From a virus, in the IMG/VR virus record IMGVR_UViG_3300037346_000623, positions 1-64,000 of that record: DNA of 64,000 nucleotides, one strand, 5' to 3'. The notes under the pieces were generated by a model. The model had not been told where the DNA came from. It worked only from the letters and a program-made list of their open reading frames with translations, and did not search any database. Shown piece by piece: positions 1 to 64,000 of this stretch (position 1 is the stretch's first letter; each line of letters begins with the position of its first letter). A program made the translations under genes and the position numbers.

Positions 1-207
1 AAATCAGGTCCTGGTGAAGTTGGATATTCGTCACCACCAGGTGCCGGATAAACTCTATCAGGTGCACCTAAATCAGATCCTGGCGAAGTTGGATATACAT
101 CCCCTCCAGGTGCAGGGTAAACTCTATCAGGTGCACCCAAATCAGGTCCTGGCGAAGTTGGATAAGAATCCCCACCTGGGGTAGGATAAACCCTATTTGG
201 TGGACCT
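1..207 (-). repeat. 69-bp (23-codon) tandem repeat, at least 3 copies, truncated by the window edge
   Basis: Units start at 1, 70 and 139 (aaatcagg/atcctgg..gaagttggata...). Differences are mostly synonymous. Confidence 0.95.
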
Positions 208-1664
208 CCTAATCCCATACTTTGTGGATTTGGTAGAGTAGTTTTATTTAGTCCTATATTGGCACCACCCAATTGTGAAAGGAAATTTTGAGCGCTATTA
301 AATGAAAGGTTGGATAATAATTGACTAGGATTAAAACTGTATGCATTACCAAGAACAGCCTTATCTAAACCTGCTACGTTTTTTGCTAAATTTGCCACAC
401 CCTCATTTATAAGATCGTTCAATGAATTACTAACAAAATTAGTTAGTAATTCACCACCTAAACTTAATATGTCATTTCTATCATCGGTTGGATTAGCCTG
501 CACCGATGATCTAGCGCTATCCCAGCTGTCACCTAATATCAGCGGTTTCCCGTCCAATCTTATATTTGGATATTGATTTCTCATTCTTACCCTACCAACA
601 TGAATTTTAAATTTCTGAGATTCAGGTGTGGCTGATCCTGCTGCACTACCAGCAGAAAGTTCGCTCTGTATAGGTGTACTCTCGCTAAAATCAAACTCGC
701 AATTCTTACATTCAAATACAAGCATAGGCTTTATACCAGATTGATCCTGCTGATCCTTGAGTAGAGAAAAATCATTATCCAATCCAGCCTGATTGAATAT
801 ATTACCAACAAAAGAATTGAAAGAACTAGCAGGATTAAGACTACTTGAACTTCCACTACTAAAGTTACCATTCTGTTGACCTGCAACATCCGATGCTGCA
901 GCAATGCTGCTTCCTGGATTATTACCAGAACCCAGAAGAGATGATAGATTATCTATTGTAGTTAAAGCTGTAGATGACCCCAACAATCTTGAAGTTTTAA
1001 AAAAGTTTCTTATCTCAGAGACAAATATGTACATAGTAAACTTTCTAAGATTTCTAGGTACCAATTCTCTCATGTAATCATAATCAAAGGTTGCTTGATT
1101 ATAAAGATCAGCAAGAGCGGTTACTCTAAGATTCATAGACTCCAGCGTATTAAAGGTTAACGTTTTTCCTGCAGTTCTCTGTACATTAAATGTTGAACTT
1201 GCTTCGGTCTGTGTTTGATATCCACCTCTCGGAACCTTCATAAGTTCATCCAGACCGCTTATCGATTGGATGAACCATGGTGAATTAGTTAGAAGATCGT
1301 TAAAGGTTACTTTAAATTGCCTCATCATGTCCGCTCTTTTTCCTCCATAGGGAAAACTAATTTCTCTTTCCGTTAGATAGCCAACAGCACTATAGTAACT
1401 AATGGTTCTCTGTGTTCTAAATTCATATTGTGGCTGGCCAAAAGGGTTAGTAGCAAAAAAACTATTCCCTGCACCTATCTCATAATTAGTATCTCTAAAT
1501 AACGGACTTGGTGGCAATCCATCCTCAGGATTTATTGGTAATGTACCAAAATCTATAACAATCTTGAAACCAAGATATGTTGGATCTTCATATTGTCCCT
1601 GCTTAGAAAGTTTAAATCCCTTAAGAAATAGACTCCTTTGTTTATCTGTTGCTCCTAATGACAT
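1..1664 (-). CDS. Partial ORF (runs off window start, absent from ORF track): putative tail/baseplate protein with Pro/Gly-rich 23-aa repeats
   Basis: ATG at 1664 gives MSLGATDKQRSLFLKGFKLSKQGQYEDPTYLGFKIVIDF. The same frame at 1-207 gives (LGAPDRVYPAPGGDxYPTSPGPD)n. It lies directly downstream of the baseplate hub-like gene. Function is inferred from context. Confidence 0.7.
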   Translation of the reverse strand, partial: MSLGATDKQRSLFLKGFKLSKQGQYEDPTYLGFKIVIDFGTLPINPEDGLPPSPLFRDTNYEIGAGNSFFATNPFGQPQYEFRTQRTISYYSAVGYLTEREISFPYGGKRADMMRQFKVTFNDLLTNSPWFIQSISGLDELMKVPRGGYQTQTEASSTFNVQRTAGKTLTFNTLESMNLRVTALADLYNQATFDYDYMRELVPRNLRKFTMYIFVSEIRNFFKTSRLLGSSTALTTIDNLSSLLGSGNNPGSSIAAASDVAGQQNGNFSSGSSSSLNPASSFNSFVGNIFNQAGLDNDFSLLKDQQDQSGIKPMLVFECKNCEFDFSESTPIQSELSAGSAAGSATPESQKFKIHVGRVRMRNQYPNIRLDGKPLILGDSWDSARSSVQANPTDDRNDILSLGGELLTNFVSNSLNDLINEGVANLAKNVAGLDKAVLGNAYSFNPSQLLSNLSFNSAQNFLSQLGGANIGLNKTTLPNPQSMGLGGPPNRVYPTPGGDSYPTSPGPDLGAPDRVYPAPGGDVYPTSPGSDLGAPDRVYPAPGGDEYPTSPGPD

Positions 1665-1681
1665 TATATTATGTTATTTTT

Positions 1682-3223
1682 TTATTTATTAAGTACACTA
1701 TTAGGGAAAGACCTTGGTGTTGCACCAGACGAATTAGCTTGCCAGGTTCTCTTGCATAATATTAATTTTTCTCTCATAGCCCCGCTAGGTGTCCAATACA
1801 CCTGCATTCCCATAACAACATAATTACCAGAAAGGAACGAATCCAATGTTGGTTGATTTGTGTTATTAGCTTTATTGTTTGGTGTCTGCCCAACATTTTG
1901 TTGTCTGTTACCTCCCTTACTAACATAAATTGCAACGGGTATAACCTGACCTCTTATTATTCCTGGATAATAAGAAGATAGTTCAACTTCTAATGTTAAT
2001 TTAGTTACATCATTAATGTTTATTAAATTCTGATATTTCGAATGAAGATAATTCTGATGAACACCGGAGCCATCAGCAAATCTATCAAGAACACCAAGCC
2101 ATTCCGTTCTGGTTTCGTCCTTATAAGAATCACTTCTGACTCTACCTTTCTGTAGCATAGTTCCAGTTGAAACGTTATCGGTTGTTATTGATTCTATATC
2201 ATATTTTACATACTTTTTCTTTGGTTCTTCTGATTGTTCTATATCATCATAAAATCCTATATTCGTTATATAGCCCATATTATTTGAATTATCGCCAGCT
2301 CTTGATGTCAGTGTATATCCATTTATAAAAAATGGGGTTATCCCAGATCCCATATAGTTAGTCAGAACCAAAGGTACTGATGTCATCTTTGGTGTTGCAG
2401 TTCCTGGTATAGCAGCATCAGTTTTTGGATTTTTTGTCCCGTATCCAGGAGTAAAATAGCCAACCTCCGTTGATTGGCCTTCAAAAGCAAATTGAGTTCC
2501 AAGATTTACAAAATTAAGATTATAATAAGAATCGATCCAGCAGTCATAGAAACTAGTTTCATCATCTTTATATGCTCTAATCGATATCTCCTGTATAAAG
2601 TCATAATACGAATAATTTGGACATATCCAAGACATTATATCATTTGTTGATTTATCGTTCGTAGAAAAGCCTAAATTAATGTCCTGTGACACTTCTAATA
2701 ATGCATCTATAGATGGCATATTCGGAAATGCCTTTATTCTTTGTTTATATAGTCCAGGGATATAACATTCAGCTACAATATTAAATCTAAAATTCTCACC
2801 CTCCGGGTCGGTTCCACTCTCTGAATATACGCTTGATACATCACCAATGACACTCATTATTAAAAAATCCATTCTAAATGGTTTATAGTAGTTATCAGTA
2901 GATCTTATATAAACTGAAGCTATATCACCATCCTTAGGATAATTTACAGACATAAATATTGTATCAGCAGCAGAAAAAGTAAATGAGATAACGGGGAGAA
3001 ATCCAGTAAGATCAAGATTGAAATTCCTCATAAATCTAGAAACGTTATATCCGTTTATTGAAACATAAGGGGAGTTGAGGCCAGTTGATTTTTCCTCGGA
3101 TGCTCCAGTTTCTCTAAGTACATTCGCATCACTAGATCCATTCGCATTATCTACCTTAACCAATTCATCAAGCTTAATATTATTTATAGCTATTGAATTT
3201 ATTTTTATATCCTTTTCGGTCAT
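1682..3223 (-). CDS. Putative baseplate hub protein (gp27/gpD-like)
   Basis: 513 aa. C-terminal RGQVIPV...LSGNYVVMGM pattern resembles hub proteins, and it follows a LysM/gp53-like gene. Confidence 0.5.
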   Translation of the reverse strand: MTEKDIKINSIAINNIKLDELVKVDNANGSSDANVLRETGASEEKSTGLNSPYVSINGYNVSRFMRNFNLDLTGFLPVISFTFSAADTIFMSVNYPKDGDIASVYIRSTDNYYKPFRMDFLIMSVIGDVSSVYSESGTDPEGENFRFNIVAECYIPGLYKQRIKAFPNMPSIDALLEVSQDINLGFSTNDKSTNDIMSWICPNYSYYDFIQEISIRAYKDDETSFYDCWIDSYYNLNFVNLGTQFAFEGQSTEVGYFTPGYGTKNPKTDAAIPGTATPKMTSVPLVLTNYMGSGITPFFINGYTLTSRAGDNSNNMGYITNIGFYDDIEQSEEPKKKYVKYDIESITTDNVSTGTMLQKGRVRSDSYKDETRTEWLGVLDRFADGSGVHQNYLHSKYQNLININDVTKLTLEVELSSYYPGIIRGQVIPVAIYVSKGGNRQQNVGQTPNNKANNTNQPTLDSFLSGNYVVMGMQVYWTPSGAMREKLILCKRTWQANSSGATPRSFPNSVLNK

Positions 3224-3225
3224 TA

Positions 3226-3819
3226 TTAATTAATAGGTTTATTAAATCCACCACCACCTGCACTAGGTGCAAATATTAAGAATCCATTTTCTTTCATTAT
3301 AGCTTTATCGTCGGGTTGCATCACATTAGGCGGTAAAACAATGTTTGGTTGATTTTTAACTTTCTGTTCAAGGAATTTTCTTCTAGCGTCACTTACCTTA
3401 AATTTTTTGCTCTCCTGATTTTTTTTAAATATTGTATTCTGATTCGTATTTGTGTTGTTGTTAGCAGTAGCTTGTGATTGGCCTATTATTTTTTTACTAT
3501 TAAAAGAATCATCAATAGATTTAGAATTTGGTATAAGTAGGATATTTCCTTCCATCACGGCAAAGGGATTACTTATGCTATTAAATTTCAGAAGTGATCC
3601 TACTCTTCCGTGGTCACCGTATTTTATAGCAGCTATCAAATCTGGTCTCATTTGATAATATTCAGTAACAACAAAAAAATCATCAAGGGCAATCCCGCTG
3701 TTATAATCAACCGAAGATTGGGTGAGATTCCATATGCCATATCCAGGTTTATTATTAACAGGATCAGGATTGAATACGCTTTTATTTTTTGATATGGTAT
3801 CTATAAGAAAATTTGACAT
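3226..3819 (-). CDS. Baseplate wedge LysM-like protein (T4 gp53/P2 gpX-like)
   Basis: RPDLIA..KYG....GSLLKFNSISNPF....G.ILLIP motif. Confidence 0.7.
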   Translation of the reverse strand: MSNFLIDTISKNKSVFNPDPVNNKPGYGIWNLTQSSVDYNSGIALDDFFVVTEYYQMRPDLIAAIKYGDHGRVGSLLKFNSISNPFAVMEGNILLIPNSKSIDDSFNSKKIIGQSQATANNNTNTNQNTIFKKNQESKKFKVSDARRKFLEQKVKNQPNIVLPPNVMQPDDKAIMKENGFLIFAPSAGGGGFNKPIN

Positions 3820-3836
3820 TTTAACTATTTTTATTT

Positions 3837-5684
3837 TTATCTTCCAGGTGAAGCCTGATTATTTGAGGAGGTACCATACGATTCCTGATTGAAAACACTG
3901 GTAACAGCATTCTTAAGTGTTTTGCCATCAACTGTAGCGATAGCATCGTATGATTGTGCATTAGCTGTTGTTGGCATTGATGACTGATACAATCTACCAT
4001 CACCTCTATTAAAAATACTTTCTATCTCACCTCTTTCCCTATCTCTACCGTGCTTTAATGTAAATACTGCTTTAAGTGAGGTTGGAAAATCGTCAGGACC
4101 AAGAGCTTCACCAAAATCAATTTTAACACCGTCGCATATGAGATTTCCAATCATTGCTATAGGATTACAGGGATTACCAACAACTAAATGCCATTCACCT
4201 ATAGGTGCACCTGTTAAAAGACTGGCAGGGAATTGATACGCTTCAAAAAAAGAAGGTGTAAGTGCGGTCTTTAGCAATCTACCAGCAGAGGATCCAAATA
4301 ATTCCTTCATTTCTTTAACAGCAGCACCAAGATTACCGCTAGCTTGCTTGGTTATTACGTTCATGGAATTCTTTAACTCGTCAGCATCACCAAAGGATCC
4401 CTTATTCGGATCACCTGCTGCGGACTTTGCACTGTCTACTGGATTAACCAATTGTTCAGCATAATCTATTATAAATTGGATTGGATCCTTATAAAACATC
4501 TCAAGCCCTTTATTTCCTCCAGGAAATCCAAAAGCTGGGAAATTTGAATTATATCTAAAATCGGGTGTTAAGAAAGAACCATAATTCGTACCTATACTAA
4601 GAAGGTTACCCATTATATCAAGCATAGATGCTTTTGTGTTAACCTCACCGACGGATGTTAAATCATATTCAAACGTGACAGTTATAGAGCCAGAGTTTCC
4701 CCAGCTGAATGGTAAACCAACTCCTCTAAAATGTGTAGAGCTAACAACGTCAACAGATGTCCAGATATATTCACTGAAAAGACCAGCACCCTTATTAGGA
4801 TCCTTCATCATGTCCCTCATCTTCATATATTTAGTATTCTCAAGACTCGTGTTATTGGGATCTGAAGCTATTGCAACAGCATTAGCTATGGCCTTTATAT
4901 TTTTTGCAGCTTCACCATCACCTATACCATTCAGTACATCACCAAGTATTCTAGAAGTATCATCAAGAAATCCCTGGCTCATGGATTGTTGTGTTAAAGT
5001 TGGATCCTGTTCCTTATTTGTCCACTTTATACCTGTACTGAACGATAACAATTCGCTTAATTTATTACCAGTATTTCCGCCAAACCAGGTTACAGCTTGT
5101 GCAACGGGTCTACCAACACCCTCAATATTATAAGCTCCCGACGATTTAAGTGCACCGGGAACAGACAGATTATCCAGAACAGGGGTCGGGAATCTCCTTA
5201 AAGTTATCATATAATTATTAGGAATAGTAGCGTAATATTTACAGAATAGGAAATCTTTCCAATAATATGGTGCTGCCATACCGCCGATTATACTTTTCTC
5301 GAACGCTGATGTGAATCCATTCAATATACTATCGCAGTTAGCAACTATTGCCTCAAGTGCAAACGTTTCTCTAACTAGATGTCCAGCTGAGGGATTCTTA
5401 GATTTTCTGGAAGATACAGCTCTATTATATTCTCTGTTTTCAGATCTATAATAAGCATCAATAAAATTGTTTTCGTGATTACCTAATGAATAGAATAGGA
5501 ATTGCCCATATTTACCAGGTCTTCTTTTTCCAGCTTCATAGAATAGGGTTCTTGCTGTTGGCCCTTTAAATACATTACTGGAACCTATATTACTCCATCT
5601 CTGGACAAGGTCATTTATTATACCCTTGCCTCTTAATTCCTCAAGAGAAGGAGCGCTAGTACCATCATTAATTGTTATAGGCAT
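3837..5684 (-). CDS. Putative baseplate/tail-tube junction structural protein
   Basis: 615 aa in the baseplate cluster. The C-terminal region (IGNLICDGVKIDF...DDFPTSLKAVFTL) is loosely reminiscent of gp48/gp54-type proteins. Confidence 0.35.
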   Translation of the reverse strand: MPITINDGTSAPSLEELRGKGIINDLVQRWSNIGSSNVFKGPTARTLFYEAGKRRPGKYGQFLFYSLGNHENNFIDAYYRSENREYNRAVSSRKSKNPSAGHLVRETFALEAIVANCDSILNGFTSAFEKSIIGGMAAPYYWKDFLFCKYYATIPNNYMITLRRFPTPVLDNLSVPGALKSSGAYNIEGVGRPVAQAVTWFGGNTGNKLSELLSFSTGIKWTNKEQDPTLTQQSMSQGFLDDTSRILGDVLNGIGDGEAAKNIKAIANAVAIASDPNNTSLENTKYMKMRDMMKDPNKGAGLFSEYIWTSVDVVSSTHFRGVGLPFSWGNSGSITVTFEYDLTSVGEVNTKASMLDIMGNLLSIGTNYGSFLTPDFRYNSNFPAFGFPGGNKGLEMFYKDPIQFIIDYAEQLVNPVDSAKSAAGDPNKGSFGDADELKNSMNVITKQASGNLGAAVKEMKELFGSSAGRLLKTALTPSFFEAYQFPASLLTGAPIGEWHLVVGNPCNPIAMIGNLICDGVKIDFGEALGPDDFPTSLKAVFTLKHGRDRERGEIESIFNRGDGRLYQSSMPTTANAQSYDAIATVDGKTLKNAVTSVFNQESYGTSSNNQASPGR

Positions 5685-5701
5685 TATACATAATCTTTTT
5701 T

Positions 5702-6046
5702 TTAAAGATTGTGAATAGTATATTGTATTTCCTCCGGATGTTCGTCTAATAGATTCTCAAGATTTTTAGTAAAATCCTGATTTATATTCTTATAGCACAC
5801 AAGTATACCATCACACTTTGTACTATATATTCCTTGTAGTATTTTCTTTCGAATAGTGTAGTTTATTACAAACTCAGATTCTCTCGTTAGGTTATCCAAT
5901 TCATATCCAAGATCTCTTATTATTTTAGAGATATCAACGACATAAAAATCAGAACCTACAGCAGATCTCTTTTTTGCTTCCTTAGGCGAATATTTAGATA
6001 GATGAATTTTTACTTTAATCTCTTGCATTATCATCATTTGATTCAA
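5702..6046 (-). CDS. Hypothetical protein
   Basis: 114-aa ORF in a co-oriented gene run. The start codon is uncertain (overlaps the previous gene). Confidence 0.7.
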   Translation of the reverse strand: MNQMMIMQEIKVKIHLSKYSPKEAKKRSAVGSDFYVVDISKIIRDLGYELDNLTRESEFVINYTIRKKILQGIYSTKCDGILVCYKNINQDFTKNLENLLDEHPEEIQYTIHNL

Positions 6047-6305
6047 AACTATTCCAATCTTTCTTCATTAGCATCGATTGGAAAGAAGAATACTCTGATT
6101 CTTGCTGTCTATACATGAAGAAATCATTTTCGGATTCCGCTTTATTTTCTTTTTGTATCTGATTATTCTTAACCATCTGAAGATGCAATCTGTGCTTATT
6201 TTTTCCGTCCTCTAGTTTTTCTTTGTTATCAAATATATCCTTCTTCTCTACATTTAATAATCCCATCGATCTCAAAATCTGTCTTCTCTGTCTTCTATTA
6301 CTCAT
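6015..6305 (-). CDS. Hypothetical protein with basic N-terminus (MSNRRQRR)
   Basis: 96-aa ORF in the operon run. Confidence 0.7.
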   Translation of the reverse strand: MSNRRQRRQILRSMGLLNVEKKDIFDNKEKLEDGKNKHRLHLQMVKNNQIQKENKAESENDFFMYRQQESEYSSFQSMLMKKDWNSFESNDDNARD

Positions 6306-6316
6306 AAATATAAATA

Positions 6317-6901
6317 TTAAAGTTCAACGTCCTTAAATCCGCTCTCTGCTCCAAAAACTGAGTCCTCCCTATTATATAAATCCATGCCGACGACAAACTT
6401 AAACAGCTTTAAAAAAAGACCGGGAATAAATATATCCTTTGATTTAACAACGTCATTTGCTGGGATAAAATGAAAAATCGCTTCGATTTCCTGTTTAGAT
6501 CCATCGCCCTCTGCTTTTCCTTTTTCTATACCAGTGACATCAACAGCGAAAGCAGGATATTCCTTATCAACAAATTTATTTCCCGATACAGCTCCAAGAA
6601 AATACCATTTATTATTATCGGAAACATCGTATCCAGACTCCTCCAGTAATTCTCTCTTAGCAGTTGCTAGATAATCAGGATCTTCTTCGTCACAAGTTCC
6701 TGTTATTAGGCTTTGAGTATTTCCTCCATCTCTAAAAAGATTTTTTTCTTTAAGTACACCAACCATTAAAGGTAGTCCCTGATCATCACTTATAAACGGT
6801 AATATCATCACTGTTTCAACTCTAGAAACTATACCAGGTTTATCCTCTCTTTCAACAACGTCAAATTTTGGTGTTTCTAGTAGTATTTTTTCCTTATTCA
6901 T
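6317..6901 (-). CDS. Nudix hydrolase
   Basis: Nudix box G..DEED...ATAKRELLEESG. Confidence 0.9.
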   Translation of the reverse strand: MNKEKILLETPKFDVVEREDKPGIVSRVETVMILPFISDDQGLPLMVGVLKEKNLFRDGGNTQSLITGTCDEEDPDYLATAKRELLEESGYDVSDNNKWYFLGAVSGNKFVDKEYPAFAVDVTGIEKGKAEGDGSKQEIEAIFHFIPANDVVKSKDIFIPGLFLKLFKFVVGMDLYNREDSVFGAESGFKDVEL

Positions 6902-7547
6902 TATTATCTTTTTTATTTGGTTGGCTCTTACTAGTTTTTACTGGTTCCTTTTTCTCAGAAACATAATATGTTTTTTTTATTGAATCCGCAAGTGATGCTT
7001 TTATATCATCTATATCAACACCAGAAAGAACAAAATCTATTATATCCCTTTCAGCGTCCTCAAAAGAGCTTGATAAAACACCATAAAGTTCCTTAGATGG
7101 TAAATTCAACTTAAGCTTTATTGAAACTTCCACTGAATTCCTTTTCTGTTTCTTGAGCAACTTATATATCGGAGATTCCTCGAGTTCATTTTTGGCTGAA
7201 ATTTCACCATAAACAATTGATGTTACACTGGAAGGTTTTGGTATCTCTATGAATTCAGCACTTATACCAATATCTTTTTTTGGCGGTGCAGGGTAATACA
7301 TTAGAAATTCATCAACAAGATTGACATTCATTCTCTTTCCGCTAATAAATTCAACAAAATATGAATCACCAGCATATGCAACATTTTTATATGTCTCAAT
7401 CGCTCCGATGTCATCCCCTTTAATCCATTGAAATTCCATGTTTTTATAAGTATCCATTACTTCGTCGATACTATTAATTTCAGCTAAGTTCATCCTTTTT
7501 GGTTTTTTATTTTTTAACGAAAAAAAATTTTTAATACTTGATATCAT
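6894..7547 (-). CDS. Hypothetical protein
   Basis: 217-aa ORF overlapping the Nudix start, downstream of a GAAAC-type promoter. Confidence 0.75.
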   Translation of the reverse strand: MISSIKNFFSLKNKKPKRMNLAEINSIDEVMDTYKNMEFQWIKGDDIGAIETYKNVAYAGDSYFVEFISGKRMNVNLVDEFLMYYPAPPKKDIGISAEFIEIPKPSSVTSIVYGEISAKNELEESPIYKLLKKQKRNSVEVSIKLKLNLPSKELYGVLSSSFEDAERDIIDFVLSGVDIDDIKASLADSIKKTYYVSEKKEPVKTSKSQPNKKDNNE

Positions 7548-7606
7548 TTATTTAGATTTTTTTCCTCTTTCAGTTTATTGTGACCATCCAAATACAAAAA
7601 GTCCAT
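7544..7606 (-). CDS. Possible 20-aa leader peptide MDFLYLDGHNKLKEEKNLNK
   Basis: ATG at 7606. Its TGA stop overlaps the next ATG (ATGA), just downstream of the promoter motif at 7617-7645. Confidence 0.3.
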   Translation of the reverse strand: MDFLYLDGHNKLKEEKNLNK

Positions 7607-7616
7607 TACATAAACA

Positions 7617-7645
7617 TTGTAGATTACATAATGGAGTTTTGTTTC
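7617..7645 (-). promoter_or_regulatory. Putative middle (ECF-type) promoter GAAAC-N19-TACAA
   Basis: One of 8 intergenic GAAAY-N17-19-TAHAA instances. Confidence 0.5.
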
Positions 7646-7656
7646 GTTATTTAGTG

Positions 7657-8619
7657 TTAATTTACTAAGGTTTCCTGAAATATTTTTCTTATCTTATCTT
7701 CGGGCATGAACGTGTTTACTATATTCTTAAGGTCCTTTAATTTTTTACCATCTTCAATCCTCAATTTCTTCATTTCAGAACTTAGATTCTGTTCATTACC
7801 AGATTTGTAGTTTTGAGAGGTTTGTTCGAAATGGTTATAGATATTATCCCTATCCACATTGTTATCAACGCCTAATGATTTCTTGAGTAGATAATAGAGT
7901 CTATGATTTTTCTTAACATCAGACAGATCAGATTCATCCTCAAGGTTAGGTAGATCGTCATTATAAAAATAAAAATTATGCTTACCGTTTTTACTCTTTA
8001 TCTCAACAGAGGGAGAAGATTCAGCATTATTTTTATACATCTTAAATTCACCGAGAAGCTGTTTATCTGATCTTTTATTTACATCTATTGAAATGTTATT
8101 ATCCAATACAACCGAATATTCATTATCTCCATCCAGCTTCTTAACATCAACAACCTCACAGGGAATCCCAATTATATCCATAATGTGATATACATCCTCC
8201 CTTATGGTATCTACTATATCTCCCGAATATAATTTATCTCTCATCTTGCTATCATAAAGGGATTCTATAAAATCCTCAACTTTAGCTCTATTGCTATCAG
8301 AACTTAGCCATTCGCCATCTCCTGAAATAGAAATTTTGCATGAAGAATCTGAATCATCACTAATCTTACAATGATCTTTGGGAATCCATAAATCGTTCAT
8401 TTTTCTACCTTTATAATTATGGAATGAAAGTCTAATATTTTTCGGGGAATCTTTCGTTAATAGGATTTTTCCGAATGGAGGTGTGTCATTTTCTGAATTA
8501 AATTTTTCAGCTTCCAATTCATATCCATTATCAGATAGTGAATTAATACCAGGAATTTCCTCATATATTTGTAAACTTTCCTCGTTTAAGATAAAATCTT
8601 TGAAATTTAAAATCTTCAT
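7657..8619 (-). CDS. Hypothetical protein with capsid-targeting-like N-terminus (putative internal head protein)
   Basis: Starts MKILNFKDFILNE, similar to the T4 internal-protein CTS MKTYQEFIAE. Confidence 0.65.
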   Translation of the reverse strand: MKILNFKDFILNEESLQIYEEIPGINSLSDNGYELEAEKFNSENDTPPFGKILLTKDSPKNIRLSFHNYKGRKMNDLWIPKDHCKISDDSDSSCKISISGDGEWLSSDSNRAKVEDFIESLYDSKMRDKLYSGDIVDTIREDVYHIMDIIGIPCEVVDVKKLDGDNEYSVVLDNNISIDVNKRSDKQLLGEFKMYKNNAESSPSVEIKSKNGKHNFYFYNDDLPNLEDESDLSDVKKNHRLYYLLKKSLGVDNNVDRDNIYNHFEQTSQNYKSGNEQNLSSEMKKLRIEDGKKLKDLKNIVNTFMPEDKIRKIFQETLVN

Positions 8620-8629
8620 ATAATATCAA

Positions 8630-9076
8630 TTATGATCCGAAGACCACAGTTATTTTAAAATTTCTTGCCTCCGTTGATTTATTCATATCAATTTCAACAG
8701 ATTTAGGATATGATGGTATAAGAACATCATTCTTATCTATTAATATTTGATTATAGTCTATGGTTCTACCCGGTATTAGATCTATATCAAATTCCTTCGA
8801 ATCGTTTGGATAATCATCAACTTCGAAATCAAGTTCCATTGAATTAACAACTATATCCATGCTATCTATACCTGATTTTTTTATAATTAAATTAACCGAA
8901 TAGTCCATAAAAATCTTAGCATCGGAAATATCCTCATATTCTTCAGGCCTGTTCTGTATATCTATATCAGTATATCCAAGTTCTATTCCGAAAGTATAAT
9001 CATTTGTATTGGTTGGCTTTTTACTATCAGTAAAAGCAGAATAATCATAAATTCTTCCCTCGTTTATTCTTTTCAT
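8630..9076 (-). CDS. Hypothetical late protein, start probably MKRINE at 9076
   Basis: The GATATATA motif at 9096-9103 lies inside the track's longer start (9106), which favours the downstream ATG. Confidence 0.65.
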   Translation of the reverse strand: MKRINEGRIYDYSAFTDSKKPTNTNDYTFGIELGYTDIDIQNRPEEYEDISDAKIFMDYSVNLIIKKSGIDSMDIVVNSMELDFEVDDYPNDSKEFDIDLIPGRTIDYNQILIDKNDVLIPSYPKSVEIDMNKSTEARNFKITVVFGS

Positions 9077-9095
9077 TTCTAGAAATCTTTTAGTG

Positions 9096-9134
9096 TATAT
9101 ATCCATTTCGAAAAAATTACAATGTAAATATATA
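9096..9134. promoter_or_regulatory. Divergent pair of putative late promoters (GATATATA minus 9096-9103, AATATATA plus 9127-9134)
   Basis: One motif precedes each of the two divergent genes. Confidence 0.55.
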
Positions 9135-9161
9135 GAGCAATCAAACTTTTAACAGTTAAAG

Positions 9162-9887
9162 ATGAAAAACCTAAGCACAATTTGGTTCATTAAAGAACCA
9201 ATAGACATAGAGCATAAAGAATATGTTCTTTTGGATTACTTAAAATCAATAAGTAAAAATATAAATTCAAAAAATTGCTATCCCATATTACGGGCAGTTT
9301 CCAAAATAGTTAAATCTCTTAATGAGTTTAAGAAAAATAACAAAATAGGGACAGTAATAATTTCACAGTTATCCGACGAGGAAAAGGAATACATAGAAAA
9401 TTTCAATTTTATAAATTTAGAAAAACAAAAAAAGGATCTGATATTAGAAATAATAGAATCATCTCTAGAAATACTATACGAATATTCCGAAATATTTTTA
9501 GATATGCTCAAGGAAGAGGAATCAAAAATTAAAATATTCAAGGTACAGTCAAAATTCAATTCAGAGAAGACAGAACCAATAAATTCTGGTATATTAATAA
9601 TAAGAAATATGGTAACAGATAAAATAATACCATATTATTGGCAGGGTTCGGTTACACTAAAGACAGATCAAGGAAATAAGCAGATTTGTGTACTCAAGAA
9701 AATAATTTTAAAAAATACAAGATATTCAATGAATTATGAATTCATATATCACGAAATATTAGATGAATTCTCGATAGAAAAAAACGTATCTCCTGAACTT
9801 TTTGTTATTGAAATATACGAGGACTTTGATGAAGATTCTGACATATATAAATTAGCAAAAGAAAAATTCATAGAAACAATCACATAA
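9162..9887 (+). CDS. Hypothetical protein (only credible plus-strand gene)
   Basis: 241-aa ORF filling a gap between minus-strand genes and ending at a bidirectional terminator. Confidence 0.85.
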   Translation: MKNLSTIWFIKEPIDIEHKEYVLLDYLKSISKNINSKNCYPILRAVSKIVKSLNEFKKNNKIGTVIISQLSDEEKEYIENFNFINLEKQKKDLILEIIESSLEILYEYSEIFLDMLKEEESKIKIFKVQSKFNSEKTEPINSGILIIRNMVTDKIIPYYWQGSVTLKTDQGNKQICVLKKIILKNTRYSMNYEFIYHEILDEFSIEKNVSPELFVIEIYEDFDEDSDIYKLAKEKFIETIT

Positions 9888-9917
9888 AAAAAGAGAGCTA
9901 TACAGCTCTCTTTTTTT
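9886..9917. terminator. Bidirectional intrinsic terminator
   Basis: A7-gagagct-atac-agctctc-T7 between convergent genes. Confidence 0.85.
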
Positions 9918-9934
9918 ATTCTATGTATATTCTA

Positions 9935-10270
9935 TTAGAAATCTGATAACCTCTTAATGAAATTACAGGTGTCTTCGGATTCACTAGTGTTAAATGCTGT
10001 ACCAAATGCACCAGCATCAGCCATACCAGCTTTACCGTCAACACTGACCCTATAACCAGGGACATTTATTTTCGAGGTGTGACCGAATATAGCATCAGCA
10101 TACCCAACAAAATCATATCTCGCTTCTCTTTTTATCTTTGATAACCCAGTAGCATCCTCCCTGTCCTCCTGGTTTATTGGTGCAAATGGCTTATATTTAT
10201 CATCATGAACTTTTGTTAAAAATTTATCAAAGTCCAATATATCTCTCTTGCTTACATCTTTTTGATTCAT
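9935..10270 (-). CDS. Hypothetical protein
   Basis: 111 aa, with ILDFDKF near the N-terminus and IKRLSDF at the C-terminus (CTS-like motifs). Confidence 0.7.
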   Translation of the reverse strand: MNQKDVSKRDILDFDKFLTKVHDDKYKPFAPINQEDREDATGLSKIKREARYDFVGYADAIFGHTSKINVPGYRVSVDGKAGMADAGAFGTAFNTSESEDTCNFIKRLSDF

Positions 10271-10280
10271 AGCTTATCTT

Positions 10281-10925
10281 TTATTTTACTATTGCTGCTG
10301 TGTTATTACCACCTAATAATCCACCCATTATATTACTAATAAATGATTCACCGTCACCTTTGGTATCGTCCGATCTAGATTTATTTCCAGAAGCCTTTGT
10401 TAGTGCATTACTAAATTGCGTTTTATCTTTACTGTTGAGCGACGATATAATATCACCACTTATATTATTCTCCCCGAATAATTCAAAAAGGAATTTTTCA
10501 ATCCTCTCCTTTCCTGTTGCTTTATCCTGTATCGTATTTACGAGGGTTCTTAATATTATACTGCTAGGTTTTAGACCAATCTCTTTCGCTATTCCATCAA
10601 ACCCCTTTCTCTCCAATGTAAATTGTATAGATTCTGCGATTTTAGGAATGAAAAAATTCATATTATTGTTGTCACCACTAAGTATACCTGGCCACTCCTT
10701 CATATCTATACTAGAAACTACTTGTTGTACAAATTCGGATGCGATGCTTTCCTCCTCTATTCCAAGCTTTTCTAAGAGTATTGCAGTAAATTTTTGTTTT
10801 ATAGTATCGATAAATCCATCTCCTAGATATCCAATCGTCTTACCGAGCAAACCCATTATATCAAAATCCTCGTGGATTTGATTGTTGTTTGAAAATGCAT
10901 CAAAGTTTTTAACTATTCTTGTCAT
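10281..10925 (-). CDS. Hypothetical protein, putative internal head protein (start likely MTRIVKNFDAF at 10925)
   Basis: CTS-like N-terminus IVKNFDAF...IHE. Late motif at 10945-10952 lies upstream. Confidence 0.65.
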   Translation of the reverse strand: MTRIVKNFDAFSNNNQIHEDFDIMGLLGKTIGYLGDGFIDTIKQKFTAILLEKLGIEEESIASEFVQQVVSSIDMKEWPGILSGDNNNMNFFIPKIAESIQFTLERKGFDGIAKEIGLKPSSIILRTLVNTIQDKATGKERIEKFLFELFGENNISGDIISSLNSKDKTQFSNALTKASGNKSRSDDTKGDGESFISNIMGGLLGGNNTAAIVK

Positions 10926-10944
10926 TCTTACATTTTTATTTATG

Positions 10945-10952
10945 TATATATC
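10945..10952 (-). promoter_or_regulatory. Putative late promoter GATATATA
   Basis: Recurrent motif upstream of structural genes. Confidence 0.6.
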
Positions 10953-10976
10953 CAAGAAGTTTCAGATTAATAAAGA

Positions 10977-12383
10977 TTATGCTTTAGATAGAAATAGATC
11001 CACAGCTTTTTGTCTGTATGCTAATTTATCCTCTTTTATTTCGGGGTTCTTTAATGCCTCTTTTTTTCTATTAACTATTGAGCTAGGAAGCATAGGTCCG
11101 AATGTGTCCTTAAGTATCTTTTTATCAGTCCTCCATTCCAATGGTAAATGCATAGCAAATCTAATTATATCATTATTAAGAAATGGGGATCTTAGCTCAA
11201 GTGTATGTGCCATTGACATCTTATCCAATCTTGGCAGGTGATAAAAACTAAGCTCTTGGAAAATATCAGATTTCTGGGAATCGTATTCATGTATTCTTGA
11301 ATATCCACCAAATAACTCATCAGATCCATCCCCACTTATTACTATTCTATAATCAGTATTTTTACGGATAGTTTCAAATAAATGATACTGTGGAATAACA
11401 GATCCAAGATCTATTGGTGATTCGTTCCATTTGGCGTATATAAGAGCATTTTTTTCCAAATCCATATCATAGTCTAGGAAATTTGTAGAAGTTCCTAAAT
11501 GAGCTTCTAAATCATTAACAAAGGGGGTTTCACCATTCTCTATACTAAACCATTTAACATCAGATCCAGATTCCTTAAGTATCGCAGCAATTATAGCAGA
11601 ATCAAGTCCACCAGAAACTAGTATCGATATTGGATAATTTCTAGAAACCAATCTATTATTAACACTTTCAAACATCTTATCCCATAACCAATCCTTATGG
11701 GTTTCGTAATCCTCATCAACAAGTTCGGGTATCGGTGTGTCCCATATTCTATAATATTCAGGATAAGATTGTTCAAACATAGGAGAACCCATATTCCATG
11801 AATATATTGTATTTGGAAGTAATCTTTTTATATTGGCATATGCAGTTCTATTATCTGTATTATAACCAAACTTTCTGACAGAGCTTATGAACTTATCATC
11901 AATCTTTGAATTGTCCGTATATAATCCTTTTATTTCTGAGCATACCTCCCCAAGCTCGTTCTTATATAGGCATTTCTTACCAAGCGGATCAGTAAACGCT
12001 ATTACTTGACTTGTTACAGTACTATACAAAACTATCGACCAGAATCCATCCCATGTACAAATATGGGGAATGTACATTGCTGAGAAGAATTCCAAATTGG
12101 TCCCTCCTAATTTAGAAAAAAGATTACATAGATATTCAGTATCAGAAGAAAATAAATTCTGATCATAATTAAATATCTCACCGTTGAACATCATATAGAT
12201 ATCCTTAGCGACATTAATCGGTTGTCCCCAATCATCACCATCCAATGTTTGGATTGGTAATCTATGATGACATAGAGTTACATTATCAAAGGTCTCGCTT
12301 TGAACCTCTATTCCCCTATGTTTTATTGAATCCAGTATTTCAGGATTTGTCTTAGCACCAGTTGTTAGTAATATACCGCACAT
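10977..12383 (-). CDS. asnB: Asparagine synthetase B-like glutamine amidotransferase
   Basis: N-terminal MCGI, HRG, FNGEIFNY, PP-loop SGGLDS, SGDGSDELFGGY, DKMSMAHTLELRSPFL. Confidence 0.9.
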   Translation of the reverse strand: MCGILLTTGAKTNPEILDSIKHRGIEVQSETFDNVTLCHHRLPIQTLDGDDWGQPINVAKDIYMMFNGEIFNYDQNLFSSDTEYLCNLFSKLGGTNLEFFSAMYIPHICTWDGFWSIVLYSTVTSQVIAFTDPLGKKCLYKNELGEVCSEIKGLYTDNSKIDDKFISSVRKFGYNTDNRTAYANIKRLLPNTIYSWNMGSPMFEQSYPEYYRIWDTPIPELVDEDYETHKDWLWDKMFESVNNRLVSRNYPISILVSGGLDSAIIAAILKESGSDVKWFSIENGETPFVNDLEAHLGTSTNFLDYDMDLEKNALIYAKWNESPIDLGSVIPQYHLFETIRKNTDYRIVISGDGSDELFGGYSRIHEYDSQKSDIFQELSFYHLPRLDKMSMAHTLELRSPFLNNDIIRFAMHLPLEWRTDKKILKDTFGPMLPSSIVNRKKEALKNPEIKEDKLAYRQKAVDLFLSKA

Positions 12384-12385
12384 AA

Positions 12386-12943
12386 TTATATTTGATTTAT
12401 TAGTTTTATTAATTCATCTACGCTTTCATCAGTGAATTCATTCTGAAATATTCTTATATTATCAAACCCAAGTTCCACGAACTTATAAATAACAAATTCA
12501 AACGAGGATCTCTCAGAATTATCAAGCTCTGCATAATCCCATTGGTCCTTATTTCTATCGGATTTATCCGGGTTATTACCGTTTATATAGATCACCCTAA
12601 TTTCAGACATAAGGTTTTTATCCCTTATGAATTCTATTTGTTTTATGACGTCATCCCTTGTTATTCTATTTTCGGATAATCCCCATGCGAGAACAGTCAA
12701 TATACCTCTATCATGTATGAAATCCGGGATTGTTCCTTTTAGATCCTTAGCTATCTGCATTATCATAAGTTCCTTCCCCATCGAGAATGAATGTGCTTCT
12801 CTGTTATCATTGCTTTTCAATTCAAGTAAATTGAAATAGCTACCAAAATCAAACTGAAATCTAGGAAGATTCAATTTAGATTTCATTTCTTTGGAAAGAT
12901 ATGTCTTTCCTGAATTTCTAGGTCCTTCGAATACGTATATCAT
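12386..12943 (-). CDS. Thymidylate kinase-like P-loop nucleotide kinase
   Basis: VFEGPRNSGKT Walker A and IHDRG motif. Confidence 0.75.
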   Translation of the reverse strand: MIYVFEGPRNSGKTYLSKEMKSKLNLPRFQFDFGSYFNLLELKSNDNREAHSFSMGKELMIMQIAKDLKGTIPDFIHDRGILTVLAWGLSENRITRDDVIKQIEFIRDKNLMSEIRVIYINGNNPDKSDRNKDQWDYAELDNSERSSFEFVIYKFVELGFDNIRIFQNEFTDESVDELIKLINQI

Positions 12944-12948
12944 AAATA

Positions 12949-12976
12949 TTATAGATGTGGGAAATAATTTAATTTC
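12949..12976 (-). promoter_or_regulatory. Putative middle promoter GAAAT-N18-TATAA
   Basis: Lies between an upstream terminator and the kinase-asnB pair. Confidence 0.55.
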
Positions 12977-12994
12977 GACCCTATAAAATTACAC

Positions 12995-13031
12995 AAAAAA
13001 AAGGAAAGATTTTAAATATCCTTCCTTTTTT
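12995..13031 (-). terminator. Intrinsic terminator
   Basis: Hairpin flanked by A/T tracts after 13050..15575. Confidence 0.75.
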
Positions 13032-13049
13032 GTATAATTTAATTATTTA

Positions 13050-15575
13050 TTACTTTACCTCAATACACTTGAATGGAGATTTTTGTGGGAAATCTTTAAA
13101 TTCAACAGTATTCATTCTTTTACATAGCTCAGAAACTGCTGGATATATTGTTTTTGTAATCCTTCTAAGATTTAGAATAACTACACCCTTAGATGCCATC
13201 ATTCCAGTAGCTGGTTTGAATTTAATCAGAGGGGTAAAGGAAGAAAGAGCTTTTTGCTCAGTAAATCCATCATTATTTTTTTTATTTAATATTGCTGTTA
13301 TTTCTATTCTTTTTGGATTAATTAGAGTATCCTTGCTAAATGTTATCAATTCTCCATCACTAGCTTCATCCTTCATTAATCTATCATCCGCTACCCTCTG
13401 ACAAACATCTTCAGTTAGAATATTATCAGAAATCCATTTAATACAAGGAATATATTTTTTATTATCAGCATCATACGTTACGCAATTGGATATTGAAGCT
13501 AGAAGAGTATTCAATAATACAAATTCATATGATCCCATATCAGGATCAGAAGAATCAACATCTAATGCAATCTCGAATGCCCTTTTTACGTCACCCTTCA
13601 TAATTTCCATTGATATAAAAGGAACTTCCTTATTGGTTAAAATACTTTGTATCCTATTTGCTATATTTTTAAATTTACCCTTCTCTGAAAGTACGCCAGC
13701 AAATTTACTTAGAGAATCATACCTTTTTTTATGATTAATATAACCAAGGGTAGAAAATTGTAATGCATTATTTTTAAAGAAGAGATAGACGTCGTCCTTT
13801 TCATCAACCTTCTCAAATTTTGGCCAGTTCGAAGGGGATTTTAATGACGTATCCTTTCTATTTATTCTATACAAACCACCATCATTAAAAAAGTATCCAT
13901 AATCGTTAGGAGAAGTAGTTACATCTTCTAATGCTTTCATCCAAGCTTTTATAAACTTGGAATTATATGAGGGCTTAAGAGACCCATCAGTTCTAGTAAA
14001 GTTTGTTCCCTCCACATCGATCTTATAAACACTTCTAAGCTTTTCTGCAAGTTTATTGGCATCCACTGATTTTGATTCCATTGACTCTGAATCTTCGTCC
14101 TCCTCACCTTCCTTCGATGTAGATTTACCCTTGGCCTGCGAAAGTGGTTCACTTGATGTTGTTTCGTTGTATTGGGAAGCAAGTTCCTTCTCAAAATCAT
14201 CATTGTTAATAGTAATCTTATTATTTTCATTTATTCCAGATTCTTTAATAAAATCGGTAAATGAAAAAACAGTCGATATACTTTCGTTCATTTTAACTTT
14301 AGCAACATCAAGTGCTTTATGTATTATTTTTTTATTCTCATCGGAAACCCAATCAGAGGCAAGTATATCAGAAAGCAATGCCTGGTCGATTTCTCCATTA
14401 ACATTCTTATTCTTCTCCATCTTCTGTATCGTCGCGATAACAGATTTTGTAGCTGGACCATATTTACCATTAGGCCCACCTTTAGATTTTATCAATTTAC
14501 TGGCTGCTGGTATACCATCACAAAGAGCTTTTTGTATTGCGAATATTAATCCGCTATCTTTGAATTTATCATCAGCATCAGTATTACCTCTACTTATAGG
14601 AAATAAAGTTTTATTAAAAACTTCCTCCTTCTCTTTGTGCTCGTCCTTTATAGTAACAAGAGCTGTTGAATATTGCGAATCCGCTCTAGTTTTTAATAAT
14701 TTAGCCTCGTCACAAAGTGTATTTACATCACCGTAAGCTCCATTAAGTTCCTCGTCATTCTGTATATTAGTAAGAGATTTATCTATTGCAGCATTTGAAG
14801 CTTTAATATACTCCAATCTATACTTATCAACCTGTTTTTCAAGATCATCTAAAGCCTTCTTATCTTTCTCGCCAAATGCACCCTTAGAAGTATCTAAAGA
14901 TTTTCTTTTCTCGTCAAGATCAACAAAAGTCGTCTGCCAATCTCTTCCATATCCGTTCTTGGATGTTTTTCCATTAGACGAAAGTATAAGATTCGCTAAT
15001 ATTTTTCTAAGATCGTCGACTCTACCTTTATACCCAGTAAATATACCATCCTCGTTTAGCATATCTAATTCGCCATTAAAATAGTAGGACTCAGCAATTC
15101 CATTTTTTGAATCGTTCTCCTCCTTAGCAGATTTTGCAAGTTGTTCAGTTCTTCTTTGTTTAACCTGAGCACCAGCTTTCATATAATCAAGTACGAACTT
15201 CTCGTTTGCCTTGTTTACTTTACATGCGCTTACTAAAGCTTCAGTATATTTCTCGAGTGCCTGTAAATATAAATTTTTTGACTCCGCATATGCTGAGGTT
15301 TTAACCCCGCTTTCAGCCGAATCGTTTCTAAGTACAGCAACTAAAGATTCTATTGTATTCGCAGAAATTATAGGTGATAGTTTTTCTCTACTACCCTCAG
15401 GATTTCTTTCTCTCGATGGTGCGATATCAAAAACAACCTTCTGATAAATATCAAGACAAGCATCAGAGATTGTTCTTAATACGTTATCAGCAGCCTCGTT
15501 TTCAAATAGTTTTTCAGATATACTATTTTCGTACATCGCTCTAGCTACTGGATTATTTTTTAAATATTGATTCAT
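13050..15575 (-). CDS. Large putative virion protein with peptidoglycan-binding-like domain
   Basis: IFAIQKAL...NGKYGPATKSVIATIQ...NGEID resembles a PG-binding-1 domain. Internal VFSFTDFIKES..INE motif. Confidence 0.6.
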   Translation of the reverse strand: MNQYLKNNPVARAMYENSISEKLFENEAADNVLRTISDACLDIYQKVVFDIAPSRERNPEGSREKLSPIISANTIESLVAVLRNDSAESGVKTSAYAESKNLYLQALEKYTEALVSACKVNKANEKFVLDYMKAGAQVKQRRTEQLAKSAKEENDSKNGIAESYYFNGELDMLNEDGIFTGYKGRVDDLRKILANLILSSNGKTSKNGYGRDWQTTFVDLDEKRKSLDTSKGAFGEKDKKALDDLEKQVDKYRLEYIKASNAAIDKSLTNIQNDEELNGAYGDVNTLCDEAKLLKTRADSQYSTALVTIKDEHKEKEEVFNKTLFPISRGNTDADDKFKDSGLIFAIQKALCDGIPAASKLIKSKGGPNGKYGPATKSVIATIQKMEKNKNVNGEIDQALLSDILASDWVSDENKKIIHKALDVAKVKMNESISTVFSFTDFIKESGINENNKITINNDDFEKELASQYNETTSSEPLSQAKGKSTSKEGEEDEDSESMESKSVDANKLAEKLRSVYKIDVEGTNFTRTDGSLKPSYNSKFIKAWMKALEDVTTSPNDYGYFFNDGGLYRINRKDTSLKSPSNWPKFEKVDEKDDVYLFFKNNALQFSTLGYINHKKRYDSLSKFAGVLSEKGKFKNIANRIQSILTNKEVPFISMEIMKGDVKRAFEIALDVDSSDPDMGSYEFVLLNTLLASISNCVTYDADNKKYIPCIKWISDNILTEDVCQRVADDRLMKDEASDGELITFSKDTLINPKRIEITAILNKKNNDGFTEQKALSSFTPLIKFKPATGMMASKGVVILNLRRITKTIYPAVSELCKRMNTVEFKDFPQKSPFKCIEVK

Positions 15576-15587
15576 ATCTTTATTAGT

Positions 15588-15848
15588 TTATGTTGCAGTA
15601 GGTGTAGCTACCGTTTTTGGTTGTTTTTTAATTTCAGAAGAAAGAGCTTTCATTGTATTAGATATCTTAATATGAATTGCTGCTTGTTGATTTAGACTTG
15701 CTGCTTCAGAAGCAGGATCACCCTCCTTTTTAATAGATTTTGCATCGGTTAGCTCGTCATGATTTTGAGATAATTGCAATCTTAATTGCTGTACCTTTGT
15801 TGCCTCCGATTCCTCTTCAAGCAATCTAAAAGAATTAAATGTTATCAT
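15588..15848 (-). CDS. Small putative internal head protein
   Basis: Starts MITFNSFRLLEE, helical. Confidence 0.65.
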   Translation of the reverse strand: MITFNSFRLLEEESEATKVQQLRLQLSQNHDELTDAKSIKKEGDPASEAASLNQQAAIHIKISNTMKALSSEIKKQPKTVATPTAT

Positions 15849-16747
15849 CTTCTAACTACTGTTATTTTTCCTCTAAGGTCCCTGATCTTATTCATATATT
15901 TTTCGCGTATCCCCTTAAGTTTAGCTGCTGCGCTTTCTTTAGTTGCACCAACACCTTGTTTTTTAGCTATTAGTTCATTAAGAGCATCTCTTTCAACGTC
16001 CATTTGTACATAAAGGTCATTTCTTTTTCTTATAAGGAAAGAAACTAATTCTCTAACGTCACCCTTATCCATAGTTCTAGCATTTTTTGCAAAATCAGTT
16101 ATGGACATATTTAAAAACTGTTCCATCTGTGAATCGCTTAATCCTGTAGATCCTCCGCCCGGGACAGTAGAATTTGGTTCATTTACCTTTCCTTTTCCTG
16201 TACCACCTATTAGATCACCATATAGCTTTCTAAATTCAGAATCCTTTTCCCTGGCCTTTATAACAGTTGCTTTGTATTTATTATATAGGGATTTACCCAA
16301 TGTTGCATCTGCTAGATTTTTTGCTCTTTTGTACATATCTTCTGCAACCTCAGCATCAACCCTTGTTTTATTGAATTCCCAATATTTCTTAAGCTTAGTA
16401 TCGCCATTAATTTCCTGCTTTACCTTGCTCATTATCATGTCTATTCTCTTCGCATGCGCTTTCTCGCCAGCTTCTATCGCATGAGTATTTTTACCTATGA
16501 ATTTATCAATTCTTTTAATCTCAGCAGGATCGCTTTTAGTTTGACCCTTTTCAAGATCAAGCTTATCCAATTCACTTTGTAGCTTCTCCCATTCATCAAC
16601 ATAATCACTCTCTGCAGATCTGTATTCTTCTACTATATCGTCAATTTTACCTATAGGTCCACCAAATTTACTACTAAACCAGTTTTTTACTTTGTCTATT
16701 ATACTAGCTTCGTTAATTTGATCCCAATCTTTAAATTTTAAAGTCAT
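15845..16747 (-). CDS. Coiled-coil putative internal head protein, paralog of the next gene
   Basis: Starts MTLKFKDWDQINE. Shares EKA...KQ..NG...Y...E.AE..Y..AK with 16751..17905. Confidence 0.7.
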   Translation of the reverse strand: MTLKFKDWDQINEASIIDKVKNWFSSKFGGPIGKIDDIVEEYRSAESDYVDEWEKLQSELDKLDLEKGQTKSDPAEIKRIDKFIGKNTHAIEAGEKAHAKRIDMIMSKVKQEINGDTKLKKYWEFNKTRVDAEVAEDMYKRAKNLADATLGKSLYNKYKATVIKAREKDSEFRKLYGDLIGGTGKGKVNEPNSTVPGGGSTGLSDSQMEQFLNMSITDFAKNARTMDKGDVRELVSFLIRKRNDLYVQMDVERDALNELIAKKQGVGATKESAAAKLKGIREKYMNKIRDLRGKITVVRR

Positions 16748-16750
16748 GAC

Positions 16751-17905
16751 TTATTTATTTATTTTTTGTTTTAGCTTATCTATGATACCTGTTGTCAATA
16801 TACCAGATTTACCTATACCTACTGTTGAAAATGCATCTCTAAATGCTTTTAATACATCGCCTTTTATTTGTTTAGCATTACCTGCACCTTTATTGATCTT
16901 ATCTATGGCATCCTTAAATTCTTTATTATTACCAAGGGATTTCTCAATTTCAGCTGCATTACTACCAAGATTTCTAAAAGTTGAAAGAAGTTCCTTTTTA
17001 TAATCAAGAGCAGTTGCCATTTCTATAAGATCAAGCTTGGCATTTTCTAAGTATCTTTCAGTTAGTGGCTTAGTGGATTTCTTTATCTTATTGGAAATTT
17101 GATTTAGTTTTCTCTCCATATCAGATTTAATATCAGCTATTTCTTTTTCAAGCTCATTTTTTCTTTTAATTATATCCCCGCCTTTTCTTCTAGCTATAAT
17201 CTTCTTCTCCTTTTCTGTATCAAACGAAACCTCAGTTTTTACCTCATTAGGTTCCTTATCCCCTTCCTTCTTCATTTGTTCCTCTATCTCCTTAGCTTTA
17301 GCTTCTGCTTCTTCTCTGGCTTTAGTAACTTTCTCCTCATAGGATTTTAATGCTGTCTGATCCTCAGATCTTTCTTTTGCTAATCTGTATTCAAGCTCAG
17401 CCATTTCTATTTCATTCTCAGCATAACAAGAATCAAGATATTCCTTTCTCCTAGAATTTCCATTAACTATCTGCTTTGCAACATCCCTTGCTTTTTTAAG
17501 CTTAAGGTTCTGTGCTTTCTCGTATGCATCAAACTCATTGGTTTTAGCCTCCCTCTCCTTAGCTATTGCATCGATTTTTTCTTTATTACCTGCTTTTGCT
17601 AATTGATCTATCTGTTCATCGAATTTGGATAGGTTTTTTCTTAAATCACTAGCTTTCTGTATAAGATCAAGTTCCAGCGAAAGAACTATTCTTACCGCTT
17701 CGTCTATCATACCAACACCAGAAAATGATCCGAGAAGGAACTTGGAGAGTTTATTCGTTAAAAAATTGGCTATTCTTCCTTCGTTTATAGGAGATATTAT
17801 TTCTGGGATTTCGATTGATCTTAATTCTTTAAGAAATGCTGGGTCGAGATTCTCTATCAAACCTTCATATTGTTCAAAATCCTCAAAAGATGGAATACTT
17901 TTCAT
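16751..17905 (-). CDS. Coiled-coil putative internal head protein (start likely MKSIPSFEDF at 17905)
   Basis: CTS-like N-terminus. Late motif at 17928-17935. Confidence 0.7.
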   Translation of the reverse strand: MKSIPSFEDFEQYEGLIENLDPAFLKELRSIEIPEIISPINEGRIANFLTNKLSKFLLGSFSGVGMIDEAVRIVLSLELDLIQKASDLRKNLSKFDEQIDQLAKAGNKEKIDAIAKEREAKTNEFDAYEKAQNLKLKKARDVAKQIVNGNSRRKEYLDSCYAENEIEMAELEYRLAKERSEDQTALKSYEEKVTKAREEAEAKAKEIEEQMKKEGDKEPNEVKTEVSFDTEKEKKIIARRKGGDIIKRKNELEKEIADIKSDMERKLNQISNKIKKSTKPLTERYLENAKLDLIEMATALDYKKELLSTFRNLGSNAAEIEKSLGNNKEFKDAIDKINKGAGNAKQIKGDVLKAFRDAFSTVGIGKSGILTTGIIDKLKQKINK

Positions 17906-17927
17906 AAATTGATTTATTTTTATCATC

Positions 17928-17935
17928 TATATATC
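17928..17935 (-). promoter_or_regulatory. Putative late promoter GATATATA
   Basis: Heads the 17905-13050 operon. Confidence 0.6.
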
Positions 17936-17958
17936 GCAGATGTGATTTTTTATTTCAT

Positions 17959-19698
17959 CTAAACTATCAATTCAAATTTGTGATTACCACAGTCCCATAT
18001 TTTATAATACCCATTCTCATGCATAATATAATCAACGGTTAAACCTGGATCGTGACCAAGATCAGTTAATTTACTTTTTGTCCAATTTAGTCTATTGGAT
18101 TTTTTATCATCAATGACCCAATAATAACCAGGTGAGGTCGAACCAATAAAACGAAAACCACATTTATGATATCCGGTATTGTTTGGATCTGGAGAAAATG
18201 CTGCATCGCAATAAGTAACTAAAGATCCACCTATTGATTTTTTAAATTCTGAAATAATTTTAGATATACCACCAAGTACACTTACATCTAATGCGGAGCA
18301 GCTTCTTATAAGCTCGTATTCATATGCTGTATTTTTAGATGATATAAGCTTTCTAGTTTTAGAAAACCCCATTAATGAAACAAGATTGTCATTGTGATAT
18401 AGACCTATAATATGACTGGCAGGGCAATATCCCTTCAAATGATTAACATTGCAAAAATTTTTATAATCTAGCTGATTGACGTTTTTTAATTTACAGGACC
18501 TAGCAAATATTCTATTGGATATATTCATAGAAGATCTTATTCTTGATTTGATAATATCATTTTTATAATTCCAATCATCTTCCCATATATGATACAATCT
18601 AACGCCATTAGCTAAAGCTGCCTCCGTTTTTTTCTTATGGTAATTTTTATCCTTATAAATTTCAGAATGCCAATAGAGACCATTAAATTCAAATGCTATT
18701 TTGAGGTCGGGCAGATAAATATCAACTTCGGAAAATGCTGGATCATTTATAAATATTTTTCTATAACTTGTTTCTATTTTACCATCATATATGGATTCAA
18801 TAAAATTGTATAATTCAATCTCCAGCTTAGATCTATTAAAAATATTAGGATTACATTTTAAACATATATCTATACAAAGTCTTAATTTTGAATTAATTGT
18901 AACTGGGTGATTATTAAAAATATATTCACATTTATTACATTTCAATTCACATAGGACTGATGAGTAATTTAATAAGTCTATCCCAACGGAGTTCAATTTA
19001 TGGCGCATCTCGTTCCTTCTATTTTCTGAAAATGTCATACCTGATTTTTTAGAGATATCAGAATTTAATATAGCATTCTCGTATCCATATTTAGTAAGAT
19101 TTGTGCTTTTTGTTTTATCACTAGTAATAAAACTTAACGTACCGTGATTTTTAATGCATGTATCGTTACGTTTTTTTAGAATATCAGTATTTTTTAATGG
19201 ATATTTACTTCCGTATTTTTTTTCCATTATTCTATCATAGCTTTTTCTTAAAATTCCATCGCTAAAATTATGATTAACCCCATATTTCTCCAGCATAGTG
19301 GATTTATATTTTTCCCTGGATTCCGATCCTTCTTTAAAATAGTCTCCACCGTACCTTTCTGTAATAGTTTTTTTAAATCCAGAAATCTTAGTTTTTTTTT
19401 TACACTGGATAGACCCGCAGGTAGCAAAATAACCTTTATTTAACCTATGATAAACTCTTGGAGAATTACAGACCGGGCATAAAAGAACATTGTATATAGA
19501 TTCATTAATGTGATAAATCCTTTGACCTACTTTAATATCAGAATATATTAGATCAAGAAATTCAGTAATATTAAAAATTTCAGAATTTAAAGTGGAATTG
19601 TTACGGAGTCTTGTAAATATACTAGTACAATTTACACCAGCCAGAGTCGATTGTTTAATCTCATCTATTAATAGATGTAATTCATTAGAGAGAACCAT
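17959..19698 (-). CDS. Free-standing homing endonuclease-like protein (Hef/DUF559-Vsr-like nuclease, KYG repeats, Cys clusters, C-terminal GNAT-like domain)
   Basis: CPVC, repeated EKYG, EVDIYLPDLKIAFEFNGLYWHS...HIWEDDW, then NHLKG...YELIR...KIWDCG. Confidence 0.75.
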   Translation of the reverse strand: MVLSNELHLLIDEIKQSTLAGVNCTSIFTRLRNNSTLNSEIFNITEFLDLIYSDIKVGQRIYHINESIYNVLLCPVCNSPRVYHRLNKGYFATCGSIQCKKKTKISGFKKTITERYGGDYFKEGSESREKYKSTMLEKYGVNHNFSDGILRKSYDRIMEKKYGSKYPLKNTDILKKRNDTCIKNHGTLSFITSDKTKSTNLTKYGYENAILNSDISKKSGMTFSENRRNEMRHKLNSVGIDLLNYSSVLCELKCNKCEYIFNNHPVTINSKLRLCIDICLKCNPNIFNRSKLEIELYNFIESIYDGKIETSYRKIFINDPAFSEVDIYLPDLKIAFEFNGLYWHSEIYKDKNYHKKKTEAALANGVRLYHIWEDDWNYKNDIIKSRIRSSMNISNRIFARSCKLKNVNQLDYKNFCNVNHLKGYCPASHIIGLYHNDNLVSLMGFSKTRKLISSKNTAYEYELIRSCSALDVSVLGGISKIISEFKKSIGGSLVTYCDAAFSPDPNNTGYHKCGFRFIGSTSPGYYWVIDDKKSNRLNWTKSKLTDLGHDPGLTVDYIMHENGYYKIWDCGNHKFELIV

Positions 19699-19719
19699 AT
19701 TTCAAATAATTGATTTTAT

Positions 19720-19727
19720 TATATATC
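19720..19727 (-). promoter_or_regulatory. Putative late promoter GATATATA for the endonuclease gene
   Basis: Between the capsid terminator and the endonuclease ATG. Confidence 0.6.
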
Positions 19728-19736
19728 TTATACAAT

Positions 19737-19772
19737 AAAAAAAGCTCCAGGTTTCACTGGAGCTTTTTTTTT
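19737..19772 (-). terminator. Intrinsic terminator after the major capsid gene
   Basis: A-tract-gctccag-gtttca-ctggagc-T-tract. Confidence 0.9.
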
Positions 19773-19810
19773 ATATAAAGAATTAATTAAAATTCTTAAA
19801 AATGTCAATA

Positions 19811-21535
19811 TTATGCTAAACCACCAGCAGGTACATTAACATAAAATGTCAAGTACATAGTTTCAGGTAAGAAACCAGCTTCTACTAAAGCGTATCTAGA
19901 TTTTACTGCTATTTTAGGTGACATAGTACCCTCAGAGATTGTCTGGATAGACTCCGCCATCATATAAGGCATGAATTTTAGTCCCGGTTCGTCATCACCA
20001 CCTTTTCTACCAATTAATACTCTCGTATCTGAATAGTTCATATTCTGATCAACATAAACAGTCATACCTGCAAGAGAACCTACTGGATATAATGTACCGT
20101 TGTTTTGAGTTAATGTGTTAGAGAAAGGTGCGAATGTGAACTGAGAGATGTCCTGAAGTGCACTTGCTACTGCAGCGTTAGTAACGATGAAGTTAGCAGG
20201 ACCTCTTCTACCTCTATTAGCTACTACGTTTGCAGCTGCAAGAATTCTAGAGAATAATCTTCTTTGAAGAGTTGATAAGTTCTCAAATCCACCTGATGCA
20301 GGACCATTAGGAATTGGCATAACAACACCAGCATTAGATTTATTTACATATGCAGCAGTATTACCAGCATTTGTACTGTTTATAACTAAATTCAAGTTTA
20401 AGTTCTGTTGTTCAACATTGTTAAATTGAACGTGGTTAGACCAACCTAAAGCAAATGCTCTTGATAAGATGTGCTTGTTAATAGCTTGAGAAACCTCATT
20501 AACCAATGCGTTCTCGATCATTGATATAACGTCGATACCGAATTGTTTGTTAAGATCTTGGATTTGCTCTGTTGTAACAGAAGCAGCTACTTGGAATGTC
20601 TCAGCTTCAACGAATTTAGTGAAAGTCGAAAGACCCATTGAGTTGAAGTAAGTAGACTCACCAACTCCTCTTAACATAGGATCGTAAGTTTTAGTACCAT
20701 CAACATAAGGACCTTGCCAGTCACTAGTGTTATTAAAACCAGCACCAGAGAAACCTTGGATGTGATCTTCTAAGGCTTTAACTAATTGAGCAGCATAACC
20801 ATTTGGTGAATAAGTAGCACCAGTTGATAAAGCAGGACCAGCAATAGCAAAGTTAGTAAGTGCGGTTGGTGTACCATTAATAATTGTATTAATGTTTGTT
20901 CCAGCAGCAATACCTGTTACTTCAAATATTGGGAAACCGTCAATTCTAGAAAGACCTACAAATGTTAATTGTAATGTACCAATATTACCTGTAGCACCAA
21001 CTGTTGGGAATGAAGCTGCAGTAGCACCAGTAGCACCAGTAGCACCAGATCCAGTATAAACTGGGAATTTAATCATTGTTGGAGCAGTAGCTAACTGATC
21101 AGCAGCTGTAGTAGCAGCACCAGCACCTAATTTACCACCAGCATAAACATAATCTAAGTAAGATAAGATACCTGTAGGACCTGACATAGGAATAACTGGA
21201 ACGATATCAAAACCGATTGTTTTTGCAGCAACCTGAATTGCTAAAGGTAATAAAGATGGGAATTTATCTCCAGATCCTTGGTTACCTGTGTTATAGAAAC
21301 CTGCATTAGCATTACCACCTTGGAATGAAGCCATTCCTGGATAAGCTGGGGGAGCAACGCTACCCATACCATTAACAACACCTAAAGAGTTATAAGCTCC
21401 AGCAGATTCGTTTAATGAGTGATAGTGGCAATATTTAGTTAACCACCCTTTTTTTCCTTCATCTGTGATACCAGCTTTACTTTCAATAAGTGGTGACCAT
21501 GTATCGTAGATTTCTTGTTCGTTAATCAATTTCAT
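19811..21535 (-). CDS. gp23: Major capsid protein (T4 gp23-like)
   Basis: WSPLIE, VPVIPMSGPTG, TTEQIQDL, RGRRGPANFIV, FMPY, PKIAVKSRYALV. Confidence 0.95.
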   Translation of the reverse strand: MKLINEQEIYDTWSPLIESKAGITDEGKKGWLTKYCHYHSLNESAGAYNSLGVVNGMGSVAPPAYPGMASFQGGNANAGFYNTGNQGSGDKFPSLLPLAIQVAAKTIGFDIVPVIPMSGPTGILSYLDYVYAGGKLGAGAATTAADQLATAPTMIKFPVYTGSGATGATGATAASFPTVGATGNIGTLQLTFVGLSRIDGFPIFEVTGIAAGTNINTIINGTPTALTNFAIAGPALSTGATYSPNGYAAQLVKALEDHIQGFSGAGFNNTSDWQGPYVDGTKTYDPMLRGVGESTYFNSMGLSTFTKFVEAETFQVAASVTTEQIQDLNKQFGIDVISMIENALVNEVSQAINKHILSRAFALGWSNHVQFNNVEQQNLNLNLVINSTNAGNTAAYVNKSNAGVVMPIPNGPASGGFENLSTLQRRLFSRILAAANVVANRGRRGPANFIVTNAAVASALQDISQFTFAPFSNTLTQNNGTLYPVGSLAGMTVYVDQNMNYSDTRVLIGRKGGDDEPGLKFMPYMMAESIQTISEGTMSPKIAVKSRYALVEAGFLPETMYLTFYVNVPAGGLA

Positions 21536-21552
21536 GATTTATTTACTTTTTT

Positions 21553-23523
21553 TTATCTTGTTTGAAATTTTTTCTCTAATGCAGAAGCAATAGCATTCAT
21601 ATATTCGCTAGAATATCCTTGTGGTTGCTTTTGTGCATTAGGCATTGCGATATTTTCGCTCTCGTCTAATTTTTGAACTCCAACAGTAGCAGCTCCAAGT
21701 TGACGTGTTGACCAGAAGTTTTTTACCTGGTAAGGTGTATCTAATAAATAGAAGTTACTCTGAGCAATAATAGATTGCTTGTGTCCCTCGCTAAGTGATT
21801 CCCAAACTTGAGTGTATTCTTCAGGCATTGTGTCAATAAAATTAAGACCTGTTTTGTTTTTGTTCTCATTTTCATTAAGAACTTCATCTGCCTTTTGTGT
21901 GTTGGCTGTTTGCTTCATTGACGCAGAAGCTTCGTTTATATTTGATTCAGTTTTTTGTGTTTTAACTGATTCTATCAAACTGTCTATTCTTGTTGTAAGA
22001 TCTGTATAATCTCCAGCGAATCCTGATTCGTTTAATCCAGCTGAAGCTGAGAGATCCACATTTTCTCTTAATGAATCTGTAGCTTTGTATTTGGTTGTGT
22101 TAACTGTTTCAGCTATATATTCTGTATAAGAGATTGATTTTTTTAATTTTTCTGCTAGGTAATCAGAATAATCTAGACCTTTATTAGCATTTTCTGCTAA
22201 ATAATCTGAATATTGTATATTCTTATTAAGACCTTCAGCAATGTATTCTGAATACTCTATGCCATCATTTAATTTTTCTGCTAGATATTCAGAATAAGCT
22301 ATACCTTTATCTAAGTTCTCACCAAGATATTCAGAATAAGAAATTCCTTTATCTAAGTTTTCTGCTAGATATTCAGAATATTGGATATTCTGATCTAATT
22401 TCTCAGCAAGATATTTTGTATATTCTATTCCTTTGTCTGTTGATTCAGCAACATATTCGGTATAGGAAATTCCTTTATCCACATTTTCTGCTAAGTATTT
22501 AGAATAAGAAATATTTTTATCTAAATTTTCAGCAAGATATTTACTGTAGCTTATACTTTCGTCTAAGTTTTCAGCTAAATATTCACCATATTTAATAGCA
22601 TTATCTAAATTCTCAGCTAAATATTCTGAGTATTTTTCTAGTTTAGCAACTCTTTCTTCAAGGCTTGAATTTTTATCTTCAAAGCTAGATTCTGTTAATA
22701 CTTGCTTTTGTTCTTTAATTTCTGCAATTTTAGAATTCATAGATTCCATTTCTTTTTTCAAGAAAACAGAATATTGATTTAATTCTTCTGCAGTCACAAA
22801 TTCATTATTCTCCATGAGGATCGTCTTATTTTTATCTGATTTTGATACGAGGTTGTTAAATTCTTCGTTATTTTCAACTTTATATATCTTCACTGCTGAA
22901 TCATCTTTTAGACCTAACGATTCATTTACACAGAGAAGATCGTTGGTAACACTTTTATTTCTCATTTCGAAGAAATCAGCAAAATGATAACCAGCGCTTT
23001 CATATACTCTTTCTAATTGTGCATCCTGAAAACCAGGATCTGCAACTAGATCGTAAGTGAATATTTTTTTTATTTGAACTTTCTTATCACTGCCAACAGA
23101 ACCAGCAGCTCTTGAAGAAATTGAAAGAGGAACACCTGCATCAACAAGATTTTTAGCTATCTGCCCCATTGGTGTATCCAAAAGTCTAACTTTGATCTTA
23201 ATTTCTCTTCCGCCTTTATCATAATCAAGCTTTTCTATTATATGGGAAATATTCTTAAGCGAAACATCAAACTTTTCAGGGTGATCTAATTCGCCAACTA
23301 ATCTTCTCTGAGCTATTTTCTCATTAAGATAGTTTAAGTGTGGAAGGTATTCGGCTTCTTCGTAAATTCTATTGTTGTTGTTCTCTTTACCGAAAACAGC
23401 AGCAGTACCTTCTAAGACATAATCATTGTTATCAGTCTTTGATGATTCAAGAACCGATGATTGTCTCTCGAGGATGAAGACCAATTCTTCGTTTAAATTT
23501 TTGGTTGTTGGCATTTTATACAT
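21553..23523 (-). CDS. gp21: Prohead protease (gp21-like) fused to a repeat-rich scaffold-like domain
   Basis: N-terminal NNNNRIY, GELDHP, LLDTPMG, ISSRAAGSV, YDLVADPGF. The C-terminal part has 14-aa repeats. Confidence 0.9.
   Translation of the reverse strand: MYKMPTTKNLNEELVFILERQSSVLESSKTDNNDYVLEGTAAVFGKENNNNRIYEEAEYLPHLNYLNEKIAQRRLVGELDHPEKFDVSLKNISHIIEKLDYDKGGREIKIKVRLLDTPMGQIAKNLVDAGVPLSISSRAAGSVGSDKKVQIKKIFTYDLVADPGFQDAQLERVYESAGYHFADFFEMRNKSVTNDLLCVNESLGLKDDSAVKIYKVENNEEFNNLVSKSDKNKTILMENNEFVTAEELNQYSVFLKKEMESMNSKIAEIKEQKQVLTESSFEDKNSSLEERVAKLEKYSEYLAENLDNAIKYGEYLAENLDESISYSKYLAENLDKNISYSKYLAENVDKGISYTEYVAESTDKGIEYTKYLAEKLDQNIQYSEYLAENLDKGISYSEYLGENLDKGIAYSEYLAEKLNDGIEYSEYIAEGLNKNIQYSDYLAENANKGLDYSDYLAEKLKKSISYTEYIAETVNTTKYKATDSLRENVDLSASAGLNESGFAGDYTDLTTRIDSLIESVKTQKTESNINEASASMKQTANTQKADEVLNENENKNKTGLNFIDTMPEEYTQVWESLSEGHKQSIIAQSNFYLLDTPYQVKNFWSTRQLGAATVGVQKLDESENIAMPNAQKQPQGYSSEYMNAIASALEKKFQTR
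22100..22632 (-). repeat. 13 tandem 42-bp (14-aa) repeats YSEYLAENLDKGIS
   Basis: Counted in the translation. First and last units are 504 bp (12x42) apart. Confidence 0.95.
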
Positions 23524-23537
23524 ATTTTTATGTTACT

Positions 23538-23545
23538 TATATATC
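23538..23545 (-). promoter_or_regulatory. Putative late promoter GATATATA for the protease-capsid operon
   Basis: Motif upstream of the gp21-like gene. Confidence 0.65.
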
Positions 23546-23582
23546 GATTGATATATTGATATTTTTTCGATTTATTGGTGAA

Positions 23583-26360
23583 TTATTGAAATTTTATTCT
23601 ATCTTCCACTTCTTTAGCGAATTTTTTAGCGATTTGGAATGCTTCACCATCACGAACTTCATAGGTTTTTGCTGTATTAAACATAGGTGCATACCTATTT
23701 TTAAGTTTAACCTTTATAACTTCACCTTGTCCATTCATGAATGTTTTAGCAAGTGTTACTGCTTTCCATGTAGGTATTCCAAGAACTTCCTTTTCTTTAT
23801 CAGTAAGGAATTCATCAACTATGTTTATACCACCCTTAAAGTTTTTATCTCTTATAACCGTAGCATTTTTTCTGTTTTTAATACTGATATCATCAGGATC
23901 CGCAGTAATGAAATAATCATCCTTGTTCGGTGTATTTTCATCGTCACTATCATCTACATCAGAATTCACATTATCATCATTCTTATTATCTTCAGGCTTT
24001 GTTTTTCTTACGATCTTACCACTATTATCTTCCTTCTTAACCTCCTCCTTGAATTCATAGACACCTCTTCTAGGATCTATAAGAGTCTCGTTCGTACTTA
24101 CTCCAACCTCTATACTGGATCCTAAATTAGCATCATAATCATCCGGATCTATAATAAAATATTTATAAGCTGCAGGAGTATATTGTCTATCCTCTGGATT
24201 TGCATACTCCATATCGGTTACAGAATAAACTGCAACTTTGGCTGGCCCTGATGCCTCCTCATTAGTTAAACTCAATGTATCTTCTGATTTATCGGATTTA
24301 ACATTGGCTTCTGTTCCTTCCTCTTTCTCATCCTCGTTTAATGTTGAATAATCAGGATATTTACCAGTAATGTCTATATACTCAAGAACATCCTCAAATT
24401 CAGCAAATTTATGTATAACCGTTCCATTTTTAGAAGATTCTTTTATCATTGGTGTTAACCAAAGTTCTCTATTATTTTCCGAATCGTTCACACCAGTTCC
24501 ACTAGGTTGTTTCTTATTTTTCTTCTCTTCTGACTTATCTTTTATATTTTTATTTTCTCCTCCTTTTTCTTTCTTTTCTGGTTTTAAGTTGTTTATCTTA
24601 TTGTTTCCACTTGCAAACATCTCCGCTATATCATCACTAGATTTTGATCCAAGTTCTTCGTCGGTAAGAAGTTTACCTGAAACATTCACATAATCTTTCT
24701 GCGTGGTTCGATAATAATATTCATATGTTTCTGGTGCATTGTTATCGGATATTATATACTGATCGAGAGCTTCGTTATAGTATTCAAGCAAAACTGACCA
24801 GTCACATATACCCATGAAATTAAAGCTAGTAGCTATATCTTCTGGCTGATCAACATAAGCTACCTTAACATCCATATCCTCATTATCTAGAACCCTTCTT
24901 AATCCAGAAAGCCCACTCTGAGCATTTATTGGTCCATTCTTTATAGAGATCAATGTAACAGCATGATCAGAAAGACCCTTCTGATATTCCTTGGAGTTTA
25001 TAGAAGTTAATATAAATATCGAATCACCGCTATTACCCTTACCTACCTTAAATAACTCAGCAGTTGTTCTTGTATCATTACTATAGAGGAAGCTTGCAGC
25101 TATACCTAGACCTGTACCAGCGGGTTGTTTCCAGCATATTGTTATTGAAGTACCATCCTTTATCTTTCCCGGATCGAATTCCTTTCCTCCTTTGCCAGAT
25201 GAGATTGTATCCTCTATCTCATCCCATTTAGGTGCCTGGTTATCGCTAAACCAATTCCATGTTGATCCTATAGCATCAATAGCTAATAGTGCTTGTCCTA
25301 CAAAAGGAACTAATCTAGCACCACCCTGGGAGACACCTCTACTTAATCCAGTTCTGAATGCAGTTACTATCTTAGGTAGAGAAGATTTACCCAAAATAGC
25401 AGCTTTACCTGCTCCCTTTACACCTCTGATTATAGATTTACCAACAACTACTGTATCTTTAAATTTAAGAACGTCTACTAAGCCACTTCCTAGGACTTTT
25501 ACTTTTTTAATCCCGCCAGATGCAACGTTCTTAAGAAACTGTCCGGATTTTGCAAGGAGACCTGTAGCTTTAGCACCTCCAGTCGCAACGGTAGCTGCTG
25601 GTGCAAGACCTCTTATTGATTTTAAAGCTATTCCTGCAGCAACACCATATCCAACACTTCTTAATACCGCCCACGTTACACCTATACCAGCTCCAATAGC
25701 TGCATATTCACCTGCGGTTTTTAGTATGCCTTCAACTAATTCTTTCATTGTAGTATCAGGGTCAACTGGTCCTCCAGGGAGTGATTCCTTAATTGAAATA
25801 ACTTTAACCTTAGAATCATCAGATCCAGGAAGAGCAACCAGCTTAAATGCTTTGAGCGTCTCGTCAACATTTATTTTTGTTTCAGAATCCTCCATACTAA
25901 CAAATACAGCTTTTTCTTCACCAGTAGGTAAATCTACATCCACTGAATTTATATTCTTTAGTTTACCGTCAGCTTTAAGCTTATTGTAAGCATAATGAAA
26001 TTTTATACCGATTTTAGCTTCAGCTGATATTGTCTCGTCTGCTTCATTTAAACTATCATACTCATCAAAAGATAAAACATCGGATTCACTCAAATTGTTA
26101 CCAAATCTATAGGATTCTACATTTTCCTTTATGATATCAGTCAAGCTGTTTCCGTATCTACTAGTTTCTTCAGAATCAGCAACCCATTGTCTTTTATTAG
26201 CATTCATCCATTTTTTAAACTCCGAAGATTCTGCCCACCATTGAAAATCATCAAATGTTTTTTCCTCCGGATTTAATTCAGAAATATCAGTGGGTATGCT
26301 TATCATAGGGAAATCATCCCCAATATTATATTTCCCATTTTTGGGTAAAAATATATTCAT
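23583..26360 (-). CDS. Large hypothetical protein, putative head/ejected protein with a Gly/Ala-rich hydrophobic segment
   Basis: 925 aa. Internal VLSFDEYDSLNE and IHKFAEFE motifs. Hydrophobic AAIGAGIGVTWAVL and LVPFVGQALLAIDAIG. Confidence 0.6.
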   Translation of the reverse strand: MNIFLPKNGKYNIGDDFPMISIPTDISELNPEEKTFDDFQWWAESSEFKKWMNANKRQWVADSEETSRYGNSLTDIIKENVESYRFGNNLSESDVLSFDEYDSLNEADETISAEAKIGIKFHYAYNKLKADGKLKNINSVDVDLPTGEEKAVFVSMEDSETKINVDETLKAFKLVALPGSDDSKVKVISIKESLPGGPVDPDTTMKELVEGILKTAGEYAAIGAGIGVTWAVLRSVGYGVAAGIALKSIRGLAPAATVATGGAKATGLLAKSGQFLKNVASGGIKKVKVLGSGLVDVLKFKDTVVVGKSIIRGVKGAGKAAILGKSSLPKIVTAFRTGLSRGVSQGGARLVPFVGQALLAIDAIGSTWNWFSDNQAPKWDEIEDTISSGKGGKEFDPGKIKDGTSITICWKQPAGTGLGIAASFLYSNDTRTTAELFKVGKGNSGDSIFILTSINSKEYQKGLSDHAVTLISIKNGPINAQSGLSGLRRVLDNEDMDVKVAYVDQPEDIATSFNFMGICDWSVLLEYYNEALDQYIISDNNAPETYEYYYRTTQKDYVNVSGKLLTDEELGSKSSDDIAEMFASGNNKINNLKPEKKEKGGENKNIKDKSEEKKNKKQPSGTGVNDSENNRELWLTPMIKESSKNGTVIHKFAEFEDVLEYIDITGKYPDYSTLNEDEKEEGTEANVKSDKSEDTLSLTNEEASGPAKVAVYSVTDMEYANPEDRQYTPAAYKYFIIDPDDYDANLGSSIEVGVSTNETLIDPRRGVYEFKEEVKKEDNSGKIVRKTKPEDNKNDDNVNSDVDDSDDENTPNKDDYFITADPDDISIKNRKNATVIRDKNFKGGINIVDEFLTDKEKEVLGIPTWKAVTLAKTFMNGQGEVIKVKLKNRYAPMFNTAKTYEVRDGEAFQIAKKFAKEVEDRIKFQ

Positions 26361-26382
26361 AATATAAATTATTTTTTTTCAA

Positions 26383-27198
26383 TTATTTTTCTGTGTAAAT
26401 TTTATCGTATGATTTAGATATAGTATCTATCAATTTCTCTATATATCCATCATCTCTTAGTTTTTTGAACACAAGATTCCCTATAGACATCTCACCATCT
26501 TTGGAAAGACTTTCCTTCCTCATTTTTTGTATCTTATCCTTAAGTTTAAGGCATCTTTTATATAATGACTTTGCATTACTTGGTAGATCTGATTGATTCC
26601 TTAATTTGGCATTTAATGATTCGATCTCAGATGCCATTGAATCATATTTCTTAGAGACGTCACTTTCATCTATAGATGGAGGATTAAAAACAGGTTTTCT
26701 CACCCATTCATTATTCAATAAAGAGAAAAGACCCGTTGAATCATGGGGTTCATTTTCACTCTGTAAATATAACTCTGTATCATATCCTCTAATAGAAATA
26801 TTATGTCTAAGATTCCATATGAATCTTATTCCATCTATAGCGGCTTTAAGTATTTTTGGATTCTCGTCATCTATACCATCAAGATTCACAAGAACATGTA
26901 CGTCAAGATCCGAGAAATTGGTATAATTGTAATTTGATAAGGATCCGGTTAATTGGATATCCTTTATTACTCTTCCCTTTAGAAGTTCAGGGAATTTTCC
27001 ATAGAAGTCATTAGCGATTCTTAAAAGTTTCCTTCTAATACGCTGATCAAATATCCATTCAGTGTTTCCAGCATCATCCTTTTTCTTTTTCCAAAAAATA
27101 GGATTTAGTTCATCATGATAAAATGCACCAATCTCTTTCTCAGAGAGTGCTACATCATCATTATGCACAAATAAATTAAAATTAAATATCTTATTCAC
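26383..27198 (-). CDS. Pol-beta superfamily nucleotidyltransferase
   Basis: LTGSLSNYNY...SDLDVHV (GS..DxD) and a third acidic strand YDTELY. GTG start with IFNFNLF..LSE leader. Confidence 0.8.
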   Translation of the reverse strand: MNKIFNFNLFVHNDDVALSEKEIGAFYHDELNPIFWKKKKDDAGNTEWIFDQRIRRKLLRIANDFYGKFPELLKGRVIKDIQLTGSLSNYNYTNFSDLDVHVLVNLDGIDDENPKILKAAIDGIRFIWNLRHNISIRGYDTELYLQSENEPHDSTGLFSLLNNEWVRKPVFNPPSIDESDVSKKYDSMASEIESLNAKLRNQSDLPSNAKSLYKRCLKLKDKIQKMRKESLSKDGEMSIGNLVFKKLRDDGYIEKLIDTISKSYDKIYTEK

Positions 27199-27235
27199 AA
27201 AAAAAGCTTTCCTCTATATATCAAAGGAAAGCTTT
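27199..27235 (-). promoter_or_regulatory. Terminator-like hairpin with a late promoter (27215-27222) in its loop, abutting the GTG start
   Basis: Minus strand AAAGCTTTCCT-TTGATATATAG-AGGAAAGCTTT-TTTT-GTG. Confidence 0.7.
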
Positions 27236-27253
27236 AAAGTATTTACTAATATT

Positions 27254-27952
27254 CTAGAAGCAAACTTTCTCAAGAACATTCATAACAGTTCTTACGTCTA
27301 TTTCACAATAATCTTTTATTTCCTCATATGCCTGGATATCCCAAAAGTATTTATTAACTTTAGATCCGTCCATATTTTCTTTAGGTGATTTGACATCTAA
27401 AGAACAAGCAAGAAGATCAAGGCTGAGGTATTTTTGCTGAGACCAACTACCAAAGGCAAAAATATCAGATGTATCAATATAAGGTATTTCCCATGGTTTT
27501 TTATCCCACACCTGTAGATTCACCGAAGGGTTTATAGCATTATAAACCATTCTTTTACCTAAACATGGTACATCAAAACCTTTTATGTTATGTCCACATA
27601 GTTTTAGATTTTTTGCCATCGCATTATTGAAAACTTTGTTGCTTTTTTCCAGAATATCAACCTCATCAGTTCCGTAAAAAGATTTAAAAACTTTCTCTCC
27701 GTCACTGAAAGTACCAAATGACACACAAACGACCCTAGAAAATTCAGGTTCTAATGATGCCTTAGCTAGATAAACGTCATCGTCACTCCAATGTGATATT
27801 TCAGGATTAGCACCCCTGTAATAGATAGCTCTTTTTTTCCATAACTCAGCAAGCCTTGGATTTTTTCTTTGTAGTGTAAGAAGATTCTTCTCTGAACAAA
27901 CAGTTTCAACATCGAAGTAAAGAAAATTCTCTATTGTTTCTAATTTAAACAT
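27254..27952 (-). CDS. DEDD 3'-5' exonuclease (PolB-exo-related)
   Basis: FDVET, GHNIKGFDVP, YCEIDV. Confidence 0.85.
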   Translation of the reverse strand: MFKLETIENFLYFDVETVCSEKNLLTLQRKNPRLAELWKKRAIYYRGANPEISHWSDDDVYLAKASLEPEFSRVVCVSFGTFSDGEKVFKSFYGTDEVDILEKSNKVFNNAMAKNLKLCGHNIKGFDVPCLGKRMVYNAINPSVNLQVWDKKPWEIPYIDTSDIFAFGSWSQQKYLSLDLLACSLDVKSPKENMDGSKVNKYFWDIQAYEEIKDYCEIDVRTVMNVLEKVCF

Positions 27953-27966
27953 AATTATATTTTATG

Positions 27967-27974
27967 CAAATATA
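27967..27974 (-). promoter_or_regulatory. Bacteroidota-type -7 promoter element TATATTTG
   Basis: Matches TAnnTTTG, upstream of the exonuclease. Confidence 0.6.
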
Positions 27975-27998
27975 ATAAAAAAATTCGAATAAATAAAA

Positions 27999-28904
27999 TT
28001 ATTTCTTCGAAATTTTATTTATTACAGTCGGAGGAAGACCTCTATGTGATTTTAAATATTCAAGATAACAAAGTTCTCTATCCGGTGAATCTATTATAAC
28101 ATCAATGTCGAGTCCAAAAGTTGGGATTCTCATTGTTAATACACCAGTACAATTAGGTGAAAGAGCTTTACCGTTATTATCAGCGTCGGCTGCTTCTGAA
28201 TGGAAGAAAAAAGGTTTTGTACTTACTCTCCATGTTGAGGCTGCAAGAAACATAGCCTCCCTTATGGATAATCCGCCGTCGTTAAACTGATGTGGTAATA
28301 TTCTAAAACATAACGGTATTCCGGTTTCGTAATAAACACCAGATAATAGATCAGTTATCGAAAAAAGACTGGGCTTCTCGTCATTCATGACTGTTAATCT
28401 TTGCACTGTCGACTTTTTAAGTTTAGCCACCATTAAACAAAATTCCTTCATTGTTTTCTTTCTGTTTCCGTAAGCTGATCCTATTCTTATAACCATCGAA
28501 GGTCCATTCATACCAATTACACCAAGAACATCGGAGAGCTTATTAAGTAGCTTTATAGTTTTTATTCTAATATCCTCAAGTTGGCTACCAAGAAAATAAT
28601 CCTTACCTATAAAGATGATAACTCTCATCGAGTTTTTATTTATCAATGAATTTATATTATTGATTTTTTCGGAGAGAAGCGGATTCTCCTCCTCTATAAA
28701 ACCAGGCTCAAGGAAATCTGGGGTTATATCTAGCTCGCCAAGATTTAAGCAAACTATATTGGATGATATTTTAGAATTTATTATACATAAAGCCAAAATA
28801 AGATCGAGGATATCCTCATATGAGCATATCCTCTTATCTATTGTTATTGATTTCTTGGGAATACCAAGATACGATATATTTGTTTGATTGTGTCCGGATA
28901 TCAT
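27999..28904 (-). CDS. UV damage endonuclease (UvsE/UVDE)-like protein, divergent active site
   Basis: RLTVMNDEKPSLFS, A...A..TW...P.F.HSE layout. Several metal-ligand positions appear substituted. Confidence 0.7.
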   Translation of the reverse strand: MISGHNQTNISYLGIPKKSITIDKRICSYEDILDLILALCIINSKISSNIVCLNLGELDITPDFLEPGFIEEENPLLSEKINNINSLINKNSMRVIIFIGKDYFLGSQLEDIRIKTIKLLNKLSDVLGVIGMNGPSMVIRIGSAYGNRKKTMKEFCLMVAKLKKSTVQRLTVMNDEKPSLFSITDLLSGVYYETGIPLCFRILPHQFNDGGLSIREAMFLAASTWRVSTKPFFFHSEAADADNNGKALSPNCTGVLTMRIPTFGLDIDVIIDSPDRELCYLEYLKSHRGLPPTVINKISKK

Positions 28905-28920
28905 CTATAGAGTTTCTTAT

Positions 28921-28948
28921 TTGTACTATAAATGATTGAATTGGTTTC
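28921..28948 (-). promoter_or_regulatory. Putative middle promoter GAAAC-N18-TACAA
   Basis: Recurrent motif. Confidence 0.55.
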
Positions 28949-28950
28949 TC

Positions 28951-29430
28951 CTAATTGTTTGTTTCCTGTCCTAATTCACTAGCACTATAGACAGTTTTTG
29001 AATTATACATAGACCCAGGTAGCTCACTTGCTTTGCTTTTCGATATGGTTTCCATATTCCCATGATTACCACCCTCTGCAAATTTTATACAATCTGATTT
29101 TATTTCTATTATCTTTTTGTTTTTCCTACCTTTAATATAGGATTGTATAAAATATCTATACTGTTTATTATCTGGATTTCTAAAGCATCTAACTATAACA
29201 CCTATAACCTTTTTCTTAGAATCGATAGGTTGAGACTCTACAACATCTCCTATTTGAAATTCAGAACCCTTTACTGTTCTATCGATGTTTGGATCCGGAC
29301 CAACTGATACTGAGAGATCATCGAATGGTTTATAGTTAACCTTCATAACACCATTACCACTTCCAAGACCATAGGTATCGCCAAATATTCCGCCATCAAG
29401 ATATTCGTTTATGTTCTTAATATATTTCAT
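28951..29430 (-). CDS. Hypothetical protein with CTS-like start and SH3/KOW-like segment
   Basis: MKYIKNINEY, FQIGDVV...GVIV. Confidence 0.65.
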   Translation of the reverse strand: MKYIKNINEYLDGGIFGDTYGLGSGNGVMKVNYKPFDDLSVSVGPDPNIDRTVKGSEFQIGDVVESQPIDSKKKVIGVIVRCFRNPDNKQYRYFIQSYIKGRKNKKIIEIKSDCIKFAEGGNHGNMETISKSKASELPGSMYNSKTVYSASELGQETNN

Positions 29431-29444
29431 TTAGAATCATTATT

Positions 29445-29975
29445 TTATTTCTGATTTTTTTGGATATTTATAACATCCCTTATCTTAGCAGCAAGTTCAA
29501 ATTTCTCATCAGAAAGTGCTTTTTTTAACATATTATCAAGGGCATCGGATTCAGTTGTTTCTGTTTCTGTTTGATTTTTTATATTATTGGCTATCAAATA
29601 CATTCTTTGCGGTGAATATATTACCTCCAATGTTGGATCCAGCACAATATCACCAATTATATCATCGCCTTCCATTTCCTCTTTTATCTCATTGAGATAT
29701 TCCTCAGTCCATAACGGATTATCCCAAAATATCATCCAATAACCATATATTAATTCAGGTATATTATTTTCAATAACATATTTAAGAAGGCTCTTTAATT
29801 CATTCCTAAGATCATTTTTAGTAATACCATCAGCAAAAGCTTTTCTCTTAACACCAGGTATAGCAGATACGCCATCGCCAATACCATGTTTAAAACACTT
29901 ATTAACATCAAATATAACATCCCAATCCATTCCGGAGATAACTTTGTCTATGACCTTATCAACTTCATTTTTCAT
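29445..29975 (-). CDS. Hypothetical protein with C-terminal UVR (UvrB/C) motif
   Basis: LKKALSDEKFELAAKIRDVI. Late motif at 29980-29987 sits only 4 nt upstream of the ATG. Confidence 0.7.
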   Translation of the reverse strand: MKNEVDKVIDKVISGMDWDVIFDVNKCFKHGIGDGVSAIPGVKRKAFADGITKNDLRNELKSLLKYVIENNIPELIYGYWMIFWDNPLWTEEYLNEIKEEMEGDDIIGDIVLDPTLEVIYSPQRMYLIANNIKNQTETETTESDALDNMLKKALSDEKFELAAKIRDVINIQKNQK

Positions 29976-29986
29976 TCTTTATATAT

Positions 29987-30409
29987 CTATTTTTTTAAGC
30001 CTAACTGGTCCGAAACGTCCAGCATCCAGTCATTATATTTATCGGGATAGAATTCTTTCAACTGGGAAAGATCCCTTCTGGATATCTTATATCTATCACA
30101 AATAAAATTTTCAATTTCGCTGTAATCAGAAACTTTTGTTTTTTTTCCAGTAGTTTCTTTTTTTATTGTCTTTGTGTATATCCAGGTAGGTGGTTTAGAA
30201 AATCTATTAGATAAGGTGTCTCGCCACCAATCAACAACAAAATGCGGGGTTACCCTCATTTTGTTAAATTGATTAGCCTGTACAGGAAATTGTATGGACA
30301 TTATTCTATTAATCATAAAGAAATTGCGGACCTTGTCATTTTTACCTACTGAATCCCAACTTCTTTTATTCTTTGAAAATATATTTTTTATTATATCGAA
30401 GAGTTCCAT
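29987..30409 (-). CDS. Putative clamp loader small subunit (gp62-like)
   Basis: MELFD..., FMINRIMS...ANQFN resemble gp62-family motifs. Near the gp44-like gene. Confidence 0.55.
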   Translation of the reverse strand: MELFDIIKNIFSKNKRSWDSVGKNDKVRNFFMINRIMSIQFPVQANQFNKMRVTPHFVVDWWRDTLSNRFSKPPTWIYTKTIKKETTGKKTKVSDYSEIENFICDRYKISRRDLSQLKEFYPDKYNDWMLDVSDQLGLKK

Positions 30410-30411
30410 TA

Positions 30412-31566
30412 TTATAAGTATGAAAAAGGATCAAATCCCTTTGGTTGATATCCAGTTGTTACCCATTCGCTTCCCTCTAATATTTTTATTCTGTCCAGCG
30501 TAACAATTTTTTTCTGTATCTCAAGACCTCTTATTATTTCCTGAGAAGCACCCTTTATTACAAAGGGAGGTATGACTTTATAATTTAGCCACATGAGAAT
30601 AAGATTTCTTTCGAAGTTATGTGAAACTTTTTTTCTATTATCAGTTGTATCAACATCTTTAGTTGTTCTTAATATTAATCCGCTTATCCAATTAAGGAAT
30701 TCCTGATTTTTAATTAATAAATCAAAAGAAATGCCAAGCCATTCGGTTTCTAGCAAAGCAACATAAACCTTTTTAGCCTTACTATCAGTAAACCTAACTA
30801 ATTTATCCTCACCGTCTTTATTCTTAACAGTATAATCCCAAACACTCGGAACAGAATCTCCGTCATCTCCAATTAGAATCTTATTGAATATAAAAGAATA
30901 GCTATCAATTTCCTCTATCTTCACTTTTTTAAGGAACTCTTTGAATTTATCCTTCTCTGGAGATATCGCCGATGACATGTTAAATATACTCATTCCAACG
31001 GAATCATTTTTATTTAACCATAATTCCTCCCATTTCTGATGAACGGAAAGCATATTCTTCTTTGAATTTGTGTTCCATACAGCAGTCCATGTTTTATCAT
31101 TTTTTCTTGCTAATTGATGCATATCATGATCACCGCTAATTATGATACAATTTTCGCCGTTTAAATTAAAATAATCGGACCAGAACATCAGTAAATCATC
31201 GCCTTCAGCTCCTTCAACTCTCGAAAATATGAATCCCATTTTCTCCAGCTGCTCTCCAAATGCTGACATTAATTCAAAAAATATGGTCCAATCAACAGTT
31301 TCGTCCTTCACTCTTCCCGATTTATATCCACCATTTTCTATCTCAACATCCTTCCTCCAGCTTCTACTATCAGCAGTAAATATCATTCTTCCACCTTGTG
31401 GAAGCATCTTAAGCGAAGAACACAAATCGGTAGAAACTTTCCTTATAAAAGCTGCTTGTTCAGATTTCTCCTTTAAAACCTTTCCTGGATCCATATTTCC
31501 ATACCCAGCAAATACTCCGAAGGTTTTATGGAAATGGTGATTCCCATCAATTGCAATGTTTATCAT
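30412..31566 (-). CDS. rnh: 5'-3' exonuclease/flap endonuclease (T4 RNase H-like)
   Basis: IDGN, SWRK..YKSGR, EGDD, SGDHDMHQL, LIGDDGDSVP. Confidence 0.85.
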   Translation of the reverse strand: MINIAIDGNHHFHKTFGVFAGYGNMDPGKVLKEKSEQAAFIRKVSTDLCSSLKMLPQGGRMIFTADSRSWRKDVEIENGGYKSGRVKDETVDWTIFFELMSAFGEQLEKMGFIFSRVEGAEGDDLLMFWSDYFNLNGENCIIISGDHDMHQLARKNDKTWTAVWNTNSKKNMLSVHQKWEELWLNKNDSVGMSIFNMSSAISPEKDKFKEFLKKVKIEEIDSYSFIFNKILIGDDGDSVPSVWDYTVKNKDGEDKLVRFTDSKAKKVYVALLETEWLGISFDLLIKNQEFLNWISGLILRTTKDVDTTDNRKKVSHNFERNLILMWLNYKVIPPFVIKGASQEIIRGLEIQKKIVTLDRIKILEGSEWVTTGYQPKGFDPFSYL

Positions 31567-31599
31567 TTTTTTATATTTTTAATCATGTTTTTCAATAAG

Positions 31600-31627
31600 T
31601 TATATTATACATACAATAGAATATTTC
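31600..31627 (-). promoter_or_regulatory. Putative middle promoter GAAAT-N18-TATAA
   Basis: Recurrent motif upstream of the rnh-like gene. Confidence 0.55.
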
Positions 31628-31662
31628 ATATAAATAGGTGGATATAAATGTGAATATCATAT

Positions 31663-32184
31663 TTAGTCTAATAATTTTATCCACTCTATCGTTCCATCTA
31701 TAATAAAATTAGGATCAGTTATTCTATGATCAAAATCACTAAAGTTTTCAAAATCATTCTCGTCGGCAGCTAATCTTCTATCCACCTTATCAACATCTTT
31801 TCGTTTAAGTAATCTTTCCCTTCTAATATCAATAGGAGCATCAATATAAACTATAAAAGATTCATCCCTATCTATAGGTTTTAATTTACTTATCCCGCTA
31901 GGAGTCATTATAAACAGATTTGATTTCTTAAATTCATCAATCGATGTCCCGTAGAACCACCCGTTAAACATTACGTATTCATATAGGAGTTTCTTCTCTA
32001 TGAAATGATGTATAGCCGAATCCAAACTTATAAAATGATAATCTATCCCATTAACCTCACTCTCCCTTGGTGGTCTTGTCGTATGTGATACACAATATTT
32101 GAATCCATAATTTTCCATCTGTTGTCTAGCATAATCTTTTCCCGAACCCGCCTTTCCAACAAATATAATTCTCTTATTTCTCAT
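31663..32184 (-). CDS. gmk: Guanylate kinase-like protein
   Basis: GKAGSGKD, SHTTRPPR..EVNGIDYHF, YGTS. Confidence 0.85.
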   Translation of the reverse strand: MRNKRIIFVGKAGSGKDYARQQMENYGFKYCVSHTTRPPRESEVNGIDYHFISLDSAIHHFIEKKLLYEYVMFNGWFYGTSIDEFKKSNLFIMTPSGISKLKPIDRDESFIVYIDAPIDIRRERLLKRKDVDKVDRRLAADENDFENFSDFDHRITDPNFIIDGTIEWIKLLD

Positions 32185-33128
32185 TATTCAATAAGTTTTT
32201 GAATCTGAAAAAATAAAGATAGTAACGAAACCATCGGATCAATCACTTGCGTTCTCTGTGCCTGATGTTCAGCAACAAGCACTATCACTGCAGGAATAAT
32301 TTTTGATAAATCAGATTTATTATTTATTATCCAATTTATAAACTCGTCACCTAATGCAGACATGACATCATCGGTTTTACCTTGATATTCGCCAACTAGT
32401 GTCTGATAATTTTTAACAGGGTCCTTAGATGTAACCAGAAGAATATATAAATTTTCATAAGACCAGCCAAATTCCTTAACTCTAGCCGAATCTATATTTT
32501 TAACACCCTCTATCATCCAAGCTTGTATCTTGTTCAGTGCAGCTCTAAAATCAGGGTAATAGCTTCTCTGGAATTCAGATAAAGCTTCATCCTCTATGGT
32601 TACCCCAATTTTACCAAGAATGAAATTTACTCTAGTAGCCCATTCAGCTTTAAGATTCTCGTCCTCTTCGGTGCTTATTGGATTAAAGTCAATAACTTCA
32701 AATCTACTCTGAATAGCATCAGGAACCTTATTTATATAATTGCATGTCGCGATAAACCTTGTATTTGAAGCATATTTTTCAACAGTACCTCTAAGTGCTT
32801 TATAGAATTGGTCAGATGCACCATCAAACTCATCTAATACAACCACTTTCTTCGAGGATTTCCCATCCATAACAGATATAGTCGAACAAAAGTCCGTTAT
32901 TTTGGTTCTAATAGTTTCAACTGAGCTCTCATCAGAAACATTTATGAACAAATGAGGAAATGGTGCTGCTAGTATCTTTGCTAATGTTGTTTTTCCGCAA
33001 CCTGGTGATCCACTAAGTAAAATGTTTTGTCCTAAGCCATTCTCAAAAACTTTGGAAATTCTTGAGGGTAATATCATATGCTCTAGTTTTTTTGGTCTGA
33101 GCTTTTCTGTTAATAATTCTTGTATCAT
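32184..33128 (-). CDS. gp44: Clamp loader large subunit (T4 gp44/RFC-like)
   Basis: EKLRPK, GSPGCGKTT, LDEFD, FIATCNY...IQSRF. Confidence 0.9.
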   Translation of the reverse strand: MIQELLTEKLRPKKLEHMILPSRISKVFENGLGQNILLSGSPGCGKTTLAKILAAPFPHLFINVSDESSVETIRTKITDFCSTISVMDGKSSKKVVVLDEFDGASDQFYKALRGTVEKYASNTRFIATCNYINKVPDAIQSRFEVIDFNPISTEEDENLKAEWATRVNFILGKIGVTIEDEALSEFQRSYYPDFRAALNKIQAWMIEGVKNIDSARVKEFGWSYENLYILLVTSKDPVKNYQTLVGEYQGKTDDVMSALGDEFINWIINNKSDLSKIIPAVIVLVAEHQAQRTQVIDPMVSLLSLFFQIQKLIE

Positions 33129-33137
33129 TTATATTGA

Positions 33138-34475
33138 TTAAAATTTAGTACTTAAATCGTCAGCAGTATCCTTATCGTTTCTTACCTCAATAAATCTAGG
33201 TAAAAATAAAGAACGATTACCGTTCTTATCCTCTATAGTAACGTTATATTGGACTGCAATTATTCTACCTATATGCTGATCCGGGGTTTCACTTAATAAT
33301 TTAAGATCATTGTCAGTAAAACCTGACCCAACCCTAACGTTGAGTGTACCTGATGAATCAGTACATATAAAACCACCGATGTATCCCTCTCTTTTTCCTT
33401 CACCTGGGTACCATCCACTAATAATCAGATCACAATCATTAACTTCTTTAAGTTTTATCCAGGTCTTTGATCTTTTACATTCATAGATGGAATTATTTTT
33501 ACATATAACCCCCTCACCACCGTCAGCAACTATTTTTTTATAAATTTCTGCAACATCAGAGGAGTTATCTAATTCCCACATTCTTGCGAGAATAACTGGG
33601 CTGTTATCAGGAAGAAATGATGTTACCCTCTCCAACGTGGACCTTCTTGTAAGATAATCAAGGACACCTGAACCGTGATTTAGTGTCATAACTTCTTCGA
33701 AATCGAATACATTAAAAAGCATATCCTTATCTATATCCTTAGGAGCAGTTCCTCTTAGTATCTGTGTAACCTTTCCACTAACAGATTTTCTATTAAGATC
33801 CGTTAATTCACCATCAAAAAACCAGTCACCAAGTATTCCTTGTCCACTGTTGATCATTGCAGTTTTTAGTGAGAATGTTATTCCCGAAAGACAGGTTGGA
33901 TCTAATTCATTGAAAGCTCTAGTGAAGTATGTTATTTCTCCAGATTTATATATTGCAATAACTCTAACACCATCATATTTTTCCTCGCAGTATATTTTTT
34001 CCCAATTTTCTATAACCTCATGATCATCAGTAGCTAACATAACAGAAGGATCTGGTACAAGTTCATAACCAAGTGCTTTGTTTATAAGCTTAGCACCAAT
34101 TCCTATATTCATCCTTTTTGTTACAATTTTCATAAGAACAGATCTTAATTCCAGATCTTCCACAGGATCGTTACTAATTTTAGCAGATACTAAATTACAA
34201 GCTCTACTTCTAAGATTATCATTGGCCGCAGAAGCAATTTTAAGCTCCTCTAATAAAGATCTAAAATCTTCCCATAGGTTAGGATTACTTTCCGATAAAA
34301 CCTCATTATACGAAATCTTATGAAGCTTTGTTGTCACGAAAGGATTAAAGCAAACATCAAGTATATACTTAAGCTCATAATCAATATTGGATTTTATTAA
34401 ATTCTGTTTGGATTTCTGGGAGCCGTTTCCTGTTAATAATTCAAGTTCCCTAAGGATTCTTAATTTTTCTATCAT
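33138..34475 (-). CDS. ATP-dependent DNA ligase
   Basis: EEKYDGVR motif I, FDGEL, EGVICK, WIKLK, VGSGF, LFLPRF. Confidence 0.95.
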   Translation of the reverse strand: MIEKLRILRELELLTGNGSQKSKQNLIKSNIDYELKYILDVCFNPFVTTKLHKISYNEVLSESNPNLWEDFRSLLEELKIASAANDNLRSRACNLVSAKISNDPVEDLELRSVLMKIVTKRMNIGIGAKLINKALGYELVPDPSVMLATDDHEVIENWEKIYCEEKYDGVRVIAIYKSGEITYFTRAFNELDPTCLSGITFSLKTAMINSGQGILGDWFFDGELTDLNRKSVSGKVTQILRGTAPKDIDKDMLFNVFDFEEVMTLNHGSGVLDYLTRRSTLERVTSFLPDNSPVILARMWELDNSSDVAEIYKKIVADGGEGVICKNNSIYECKRSKTWIKLKEVNDCDLIISGWYPGEGKREGYIGGFICTDSSGTLNVRVGSGFTDNDLKLLSETPDQHIGRIIAVQYNVTIEDKNGNRSLFLPRFIEVRNDKDTADDLSTKF

Positions 34476-34498
34476 TCTTAATAATTTTAATTTTCTTA

Positions 34499-34506
34499 CA
34501 AAAGTA
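34499..34506 (-). promoter_or_regulatory. Bacteroidota-type -7 element TACTTTTG
   Basis: TAnnTTTG between a terminator and the ligase operon. Confidence 0.6.
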
Positions 34507-34539
34507 AATAAAATATACGTATTAAAAAAATAAAGTCAC

Positions 34540-34572
34540 AAAAAAAAGGAATATTTTCATATTCCTTTTTTT
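34540..34572 (-). terminator. Intrinsic terminator after the portal genes
   Basis: A8-ggaatat-tttc-atattcc-T7. Confidence 0.85.
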
Positions 34573-36211
34573 ATAAAGTTACTTGAGGAGACTTTTCCGA
34601 TTCGTCCTCTGCTGCAGGTTTCTCTGCAGCGTCCTCTGCTGCAGGTTCGCCCTCGACTGGAGGAGCAGGAGCTCCCGCTTTTTCTTCTTCCTTTTTATAT
34701 TGTTCATTAAGCTTTAACTGATCCGGAGACATGCCAATGAATCGTTGTATAAGAAAGTCATTATCAAAATATGGAACATCCTCCTCGCCAGCTTTCACTT
34801 TAAGATCGGCAAGAGCAGTTACAAATTCGCTCTTCTTTTTAAGATTCGTCATTTCTACCTGATCCTCAAACTCAAGGTCCCTATTAAAATCAAGTCCTAT
34901 ATTAGCTTTAAAGCTTCTATCCTTAGCCAATTCAGGATATTCCAGACACATTTGTATATAAAGTGGTTTTACTAATATCTCCTGGAATATGGATCTAAGT
35001 CTTCTCAGAAATTTTTCGAATCTTATCTCATCTCTTTCTAATTGGTCTATTGCTATCTGGTAATTAGCAGGGGTTCCATTCTTTGCAGCAAATCTTGCAT
35101 AGGGTATTTTTGAATCCATTTTTAACTTATTGAAAAAATAAAGTACGTTATCCATAACATTAAAATCAGGACCGGAAGGATTCAGCGAAGATATCTCAGG
35201 GGAAACCCCATTTTGTTCGGGAAATAAATAATTTTTATAAAACTGGACTTTAGGTCTACCATTTACAGTAAGTTCTCCTGATGAATCATTAATACTGATT
35301 TCCTCTTTATAATTTGACATGAGTTGTCCCAGAGTTTGCATTGCTTTTTGAGGTGACTGAGTACCTATTGGAATAATGAATTTCATTCTATAACTAGCAT
35401 TCATAACATTCCATATAACCCTAGAATTCTCCATGATTCTAAGTATATTATACGATCTAACTAGTCTTTCAACATAGCTTGTTCTTGATATTGTATTACC
35501 CTTAGCATAAGATATGTAAATGATCTGCTCATTGGTAAGTTTTCTAAACATCTGTGGATTATTAGGATACTGCAACCAAAATTGTTTATATTCATTTTCA
35601 CCAACCTTTTCAACAATAGGTTCAAGAGATACTGCATCCAATTCCTTAAATCCTATTATTTCCTTACCCTTACTATCATATATTATTTCGAATGCTAAAA
35701 ATCCATCTATAATAAACTGTCTAAAATATTGCCAACCCAAAACAGTATTTTGAAATTGAAATATATTATACAATCTATTGAAATGGGAGCTTATCTTTTC
35801 TTTTATATTATCTTTAAGATCTATATTAGAAAAAGATGGCTGAGCAAAATAATTTCTATCATTATAAACTATTGCTTCATCAGTAATAATATCCAATATA
35901 AATTCAATTTCGCCATTTATCGAAAACTTTCTAAGATAATTTCTCTTCTCTATATACGATTTATCGAAATATGCTATATATTTTCTTACCTTGGTATCGT
36001 GATATGATGCTGTCCACTGAAAAGCACTATCTTTAGTATAACCAGTACCCTCCTGATTGAAAAAAGAGCCCTCGGTTCTACCGATAGCTTGCGAGTTTCT
36101 AACAATCATATCATCATATTGCATACCGAATTTGGATATATTACCCAGATTCTTCAATATGTTACCCAATGCCGCTTGATTGGGTTTTAAAAAGTCTAAA
36201 AATCCTGCCAT
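34571..36211 (-). CDS. gp20: Portal protein, copy B (T4 gp20-like)
   Basis: I.DEAIV, FRQFIIDG, LRIMENS.VIW, YF.NKL...SKIP..R, RDEIRFEKFLRRLRSIF. Confidence 0.9.
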   Translation of the reverse strand: MAGFLDFLKPNQAALGNILKNLGNISKFGMQYDDMIVRNSQAIGRTEGSFFNQEGTGYTKDSAFQWTASYHDTKVRKYIAYFDKSYIEKRNYLRKFSINGEIEFILDIITDEAIVYNDRNYFAQPSFSNIDLKDNIKEKISSHFNRLYNIFQFQNTVLGWQYFRQFIIDGFLAFEIIYDSKGKEIIGFKELDAVSLEPIVEKVGENEYKQFWLQYPNNPQMFRKLTNEQIIYISYAKGNTISRTSYVERLVRSYNILRIMENSRVIWNVMNASYRMKFIIPIGTQSPQKAMQTLGQLMSNYKEEISINDSSGELTVNGRPKVQFYKNYLFPEQNGVSPEISSLNPSGPDFNVMDNVLYFFNKLKMDSKIPYARFAAKNGTPANYQIAIDQLERDEIRFEKFLRRLRSIFQEILVKPLYIQMCLEYPELAKDRSFKANIGLDFNRDLEFEDQVEMTNLKKKSEFVTALADLKVKAGEEDVPYFDNDFLIQRFIGMSPDQLKLNEQYKKEEEKAGAPAPPVEGEPAAEDAAEKPAAEDESEKSPQVTL

Positions 36212-36215
36212 TTTA

Positions 36216-37829
36216 TTATAGTGTTACTTGTGGTGCTTCTTCCTCGCCTTCTTTCTTAGTCTCTTTCCCTCCCGATGTCTTTTCTGCTTTCGCCTTCTCC
36301 CTTGCCTTTCTTTCTTTAGCCTCTTTGTTGGCTATTATATCCTGTTTAGACATACCTAAGTACTCCTCTATAAGGAATGCGTTGGAAAAAAATGGTTTAC
36401 CGTCATCGTTCACGAGTCCACCAAGACTAGAAATTGTTTCTTTTCTCTGTACCATCTTACCAATTTCCTGGTTTTCCTTAAATGGATTATCGGACCAATA
36501 ATTAAGACCCAATTGACTTTTGAATAGAAAATCTTTCTCCAGATAAGGATACTTATTAACCATCTGCAGCCACATTGGTTTAACCAGAATTTCTTGAAAT
36601 ACTGATCTAAGCCTAGATATAAATTTATAGAATCTTATTTCCTCTTTGTCCAAACCTTCAGCACCATTGGAATATGGTGATGTACTGCCGCCATCGGGGT
36701 TATGAAACCTCGATGGTGGGACTTTAGACTCTAATATAAATTTATCAAAGAAATATGTTAATGGAGCAGGATCATTCAAATTAGGTCCTTCAGTATTTAT
36801 TGGCTCGATAGTCGGTGTTCCGTTAACACCAGAAGGCATAAGATAATTCTTATAGAACTGTATCTTTGGTTTACCGTCAACTGTAAGCTCCCCACTTTCA
36901 TCGTTTAACTGTATGTCTTCCTTATAGACACTCATAAGTTCTCCGAGTGTTTGCATACCCTTTTGTTGGGATTTTGTACCTATTGGTACTGTCATTTTAA
37001 GCTTAAATGAAGCATTCATAACTGACCAGATAACTCTAGTATACTCTATTATTCTCAATATATTATACGGTCTTATAAGTCTCTCAATATAACTAACTCT
37101 TGATATTGAATTACCCTTGGCGTATGATATGTATATTATTTGCGGATCATATAGAACTCTTTTCTTCTTTGGGTCTTGTGGATATTGTGTCCATGTACTA
37201 ACAAAGCTTCCGTCTAATTGTTTCTCAACACTAGGAATAAGAGTTATAGGATCAAGTTCCTTAAATCCAACTATTTTCTTACCCGTATCATCATATATAA
37301 TTTCAAATGCTAGAAATCCATCTATAATAAACTGTCTAAAATATTGCCATGCTGTTATATCATCAGAAAATCCCCATATATCATATAGGCTCTTATATAC
37401 ATCATATAGCTCATCCTTTACCTTCTCGTTTACATCAGTAAGATCTATAAAATCCGGATATGCAAAAAAATTAGCGGGATCATATGTTATTGCTTCATCA
37501 CATATAGTATCAAGTACCCATTCAACCTCAGGATTTAGCGAGAACATTCTTAAAAAATCACGTTTACCCTTATAATCTTTATCAAAGTATCCTATGAATT
37601 GTCTGGTTGTTACATCCTGCTTAGCAAGAGCCCATAGCATACTTTCGTCCTCTACGTTCGATTTATTCTTATTAAGAAAAGCTGCTTCTGTCACACCAAC
37701 AGCTTGTGAATTTCTTATAACCATATCATCGTACTTCATACCAAAGGTACTAAGTTTTTTGACCGACTCCCGTATTCTCTGTATTACCGGGGATTCCGAT
37801 GGTTTATTATTATCTACAAAACCTGCCAT
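36216..37829 (-). CDS. gp20: Portal protein, copy A (T4 gp20-like)
   Basis: Same motif set, and aligns with the neighbouring gene along its whole length. Confidence 0.9.
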   Translation of the reverse strand: MAGFVDNNKPSESPVIQRIRESVKKLSTFGMKYDDMVIRNSQAVGVTEAAFLNKNKSNVEDESMLWALAKQDVTTRQFIGYFDKDYKGKRDFLRMFSLNPEVEWVLDTICDEAITYDPANFFAYPDFIDLTDVNEKVKDELYDVYKSLYDIWGFSDDITAWQYFRQFIIDGFLAFEIIYDDTGKKIVGFKELDPITLIPSVEKQLDGSFVSTWTQYPQDPKKKRVLYDPQIIYISYAKGNSISRVSYIERLIRPYNILRIIEYTRVIWSVMNASFKLKMTVPIGTKSQQKGMQTLGELMSVYKEDIQLNDESGELTVDGKPKIQFYKNYLMPSGVNGTPTIEPINTEGPNLNDPAPLTYFFDKFILESKVPPSRFHNPDGGSTSPYSNGAEGLDKEEIRFYKFISRLRSVFQEILVKPMWLQMVNKYPYLEKDFLFKSQLGLNYWSDNPFKENQEIGKMVQRKETISSLGGLVNDDGKPFFSNAFLIEEYLGMSKQDIIANKEAKERKAREKAKAEKTSGGKETKKEGEEEAPQVTL

Positions 37830-37850
37830 TTAATTTATTTTTTTGATATT

Positions 37851-37858
37851 TATATATC
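37851..37858 (-). promoter_or_regulatory. Putative late promoter GATATATA for the portal pair
   Basis: Recurrent motif. Confidence 0.65.
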
Positions 37859-37868
37859 GAGATTAATG

Positions 37869-38354
37869 CTATTTACTCTTGAATAAAAAATTCTCGTCGA
37901 TAACTCCGAATCTATATCCTCTTTTGTCTGCCCATTCCTTAGCTGCTCTAAATTTTGCTTGATTTGTTATCCATATTTGCATATTTCTATTATATGACTT
38001 AAGTTTAGCTAAAGTCATAACACCTTCCATTATGGGTTTAATTGTTTGTTTTTCTGGTTTTATTTCTATTATCCATTCCTGTTCACTGTTATCATCCTTC
38101 AGAACTTTTATATAAAAATCAACATTATAATTATGATCTTTTTTATCAAGAGGATTATAATATGGAATAACAACAGGTTCGGAGCTCCATTTTAATATGG
38201 ATTCGTTAGTATCACAATATGTACAAAATCTATATTCCCAGGAAGATCTATAGATAATATTATGTATATCACCTATATATTTATCGGGGTTCTTAGGATC
38301 ATATTTACCAGATTTATATTCCCCATTGGGCTTTATCTTCTTGATATCAGTCAT
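37869..38354 (-). CDS. gp4: Head completion nuclease (T4 gp4-like, TnsA-like)
   Basis: NPDKYIGD..NIIYRSSWE, WSSE...IPY, VDF, IEIKP..Q, NQAKF.AA. Confidence 0.85.
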   Translation of the reverse strand: MTDIKKIKPNGEYKSGKYDPKNPDKYIGDIHNIIYRSSWEYRFCTYCDTNESILKWSSEPVVIPYYNPLDKKDHNYNVDFYIKVLKDDNSEQEWIIEIKPEKQTIKPIMEGVMTLAKLKSYNRNMQIWITNQAKFRAAKEWADKRGYRFGVIDENFLFKSK

Positions 38355-38357
38355 AGT

Positions 38358-38717
38358 CTAGATGTTATATGAATTGTCGTCACCTGTTATATAGCTAAAT
38401 GGGATCGTTACCGGATTTTTTGGCGGATGCAATTTCTTCCATCCCTTGGCAAATCCATGTTTAGCTATCTGTGTAAAATAAGCAAACGGATTATTAGATT
38501 TTTCTGGATTAAATCTATTCCAATATTTACATAAATCCTCCATAGCAAAAGCCATGCAATCCTCTCTATCCTCAGGATCCTTGTACGACATTTTCTTAGC
38601 TATTCCTTCAATCATAAGATTGAACATATCTATAGTTGCTGGCGTTAATTTTCCAGCATTCTTCGATTCAATAACAGCTGCCATTAGCTCGCTATTCTTT
38701 ACATAAACTTTTGCCAT
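38358..38717 (-). CDS. gp55: Short late-transcription sigma factor (T4 gp55-like)
   Basis: YVKNSEL, REDC, FNPEKSNNPFAYFTQIA. Confidence 0.75.
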   Translation of the reverse strand: MAKVYVKNSELMAAVIESKNAGKLTPATIDMFNLMIEGIAKKMSYKDPEDREDCMAFAMEDLCKYWNRFNPEKSNNPFAYFTQIAKHGFAKGWKKLHPPKNPVTIPFSYITGDDNSYNI

Positions 38718-38746
38718 TAATATTTATTATATTTGGGTATTTAGTA

Positions 38747-38774
38747 TTTTAGTTATAAAATACTAAAAGATTTC
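38747..38774 (-). promoter_or_regulatory. Putative middle promoter GAAAT-N18-TAAAA driving the gp55-like gene
   Basis: Directly after the terminator at 38780-38814. Confidence 0.55.
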
Positions 38775-38779
38775 ATCAC

Positions 38780-38814
38780 AAAAAAAAGAATGTAGTAAAA
38801 AATACTACATTCTT
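38780..38814 (-). terminator. Intrinsic terminator
   Basis: aagaatgtagta-aaaaa-tactacattctt with a U-tract on the minus strand. Confidence 0.85.
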
Positions 38815-38819
38815 ATTAA

Positions 38820-38981
38820 TTATTGTTTATCTTCACCAGAGTCATCATTCTCTTCATCACTAAGATCCTCCGTCTTACCAGTAGGTGCCTTCGCGAATTT
38901 ACCCTTCATGGATTGAACAAAAGGTTTACCTGGTTTATTTTGGTTTTCACCTTTAGGTGCGAAATAGAAGTTGCGACTTAG
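38820..38981 (-). other. 53-codon -1-frame extension of the 38978..41539 ORF
   Basis: LSRNFYFAPKGENQNKPGKPFVQSMKGKFAKAPTGKTEDLSDEENDDSGEDKQ* follows an A9 run and continues the xxAP repeats. Confidence 0.65.
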
Positions 38982-41539
38982 TTTTTTTTTACTTCCTCTG
39001 ATTCAGCAATATTGTAACCAGATTTATAAACTTTAGAATCCTTAACATCAGATACATCGAATCTTAAAACTCCATTCTTGTCAGCAGGAGCAGAGCTAAG
39101 ATTATTTTTTCCTAATTCCTTACCATTTTGTTTATTATTATTACCTGGCGCTTCCGCTAGATTTTTCTTTACATTAGTATTTTTACCTTTGTTCATTTCA
39201 TCGTTACCAGGAGCATCGGAAAAATCAGGATCAGTAGAGCCTTTTGTTAATTTAGATTTCCCCTTCTTATCTGGTGAATTAGCTAATGACTTATTTTTTA
39301 CATTAACATGTGGAGCTTTTTTATCGTTACCTGGGGCTTTAGAATAATTAGTTTTTGGTGTTGCATTCTTTAAATCAGCCTTACCTTCATTCATTGTTCT
39401 ATTATATCCATGTAAGGAATCACCATTCATGTCTATTTTTCCATTATCGTCACCAGGAGCTTTAGAAAATCCATGCATTCCAGCAAGTTTTTTTAGCATT
39501 TTCTTTTGCTCGCTTTCAGGTAGATCTGACTTATTAAGATTATTAGATTCCTTAACATCACCAGAGTCGTCATTATTATCATCAGCAGATTCAGCATTAT
39601 CATCAGCAGCTTTATTTAGTGCTTCATCAAGATCAGCAAGCTCATTTATCTGATGATCTGCAGTTTTTCCACTATCCAAAAGAATAGTATATCTACCAGA
39701 AGATCCATCAATAGATATTACTTTACCTGTTTCGCCTGATTCTTTAACTTTAACAAAAGAGCCTATATTAAATTTCTGATCCTCAAATAAATCAGAATCT
39801 GGCAATAATGTTATATTCTCCTCTACCTTCTGGATTTCTATATTTATTTGATTCCATTTGGTCTTAAGAGATTGTAATTCTTTCTCTAATATAGAATGTG
39901 CCACGTGCATCTCCTTAGAATTATTATATAAAGGATTAGATTCCATAAGTGTTTCAACTTTAGTAATCTCACCTTCTATTTTAGAAATATTTTCAAGGAT
40001 TTTATTTCTGTCATTAATCATAACAGATTTAATTTTAGATTCACCTTCAAGGAATTCTGTTAATCCTTCAGAAATATCATATCTCATAAAGTTCTTAACA
40101 AGTGATACTGCTTGGGATCCATTAACTTCATAAAGGGAATTTTCCCTCATAGTTTCATTTATTTTCTGAAGATATATTTGACCATTCCATTTAAAAAGAT
40201 TAATACCAAGTCCTTCGTATACATTAGATGTTATAGATTTAGCAAAATCTAATTCAACAACATTAGAATAGTTTGTATAAAGTGTCATAATATCTCCAAC
40301 AACCTCTGATTCATTAACACCGAAGTATGATGAAGATTCCAAGCCTATTATTTTAGCTAGTCCAATAGAATCGCCAAATCTAAGTTTATCCTTACCAAGA
40401 TAAACTGAAACGTTATCATTTTCTTCAACTAAGGTAACTATTTTTTTACCAAGTTTAATTGAAATTCCAGATTCGTTTATTTTAACGTGTGGTTTCATCG
40501 TTGTTAGTGCAAGTCTTAGATAATTCTCAGAAAGATTAGAATATTCAGATTTTGGTAATTTTCTTAGTGTATCCGATGTTGCTTCGAATATACATCCCCC
40601 AATGAAGAAGAATGTTCTTCCTCCTTCAAAAAGTACCGGTGAATAAACTTTAGAAACACTAGATTCGCCCTGAGCATTAACTGGGATCTCCAATTTTCTA
40701 CTATCTGTGCTTTCCTGTATATTAAGAAAATTTATAAGATTTTTAATAACCGGATTGAAACTAAATTTAGAAATATTTCTTACCAATAATCCACTAGATT
40801 TATTTTCAGAAACTAACCAAGTATTAAGGGTTTCCGAAAGTTCAGAATAGAAAGAGGAGCTTCCGCTATTCTTGATAGATTCTAAAACATTAGCAACCTC
40901 GATTTCTCTAGAGAATAATTTTGCTTTCTCTTTCAATTCATCAGCAATAGGTGCTATTGAAGAATCCCATGAGAATGAAGCAAGCTCGTTAACAAAGTTA
41001 TTTATGAGTGAAAATTCAGGAACATTTTTATTATCCAAAAGGTATTGATACTGTTCACATACCATTTTTGCTTTAGGATAAGTATAAATAGATGACTCCT
41101 TTATCTTCTCTATAGCATTTCTAATACCAAGATTTTTTACACTCTGAGTTTCGATAAACGATCTTGCAGCGGGATCAGAGGTTTCAAGATTTACTATGCT
41201 CTCATATAAAGAATTCTCATTATCTTTATTTTCTTTTGGTTTATCTGAATAAGATCCAGAATTACTCGATGTAGATTTTCCTAAACCTCCCCAAGATTCC
41301 ATAAGTGAAGCAGCAGATTTTTTAGAGATCTCTGACTCTTCTCTTTTTATTAAATCCATATGATTTTGTATATTATTTCCATCATTATCTAAATCCAGGG
41401 ATGCATTATGTTCGCTAATTAAAACTGTCAGGTTTTCTTTAGAAACTGAACCACCACTAAGGAAGCTTTCACATAAAGCTTTTACCTCAGGTGATTTTGT
41501 TATTTCTTTTACTTTTTTAACTTGATCTATAAAGTCCAT
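38978..41539 (-). CDS. Large putative prohead core/internal protein with KOW-like motif and C-terminal xxAPG repeats
   Basis: 853 aa. Many (L/I)xE-S sites, FNIGSFVKVKESGETGKV, repeated SKAPG/SDAPG/AEAPG. Late motifs at 41561-41568 and 41594-41601. Confidence 0.6.
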   Translation of the reverse strand: MDFIDQVKKVKEITKSPEVKALCESFLSGGSVSKENLTVLISEHNASLDLDNDGNNIQNHMDLIKREESEISKKSAASLMESWGGLGKSTSSNSGSYSDKPKENKDNENSLYESIVNLETSDPAARSFIETQSVKNLGIRNAIEKIKESSIYTYPKAKMVCEQYQYLLDNKNVPEFSLINNFVNELASFSWDSSIAPIADELKEKAKLFSREIEVANVLESIKNSGSSSFYSELSETLNTWLVSENKSSGLLVRNISKFSFNPVIKNLINFLNIQESTDSRKLEIPVNAQGESSVSKVYSPVLFEGGRTFFFIGGCIFEATSDTLRKLPKSEYSNLSENYLRLALTTMKPHVKINESGISIKLGKKIVTLVEENDNVSVYLGKDKLRFGDSIGLAKIIGLESSSYFGVNESEVVGDIMTLYTNYSNVVELDFAKSITSNVYEGLGINLFKWNGQIYLQKINETMRENSLYEVNGSQAVSLVKNFMRYDISEGLTEFLEGESKIKSVMINDRNKILENISKIEGEITKVETLMESNPLYNNSKEMHVAHSILEKELQSLKTKWNQINIEIQKVEENITLLPDSDLFEDQKFNIGSFVKVKESGETGKVISIDGSSGRYTILLDSGKTADHQINELADLDEALNKAADDNAESADDNNDDSGDVKESNNLNKSDLPESEQKKMLKKLAGMHGFSKAPGDDNGKIDMNGDSLHGYNRTMNEGKADLKNATPKTNYSKAPGNDKKAPHVNVKNKSLANSPDKKGKSKLTKGSTDPDFSDAPGNDEMNKGKNTNVKKNLAEAPGNNNKQNGKELGKNNLSSAPADKNGVLRFDVSDVKDSKVYKSGYNIAESEEVKKN

Positions 41540-41560
41540 GGTTTACTTTTTTTTATTGAT

Positions 41561-41601
41561 TATATATCCATACAAGGACAAGAAACTTTTTACTATATAT
41601 T
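41561..41601 (-). promoter_or_regulatory. Two tandem putative late promoters (GATATATA, AATATATA)
   Basis: Intergenic motif copies. Confidence 0.55.
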
Positions 41602-41620
41602 TCATAAATGAAATATTTTA

Positions 41621-42106
41621 TTATCTACCTATTAATATCTCCAATTTTATCTGAAAATCACTATGAGGATTATTAAATATCATACCCCCGTTGTTTAAAT
41701 ATTCATTAGGTTTCGATAAATTCCATCCATCATAAGATGAATCAGTCGAATATTGCTTAGCCCCGGAAAGGACCATTAATTCACCCATATTCATCATTTG
41801 ACCCTTATATAGCCAGGTTAGATACTTATTAGATTCAACTATGCTGTCAGGAAATATTGCTTTTATTGCAATAAAGTTAACATATCCCATGGTGTCTCCG
41901 ATTCCACTCTGACTTAATAAAAATGACTCCCCCGCATTTAACGAAACCCTACTTTTTGAGAAAGATTCAACACCTATAAGTAAATCATCCATAGAAAGAT
42001 ATTTTGGTGGCGACGATTTTGTTCCGTCGTCAAGAACAAGATTATTCCTATAAAATCTAAATCCTTCCGGTGTGTCATACGGACACTCTACTGGTCTTGT
42101 TGCCAT
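41621..42106 (-). CDS. Hypothetical protein, paralog of 42108..42797
   Basis: Shared W.Y....MG..M.L.GA...GW...NGG.IF.NP....KL.I pattern. Confidence 0.75.
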   Translation of the reverse strand: MATRPVECPYDTPEGFRFYRNNLVLDDGTKSSPPKYLSMDDLLIGVESFSKSRVSLNAGESFLLSQSGIGDTMGYVNFIAIKAIFPDSIVESNKYLTWLYKGQMMNMGELMVLSGAKQYSTDSSYDGWNLSKPNEYLNNGGMIFNNPHSDFQIKLEILIGR

Positions 42107-42107
42107 A

Positions 42108-42797
42108 TTAGTTTGCTGTTATTATTGTCAATTTTACAACCATGCTTGTAGGATTACTAAATATAAAACCTCCATTAGAGCTATTTGGTAAGTCGTTGTG
42201 ATTATAAGTACTAAAGGGATCTATATCCCAGCCCCTCCAATTATAACCATTCTTTATTGCTCCAGTGAGAATCATAAAATCACCCATTAGATTTCGCTGA
42301 GAAGCTAAATAATCCCATAATAGAACCCTATCGTCATCATTAGCTTCTGGTAGATATTCAGCCTTTGCAATCAGCATAGATATCTCACCATTGGTATCTG
42401 TAAATGAACCAGGGTCAAGATTGAATGATGTTGTTGGGTTTATTATTATTGTTTGTTTCTGATAATTAGAGAAACTTTGAAGTGGGTGAAAAAAATCAGC
42501 AACATCAAGAAAATCCAAAACTTGGGATTGGTACACAATATCAAAAGATTCCTTTATGAATTTTACACCAACAGGTTCGTTAAATCTTTGGAATGTTGCT
42601 TCTATTGATTTAAACTGTCCCCTTGTTAATGCGATATTTCTATAATCGGTCTTAAAAGATCCAGTTGCACCATTATCAGGTGATTGATTAGGTCCTATTT
42701 GGAAATTCGATCCGCCCCCGGATATCTCATCCCCACCAGGAAATGATGCGGTTCCACCGTCGTAGTTATTTATGCTTGGAGATTCTAAATCTTTCAC
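42108..42797 (-). CDS. Hypothetical protein, paralog of 41621..42106
   Basis: Same pattern, plus an N-terminal Gly-rich extension with NGATGS. Confidence 0.75.
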   Translation of the reverse strand: MKDLESPSINNYDGGTASFPGGDEISGGGSNFQIGPNQSPDNGATGSFKTDYRNIALTRGQFKSIEATFQRFNEPVGVKFIKESFDIVYQSQVLDFLDVADFFHPLQSFSNYQKQTIIINPTTSFNLDPGSFTDTNGEISMLIAKAEYLPEANDDDRVLLWDYLASQRNLMGDFMILTGAIKNGYNWRGWDIDPFSTYNHNDLPNSSNGGFIFSNPTSMVVKLTIITAN

Positions 42798-42811
42798 TAT
42801 TCTTTATTATT

Positions 42812-43426
42812 TTATCTTATCTTAGTAGGATCTGTGTCTGTAGTTTCTCTATATACTAGATCCCTAAGATTCCTTGTATTCTCGTGTACATGGGAGTTTA
42901 CTTCATCATTTATAGCTTCAGTTTCAATAGAAATATCAGCTTCTAATTCGGTTGATTCTTCAATAGGTAATTCATCAGAACTATCGCCCTCCGGTTTTAT
43001 ATAATCAACCAGGGATTTTATAAATCCTAATGATACTAGAGGTAATATTGCTCCACTTATAATGGAAAGAATTCTTTTCTGGTATATTGGATCTTCATCA
43101 ACTAAACCAAATAATTCTATCCACTGTTCAAAATTATTCAGATGAGTATATGCATAAAACGTGTTACCCATTGCTTGAACTAATGTTAATGTTATAAAAA
43201 GACCCCATACTATTACTCTATTCATTTTTTCAAGAACTATTAACGAAGCAAGAGATGCACCTGCACCGATTTCAAATGCTAATGCTAATGATATAGCAAG
43301 CCATTCTGGATTTGACAATCTAAAGAAATCTATGACATGTATAGTTGATATTAAACTAGTAATAATGTATAGCAAAACAAAAGTTCCTATTATAAATCCT
43401 CTTATTAATTTATTTTTATCCCACAT
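42812..43426 (-). CDS. Multi-pass membrane protein (about 4 TM segments)
   Basis: Four hydrophobic stretches and an acidic C-terminal tail. Confidence 0.75.
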   Translation of the reverse strand: MWDKNKLIRGFIIGTFVLLYIITSLISTIHVIDFFRLSNPEWLAISLALAFEIGAGASLASLIVLEKMNRVIVWGLFITLTLVQAMGNTFYAYTHLNNFEQWIELFGLVDEDPIYQKRILSIISGAILPLVSLGFIKSLVDYIKPEGDSSDELPIEESTELEADISIETEAINDEVNSHVHENTRNLRDLVYRETTDTDPTKIR

Positions 43427-43430
43427 ATTT

Positions 43431-43676
43431 TTATTTTTCCAATTTTAATATTTCATTATCTATCTCCTTCTGTCTATTGACATCAAGAATCTTTCTATCA
43501 GTGGATTGTATCATTCTTTTCTCGACTCTAAGACCCTCCAATTTAATCTCTTTCTTTATATCTTTTTTCATAGATACAATATCAGATCCGTTCCCACATG
43601 ATTTAAAATAGATAAGCAATAAAATAATTATCACTGCCTTATTTCCATGTTCATTTAAAAATTTATTCATCTTCAT
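43431..43676 (-). CDS. Small membrane-anchored or lipoprotein-like coiled-coil protein
   Basis: AVIIILLLIYFKSCG followed by a charged helix. Late motif at 43697-43704. Confidence 0.65.
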   Translation of the reverse strand: MKMNKFLNEHGNKAVIIILLLIYFKSCGNGSDIVSMKKDIKKEIKLEGLRVEKRMIQSTDRKILDVNRQKEIDNEILKLEK

Positions 43677-43706
43677 ATATTTAAAAGTTTATTTCTTATA
43701 TATCCG

Positions 43707-43761
43707 AAAAAATAAACACAAAAAAAAGCCGGACGAATCCAGCTTTTTTTGTGTTTATTTT
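43707..43761 (-). terminator. Intrinsic terminator within an extended inverted repeat
   Basis: aaaataaacac-A8-gc...gc-T7-gtgtttatttt. Confidence 0.8.
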
Positions 43762-43765
43762 ATTT

Positions 43766-44296
43766 CTAGCCCAAAGATATACCCTGCATTGCCGCATTTA
43801 ATTGAGCCTCAATATCCTTGATTTCAGAAGCATCTTTCTTAGCATCAGATAAAGCCTGATCAAAAGCCTTATATAATGAAATAAATTCAGATGCACTAGC
43901 TAACCCAACGCCTCTAGATTTAGATATAAAATAATGGCTAGCCTCCAAAGGAAGAGCACCAAGATAAATAACATCATCCTTGATTCCATCCTTCTCTATC
44001 TTAACTATTTCCTTATTAATCTGAACAATACCTAAAGCCTCCGTGGAAGTCCATTCTGCTTTATTATTCACGAAATCCTTATATAAAGAGAAAATCTCTT
44101 TGGTACAGGAAACAGCATAAACCTTTGTTCTAATCTCAGATTTTTTATTTTCTAATTTTTCAGTTAATTCACTAATTAATGCATCGTCTAGTGTACTAAC
44201 AAAATCAGTATCATTAAAATCTACAGAGGATGATGCATCCGGACCTATGTTTACTGATCCAATTTTTTCAGATTCTTTTTTAATGTTTTTTGACAT
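43766..44296 (-). CDS. Hypothetical protein
   Basis: 176 aa, preceded by GAAAC-N17-TAAAA at 44318-44344. Confidence 0.75.
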   Translation of the reverse strand: MSKNIKKESEKIGSVNIGPDASSSVDFNDTDFVSTLDDALISELTEKLENKKSEIRTKVYAVSCTKEIFSLYKDFVNNKAEWTSTEALGIVQINKEIVKIEKDGIKDDVIYLGALPLEASHYFISKSRGVGLASASEFISLYKAFDQALSDAKKDASEIKDIEAQLNAAMQGISLG

Positions 44297-44343
44297 AATA
44301 TTATTTATATTTTATATTTTTAGTTTATTTTTATTTTTTGTTT

Positions 44344-45156
44344 CTATGCTAGATCAAAAATATCAAGATTATTGCATCTATTTTGATCTAAATATGCCCT
44401 TAGTGCATCCCTCATATCTTTTGCAGGGTATATTTTTGGTTCACTATCAGGTCCTATGTGACATAGAAATCCACTCTCAGTCTCTATACCAAGTTCATCC
44501 TCCAATATTAATCTATATAGAGATATCTGTATCGAGTATTCGTTATGATGATTTTCATAAAATGAATTAAACGGTCTAAGCAGCTTCTTATATCTCCCCT
44601 TAGGATGATTATCATCTTTAAATTCACCATTTGTCTTCCAATCACCAAGTATAAAAAGAACCTTATTTCTTTTAGAGTCCCAAAAGAGGAAAGGCTGATC
44701 TATTGTACCTGCCAATCTCCATTTTTTAGAAAAAATTCTAAGCTCGGATTTTAATGGTACAAGAGAATGAAATTTTCTATTATATAAATCCACGAATTTA
44801 TCAACTCTTGATCTGTATTCAGTTCCTTCTTCTGGTAATTCTGGATTCGATCCGCTCCAAAAATCTTCTATAAATTTATGAACCCTAGTTCCAAGATCAT
44901 TAGCAACATCCCCTTTATTCTTCCATTCATTCAATATGACCGATTGATCAACACCTTGATCTCTAGCTTTTCTTTTCGACCAATACTCTTTATCAAAGGG
45001 TGTCTTGAAATTCTTAAGGTATGTTGTAACTGAATCAAATTTTACACCTCTATACCTATATACATGGGTGGGTTCATCAAATTCAAAATTATTATCATCA
45101 AAAAATCTTAATTTTGAATTTATTTCATTTCTTGCTCTTTCTATGGATTCTACCAT
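44344..45156 (-). CDS. PD-(D/E)XK exonuclease (RecB/Cas4-like fold)
   Basis: SVTT, GTRVH, SE.RIF, LAGTID, DWKTN, YSIQISLY. Confidence 0.85.
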   Translation of the reverse strand: MVESIERARNEINSKLRFFDDNNFEFDEPTHVYRYRGVKFDSVTTYLKNFKTPFDKEYWSKRKARDQGVDQSVILNEWKNKGDVANDLGTRVHKFIEDFWSGSNPELPEEGTEYRSRVDKFVDLYNRKFHSLVPLKSELRIFSKKWRLAGTIDQPFLFWDSKRNKVLFILGDWKTNGEFKDDNHPKGRYKKLLRPFNSFYENHHNEYSIQISLYRLILEDELGIETESGFLCHIGPDSEPKIYPAKDMRDALRAYLDQNRCNNLDIFDLA

Positions 45157-45596
45157 ACAAAAGGAAATATATTAGATATCCATTCCCATTTATAGATTAT
45201 AAATGATATCAGTGAGATCTCAAAAATAAATCTAAATATCCAAAGCCAGCTAATTTCTCTAAATACAAACTGATAAACAACAAGATAAGATTCTTCATTA
45301 GTACCTTTAACTGGCTCTATCCAAACAGTCAGCAATTCCTCAAGATTTAATGATTTTAGATAATCATTTATCGGTTTTATCTCATTCAGAACAAAGGATG
45401 GCCTCGCTTCTTTCGGAAGATCATTCGACATCAAAACCTCTGGTGGTAAATTTATAACAGTGTACATTCTATTAAGATAATCTCTTCTTAGATTCTTTCT
45501 ACTCCATAGAGGAGAATTAAGCTCCTCTGATCTTATCTCTTTGGTATATTCTCTATAGAGAGATATCTCCTTCAGTACTCTCAGCAATTTAAACAT
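45150..45596 (-). CDS. Hypothetical protein with C-terminal membrane anchor
   Basis: Hydrophobic C-terminus. GAAAC-N17-TATAA at 45611-45637 lies upstream. Confidence 0.7.
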   Translation of the reverse strand: MFKLLRVLKEISLYREYTKEIRSEELNSPLWSRKNLRRDYLNRMYTVINLPPEVLMSNDLPKEARPSFVLNEIKPINDYLKSLNLEELLTVWIEPVKGTNEESYLVVYQFVFREISWLWIFRFIFEISLISFIIYKWEWISNIFPFVW

Positions 45597-45644
45597 AATA
45601 TTTTATTATTTTATACAGAAAAAAAAATCAAAGTTTCCCTAAAT

Positions 45645-46295
45645 CTATTTCTTGCATTTCTCCCTACCTCTACCAGTAATAACTTCAACCGCTTCAGCAC
45701 CAATATTTTTTGTTATTTTACTTCTTGCTCTTCTTATTCTTGTAGCAACTGATCTTTTCTTAAGACCATATTTCTCAGCAATATCCTTATACTTCATATT
45801 ATTGATTTCCCTATCAATCATTATATTCTTATATAAGTCGGGAAGTCCCTCAATTTCACCGATAACAGATTCATAGATTTCCTCAAACCTACTTGTTTCA
45901 TTAAAGAATGAATTAGACTGGTCCTCCTCCATACTATAAATACCACCAATATCACCAATCTCATTATTTGATGAAAAGAATTCCATTTCTAAGCTTGTTC
46001 TTGCGTTATATTTTTTTTCCTCCTTCATTAATAACAGGGTTTCATTCCTTGCTATATTATAACACCACGTAGAAAAATTACCTCTTTCCTCATTATATTG
46101 TTCTATTTTCTGCCATATCTTTGACATAGTATTAAGAAAGGCATCCTCAGCTAATGATGGATCTTTAACTATCAAGAAACAATGATTCAATATTCCAGGC
46201 TTTAATCTTTCGAACAAGTCTTTGAATGACTTATCAGTTCTACATCTTATAAATTCTGATGCCAATTTTTGTATATTTTTTTCCTTTCCTTGCAT
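45645..46295 (-). CDS. ECF-like sigma-70 family sigma factor
   Basis: Region 2 AEDAF...KIW.KI..Y....GNFSTWCYNIARN. Region 4 LPDLYK...MKYKDIAE......V.TRIRRAR. Confidence 0.9.
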   Translation of the reverse strand: MQGKEKNIQKLASEFIRCRTDKSFKDLFERLKPGILNHCFLIVKDPSLAEDAFLNTMSKIWQKIEQYNEERGNFSTWCYNIARNETLLLMKEEKKYNARTSLEMEFFSSNNEIGDIGGIYSMEEDQSNSFFNETSRFEEIYESVIGEIEGLPDLYKNIMIDREINNMKYKDIAEKYGLKKRSVATRIRRARSKITKNIGAEAVEVITGRGREKCKK

Positions 46296-46299
46296 ATTA

Positions 46300-46857
46300 T
46301 TATTTTTTTCTTAAGATTTCTATCCCTGCCTCTGCAAGAAAAGCTATTGATTCAGGTTTTCTATAAATTTCTGAAAATACCACCCTTTTAATACCTGATT
46401 GTATTATTAATTTGGAGCATTCGTAACACGGGGATAAGGTTACATATAATGTTGATCCATCTGAGCTTTGTGTTCCCCTCGCCAATTTTGTTATTGCATT
46501 AGCCTCAGCATGCAGAACATATGGTAATGTAACATCATCCTCTTCACACACATTAGTGAACCCGCTGGGAGATCCGTTATATCCATCAGATATTATTGAC
46601 TTATCCTTAACTATAAGGGAACCAACCTGCATTCTTTTACACCTGGAATTCTTCGACCATACTTTGGCCATTTCCATGTATATTGAATCTTTCTGGTGCT
46701 CTCTGGATTCTGTTACAATCATAAAATCAGGATCATCAGAATAAAACACATCATAGGAATCATATTCACCAGATTTCGTTTTTTTAATTTTCCATGTTGG
46801 TTTTTTTAGGAAGTCCTCGTTTATAAATGAGGTATCCCTGTGAATTTCGAATTTCAT
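46300..46857 (-). CDS. dCMP deaminase
   Basis: GYNG, HAEANAI, SPCYEC. Confidence 0.92.
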   Translation of the reverse strand: MKFEIHRDTSFINEDFLKKPTWKIKKTKSGEYDSYDVFYSDDPDFMIVTESREHQKDSIYMEMAKVWSKNSRCKRMQVGSLIVKDKSIISDGYNGSPSGFTNVCEEDDVTLPYVLHAEANAITKLARGTQSSDGSTLYVTLSPCYECSKLIIQSGIKRVVFSEIYRKPESIAFLAEAGIEILRKK

Positions 46858-46879
46858 ATGGACATTTTTTTGTTACCTA

Positions 46880-46887
46880 CAAATATA
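46880..46887 (-). promoter_or_regulatory. Bacteroidota-type -7 element TATATTTG heading the dCMP deaminase-sigma operon
   Basis: TAnnTTTG match. Confidence 0.6.
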
Positions 46888-46929
46888 AATAAAAAATACG
46901 GGATAAAAAAATAATTTTAGAATTATTTT

Positions 46930-48372
46930 TTAAACCCTTCTTGAGTCTGGTCTTAATGGTGAATCCATTGATGATACTCTTAAAGGTCCCTCCAGTAAAG
47001 AACCAATTCTACCTAGTGCTGATAATATATCATCTATATCTTTCTTGGTGATTTCTGCACCTGTACCGGAAGCTGATTCGGTATTTGTTGAAGTTGTTTC
47101 TGCGCTTGGCGTATCACTAGAAATTGGATTTGCCGATACACCTTGAGAAATTGTGCTCGGTGATTCTTTAGTTTCTGAGTTAGTCGCAGATTTTTGTATT
47201 GATTCGGTCTTAGGCTTAATTGAAGGTAAATTTGAAAGCTTTGGTAAATTCTTCTTTACGTCACCAAGCAATCCTTGTTTATCCGGTAAATTCTTTGATC
47301 CACCATCTAATAATTCAGGAGCACCAGATCCGATTTTACTTGCTACACTCTTAACATTTTCCTTAGAAAATGTTCTAGAAAAAAGTCCTGGTTTTTTTTC
47401 TGCAAGCTCTGGATTCTGTTTTTGTTCTGCAAGCTCCTGATTCCGTTTTTGTTCTATTGCTGTGGATTTTTTCTGTACCTCCACTTGTGCTGTTTTAGTT
47501 GATACTGTACTACCTGGTATTTCTGGTTTAGCCGTCGGTTTACCTAGCTTTGCTATATCCTCTTTGGTGAATGTTTCCTGATTATTCTTATTCTTATTCT
47601 TATAATTCTGTATATAATATTCAATCTCGTCAGCAAGTTCTGAAGGATCCGAATAAAAAACGGGATCATCCGTTAAAAGCTCGCTTTTCTTTGCAGCAAT
47701 TTGTTCTTTCGTTGGATACCTACCGCTGTTCATTTCCTTTATTCTATTCTTAACCGCCGGTTGTTTACCAGATAATATAGCCTCCGTCTTATCGTTGGGT
47801 ATTACTGTTGTATTTTTTGGGAGCTGTGCAATTTCCGGACCTTTTTCACCGACAAGATAACTACCAGGTGTCTTAACCACACCACCACTCTCAAATGCAC
47901 CGAGAAGTCCCTTACTTATATTTCCTATGGATCCAGATATCAAATCCTTAACTCCCGCACCGGAGGTAAGATTTTTTGTTATTCCTCCAATATCCAAATT
48001 TTTAATATCGGCTATACCTTTAAATGAATCACTTAGGCTCTTAAAATCTAATCCTTTTAATCCTTTTTCTAGACCTTTAAAATCTAGACTTTTAAGACCA
48101 TTCTCAAGGCCTTTAAAGTCTAGTTTATCTATACCTTTCAATCCATCTTTAAGTCCTTTAAATTCATCCTTAAGGCCCTTAAAATCCATAGATTTGAATC
48201 CATCAACAATCTTTGATACGTCCTTGGCTTCGGATTGGGGTTTAACTTCAAAAGAATCGGCTTTAACAAGATCCTTATTTACCGTAGTATTCTTTTTTAC
48301 TTCGCCGGAAAGCTTCTCTATGTTTCTACCAAGGTCTAATAATTGGGAAATAAGTTTTTGATCAGTAGCCAT
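46930..48372 (-). CDS. Tape-measure-like/baseplate hub protein
   Basis: About 11-aa repeats (LDFKGLENGLKS) and an F.SGG.V..PG.YLVGEKGPE motif. Follows the tube and gp26/gp51-like genes. Late motif at 48388-48395. Confidence 0.55.
   Translation of the reverse strand: MATDQKLISQLLDLGRNIEKLSGEVKKNTTVNKDLVKADSFEVKPQSEAKDVSKIVDGFKSMDFKGLKDEFKGLKDGLKGIDKLDFKGLENGLKSLDFKGLEKGLKGLDFKSLSDSFKGIADIKNLDIGGITKNLTSGAGVKDLISGSIGNISKGLLGAFESGGVVKTPGSYLVGEKGPEIAQLPKNTTVIPNDKTEAILSGKQPAVKNRIKEMNSGRYPTKEQIAAKKSELLTDDPVFYSDPSELADEIEYYIQNYKNKNKNNQETFTKEDIAKLGKPTAKPEIPGSTVSTKTAQVEVQKKSTAIEQKRNQELAEQKQNPELAEKKPGLFSRTFSKENVKSVASKIGSGAPELLDGGSKNLPDKQGLLGDVKKNLPKLSNLPSIKPKTESIQKSATNSETKESPSTISQGVSANPISSDTPSAETTSTNTESASGTGAEITKKDIDDILSALGRIGSLLEGPLRVSSMDSPLRPDSRRV
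47995..48200 (-). repeat. Imperfect 7-11-aa FKGL/LKSLD repeats
   Basis: FKSMDFKGLKDEFKGLKDGLKGIDKLDFKGLENGLKSLDFKGLEKGLKGLDFKSL. Confidence 0.8.
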
Positions 48373-48402
48373 ATTTTTATTTTATTCTATATATTTTAAA
48401 AA

Positions 48403-48663
48403 TTACTTAGAAAAGTTAAATAACTGTTTAAGCCCTTCACTCTCCTGATTTTCAAGATTTTCCGTCTCTATTTTTTTATTTAGATTTGCTAGGAATATCT
48501 GGTATTCGTAATATGGAACATTCTCTATCCAATTCATATCAAGATCATGCTCATAAAACAATCTAAATTTAATATCCAAGTAATTCTCCAAAGATATCTG
48601 AAATAACGAAAAGAGATCTGATCCCTGAGGGAAAGGCAATATCCGCAGTGACCTCCTTACCAC
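48403..48663 (-). CDS. gp51-like baseplate hub assembly chaperone (start uncertain, possibly reached by frameshift)
   Basis: SLENY...IENVPYYEYQIF resembles the gp51-family core. No ATG upstream of that core, and it overlaps the gp26-like gene. Confidence 0.55.
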   Translation of the reverse strand: MVRRSLRILPFPQGSDLFSLFQISLENYLDIKFRLFYEHDLDMNWIENVPYYEYQIFLANLNKKIETENLENQESEGLKQLFNFSK

Positions 48664-49681
48664 AAACCGGACAAACCTGCTTTACGTCAATTTCTGTACC
48701 AATCTTTATCTTTTCAGAGAGTCCGAAGTATAAGCTATATTCTTCTTTCGTCCAATAGTCTGCTTCCCTCATTCTCATTAGTATCTTCTCATTTGTTAGT
48801 CCTCTCCATTCCTTAAGTATAAAGGGAGCTATTTTAAGGAATCCACCATCTATATCGATATTTCTAGAAGAACAATAAATAACAAAATCGCTGATAGCTC
48901 GATTTATCCCTATCGTAGGAACAGTCATTTCTATTGTCTTTCCTATTTTTTTAACATCAAAGGTAAAACTTCTTGTTGAGGCATTATAATATTTAAGGAT
49001 CTTTTGATCAAGCTCATATGATCTTAATGCTCCTGCTCTTAATTCCATTCCTCTAGAAAAGGGGCATTCAGTCTTGTCCTCACATTTAATTTTAGGCATA
49101 AGAATTATTGAATTCTCCCCACTTATGAAGGTTAAATCCCTTATAGCCATGATAGCAAAGAATCTATCCTCTTGTATTAGATCCTTAAAAGATACAACAC
49201 CTTCGCCAGGGAAATCCATTCTAAGACATCTGTCTATAACATAGCCAAGTTTTTCCTCTATATCCAATCTATCGTCCTCATCGATAGCAGAGAAGTGTCT
49301 TATCTCCTTAACATCAGCTGCCCTTATAGCTATTTTTGAACCGGTAGGATAGAACATACCCTTAGATGGTAATATTTCAGCCGGAAGATTTTTCCAGCCA
49401 GTATCAAAGGAAGGAGAATTAACATAAGATTCTGCTTTACCTAATGAAGTAATAGGTTCTTCCCTAATTTTTCCGTCATTTATATTACCAAGATTCATAA
49501 CTGGCTCTGATCTTTCTAGTACTTTCTGTTCCTGTACATCAATAACTTCCGGTTCTTTTTTTAAAATAGGATCATTGGATATCGGTATAGATTCAGCGTC
49601 AATTGGATCATCGTATATAATTCCGCTTTTCTCCTCTCTCATCCTTAATATCTCTTCCGGGGATATATCTAAATTATTCAT
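48569..49681 (-). CDS. gp26-like baseplate hub/tail assembly protein
   Basis: LPSKG.FY, IR, two Cys pairs (C....C, CPVC). Located right after the tail tube genes. Confidence 0.65.
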   Translation of the reverse strand: MNNLDISPEEILRMREEKSGIIYDDPIDAESIPISNDPILKKEPEVIDVQEQKVLERSEPVMNLGNINDGKIREEPITSLGKAESYVNSPSFDTGWKNLPAEILPSKGMFYPTGSKIAIRAADVKEIRHFSAIDEDDRLDIEEKLGYVIDRCLRMDFPGEGVVSFKDLIQEDRFFAIMAIRDLTFISGENSIILMPKIKCEDKTECPFSRGMELRAGALRSYELDQKILKYYNASTRSFTFDVKKIGKTIEMTVPTIGINRAISDFVIYCSSRNIDIDGGFLKIAPFILKEWRGLTNEKILMRMREADYWTKEEYSLYFGLSEKIKIGTEIDVKQVCPVCGKEVTADIAFPSGIRSLFVISDIFGELLGY

Positions 49682-49714
49682 ATATAATTAATTTTATTCT
49701 ATATAACACAACAC

Positions 49715-49749
49715 AAAAAAAAAGGTCAAAATCTGACCTTTATTTTTTT
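49715..49749 (-). terminator. Intrinsic terminator after the tail tube genes
   Basis: A-tract-aaggtca-aaatc-tgacctt-T-rich. Confidence 0.8.
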
Positions 49750-49762
49750 AAGTTTTTTATTG

Positions 49763-50338
49763 TTACGCGAATAAATCTTCCCAGTAATCGCAAACCCATG
49801 ATGTTCTTATCGTATAGATAGCAGGAGTTTCATAATCAAGATCCATGGCATTTATAGGTTCACTTATAAAACATGAAGGTATTCTTATTCTTCTAAATAC
49901 GTCACCCTGTTTATTAAATATAGAAATAAGTATAGAACCAACATAATCGTTTTTAAGACCCATTGCCCCAGTTAACGGATTATAAATTAAATCAGACCAT
50001 TGTCTAAGTATTTTATATAGCTCCATTGAATTCGAATTATTAAGGTTAACCTCAAATTCCATAGAAAGATTCATGTCACTTGTTTGTGGTTCACCCCCAG
50101 CATATCTTCTGGTAGCAAATTTATAATTTTGATTAACTGTCTGAGCAGGTGCTATATCAACAGACAATCCTGTTATTGATTTAACTTGTTGGGTTAATAT
50201 GCTTTCTCCATGAAAAGTAGTACCAGCAGAAACAATAGCAGACGGTGGGGTTATCAGTACTTCAAACTGATTAAGAAACACAGGTTCGTAATTATTTATA
50301 CCTGCAAGCGAATTTGTAAAATGTGGTAATCCAGCCAT
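49763..50338 (-). CDS. gp19: Tail tube protein, copy B (gp19-like)
   Basis: LNQFEV, R.YAG, LRQWSDLIYNPLTG, DYWE. Downstream of the sheath gene. Confidence 0.85.
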   Translation of the reverse strand: MAGLPHFTNSLAGINNYEPVFLNQFEVLITPPSAIVSAGTTFHGESILTQQVKSITGLSVDIAPAQTVNQNYKFATRRYAGGEPQTSDMNLSMEFEVNLNNSNSMELYKILRQWSDLIYNPLTGAMGLKNDYVGSILISIFNKQGDVFRRIRIPSCFISEPINAMDLDYETPAIYTIRTSWVCDYWEDLFA

Positions 50339-50352
50339 TTATCTTTTTTATT

Positions 50353-50907
50353 TTATAGGAATAAATCATCCCAATAATCAACAGCAAATACCATATCATC
50401 TATTTTGTATAGATCAGTACTGGTATAGTTTAGATTCATCGGTGATATAGGTTTAGTTGGGAACGTATCCTTACACGTTATTCTTCTATAAACATCACCA
50501 GCTTTATTAAAAACAGAAATGATTATAGTCCCAGTATAGTCATTTTTAAGACCCATAGCTCCAGTTAATGGGTTATAGATCAAATCCGACCATTGTCTTA
50601 ATGTTTTAAAAACATACATTGAATTTGCATCATTAAGATTGACACTAAAAGTTATACTAAGATCCATAAATGTATTCTCAGGTTTGGACCCTGCATAATT
50701 TCTTTTAGCAAATTTATATTTCTGCTGAACCGTACCTGGATTTTTATCCAAAGAAAGTCCGTTAATCTTACTTACGTGCTGTAATAGTATATTTCCTCCA
50801 GCTATAGCAGCAGGAGGTATTATTGTTACCTCGAATTGGTTTAAATAAACAGGTTCATACTTGTTTATCCCTGATAATGAATTTTGATAATGTGATAGTC
50901 CTGCCAT
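50353..50907 (-). CDS. gp19: Tail tube protein, copy A (gp19-like)
   Basis: Highly similar to its neighbour, with identical LRQWSDLIYNPLTGAMGLKNDY. Confidence 0.85.
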   Translation of the reverse strand: MAGLSHYQNSLSGINKYEPVYLNQFEVTIIPPAAIAGGNILLQHVSKINGLSLDKNPGTVQQKYKFAKRNYAGSKPENTFMDLSITFSVNLNDANSMYVFKTLRQWSDLIYNPLTGAMGLKNDYTGTIIISVFNKAGDVYRRITCKDTFPTKPISPMNLNYTSTDLYKIDDMVFAVDYWDDLFL

Positions 50908-50946
50908 AATTACTTATATTTATCTTTGTTAGCTAAAAGATTCAAA

Positions 50947-53900
50947 TTATACAAATTGCATAAATCCTCCAGCAGCTATTCCCCCTGTTTTTGTAACGGT
51001 AATTCTATTAATGAATTTATGTATACCTCTAGCAGGTTCTATTATAACGTCAATTATACCCATATTCATATCTATAATAGCTGGTGTATTATTAGAAGAA
51101 TCCATTATTGTTTGATAAGCATAGATACCACCGCCTGATCTAACACCATCAAGATAATTATCAACAAGAGTTTTAATCTCCAATCTTATAGAGTCCTCAT
51201 TAAAATCAAAAAGATAGTTTGCAAGTATTTCCTGTACGTCATTTTCTATACTGATTAATAAATCTCTAACGTGTACTAGATTGAATGCTGAATTTACTTG
51301 TTGGTAAGCAGTTTGATTACCAAATATGACAACACCAATACCTCTTCTTTTAAGAATTGGGTTGATACCGAAAGGTTCAAGGTTTGCTCTATCCTCGTCA
51401 GTAAAATCATATTCAACACCAACTATATTACCACCACTTAATATACCTCTTTTTTGACCAGCAACAATAGCATAAGGTTCTCCATTTGCAAATTTTCTAA
51501 TAAAATTATTAGATACGTATGCAGCTGGTGGAACGTTTATATTTTTATTACCATTTCTTACAACTATATAAGGTGAATAGAATGCACAGAATTTAGATCC
51601 ATCCTCTTCATTAGGCAAACTAAATGTATATGTAGGATTAAGAGATAGATTACCTCCCTCTACTATATAGGATGTATTTAATGGCGGATAAGGATTCGAA
51701 GCAGTAGGAGCATCGGTAAACGATGGATCAGTACTAGCTCTAAATTGAGCCATCGAAGGAGCATTTATAATAGCTAAAGCCTGTTGTCTCATTTTTGCAA
51801 GTTTACTAAATTCCCATTTAGATTCAGGTCCTATTATACCGCTGAAAGTATCCACAATATATCTGAATGATATAACATCCTTAGAGGCAAGAGTTTTTGC
51901 GATATTAGTATCATAAAGAACAGCCAATATTTCCTGTAATCTTGCATCGGTTCCGTTTGGTCTATGTCTTTCTTTCATAATAAACCCATTAAGGAATGTA
52001 AAATCAAAAGAATTAGTAAATTGAGCTATAGATTTAAACTTCTGTACTCTAAGTGAGCTACCGCTATTAGAATAATATAAAACTGGTCTCGCAGTAACAA
52101 CTTTTAGAACCCCATAGGTTCCAGTTTGTGCAACAGATTTAACCTTAGTAAGTCTACTTTGTCTGTTACCTGTAGCAGGTTCACATATATCAAGATCAGT
52201 AGAAACTACCCAATCACCAACAGCTAAAGGAGAAACCCCATTCACTATATTTATATTAAACGTTGTAACGTCTATCTGTGTACATTCTATGAAATCATTT
52301 ATCGAACCTATTTGAGATATAATATCAATTTTTTGTGGACTAACAGGAAGACCTATATTATTTGATGCATAGGATGTTCCAAATGCAGCAATATTAACTA
52401 TTGTATTGGTATTCATTGAAGCCTGTTGAGAATAAGCTCTAGCATAAGTAAGATTAAACTGATCTCTATCAATAGTATTTTCAAATCCAATATATTGTTG
52501 ATTTGGTGTACCTGTAGACGTTATCCAAATAGAATCTCCATCCTCAATTTCAAGATATTTATGATTTTGAAAGAATGCTGATGTATTATAAGCAACAATA
52601 GAATCAGTATATCCATTTGGTGCAAAAGGACCAGTAGCACCATCCATTGTAACTAGGCTTATTATATCAAAATAATCAGAATCACCAAATTGGTAAGAGT
52701 CATTATAATAAGGCTTATTACTACCAGAAGCACCAGTATTATAAGTTGATAAATTGTAAGTAGGCTTAACTGTAATTCCTTGAGATCTATACTGTGCATT
52801 ATCCAATGGGTGTGTCCACCATATAAGTAATTGCCCATTAACGTCTTTAGTACCAGTAACTTTAAGTTTAACTATATCAGCCTCGTTAAATTGACTAACA
52901 AGTGATCCTGTTAATCCAGCAACTCCGCTAACAACACCAAGTATAAACTTTTCGTCATTAGATGATGAAACATTAAGGAATGATTTAAGAGCAGCTCTTT
53001 GTCCTGCATTTTGTAGCATACCCCCAGTTGATCCAGTAGCTGCACTTGTTAAAAGATAATGCATACCAGTATCATAAGCATTAGAATCATAAGGAACAAA
53101 CGATCCCTGATAAACACCAGCAGTAGATCCAGTTATAGTAAATAACGTACCTACCTTAGAACCACTAGTAAATCCAGTAATCCCAGCAGGACTAACAAAT
53201 CCAGTAGCTCCAGTTATACCAACAACGTTCTGTGTATATAAATAATCAGCTTCCAATGCCTGATCATAGCTTAAGAAATTTATTCTTGGATTAGCAAGGT
53301 CTCTGTCTCCACTAAGTTCATCTATAAGGTGATTACCAACAAGATCTATTTTGGAAGGATTGTTACAAATATCATCAAAAGCTTGCTCATCTATTGCACA
53401 GAATAGACCAGTAGAAGCAGTATTGTTATTTATTAATGTTTGTATATATTGATTTACACCGTTCAAATCAACAAAGTCAGGTATGATACATCCAGTAACG
53501 GATGTAACTATAGAAACATTTGGATTAGCAAGGAATTGATCTATTTTCGATTTTATAAACCCATTATTACTAAAGTATGTACTCCACATTGGGTCAAGAT
53601 TTAATGCTTGATAATTTGTCCAATTACCATAAACTGCAATAACATCTATAAAATAGTCACTTATATAATCATACGGATGCATAAACGTAGGAACATTATT
53701 AGCACCATACCAATCAATAGCAAATATATTATACCCTAACAGTGGGCTAGATGAATCAGTTGATTTTCTAACTATTATACTCATAGGTGATTTTCCAAGA
53801 TTAGTTACATTTAACAATTTACCCTGATCTGGAATACTTAAAGTTGCAAGAAAATAATTAGGATCCGCAAACCAAAATCTCTCCTTATTGTAATACGAAG

Positions 53901-54294
53901 AGTATAATTCACTAGTAACCACACCATTATATTCCTCAGTATCCACAGAGAATGATCTATATGTAACCTTATCAGGGTCCGCTGATTCGAGATTATCGTT
54001 CAGTTTTAAGAGATTTAATGCAAATACTGGGCCTGCATTTAAACACGTTAATATTGATCTATGAAAGAAAGATCCTTTATTTTCGAGTGACGCGTCGATA
54101 TCACCAAAGATTGATATCATCGTTGTTGCATCAGGAATATAGACAGGTGTATTAAAAGGTCCTTTATTAGAGAAACCTATAACAAGTCTAATTGTTTGTG
54201 ATGTAAGTATGACGTTTTGTGATGCGTCAAATTCAAGCGTATAGACACCAGATGCTCTAAATTGAGAATAGTCTATTTTTACCTTATTTGCCAT
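50947..54294 (-). CDS. gp18: Contractile tail sheath protein (gp18-like) with a large insertion
   Basis: SGVYTLEFD, GFSNKGPFNTP, VPPAAYV, AGQKRG, INPI, GNQT, VHVRDLLI, FDFN. Confidence 0.93.
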   Translation of the reverse strand: MANKVKIDYSQFRASGVYTLEFDASQNVILTSQTIRLVIGFSNKGPFNTPVYIPDATTMISIFGDIDASLENKGSFFHRSILTCLNAGPVFALNLLKLNDNLESADPDKVTYRSFSVDTEEYNGVVTSELYSSYYNKERFWFADPNYFLATLSIPDQGKLLNVTNLGKSPMSIIVRKSTDSSSPLLGYNIFAIDWYGANNVPTFMHPYDYISDYFIDVIAVYGNWTNYQALNLDPMWSTYFSNNGFIKSKIDQFLANPNVSIVTSVTGCIIPDFVDLNGVNQYIQTLINNNTASTGLFCAIDEQAFDDICNNPSKIDLVGNHLIDELSGDRDLANPRINFLSYDQALEADYLYTQNVVGITGATGFVSPAGITGFTSGSKVGTLFTITGSTAGVYQGSFVPYDSNAYDTGMHYLLTSAATGSTGGMLQNAGQRAALKSFLNVSSSNDEKFILGVVSGVAGLTGSLVSQFNEADIVKLKVTGTKDVNGQLLIWWTHPLDNAQYRSQGITVKPTYNLSTYNTGASGSNKPYYNDSYQFGDSDYFDIISLVTMDGATGPFAPNGYTDSIVAYNTSAFFQNHKYLEIEDGDSIWITSTGTPNQQYIGFENTIDRDQFNLTYARAYSQQASMNTNTIVNIAAFGTSYASNNIGLPVSPQKIDIISQIGSINDFIECTQIDVTTFNINIVNGVSPLAVGDWVVSTDLDICEPATGNRQSRLTKVKSVAQTGTYGVLKVVTARPVLYYSNSGSSLRVQKFKSIAQFTNSFDFTFLNGFIMKERHRPNGTDARLQEILAVLYDTNIAKTLASKDVISFRYIVDTFSGIIGPESKWEFSKLAKMRQQALAIINAPSMAQFRASTDPSFTDAPTASNPYPPLNTSYIVEGGNLSLNPTYTFSLPNEEDGSKFCAFYSPYIVVRNGNKNINVPPAAYVSNNFIRKFANGEPYAIVAGQKRGILSGGNIVGVEYDFTDEDRANLEPFGINPILKRRGIGVVIFGNQTAYQQVNSAFNLVHVRDLLISIENDVQEILANYLFDFNEDSIRLEIKTLVDNYLDGVRSGGGIYAYQTIMDSSNNTPAIIDMNMGIIDVIIEPARGIHKFINRITVTKTGGIAAGGFMQFV

Positions 54295-54323
54295 TATTTT
54301 TCAATATATTTTTACTTCTGTAC

Positions 54324-54331
54324 TATATATC
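54324..54331 (-). promoter_or_regulatory. Putative late promoter GATATATA for the sheath-tube operon
   Basis: Recurrent motif. Confidence 0.65.
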
Positions 54332-54356
54332 AAAAAAAAAATGAGAATTATTGATG

Positions 54357-56183
54357 CTACATTAGGTTATTGAATTCACTATATGATTTACCTTCCTTAG
54401 TTGAAGGTCCTTTCTTATCATCATCGAAAATTTGATCTCCCTCTAATTTTTTTATAATTAAATCCTTATACTCATTATCCTCCATCTCGTCGAATACCTC
54501 GCCAACCATATGATTAAAATCATATCCATCTAAAAGTCCGGGTAGATTGACTAATGTCATCGCAACATCATCGTGTCCACTTTGGCTAGAATACGTTCCT
54601 CTGTTATTAAGACCGAAAGTAAATAACTCAGGTATAGTCCATTTCTTTTCATTAACCAATATCTTGTTTTCTCTAACCAGGCTTCTGAGTAATTCACAAT
54701 ACTTCATCTTATTCTTTTCGTTGTATTTTATTCCAGGTTTTAAAGTTCTTGCGCTTTCCGAATGTTTAGTAAATAAAAACATTTCATCAAAAAATTCATC
54801 TCTAGATATTAATTTATCATAGAGGAGTTCACCCTTAAAATTCATCTCCAGAGCTATTTTTACACGATCCACAGTAAAAACATTCTCACACAAAACCTGT
54901 AATAGCTTAACTACATCCTCTAGCTTTATTTCATTATCTCTAAATACGCCAATCTGAATAAGCCCGAAGAAATCAGACTCGTCATCATATTCATCTATTT
55001 TTTCTATAACTACTTTTGGTAACGGAGTAACTCTAAATATATTTATTACAGTAAAATCCCCCTTTCCCCCACCGCTAAGATCTATTGATAAAACAAATTT
55101 CTTTCCCCTCTCGTTACACGTATCTATATCAAATTTAGGATGCCACCTGAAATTTTCATATGATATATTATGATTATGTAATTCACTTATTTCCCTCCAT
55201 TCATATTCAATCTCATTCTTCTTTATCTTTTTAAGTTCATCAGATCCCAATAATAAACTCGAAGAACTTAAAAACTGATTACCGTATTCTTGATTGAAAA
55301 GTTCCTCACTTCCCAGGTTACCTATTTCTTTTTGTTTCCATGCTTCATCCCTACCAGGAACTTGCCACCAGTCAACTCTAATAGGATTAAAACTATTATC
55401 ACCATCCATCGCACCCTGGTAGATATCATAGAATTTATTCATACCGTTAGGTGTTGATGTTATTATTATTCTAGAAACCTTGGACGAGGATACTGTAGGA
55501 TACGTGGATCTAAAGAATGCCTCCATGAAATTATCATTAATATGTGCAAACTCATCCATATATAAAAAATGTATAGTAAATCCGATACCTGATGATTTAG
55601 TTGTAGTTTTAGCTAAAACCCTACAGCCGTTATCAAAACGCATTGTCATTACATTATTGATTATCATACCAGGTTTAAGAAAAAATGGGAGGCCTTTTAT
55701 TATCGATTTTATTTTATCCATTAACTCTTCTGCAGTATCACCAACATTGGCTAATATCATTGCGTTCTTATCATGATTAAAGAGAAGATACCAAACAAGA
55801 ATTATTGAGGATGTTATAGATTTACCAACCTGTCTAGGCGCTAAAAATACATTAAATCTATTTGATTGATACTCTTTAAGTACTGATTCCTGATAATCTC
55901 TCAATTTTATATACTCAAGTCCAAAGTCTGTCATTACTTTGCAATATTTTGCAAAGTATGCTACATCTTCCGCACATTTTTTCATTTCAATAACCTCTTC
56001 CCTAGTATATTCCCATTGAAGACTAGGTTTTTTTAACTCAGGATCTTGCTCATAAAATGGATTATCAACATCCTTATAATCCAATCCTTCCTCGTCTATT
56101 CTTCTCAGAAGTTCATTAACTCTCTCAGTATTCCACAGGGATGTTTCTATCTGATCCTGCTTTTTGTGTATTATCTCTCCCAT
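54357..56183 (-). CDS. gp17: Terminase large subunit (T4 gp17-like)
   Basis: LRDYQ, PRQVGKS, YMDEFAH, ITSTPNG, FNQEY, IDLSGG..GDF, GHDDVAM. Confidence 0.95.
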   Translation of the reverse strand: MGEIIHKKQDQIETSLWNTERVNELLRRIDEEGLDYKDVDNPFYEQDPELKKPSLQWEYTREEVIEMKKCAEDVAYFAKYCKVMTDFGLEYIKLRDYQESVLKEYQSNRFNVFLAPRQVGKSITSSIILVWYLLFNHDKNAMILANVGDTAEELMDKIKSIIKGLPFFLKPGMIINNVMTMRFDNGCRVLAKTTTKSSGIGFTIHFLYMDEFAHINDNFMEAFFRSTYPTVSSSKVSRIIITSTPNGMNKFYDIYQGAMDGDNSFNPIRVDWWQVPGRDEAWKQKEIGNLGSEELFNQEYGNQFLSSSSLLLGSDELKKIKKNEIEYEWREISELHNHNISYENFRWHPKFDIDTCNERGKKFVLSIDLSGGGKGDFTVINIFRVTPLPKVVIEKIDEYDDESDFFGLIQIGVFRDNEIKLEDVVKLLQVLCENVFTVDRVKIALEMNFKGELLYDKLISRDEFFDEMFLFTKHSESARTLKPGIKYNEKNKMKYCELLRSLVRENKILVNEKKWTIPELFTFGLNNRGTYSSQSGHDDVAMTLVNLPGLLDGYDFNHMVGEVFDEMEDNEYKDLIIKKLEGDQIFDDDKKGPSTKEGKSYSEFNNLM

Positions 56184-56185
56184 TT

Positions 56186-56980
56186 TTAATAAAGATCATC
56201 CTCTATGATGAAATCATCATCACAAAAATCCTCATCAGCTTTAGCTACATTTGGATTATCAAGATCTAATGTTTTTTTGTGTTTGGCGTTAACTACTGCA
56301 TTAGGTTCAATTACCTCCGCTGTAATATCAACAACCTCAGATCCTATTATATCTCTAAGTCCCTCCATTATTCCTCTGGTACCTCTTGATTTAATTCCTC
56401 CGTTATCTGTTATTGCTGAGGCTGTAGCATTATAGGATTCACCAGGATTTGATTGATCCATCACAACCCTATTGGTTTGTTTTTTCTCATCAATCTCAAT
56501 TCTGGATTTTTTATAATTCTGTTCCATTTTTTCAAGATAGGCCTGATAATCCTTGGGCATTTGCATAATCTGTGATTGCATTTGAGCAAGAACTTCAAAG
56601 AGTCTAGGATTTGTATTTCCTAGATCTATCTCCTCTAGTATTTTGGTTATTGTATGTTGAGCTGTCTTTAATTGGAACATCATGGCGGATACATTCATCG
56701 TATCCATTTTTTTCTTTAGCTCCACATGTTTAGCTCCAGCATTTTCTGTACTAAGATCAACATAAAACTCAGCCAATGAATCCATAAGGGACTTGGCATC
56801 CGATGATGCAGATGATTGTTCACCAGCAAAATCCATAAGATCTGTAGTTTTTATTCGGGGAAGATCTAAAGAATCAGCAACAAAAGATGCATTGAAACTC
56901 TCATCCATCAATATAGAATCGAGATTCTCTTTTATTCTTTCCTCTATTACCTTCTCAGGCTTTGGTTTTCTTCTTGGCAT
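56186..56980 (-). CDS. Putative terminase small subunit
   Basis: Immediately upstream of TerL. PRLFEVLA.M helix resembles gp16-family proteins. Confidence 0.55.
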   Translation of the reverse strand: MPRRKPKPEKVIEERIKENLDSILMDESFNASFVADSLDLPRIKTTDLMDFAGEQSSASSDAKSLMDSLAEFYVDLSTENAGAKHVELKKKMDTMNVSAMMFQLKTAQHTITKILEEIDLGNTNPRLFEVLAQMQSQIMQMPKDYQAYLEKMEQNYKKSRIEIDEKKQTNRVVMDQSNPGESYNATASAITDNGGIKSRGTRGIMEGLRDIIGSEVVDITAEVIEPNAVVNAKHKKTLDLDNPNVAKADEDFCDDDFIIEDDLY

Positions 56981-56983
56981 AAT

Positions 56984-59476
56984 TTATTTATTTCTTGCAA
57001 ATTTGGGTATATTTAGCAAAGGTTTAGCGTTATCTATTATATGTGCTAGCTGGGAATCTCTAACGATATTCTGATTAAGGACAGTTGACTGATTATCTAT
57101 ATCTATCATATTTTTAAATAATCTTACGTTACTGATGTGTATAGGACCAGTAAAAATCTTATATGAATTATTATCCGTACCATAATATGGACTGAATTTA
57201 TCAGTAACCATATTGGAAGGTGCATTAAAAACTATATGATCAGTAAACATTCTTGAATCCTCGTGTAATTTAGACAATTTACTAGATTGATCAGGAGAAC
57301 TATTTGTAGGATCATAAGTTATTCCCCATATTATTGAAGATATCTGCTTATATACATTAGAGAAATTTATAACAACACCGTACCATTCATCTATGGAAGG
57401 TATAAACTGTAGGGTAGTATTTATAATTAGATCATTAAATCTAACAACCAGACTTCCTGTTTCTAGGAAAATATTTGTTAATTCATCAGTTACACCTGAA
57501 TGTATAATATCGGCTCTGAATCCCTTAATATCTCCATTCTGATCCTCATATAATCCACTTATTAAATTTCTAGATTGTGCCTTTTGCATTCTCCATGTAA
57601 CAGGGCCAACCGAGAAATTCTCAGATTTATTAATAATCTTAAATTTATATTCATCTATAATACTAGCAACCTGATATCCGCCACTATGCGGGAGATCACC
57701 CTTTATTGCTACGTATCCCTCAGGATTAGTTTGATAGGTATCCCAACTTTCAAGATTATGTTTCCTTGGATATGAATTAAAAATAATAAAATCATTATCG
57801 TATGATTCCAGAGATATGTTTATAACTGGATATGGTCTTTTCATCAGCTGCTGATTATTATAAAGATTCTTTATATTAAACCATGCTGTAAATGCTAACT
57901 CTTCACCTATACTAATTTTCGGAAGTAACTTATAGCGGATAGCCTCCCTGTATTGCTTGGTTGCGTATATAAAATCGGAGTCATCCACAAATGATCCATA
58001 GAGATCATAATAGTCATTAAATACTATAGTCCAGTTATTATTAAGATCATATCCTATTATTGATAAATCTTTATAAACATATGATCTTATAGGATCCTGT
58101 GACATCTGTGTTATTGTAGTTGCATACTGCTGGGGGTTTGTTATTTTAAGTTCCTCGCTTTGTACTTCTGCTCCAAATAAATCACTAGTTGTAAGACTTA
58201 TACCATCAAGCTCCTCCTTATGTGCTGGGTCTCTAAAGTAAGTATTACTTTTAGGATTATATTTTTTAAGCTCAATTTTAAAATAAACAGGAGCGTTCAT
58301 AAAATCTCTAAATAGATAGGTTGAGTTTATTTCATAGATTCTATTTGTTATTGGAAAGTATATAATATCTCTTTTTCTTGGTTGCGATCCCTTACCGAAT
58401 ATTGACTCGAAATATCTTTTATCAATTTGAACCTCAAAAGGATCATCATAATTTAATCCAAAAGGATCAAAATTTATTTTATTATCAGGAAATTGGTTCT
58501 GATTAACCATTAATTTTACGCATTTTTCAGAAACAACATTAAATAAGGTATATTCTCTAAGGACAACATCTCTACCTCTAGCCTGGGGTTGAACTGAATA
58601 ATAATTAGCATCAAGACCAAACATCTTATTAACCATTAAGCTAAGGTCCTGATATATGTTCAGTGCTTTATTAACAGCATAAGGCTTGAATGTAAACCCG
58701 CAATCAGAAAAAACAACAGGTCGATTAGAGGTTTCTGGCGAACATATGGGGGATGGTCTGCTTTGTATCTTTTCTGGTATTGAACCAAAATCAAGATCCA
58801 AATCAAAGCTAACTATAACAACAGATGGATCTATAGGTTCATTAGTATTATAAATTATACCTCCGTCCGGACCTATAAGAACTGACGTGAATCTAAACTC
58901 AGGATAGAATTTATTAGATGGATCCAAATCAATCGAAAAAACATCAGAGAAATTATTGGTTAGTCCATTAAGGGCCGTACCAACATTCGTCCATAGAGAC
59001 CACGTTTTTCCGTCTATACTATATCTAAAATCTATTGATATATCATTAGCATCCAGGATTGATCCATTATTATTCGAATAAACAGTATCAATTATCCATC
59101 CATTGAATTTAGTAGCATTCTCGAAAGGTTTATCCCATGTTAATACCCTATAATTACCTATATAGGTGAAGTTTAAGGCACTTTCGAGCTGCTCCATTCT
59201 TAAACCATAATATTCAGGGGTTTCGCATGGCATATACATTGTATTACCGCTGACCATAATTTCATGAAATCCCCAGCAGCCTAATTGTTTAGCTCTAGCT
59301 CTCGCACCATTTTCAGTACTAAATATATTATCGACCGATGATTCGAGTACTTTATCGGTATTTTCAAGTCCATCATGATAAGCATATCTAGGATCCGATA
59401 TATCGTATTGTTCACCCTCAGTATTATATACAGGTGTACCGTTTTTTGGAAATCTATTCTCTGGATAAAAGCTCAT
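56984..59476 (-). CDS. Neck protein (gp14-like core) with extra N- and C-terminal domains
   Basis: MFGLDANYY, FGL, F...FG....P...DIIYFP..NRIYEI core. N-terminal ARA..LGC.GFH...YMPC motif and a beta-rich C-terminus. Late motif at 59496-59503. Confidence 0.6.
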   Translation of the reverse strand: MSFYPENRFPKNGTPVYNTEGEQYDISDPRYAYHDGLENTDKVLESSVDNIFSTENGARARAKQLGCWGFHEIMVSGNTMYMPCETPEYYGLRMEQLESALNFTYIGNYRVLTWDKPFENATKFNGWIIDTVYSNNNGSILDANDISIDFRYSIDGKTWSLWTNVGTALNGLTNNFSDVFSIDLDPSNKFYPEFRFTSVLIGPDGGIIYNTNEPIDPSVVIVSFDLDLDFGSIPEKIQSRPSPICSPETSNRPVVFSDCGFTFKPYAVNKALNIYQDLSLMVNKMFGLDANYYSVQPQARGRDVVLREYTLFNVVSEKCVKLMVNQNQFPDNKINFDPFGLNYDDPFEVQIDKRYFESIFGKGSQPRKRDIIYFPITNRIYEINSTYLFRDFMNAPVYFKIELKKYNPKSNTYFRDPAHKEELDGISLTTSDLFGAEVQSEELKITNPQQYATTITQMSQDPIRSYVYKDLSIIGYDLNNNWTIVFNDYYDLYGSFVDDSDFIYATKQYREAIRYKLLPKISIGEELAFTAWFNIKNLYNNQQLMKRPYPVINISLESYDNDFIIFNSYPRKHNLESWDTYQTNPEGYVAIKGDLPHSGGYQVASIIDEYKFKIINKSENFSVGPVTWRMQKAQSRNLISGLYEDQNGDIKGFRADIIHSGVTDELTNIFLETGSLVVRFNDLIINTTLQFIPSIDEWYGVVINFSNVYKQISSIIWGITYDPTNSSPDQSSKLSKLHEDSRMFTDHIVFNAPSNMVTDKFSPYYGTDNNSYKIFTGPIHISNVRLFKNMIDIDNQSTVLNQNIVRDSQLAHIIDNAKPLLNIPKFARNK

Positions 59477-59524
59477 TTCTATTTATACTTTTTCTTATAT
59501 ATCAAAAAATCCTAGACTATAAAC

Positions 59525-59556
59525 AAAAAAAAAGGATCCAATAGGATCCTCTTTTT
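59525..59556 (-). terminator. Intrinsic terminator
   Basis: A-tract-aggatcc-aata-ggatcct-cT5. Confidence 0.8.
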
Positions 59557-59569
59557 AATATTACTAAAA

Positions 59570-59842
59570 TTAAGATTTGGTATAGATCCCGCTAACAAGA
59601 TCTAATTTACCATCGCCATGTTCTCCAACAACCTTAGCTTGTAGTTCTTCCTCCCTGATATTTATTCTGCTGGCCTCATTATAGAGATGCTCAAGCTCCT
59701 GCTCCATCATGGACAAATCTTTTTTATAAAAAGAAACCTGAACGTTTAACCTTCCTATTTTTACAACATTCTCAGTAAGTTCATCCTTCAATGTTTGAAC
59801 CTCTAATAATAGCTCATCGCTTAATTTAATTTCCTGACTCAT
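59570..59842 (-). CDS. Small coiled-coil hypothetical protein
   Basis: 90 aa, with its own GAAAC-N18-TATAA promoter (59857-59884) and terminator. Confidence 0.75.
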   Translation of the reverse strand: MSQEIKLSDELLLEVQTLKDELTENVVKIGRLNVQVSFYKKDLSMMEQELEHLYNEASRINIREEELQAKVVGEHGDGKLDLVSGIYTKS

Positions 59843-59886
59843 TTTAATTTTTTAATTTATACTAATAATAGTAATTATTGTTTCAT

Positions 59887-60177
59887 TTATATCCCGTTTT
59901 TTCTAGTAGGAAAAACCCCACCTATTATTGGCGCAATAAATTGAGAAACACTCTTATTTGAATTTCCTCCATCGAGTATATCGCTAAAATCCTTACCAAC
60001 CGGATTTGGATTAGAATAGAAATTACCAGAAGCTTTAACTTCCATTATTTCTATTGTATCTGTTTTTCTAACATAAGCATTACCAGTGCCAATAAAATAA
60101 AGCTGATCTCTAGTTTTGCTATCGCTTCCATCTATTATTCTATTCTCTATTGATAATATTCTATCGTCTATTGCCAT
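59887..60177 (-). CDS. Hypothetical protein
   Basis: 96-aa ORF in a late operon. Confidence 0.65.
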   Translation of the reverse strand: MAIDDRILSIENRIIDGSDSKTRDQLYFIGTGNAYVRKTDTIEIMEVKASGNFYSNPNPVGKDFSDILDGGNSNKSVSQFIAPIIGGVFPTRKNGI

Positions 60178-60191
60178 TTTTTTTTATTATT

Positions 60192-60938
60192 TTATAATAT
60201 TTCCCTTCTATTAGGCGGATTTGTATTTTTTGATATTACTTGTTTAACTCTAAGCCCAGCTTGCATAAGATTACCCCTAAATCTTTCAGTTGATAGGTCT
60301 TTATCAGGAAAATATGTTTCCAGTGCTACTGAGAAGTTAAATGTTATATATTCTTGAGATGCGTATGTAAATTCATACTGTTTGGTTAATTCATACGATT
60401 CTGGGAATCCAACCGTTACTGGTATTCGCATACCTTCAAATTCGAAGCTATAACTATAAGTTTTATAGAATGTTCTGATAACATTCTGATATATTTTAAA
60501 GGCATCAAGTAGTGTATCTATTTTCATAGCTATGCCAAATGACAAATTAAGAGGTATAGAATTAGTATGAGACGAAAGAGTTTTCATCTCCCCTTTAACG
60601 TCTTCAACTGCATAAGACATTCTAACATATTTATTAGTTAATGCCTGAGCATCTATATCTGAAGACTGATATGATACTATTCCTCTCGGCAATATATCAT
60701 AATTCCCTTCCGCATGAGGAAGATTGTCTATACAGTTCTCATATTCAACAAAAGAATCCATCAAGAATGATTCATCTCCAGTTAAGGAGAAAAAAAATGG
60801 AATATAAACCTCTATTTTTTCCTGCTGATCATTAACCTGAAAATATGTTACCTTCTCGTTTAGGGATCTAAGTAAACCTATTATAAGATTTCTTAGATAT
60901 ACATCATCCATATTAAATTTTTCTAAAAATCCCGACAT
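60192..60938 (-). CDS. Tail terminator/sheath stabilizer (gp15-like)
   Basis: YLRNLIIG, IP, LPR, P.NL.F....DAF.I.Q.....F, F...LETY.P layout typical of the gp15 family. Confidence 0.6.
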   Translation of the reverse strand: MSGFLEKFNMDDVYLRNLIIGLLRSLNEKVTYFQVNDQQEKIEVYIPFFFSLTGDESFLMDSFVEYENCIDNLPHAEGNYDILPRGIVSYQSSDIDAQALTNKYVRMSYAVEDVKGEMKTLSSHTNSIPLNLSFGIAMKIDTLLDAFKIYQNVIRTFYKTYSYSFEFEGMRIPVTVGFPESYELTKQYEFTYASQEYITFNFSVALETYFPDKDLSTERFRGNLMQAGLRVKQVISKNTNPPNRREIL

Positions 60939-60943
60939 AATTA

Positions 60944-61951
60944 TTAAGGTGTCACAGTGACAAAATTTATTTTTATTTTACTGGTCGAACCAGAAGTATT
61001 AGATGCAGTTAATATAACTGTATAATCACCAGCATAATTATAGGAAACCATTGGATTCTGTGCTGTACTTCCTGTTGGAGATGCAGAAGGTCCGAAAATC
61101 CAATTCCATCCAGTAGGAGCAAATTGCCATGGCGAATTTGGTGATGTATCCTTAAATGAAACGGTTGCACCAGTAGCTGTTATTAAATTATACGTAGCTC
61201 CAGTACCTGATGTGAAGTTGGTATAGGGTGGTGCTGGTATAGGACCCTTCCTGCTAATAACACCATCCGGTGTGGTATCAAAATCAGGATAACCCAATGG
61301 TATATCATCAAGTCTGCCTGGTGTTTTTTGTCTTATTACTGGAATTTCTGCATATCTTATCTGGAGTGGATAACCAGAATCATCGGAGTATTTAGGATGT
61401 TCAAAATACCCATTAAGATAATCGGATTCACTTATTGCAGTTATATTAGTATAATGTAATCTAAGCATCTCTGAACAATCTTTAACAGTCGATTGGCTTA
61501 GAGTTTTTATAACAACAAAAGATTTAACTGTGTTTCCTATTATATTTCTCTCTATATTTAGATTGTCATATATTATAAAAAAATAATTACTAGTTGAAAC
61601 CTTAGTAATTATAGGAATATTTCTACTGGAAACCGTAGTTGTTACGTATTCACGAGGTATATTATTTCTGGGTGCAAGTAAACCAACACCAAATATTCCC
61701 ATCTGTTTAATAGACGAAGGTAATACTTCCATATCTTCTATAGAAATAGAATCCAATCCATCAACCTTGTTCTTTGTACTTTTTATGAGTATACTTTCTT
61801 GGGCCTTTGATGGTGGTACTTCGAAACTAGTGACAGGAACACCAATTAGTTCAGGGATTTTATCCTTATTGCTCTTTATTAAAGCATTTTCCTGTTTAGG
61901 ACTTAGCTCTTTCGGATCCGAATTTATCCTTATTGATTGTCTAACTCTCAA
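60944..61951 (-). CDS. Virion-associated protein with C-terminal PKD domain
   Basis: VSFKDTS...WNWIFG...STAQNP...Y...GDYTVILTASN..GS. Late motif at 61968-61975. Confidence 0.75.
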   Translation of the reverse strand: MRVRQSIRINSDPKELSPKQENALIKSNKDKIPELIGVPVTSFEVPPSKAQESILIKSTKNKVDGLDSISIEDMEVLPSSIKQMGIFGVGLLAPRNNIPREYVTTTVSSRNIPIITKVSTSNYFFIIYDNLNIERNIIGNTVKSFVVIKTLSQSTVKDCSEMLRLHYTNITAISESDYLNGYFEHPKYSDDSGYPLQIRYAEIPVIRQKTPGRLDDIPLGYPDFDTTPDGVISRKGPIPAPPYTNFTSGTGATYNLITATGATVSFKDTSPNSPWQFAPTGWNWIFGPSASPTGSTAQNPMVSYNYAGDYTVILTASNTSGSTSKIKINFVTVTP

Positions 61952-61990
61952 TTTAGTTTTTTTATTCTATATATTCGATAGATCAACTTA

Positions 61991-63655
61991 TTAAAATTGA
62001 TCTATCGTCATAGAAGAGAAACTATTTGTTTTTTTTATATCTATTTTCCAATCAAAGATCTCATGGGGCATAGGAGCATGATTTATGACAAATATATTAA
62101 GACCCATTTCCCTCGAATTTTTTTGCAGTACCTTTAAGATAGAGGTAACACCATCAGGATCAACTGAACTAAATAACTCATCGAGAAATAGTAAATTTAT
62201 CGAACTGAATTTTAATTTCATTAATTTCATTATAGCAATAAGTACAACGAAATCAACCTTTTTCATTTCACCAGTACTTAGTGTTTGTACAGGTATTTCT
62301 ATACCCATTTGATATATTGATGCCTTAAATTCATCATCAAATATAATCTGATATTCCAAATGTAGTGATTCTAATAAATCCATTATTTCTGAATTCAGAG
62401 ATGGCAATATAGTTTTTATTGCCATCTGCTTAACCCCCTTCTCACTAAGAATTTCATCAAGGGTTTTAACCCATGCATTCTTTTCAGCAGATTTGAAAAC
62501 ATCATCCTTTATTCTATCTCTATCAATTTCCAGATTTCTTATTATATTTTCTAATGATTTTACCTGACCGTCATTTTTTTTATTATTGAGTAATTCTATA
62601 TCACGGAGAATATCCCTTATTCTCTGAGATATCTTATTGTTTTTTTCCTGGAGATCAACTTTTATAGTTTTCATCTCAGATTCCTTATTCTTAAGATTAC
62701 CTATAATTTCTTCAGAATCGTCTAATTTAGATTTTGATTCATCCAGCTCATTCTCCATCGATTCCTTTTTATGTAAATGAAATCCACCGCTAAGTGAACT
62801 TTCACATGTCGGGCAAAGATCAGATTCATATAACTTTAATCTACGGCTAAGAGAATCAACATTACCTCTTATTTCAAGAAGCTCCTTGGTTGACGTATAT
62901 AAAAGATCTGCTAATTTTGACTCATCTTCCTTAAACTTATTTATTTTATCAGTATGTAATTCCTGGAGCTTCAGAAAAGAATCAAGTGATTTATTAAGTT
63001 CAACCATCTCATTCTTTATATCCTCCTCCATTTGATTTAATAGAATGTCCATCTCCTCCACAGATCTGGAAATAGCAGACTCTGTTGTGGATAGACTACC
63101 TGAAAGGGTATCGAGTGATTCTTTTATTTTTTTAATCTCACCCTTTAATAATTCCCTCATTTGATTTAAAATATTAAAACCAAATATTTTATCAATAATC
63201 GCTCTTTTATCTTGTGGTGACATTTTTATAAAAGATTTGAAATCGTTTATAGATAGTGATATTGTATTGTTAAATACATAATACGGTATCCCTATAAGAT
63301 CATCAGCAAGGTAAGATTGAACATTACTATTTCCTGCCTGATCATATGGGATTCCATTTATGGATAGGGAGAAAACGGAGGGTTCAAGTCCTCTCTCAAT
63401 AGTAATTATTTTTCCATTATTTTCAAATTCTATTTTAACCCATGCATGTCCGTTTATTCTGTTAGGAATATCACTTAATTTCTTACCTTCAACCTTCCCA
63501 TATAAAGCAAACGCAATGACTTGCGATATAGTGGTCTTTCCTGCACCATTCTCTCCAACTATCTGAAAAAGACAAGCCTCATTTGGAAATTCTAAGGTCT
63601 GCAATCTATTTCCATATGATGAGAAATTTCTCCATTCAATTTTTAATATCTTCAT
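61991..63655 (-). CDS. gp46: Rad50/SbcC-like recombination ATPase (T4 gp46-like)
   Basis: NFSSYGN, GENGAGKTT, zinc hook CPTC, LSTGE, LFLDE, INH. Confidence 0.93.
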   Translation of the reverse strand: MKILKIEWRNFSSYGNRLQTLEFPNEACLFQIVGENGAGKTTISQVIAFALYGKVEGKKLSDIPNRINGHAWVKIEFENNGKIITIERGLEPSVFSLSINGIPYDQAGNSNVQSYLADDLIGIPYYVFNNTISLSINDFKSFIKMSPQDKRAIIDKIFGFNILNQMRELLKGEIKKIKESLDTLSGSLSTTESAISRSVEEMDILLNQMEEDIKNEMVELNKSLDSFLKLQELHTDKINKFKEDESKLADLLYTSTKELLEIRGNVDSLSRRLKLYESDLCPTCESSLSGGFHLHKKESMENELDESKSKLDDSEEIIGNLKNKESEMKTIKVDLQEKNNKISQRIRDILRDIELLNNKKNDGQVKSLENIIRNLEIDRDRIKDDVFKSAEKNAWVKTLDEILSEKGVKQMAIKTILPSLNSEIMDLLESLHLEYQIIFDDEFKASIYQMGIEIPVQTLSTGEMKKVDFVVLIAIMKLMKLKFSSINLLFLDELFSSVDPDGVTSILKVLQKNSREMGLNIFVINHAPMPHEIFDWKIDIKKTNSFSSMTIDQF

Positions 63656-64000
63656 TATAACCTTTTCTCTTGTTCTTGATTTATTACTATATTATGGAGC
63701 TTAAATAAGCTTGAAATTATTTTTTCTTTAGTTTCTTCGATAATATCCATAGATTCCACATAAGATCTTATAAAATCAAGAACATTGAATTGACCATTAC
63801 CCTCCGATTCGATCATCTGTTCAGTTAGTGTCGTACTTTTTTCGGGATCATATGGATGAAATTTAAGGAATCTCTGTGTCGTGATTGTATCAGTAAGCAT
63901 ACTGAGCGGAGCCTTTAGTGCCATCATAGGATCAATCATGATATCAACAAAATTATTTCTAAATTTAGGTTCAAGCTCATCTGGAGTTGATTCTAATATA
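63655..64000 (-). CDS. C-terminal part of a probable Mre11/SbcD-like nuclease (gp47-like), partial
   Basis: The frame stays open to the window end (ILESTPDELEPKFRNNFVDIMIDP...) and its stop overlaps the gp46 start. The call rests mostly on position. Confidence 0.55.
   Translation of the reverse strand, partial: ILESTPDELEPKFRNNFVDIMIDPMMALKAPLSMLTDTITTQRFLKFHPYDPEKSTTLTEQMIESEGNGQFNVLDFIRSYVESMDIIEETKEKIISSLFKLHNIVINQEQEKRL

Follow-up and report, generated by a model that had tools for sequence, protein, structure and literature searches.

In the Bacillus phage SPO1, the regulatory cascade uses gp28 and then gp33/gp34. A switch of this phage from sigmaA to phage sigma factors is described in the available part of PMC13401047. 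In T4, late promoters consist, in the excerpted text of PMC2988020, of one -10-type box of 8 bp that precedes virion genes, and a -35 element is lacking. In phiEco32 and Salmonella phage 7-11, both ~77-kb enterobacterial podoviruses, a single small phage sigma (gp36 and gp47, respectively) redirects the host core polymerase to late genes, and the sigma24-like gp47 was experimentally shown to read the two-box promoter GTAAtg-16-aCTA (PMC8948821, available part). The Group 2 (T4-like) jumbo phages encode a minimal gp55-type and a more complete RpoD-like sigma (Iyer et al. 2021, PMC7824862, available part), and one huge phage encodes its own sigma70 while targeting that of the host (PMC7162821). 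On the host side, the consensus of the Bacteroidota primary sigma is given as -33 TTTG / -7 TAnnTTTG in the available part of PMC6847099, and E. coli sigmaE reads GGAACTT / GTC (PMC6648896).

The 64,000 nucleotides analysed here (the window) come from a huge T4-like myovirus that infects Bacteroidota and represent its structural and replication region. They lie in a 117-kb contig (G000) that is 41% complete; complete relatives span 319-434 kb, and the enrichment tests included a complete relative of 434 kb (G002) and a divergent one of 319 kb (G005). Nearly all genes of the window are on the minus strand, 9162-9887 being the sole plus-strand gene in the gene set of this analysis. The original prediction had read a three-tier sigma cascade from three intergenic motifs, TAnnTTTG (class a), GAAAY-N17-19-TAHAA (class b) and RATATATA (class c), and proposed a comparison with shuffled background. 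Since the bare patterns are frequent in the window (TAnnTTTG 85 times, 39 plus and 46 minus; class (b) 26 times, 5 plus and 21 minus; RATATATA 27 times, 2 plus and 25 minus), position and context decide. The comparison was done with dinucleotide shuffles, for G000 with 300 shuffles of 101 intergenic stretches (12,046 nt, sense strand), and all three classes were enriched in the sense-strand intergenic DNA of G000, G002 and G005. A 7-mer scan without prior bias recovered GAAACAA, GATATAT and TATTTGC. In the window, 25 of the 28 intergenic gaps of at least 20 nt hold a motif of class (a), (b) or (c). The motifs were found once per operon and not before each gene, some directly after a terminator; G000 has 21 intergenic terminator-like hairpins, and at 11 of 50 predicted promoter sites such a hairpin lies within 90 nt upstream. 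A pattern match at 19728 that the original prediction had not listed was discarded as a terminator hairpin. The three classes of motif exist and are conserved.

Class (a) had been placed at three positions of the window, and all three sites were recovered there on the minus, coding strand.

27967..27999, minus strand: class (a) promoter with T-run, CG and TATATTTGCA, 14 nt upstream of the gene for a 3'-5' exonuclease (27254-27952)
34499..34538, minus strand: class (a) promoter TTTTTTTAATACGTAT..TACTTTTG, upstream of the unit that encodes DNA ligase, clamp loader and guanylate kinase (33138-34475 onward)
46880..46919, minus strand: class (a) promoter conserved in relatives, heading the operon of dCMP deaminase (46300-46857) and the ECF-like sigma

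A terminator lies directly upstream of the second site, and the three are alike well beyond TAnnTTTG. Over 16 sites in G000 the consensus is ATTTTTTTAT..CG..(N11)..TAtaTTTGCA, and the -7 element sits 14-30 nt before start codons. The enrichment of bare TAnnTTTG in G000 (16 versus 7.9 +/- 2.8 in shuffles) is weak alone, because 2 of 300 shuffles reached 16. TAnnTTTGC was counted 10 times in G000 against 1.1 in shuffles (0 of 300), 44 times in G002 against 2.7 and 15 times in G005 against 1.3. The -7 element is identical to the published Bacteroidota consensus TTTG/TAnnTTTG, whereas most phage copies carry ATTTTTTTAT in place of the -33 TTTG, and the phage class has an invariant CG at about -25/-24. 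A second subtype in G002, with TTATCGTTG at -33 and the leader GTAATTAAAAC, heads a small-ORF cluster. The host RNA polymerase holoenzyme would read class (a) as infection starts, and the genes under this class would be small early ones, the tRNA array, part of the replication genes and those of two phage sigmas, an ECF-like factor in the window and a sigmaA-like factor at 108 kb.

The eight class (b) sites were likewise confirmed at their positions on the coding strand.

7617..7645, minus strand: GAAAC-N19-TACAAT, before 6894-7547 (unknown) and the NUDIX gene 6317-6901
12949..12976, minus strand: GAAAT-N18-TATAAT, downstream of a terminator and upstream of 12386-12943 and the Asn-synthase-like gene 10977-12383
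28921..28948, minus strand: GAAAC-N18-TACAAA, before the UvdE-like endonuclease gene 27999-28904
31600..31627, minus strand: GAAAT-N18-TATAAC, before the 5'-3' exonuclease gene 30412-31566
38747..38774, minus strand: GAAAT-N18-TAAAAT, just after a terminator, directly before the gp55-like gene
44318..44344, minus strand: GAAAC-N17-TAAAAA, before 43766-44296 (unknown, 176 aa)
45611..45637, minus strand: GAAAC-N17-TATAAA, immediately downstream of the ECF sigma gene and upstream of 45150-45596 and the exonuclease gene 44344-45156
59857..59884, minus strand: GAAAC-N18-TATAAA, before the 90-aa gene 59570-59842

The class has two boxes, (T/C)GAAAY-N17-19-(G/C)TAnAA, with 17-19 nt (mode 18) between GAAAY and TA. 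It was found 15 times in G000 against 1.8 +/- 1.3 in shuffles (0 of 300), 17 times in G002 against 3.2 and 21 times in G005 against 4.4. TTTG is absent from classes (b) and (c), and a non-host specificity is therefore needed. Class (b) had been assigned to non-structural genes. This holds in G000 for nucleases, a recombinase, NUDIX and gp55, but 34 of 41 unique relatives have class (c) and class (b) in tandem, ~10 nt apart, before the portal gene, so that equating middle with non-structural is too simple. As in the MotA/AsiA middle mode of T4, the slot of class (b) comprises replication, recombination and nucleotide genes and the late-sigma gene. The original prediction had excluded this mode, and in agreement with it a search of G000, G002 and G005, run without positive control, gave no match to AsiA or to the C-terminal domain of MotA. 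Since the class (b) promoters lack the host -7 element, a new sigma is implied and not a remodelled host sigma.

Class (c) was expected before structural operons, and every recognisable structural operon is headed by it.

9127..9134, plus strand: AATATATA, 27 nt before 9162-9887
17928..17935, minus strand: GATATATA, before 16751-17926 and large unknown genes downstream
19720..19727, minus strand: GATATATA, after a terminator, before 17959-19698
23538..23545, minus strand: GATATATA, before prohead protease (21553-23523) and major capsid protein gp23 (19811-21535)
27215..27222, minus strand: GATATATA, before 26383-27198 and the 925-aa gene 23583-26360
37851..37858, minus strand: GATATATA, before two portal paralogs (36216-37829, 34571-36211)
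41561..41568, minus strand: GATATATA, before the 853-aa gene 38978-41539, with a second copy at 41594-41601
43697..43704, minus strand: GATATATA, after a terminator, before 43431-43676 and three genes downstream
48388..48395, minus strand: AATATATA, before 46930-48372 (weak tape-measure-like match)
49700..49707, minus strand: variant GTTATATA, after a terminator, before 48569-49681
54324..54331, minus strand: GATATATA, before tail sheath (50947-54294) and tube genes
59496..59503, minus strand: GATATATA, downstream of a terminator and upstream of neck protein (56984-59476) and large terminase (54357-56183)
61968..61975, minus strand: AATATATA, before PKD-domain protein (60944-61951) and gp15-like sheath stabiliser (60192-60938)

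The genes preceded by class (c) thus include those for capsid, protease, portal, sheath, neck and terminase, and 41 of 41 unique relatives carry the motif upstream of portal. Its form is t-rich-gATATATA(G/A), one -10-type box without a -35 element; of 24 intergenic sites within 60 nt upstream of a start codon, 19 are 14-33 nt away from it. RATATATA was counted 26 times in G000 against 4.6 in shuffles (0 of 300), and GATATATA 17 times in G000 against 1.0, 58 times in G002 against 1.7 and 38 times in G005 against 2.2. The single 8-bp box before virion genes resembles the late mode of T4, where the box is TATAAATA. This T4 sequence was not enriched in G000 intergenic DNA (5 versus 3.8 in shuffles) and was rejected as the late motif here; the late element is gATATATA(G/A), GATATATA. 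At 41554, 7 nt past the GATATATA of 41561..41568, metatranscriptome contigs from each of two studies come to an end; as contig ends from relatives 90-95% alike, these are a weak hint of a start site for class (c).

Three sigma genes accompany the three classes, one of them next to a putative regulator.

45645..46295, minus strand: ECF-like sigma of 216 aa, limited to sigma regions 2 and 4; its start lies 4 nt past the dCMP deaminase gene
45150..45596, minus strand: conserved 148-aa protein with hydrophobic C-terminus, immediately after the ECF sigma gene
38358..38717, minus strand: gp55-like minimal late sigma, which has 119 aa and only region 2 and matches phrog_234 'late sigma transcription factor' (1.8e-14)
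G000 108239-109141, plus strand: sigmaA-like sigma of 300 aa, outside the window and hence invisible to the original prediction

The ECF-like sigma matched Pfam r2 (8.7e-11) and r4_2 (1.3e-9) and NCBIfam sigma70-ECF with 63.8 bits (cut-off 42.9). As predicted, class (a) heads the operon in which it is the second gene, in 4 of 4 genomes with a readable intergenic region. Among 6 genomes its overall identity is 63-88%, and regions 2 and 4.2, recognition helix included, are invariant, which matches the invariant boxes of class (b). The AAC found in ECF promoters is present in the -35 box GAAAC. The geometry of the promoters and the invariance of the DNA-binding helices together suggest that the ECF-like sigma may be the reader of class (b). 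The nearest cellular ECF sigmas are 23-33% identical and have no GAAAC box in their upstream regions, so no specificity can be transferred from them. Like phiEco32 gp36 and 7-11 gp47, it would be a small phage sigma that redirects the host core polymerase, and the 7-11 promoter, as given in the available part of its report, is similar in form to GAAAC-N17-19-TAnAA; unlike in these phages, it would be an intermediate tier that feeds the gp55 tier. Family searches with the 45150..45596 protein gave no match, and we regard it as an anti-sigma candidate. Autoregulation and an anti-sigma are usual in cellular ECF systems. The ECF gene is not autoregulated, which counts against the relay, as does the candidate status of the anti-sigma.

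For the gp55-like sigma, the single PDB match was T4 gp55 (7d7c_F, E=0.0022), and annotated cyanophage late sigma factors are 37-38% identical. It shares with T4 gp55 (185 aa) the restriction to region 2 but has only 119 aa. The class (b) promoter predicted directly before its gene was present in 35 of 45 unique relatives, compared to 1.1 in shuffles, with both boxes kept while the spacer drifts. A gp33 and a gp45-type clamp were not found in G000 (41% complete) or in two complete relatives, and this also counts against the relay.

The sigmaA-like factor derives from the primary sigma of Bacteroidota and is full-length, spanning regions 1.2 to 4; a class (a) promoter precedes its gene in 5 of 6 genomes. 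The trio of ECF-like, sigmaA-like and gp55-like sigma was found in 5 of 5 complete relatives. Compared with Bacteroidota sigmaA, clade-specific changes at DNA-recognition positions (FISYAVWWIRQSI to FISFAVWHIRKQI; LTRERVRQ to LTGESVRI) imply a new specificity. Dyad discovery after masking of class (a) found no fourth promoter class; the sigmaA-like factor thus shares class (a), or reads class (b), or has promoters too few to detect. With its gene behind class (a), the relay has at least two early-expressed phage sigmas, and the ECF-like sigma is not the sole possible reader of class (b). A gp55-type together with an RpoD-like sigma is already known from the Group 2 jumbo phages; the available part of Iyer et al. 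(2021) does not describe promoter classes, an ECF-like third sigma or a wiring of sigma genes to promoters.

Each sigma gene is positioned behind a promoter of the preceding class. The proposed three-tier relay stood in this respect and in its motif classes; it had missed the third sigma, it did not account for class (b) before the portal gene, and the late motif is not that of T4. We consider it reasonably probable that the host sigma with class (a) leads to the phage ECF-like sigma with class (b) and this to the gp55-like sigma with class (c), and that, as part of this model, the transcription units of the window are each headed by one of the three promoter types. The assignment of sigmas to classes, the timing and the transcription start sites are what we infer.

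Class (b) might instead be read by the sigmaA-like factor, with the ECF sigma controlling few promoters or answering a signal, e.g. via the adjacent membrane protein. The -10 box often resembles the canonical TATAAT (TACAAT, TATAAT, TAAAAT), and the sigmaA-like factor, a full-length and early-expressed sigma that has substituted recognition positions and is itself conserved in all 5 complete relatives, is otherwise left without a promoter class. However, at position 6 of the -10 box, where primary-sigma promoters have a T (-7), the base varies (A 6, T 4, C 1; n=11), which argues against a TATAAT of the primary-sigma type. Also, the GAAAY box is invariant in the clade, yet the contact positions in region 4.2 of the sigmaA-like factor differ among G000, G002, G003, G004 and G005, while the recognition helix of the ECF sigma is invariant and GAAAC with an 18-nt distance suits ECF geometry. 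We therefore regard this reading as doubtful. That classes (b) and (c) are not successive, both belonging to the replication/late period or (b) being a continuous 'boost', so that the order of the sigma genes would reflect no timed relay, appears improbable. The tandem promoters of the portal gene and the class (b) sites 59857 and 44318 inside the structural region fit such an overlap; but in G000 the gene sets are largely separate, with virion and packaging genes behind class (c), and with gp55 behind class (b) in most relatives the activity of class (c) would depend on that of class (b).

It is very improbable that the motifs are no promoters but reflect AT-rich bias, translation signals or RNA-processing sites. 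The genome is AT-rich (31-35% GC), bare TAnnTTTG is enriched only about twofold and, to our knowledge, Bacteroidota have no Shine-Dalgarno sites, so A/T-rich leaders are expected. Against this stand the 8- to 17-fold enrichment over dinucleotide shuffles with a strong sense-strand bias, the occurrence once per operon and sometimes right after a terminator, the conservation of two class (b) boxes across a drifting spacer and the exact match of class (a) to the host promoter consensus.

The favoured relay from host sigma over ECF-like to gp55-like sigma resembles that of SPO1, with the host primary sigma for early genes and an early-encoded phage sigma for the next class, which encodes the late factor. 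Unlike in SPO1, the sigmas, here ECF-like, sigmaA-like and gp55-like, are unrelated to those of SPO1, two of them are made early instead of one, and the host is a Bacteroidota with the TAnnTTTG promoter type, the phage being T4-like in structure and replication. After the early phase, the ECF-like sigma would read class (b) and drive recombination, repair and nucleotide genes and the gp55-like gene, and the region-2-only gp55-like sigma would then read class (c) and drive the head, neck, tail and packaging operons. Taken together, an early, middle and late programme of this huge Bacteroidota phage can be read from its DNA, with the ECF-like sigma as the putative reader of the middle promoters.

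The window covers bases 1-64000 of a viral contig of 117,265 bp, G000, with a completeness rating of 41%. The GC content is 31-35%. The ORFs of the window lie nearly all on the minus strand and are unbroken under the standard bacterial code. PHROGs and Pfam searches identified a T4-type virion module:

19811-21535, gp23 capsid protein (PHROGs/Pfam)
21553-23523, prohead protease (PHROGs/Pfam)
34571-36211 and 36216-37829, two gp20 portal paralogs in tandem (Pfam Portal_T4, 1e-66 and 1.4e-56)
50947-54294, sheath protein (PHROGs/Pfam)
54357-56183, large terminase (PHROGs/Pfam)
elsewhere in the window, tube proteins and a neck protein (PHROGs/Pfam)

The virion genes are interspersed with genes for replication, repair and nucleotide metabolism (ligase, clamp loader, exonucleases, a UvdE-like endonuclease, dCMP deaminase, guanylate kinase). 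No near-identical phage record was found by megablast, and the nearest named relatives by capsid protein, about 43% identical, were the Lak megaphages and the LR7565xx huge phages. In one viral collection the gp55-like protein of the window had at least 174 relatives, on contigs of up to 434 kb. Several further features were observed. Outside the window, 27 tRNA genes form an array at 86999-102713 of G000 (loci L198/L199), and one of these tRNAs has the anticodon tta, which would read the UAA stop codon. A 35-bp unit is repeated 4.2 times with 100% identity at 68204-68350 (8204-8350 of locus L197), in a 386-nt gap upstream of a UvsX-like gene; these repeats could be iterons or an origin. At 38718-38980, about 53 further codons are open in another frame beyond the stop of an 853-aa gene and finish in an acidic tail similar to the C-terminal end of the orthologous protein in relatives. 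A programmed frameshift may be the cause, or a mistake in the assembly.

The original prediction had described three intergenic motif classes, namely (a) TAnnTTTG, (b) GAAAY-N17-19-TAHAA and (c) RATATATA, and had read them as the promoters of a three-tier sigma-factor cascade. The positions it gave for classes (a) and (b) were all correct and on the minus strand. The raw patterns are frequent in the window (85 TAnnTTTG, 26 class (b) and 27 RATATATA), and enrichment was therefore tested in intergenic DNA on the sense strand against dinucleotide-preserving shuffles. The classes were enriched in G000, in the complete 434-kb relative G002 and in the divergent 319-kb relative G005.

Motif counts in intergenic DNA, sense strand: observed versus mean of dinucleotide-preserving shuffles.
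Motif; G000; G002; G005
TAnnTTTG; 16 vs 7.9 ± 2.8 (16 reached in 2 of 300 shuffles); 56 vs 17.7; 38 vs 13.9
TAnnTTTGC; 10 vs 1.1; 44 vs 2.7; 15 vs 1.3
Class (b); 15 vs 1.8 ± 1.3; 17 vs 3.2; 21 vs 4.4
RATATATA; 26 vs 4.6; 72 vs 8.7; 59 vs 10.9
GATATATA; 17 vs 1.0; 58 vs 1.7; 38 vs 2.2
T4 TATAAATA; 5 vs 3.8; 6 vs 7.2; 21 vs 9.7

GAAACAA, GATATAT and TATTTGC ranked among the top words when 7-mers were scanned without bias. A motif class was present on the sense strand in 25 of the 28 intergenic gaps of at least 20 nt in the window, and one of the three remaining gaps is a convergent terminator. Dyad enumeration over 266 upstream regions of G002, and over 192 after class (a) was masked, yielded no class beyond (a), (b) and (c). 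Terminator-like hairpins occur at 21 places between the genes of G000 and lie within 90 nt upstream of 11 of the 50 predicted promoter sites; the pattern match at 19728 was itself a terminator hairpin and was rejected as a promoter.

The 16 class (a) sites of G000 gave the consensus a.aTtATTTTtTTatt.CGaAa...Ttt..TAtaTTTGCA. TA..TTTG was read at the 16 sites, with its final G in 14 and the following CA also in 14, and at about -25/-24 a C is present in 14 and a G in 15 of them. The sites are placed 14-30 nt upstream of protein-gene starts. The -7 element is the Bacteroidota consensus as described in excerpts of PMC6847099, and class (a) resembles the promoters of the Bacteroidota primary sigma (sigmaABfr-type) in having TAnnTTTG at -7 with a proper spacing from the genes. 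In contrast to these promoters, most class (a) copies lack the TTTG at -33 and have the T-run ATTTTTTTAT and CG there instead. A TTG at about -33 was seen only in a second subtype in G002, which has TTATCGTTG at this position and the leader GTAATTAAAAC, and behind which about 14 small ORFs are clustered. The same subtype is found at the end of the G000 contig, at 115.7-117 kb. Boxes like AACTTTAACG were observed just upstream of the small-ORF-cluster promoters (G000 115676-117265; G002 181-193 kb), and the contig end of G000 has a direct repeat of about 100 bp (116863-117060). A class (a) promoter at 81165 of G000 stands directly before a gene for a Lon-like ATP-dependent protease (79046-81139, or 1046-3139 of locus L198; phrog_4871, 8.8e-246).

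The window contains two sigma genes and a gene next to one of them:

45645-46295, ECF-like sigma of 216 aa
45150-45596, protein of 148 aa with a strongly hydrophobic C-terminus, directly after the ECF sigma in 6/6 genomes (63-82% identity)
38358-38717, gp55-like sigma of 119 aa

The 216-aa protein consists of regions 2 and 4 only (Sigma70_r2, 8.7e-11; Sigma70_r4_2, 1.3e-9). It passed the cut-off of the sigma70-ECF model TIGR02937 (63.8 bits against 42.9) and scored under the cut-offs of the more specific models Sig70_bacteroi1 and SigW. As originally predicted, its operon, which includes the dCMP deaminase gene, lies behind a class (a) promoter, and this arrangement was conserved in all four genomes with a readable intergenic region. 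This site before the dCMP deaminase gene is the sole upstream promoter; no class (b) site was found upstream of the sigma gene, which therefore differs from the ECF (group 4) sigmas in lacking positive autoregulation. The 148-aa neighbour had no family match and is only a candidate for an anti-sigma factor.

The 119-aa protein matched phrog_234, 'late sigma transcription factor' (1.8e-14), and its sole PDB match was T4 gp55 (7d7c_F, E=0.0022, residues 5-100). By tblastn it shares 37-38% of its residues with cyanophage proteins annotated as late sigma factors. Only Sigma70_r2 was detected, with no region 4 even at E values up to 1, and in this it is a homologous region-2-only sigma like T4 gp55. 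Upstream of its gene a terminator is followed by the class (b) promoter expected from the original prediction. Of 45 unique upstream regions, 35 retained both boxes with a spacer that had drifted, compared with 1.1 in shuffles, and three further regions have TAAAAC as the -10 box.

Class (c) comprises 24 intergenic sites no more than 60 nt from a start codon, 19 of them 14-33 nt upstream of it. They show gATATATA(G/A) after a stretch rich in T, and besides the T-richness no conserved upstream box was found among the 24 sites. The proposed position before structural genes was borne out for capsid, portal, sheath, neck and terminase, and the site upstream of the portal gene was present in 41/41 unique relatives. 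Both tandem portal paralogs are served by a single class (c) promoter. We infer that the class (c) sites are read by the gp55-like sigma. The likeness to the late promoters of T4 lies in a single -10-type box without a -35 element before virion genes, but the box itself is GATATATA and not the T4 late consensus TATAAATA. The gap at 50908-50946 before the tail-tube gene (50353-50907) has no GATATATA and contains GATAAATA, which is nearer to the T4 late box and is also kept in G002. T4 gp55 works with the co-activator gp33 and the sliding clamp gp45. A search for a gp45-type clamp gave no match to PF09116 in G000 (41% complete), G002 and G005, and PHROGs and PDB searches found no gp33 among the window ORFs; divergent homologues may escape such searches.

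RNA was available as metatranscriptome contigs of relatives (shares 0.14 and 0.05). Contigs from two studies both end at 41554, 7 nt downstream of GATATATA at 41561-41568, and no loose end at 41554 is among those listed. This is a weak hint of a transcription start at this position. The remaining RNA contig ends are inside genes or pass through promoters and are uninformative on class (a) and (b) starts.

A third phage sigma was found in G000 beyond the window:

108239-109141, plus strand, third ORF with sigma region 2, 300 aa, outside the window

It aligned end-to-end with RpoS/RpoD structures, and its closest cellular relatives are the primary sigma factors of about 287 aa present in Saprospiraceae, Hymenobacter, Flavobacteriales, Bacteroidales and other Bacteroidota. 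Both begin with MRQ(L/I)K and lack region 1.1. The phage clade has changes at DNA-recognition positions, from FISYAVWWIRQSI to FISFAVWHIRKQI and from LTRERVRQ to LTGESVRI, which we take to correspond to contact residues of E. coli sigma70; the region 4.2 positions differ between phage relatives. A class (a) promoter lies upstream of this sigmaA-like gene in 5/6 genomes. Exactly three sigma types (ECF-like, gp55-like and sigmaA-like) were present in each of five complete relatives of 319-434 kb. The upstream box ATTTTTTTATC of class (a) was identical in G002 and G005 despite different 4.2 residues, and this sequence comparison gave support for co-variation in neither direction.

Since classes (b) and (c) lack the host -7 TTTG, a non-host specificity would be needed to read them. 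The class (b) consensus from 11 sites is GAAAC/T, a spacer of 17-19 nt (mode 18) and T A n A A, with a variable sixth -10 position (A 6, T 4, C 1) and often a C or G just before the TA. ECF (group 4) sigmas have targets of this form, with AAC in the -35 box and a short -10 box, and E. coli sigmaE recognises GGAACTT / GTC (PMC6648896). The ECF-like sigma is the favoured reader of class (b), by sequence features and a phage analogue, because the -35 box and the 18-nt distance fit the ECF geometry, because the conserved last T is missing from the -10 box, and because a phage sigma24-like factor reads GTAAtg-16-aCTA, as found experimentally according to excerpts of PMC8948821. Reading by the sigmaA-like factor instead would account for the lack of a fourth promoter class for this third sigma in the G002 dyad search. 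We consider it unlikely, since regions 2 and 4.2 of the ECF-like sigma are invariant in six genomes, like the class (b) boxes, and in those genomes region 4.2 of the sigmaA-like factor is variable.

The cellular relatives of the ECF sigma were uninformative on its specificity, as their upstream regions have no GAAAC box; of 201 genomes sampled from the class of G006, 16 had such a match at E <= 1e-10, all at 23-33% identity. Two phages tried in a phyletic test were too distant: Chryseobacterium phage MA9V-2 has gp55 and one other sigma with no GAAAC box before gp55, and LR756500 has five ORFs with sigma region 2 and no clear box.

Taken together, each sigma gene appears from its upstream sequence to be placed behind a promoter of the preceding class, as in a phage cascade of the SPO1 type, with the ECF-like and sigmaA-like genes behind (a), the gp55 gene behind (b), and the virion genes behind (c). 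The original prediction had proposed a three-tier relay from the host sigma to the phage ECF sigma and then to a minimal gp55, in place of the MotA/AsiA middle mode of T4. Its motif classes and the wiring of (a) to ECF and (b) to gp55 held, but the scheme did not foresee the third phage sigma. The tandem of class (c) and class (b) upstream of the portal gene in 34/41 relatives and the ECF gene without autoregulation count against a simple three-tier scheme, as do an anti-sigma known only as a candidate and the negative searches for gp33 and a gp45-type clamp. AsiA and MotA (PF09010, PF09158) had no matches in G000, G002 and G005, a weak negative since the search had no positive control.

A relay of four tiers with three phage sigmas, which we put forward tentatively as possible, if rather doubtful, would start with the host sigmaA. 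This would fire the few immediate-early promoters with a proper -33 TTG, those that carry the leader GTAATTAAAAC at the small-ORF cluster, and the remaining genes would be expressed at a basal level. The phage copy of sigmaA, with its -7 reading head kept and region 4.2 rebuilt, would then take over the abundant ATTTTTTTAT..CG..TAnnTTTGCA promoters, so that early genes and tRNAs would be transcribed without need of the host sigma or in precedence over it. GAAAC-N18-TAnAA would be fired by the ECF-like sigma, which the membrane protein encoded next to it may gate, and GATATATA finally by gp55.

Sigma cascades are already known in phages such as SPO1. Excerpts of the literature describe T4 gp55 late transcription as an example (PMC2988020), phage ECF-like sigmas (PMC8948821), a minimal sigma together with an RpoD-like sigma in T4-like jumbo phages (PMC7824862), and a huge phage that encodes its own sigma70 while targeting that of the host (PMC7162821). 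In the main texts of the literature searched, no account of promoter classes, a sigma relay or sigma-promoter wiring was found for this phage group. What appears to be new here is a Bacteroidota T4-like huge phage with an ECF-like tier and a copy of the host primary sigma in the slot of MotA/AsiA in T4.

To our knowledge, the huge phages of Bacteroidota are known almost solely from metagenomes and their gene regulation has not been studied. The three conserved promoter classes would allow hundreds of genes without a known function in the clade to be annotated by their timing, and Bacteroidota genetics would gain orthogonal parts in the three small sigmas with their promoters. The question is sharpened of how a phage benefits from a modified copy of the host primary sigma. 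These phages seem to present an evolutionary alternative to T4, in which the same slots of the programme are filled by sigma replacement and not by remodelling. If the four-tier relay is true, a T4-like phage would use serial sigma substitution in place of sigma appropriation by MotA/AsiA, and this would be conserved over a large clade of aquatic Bacteroidota phages of about 320-434 kb.
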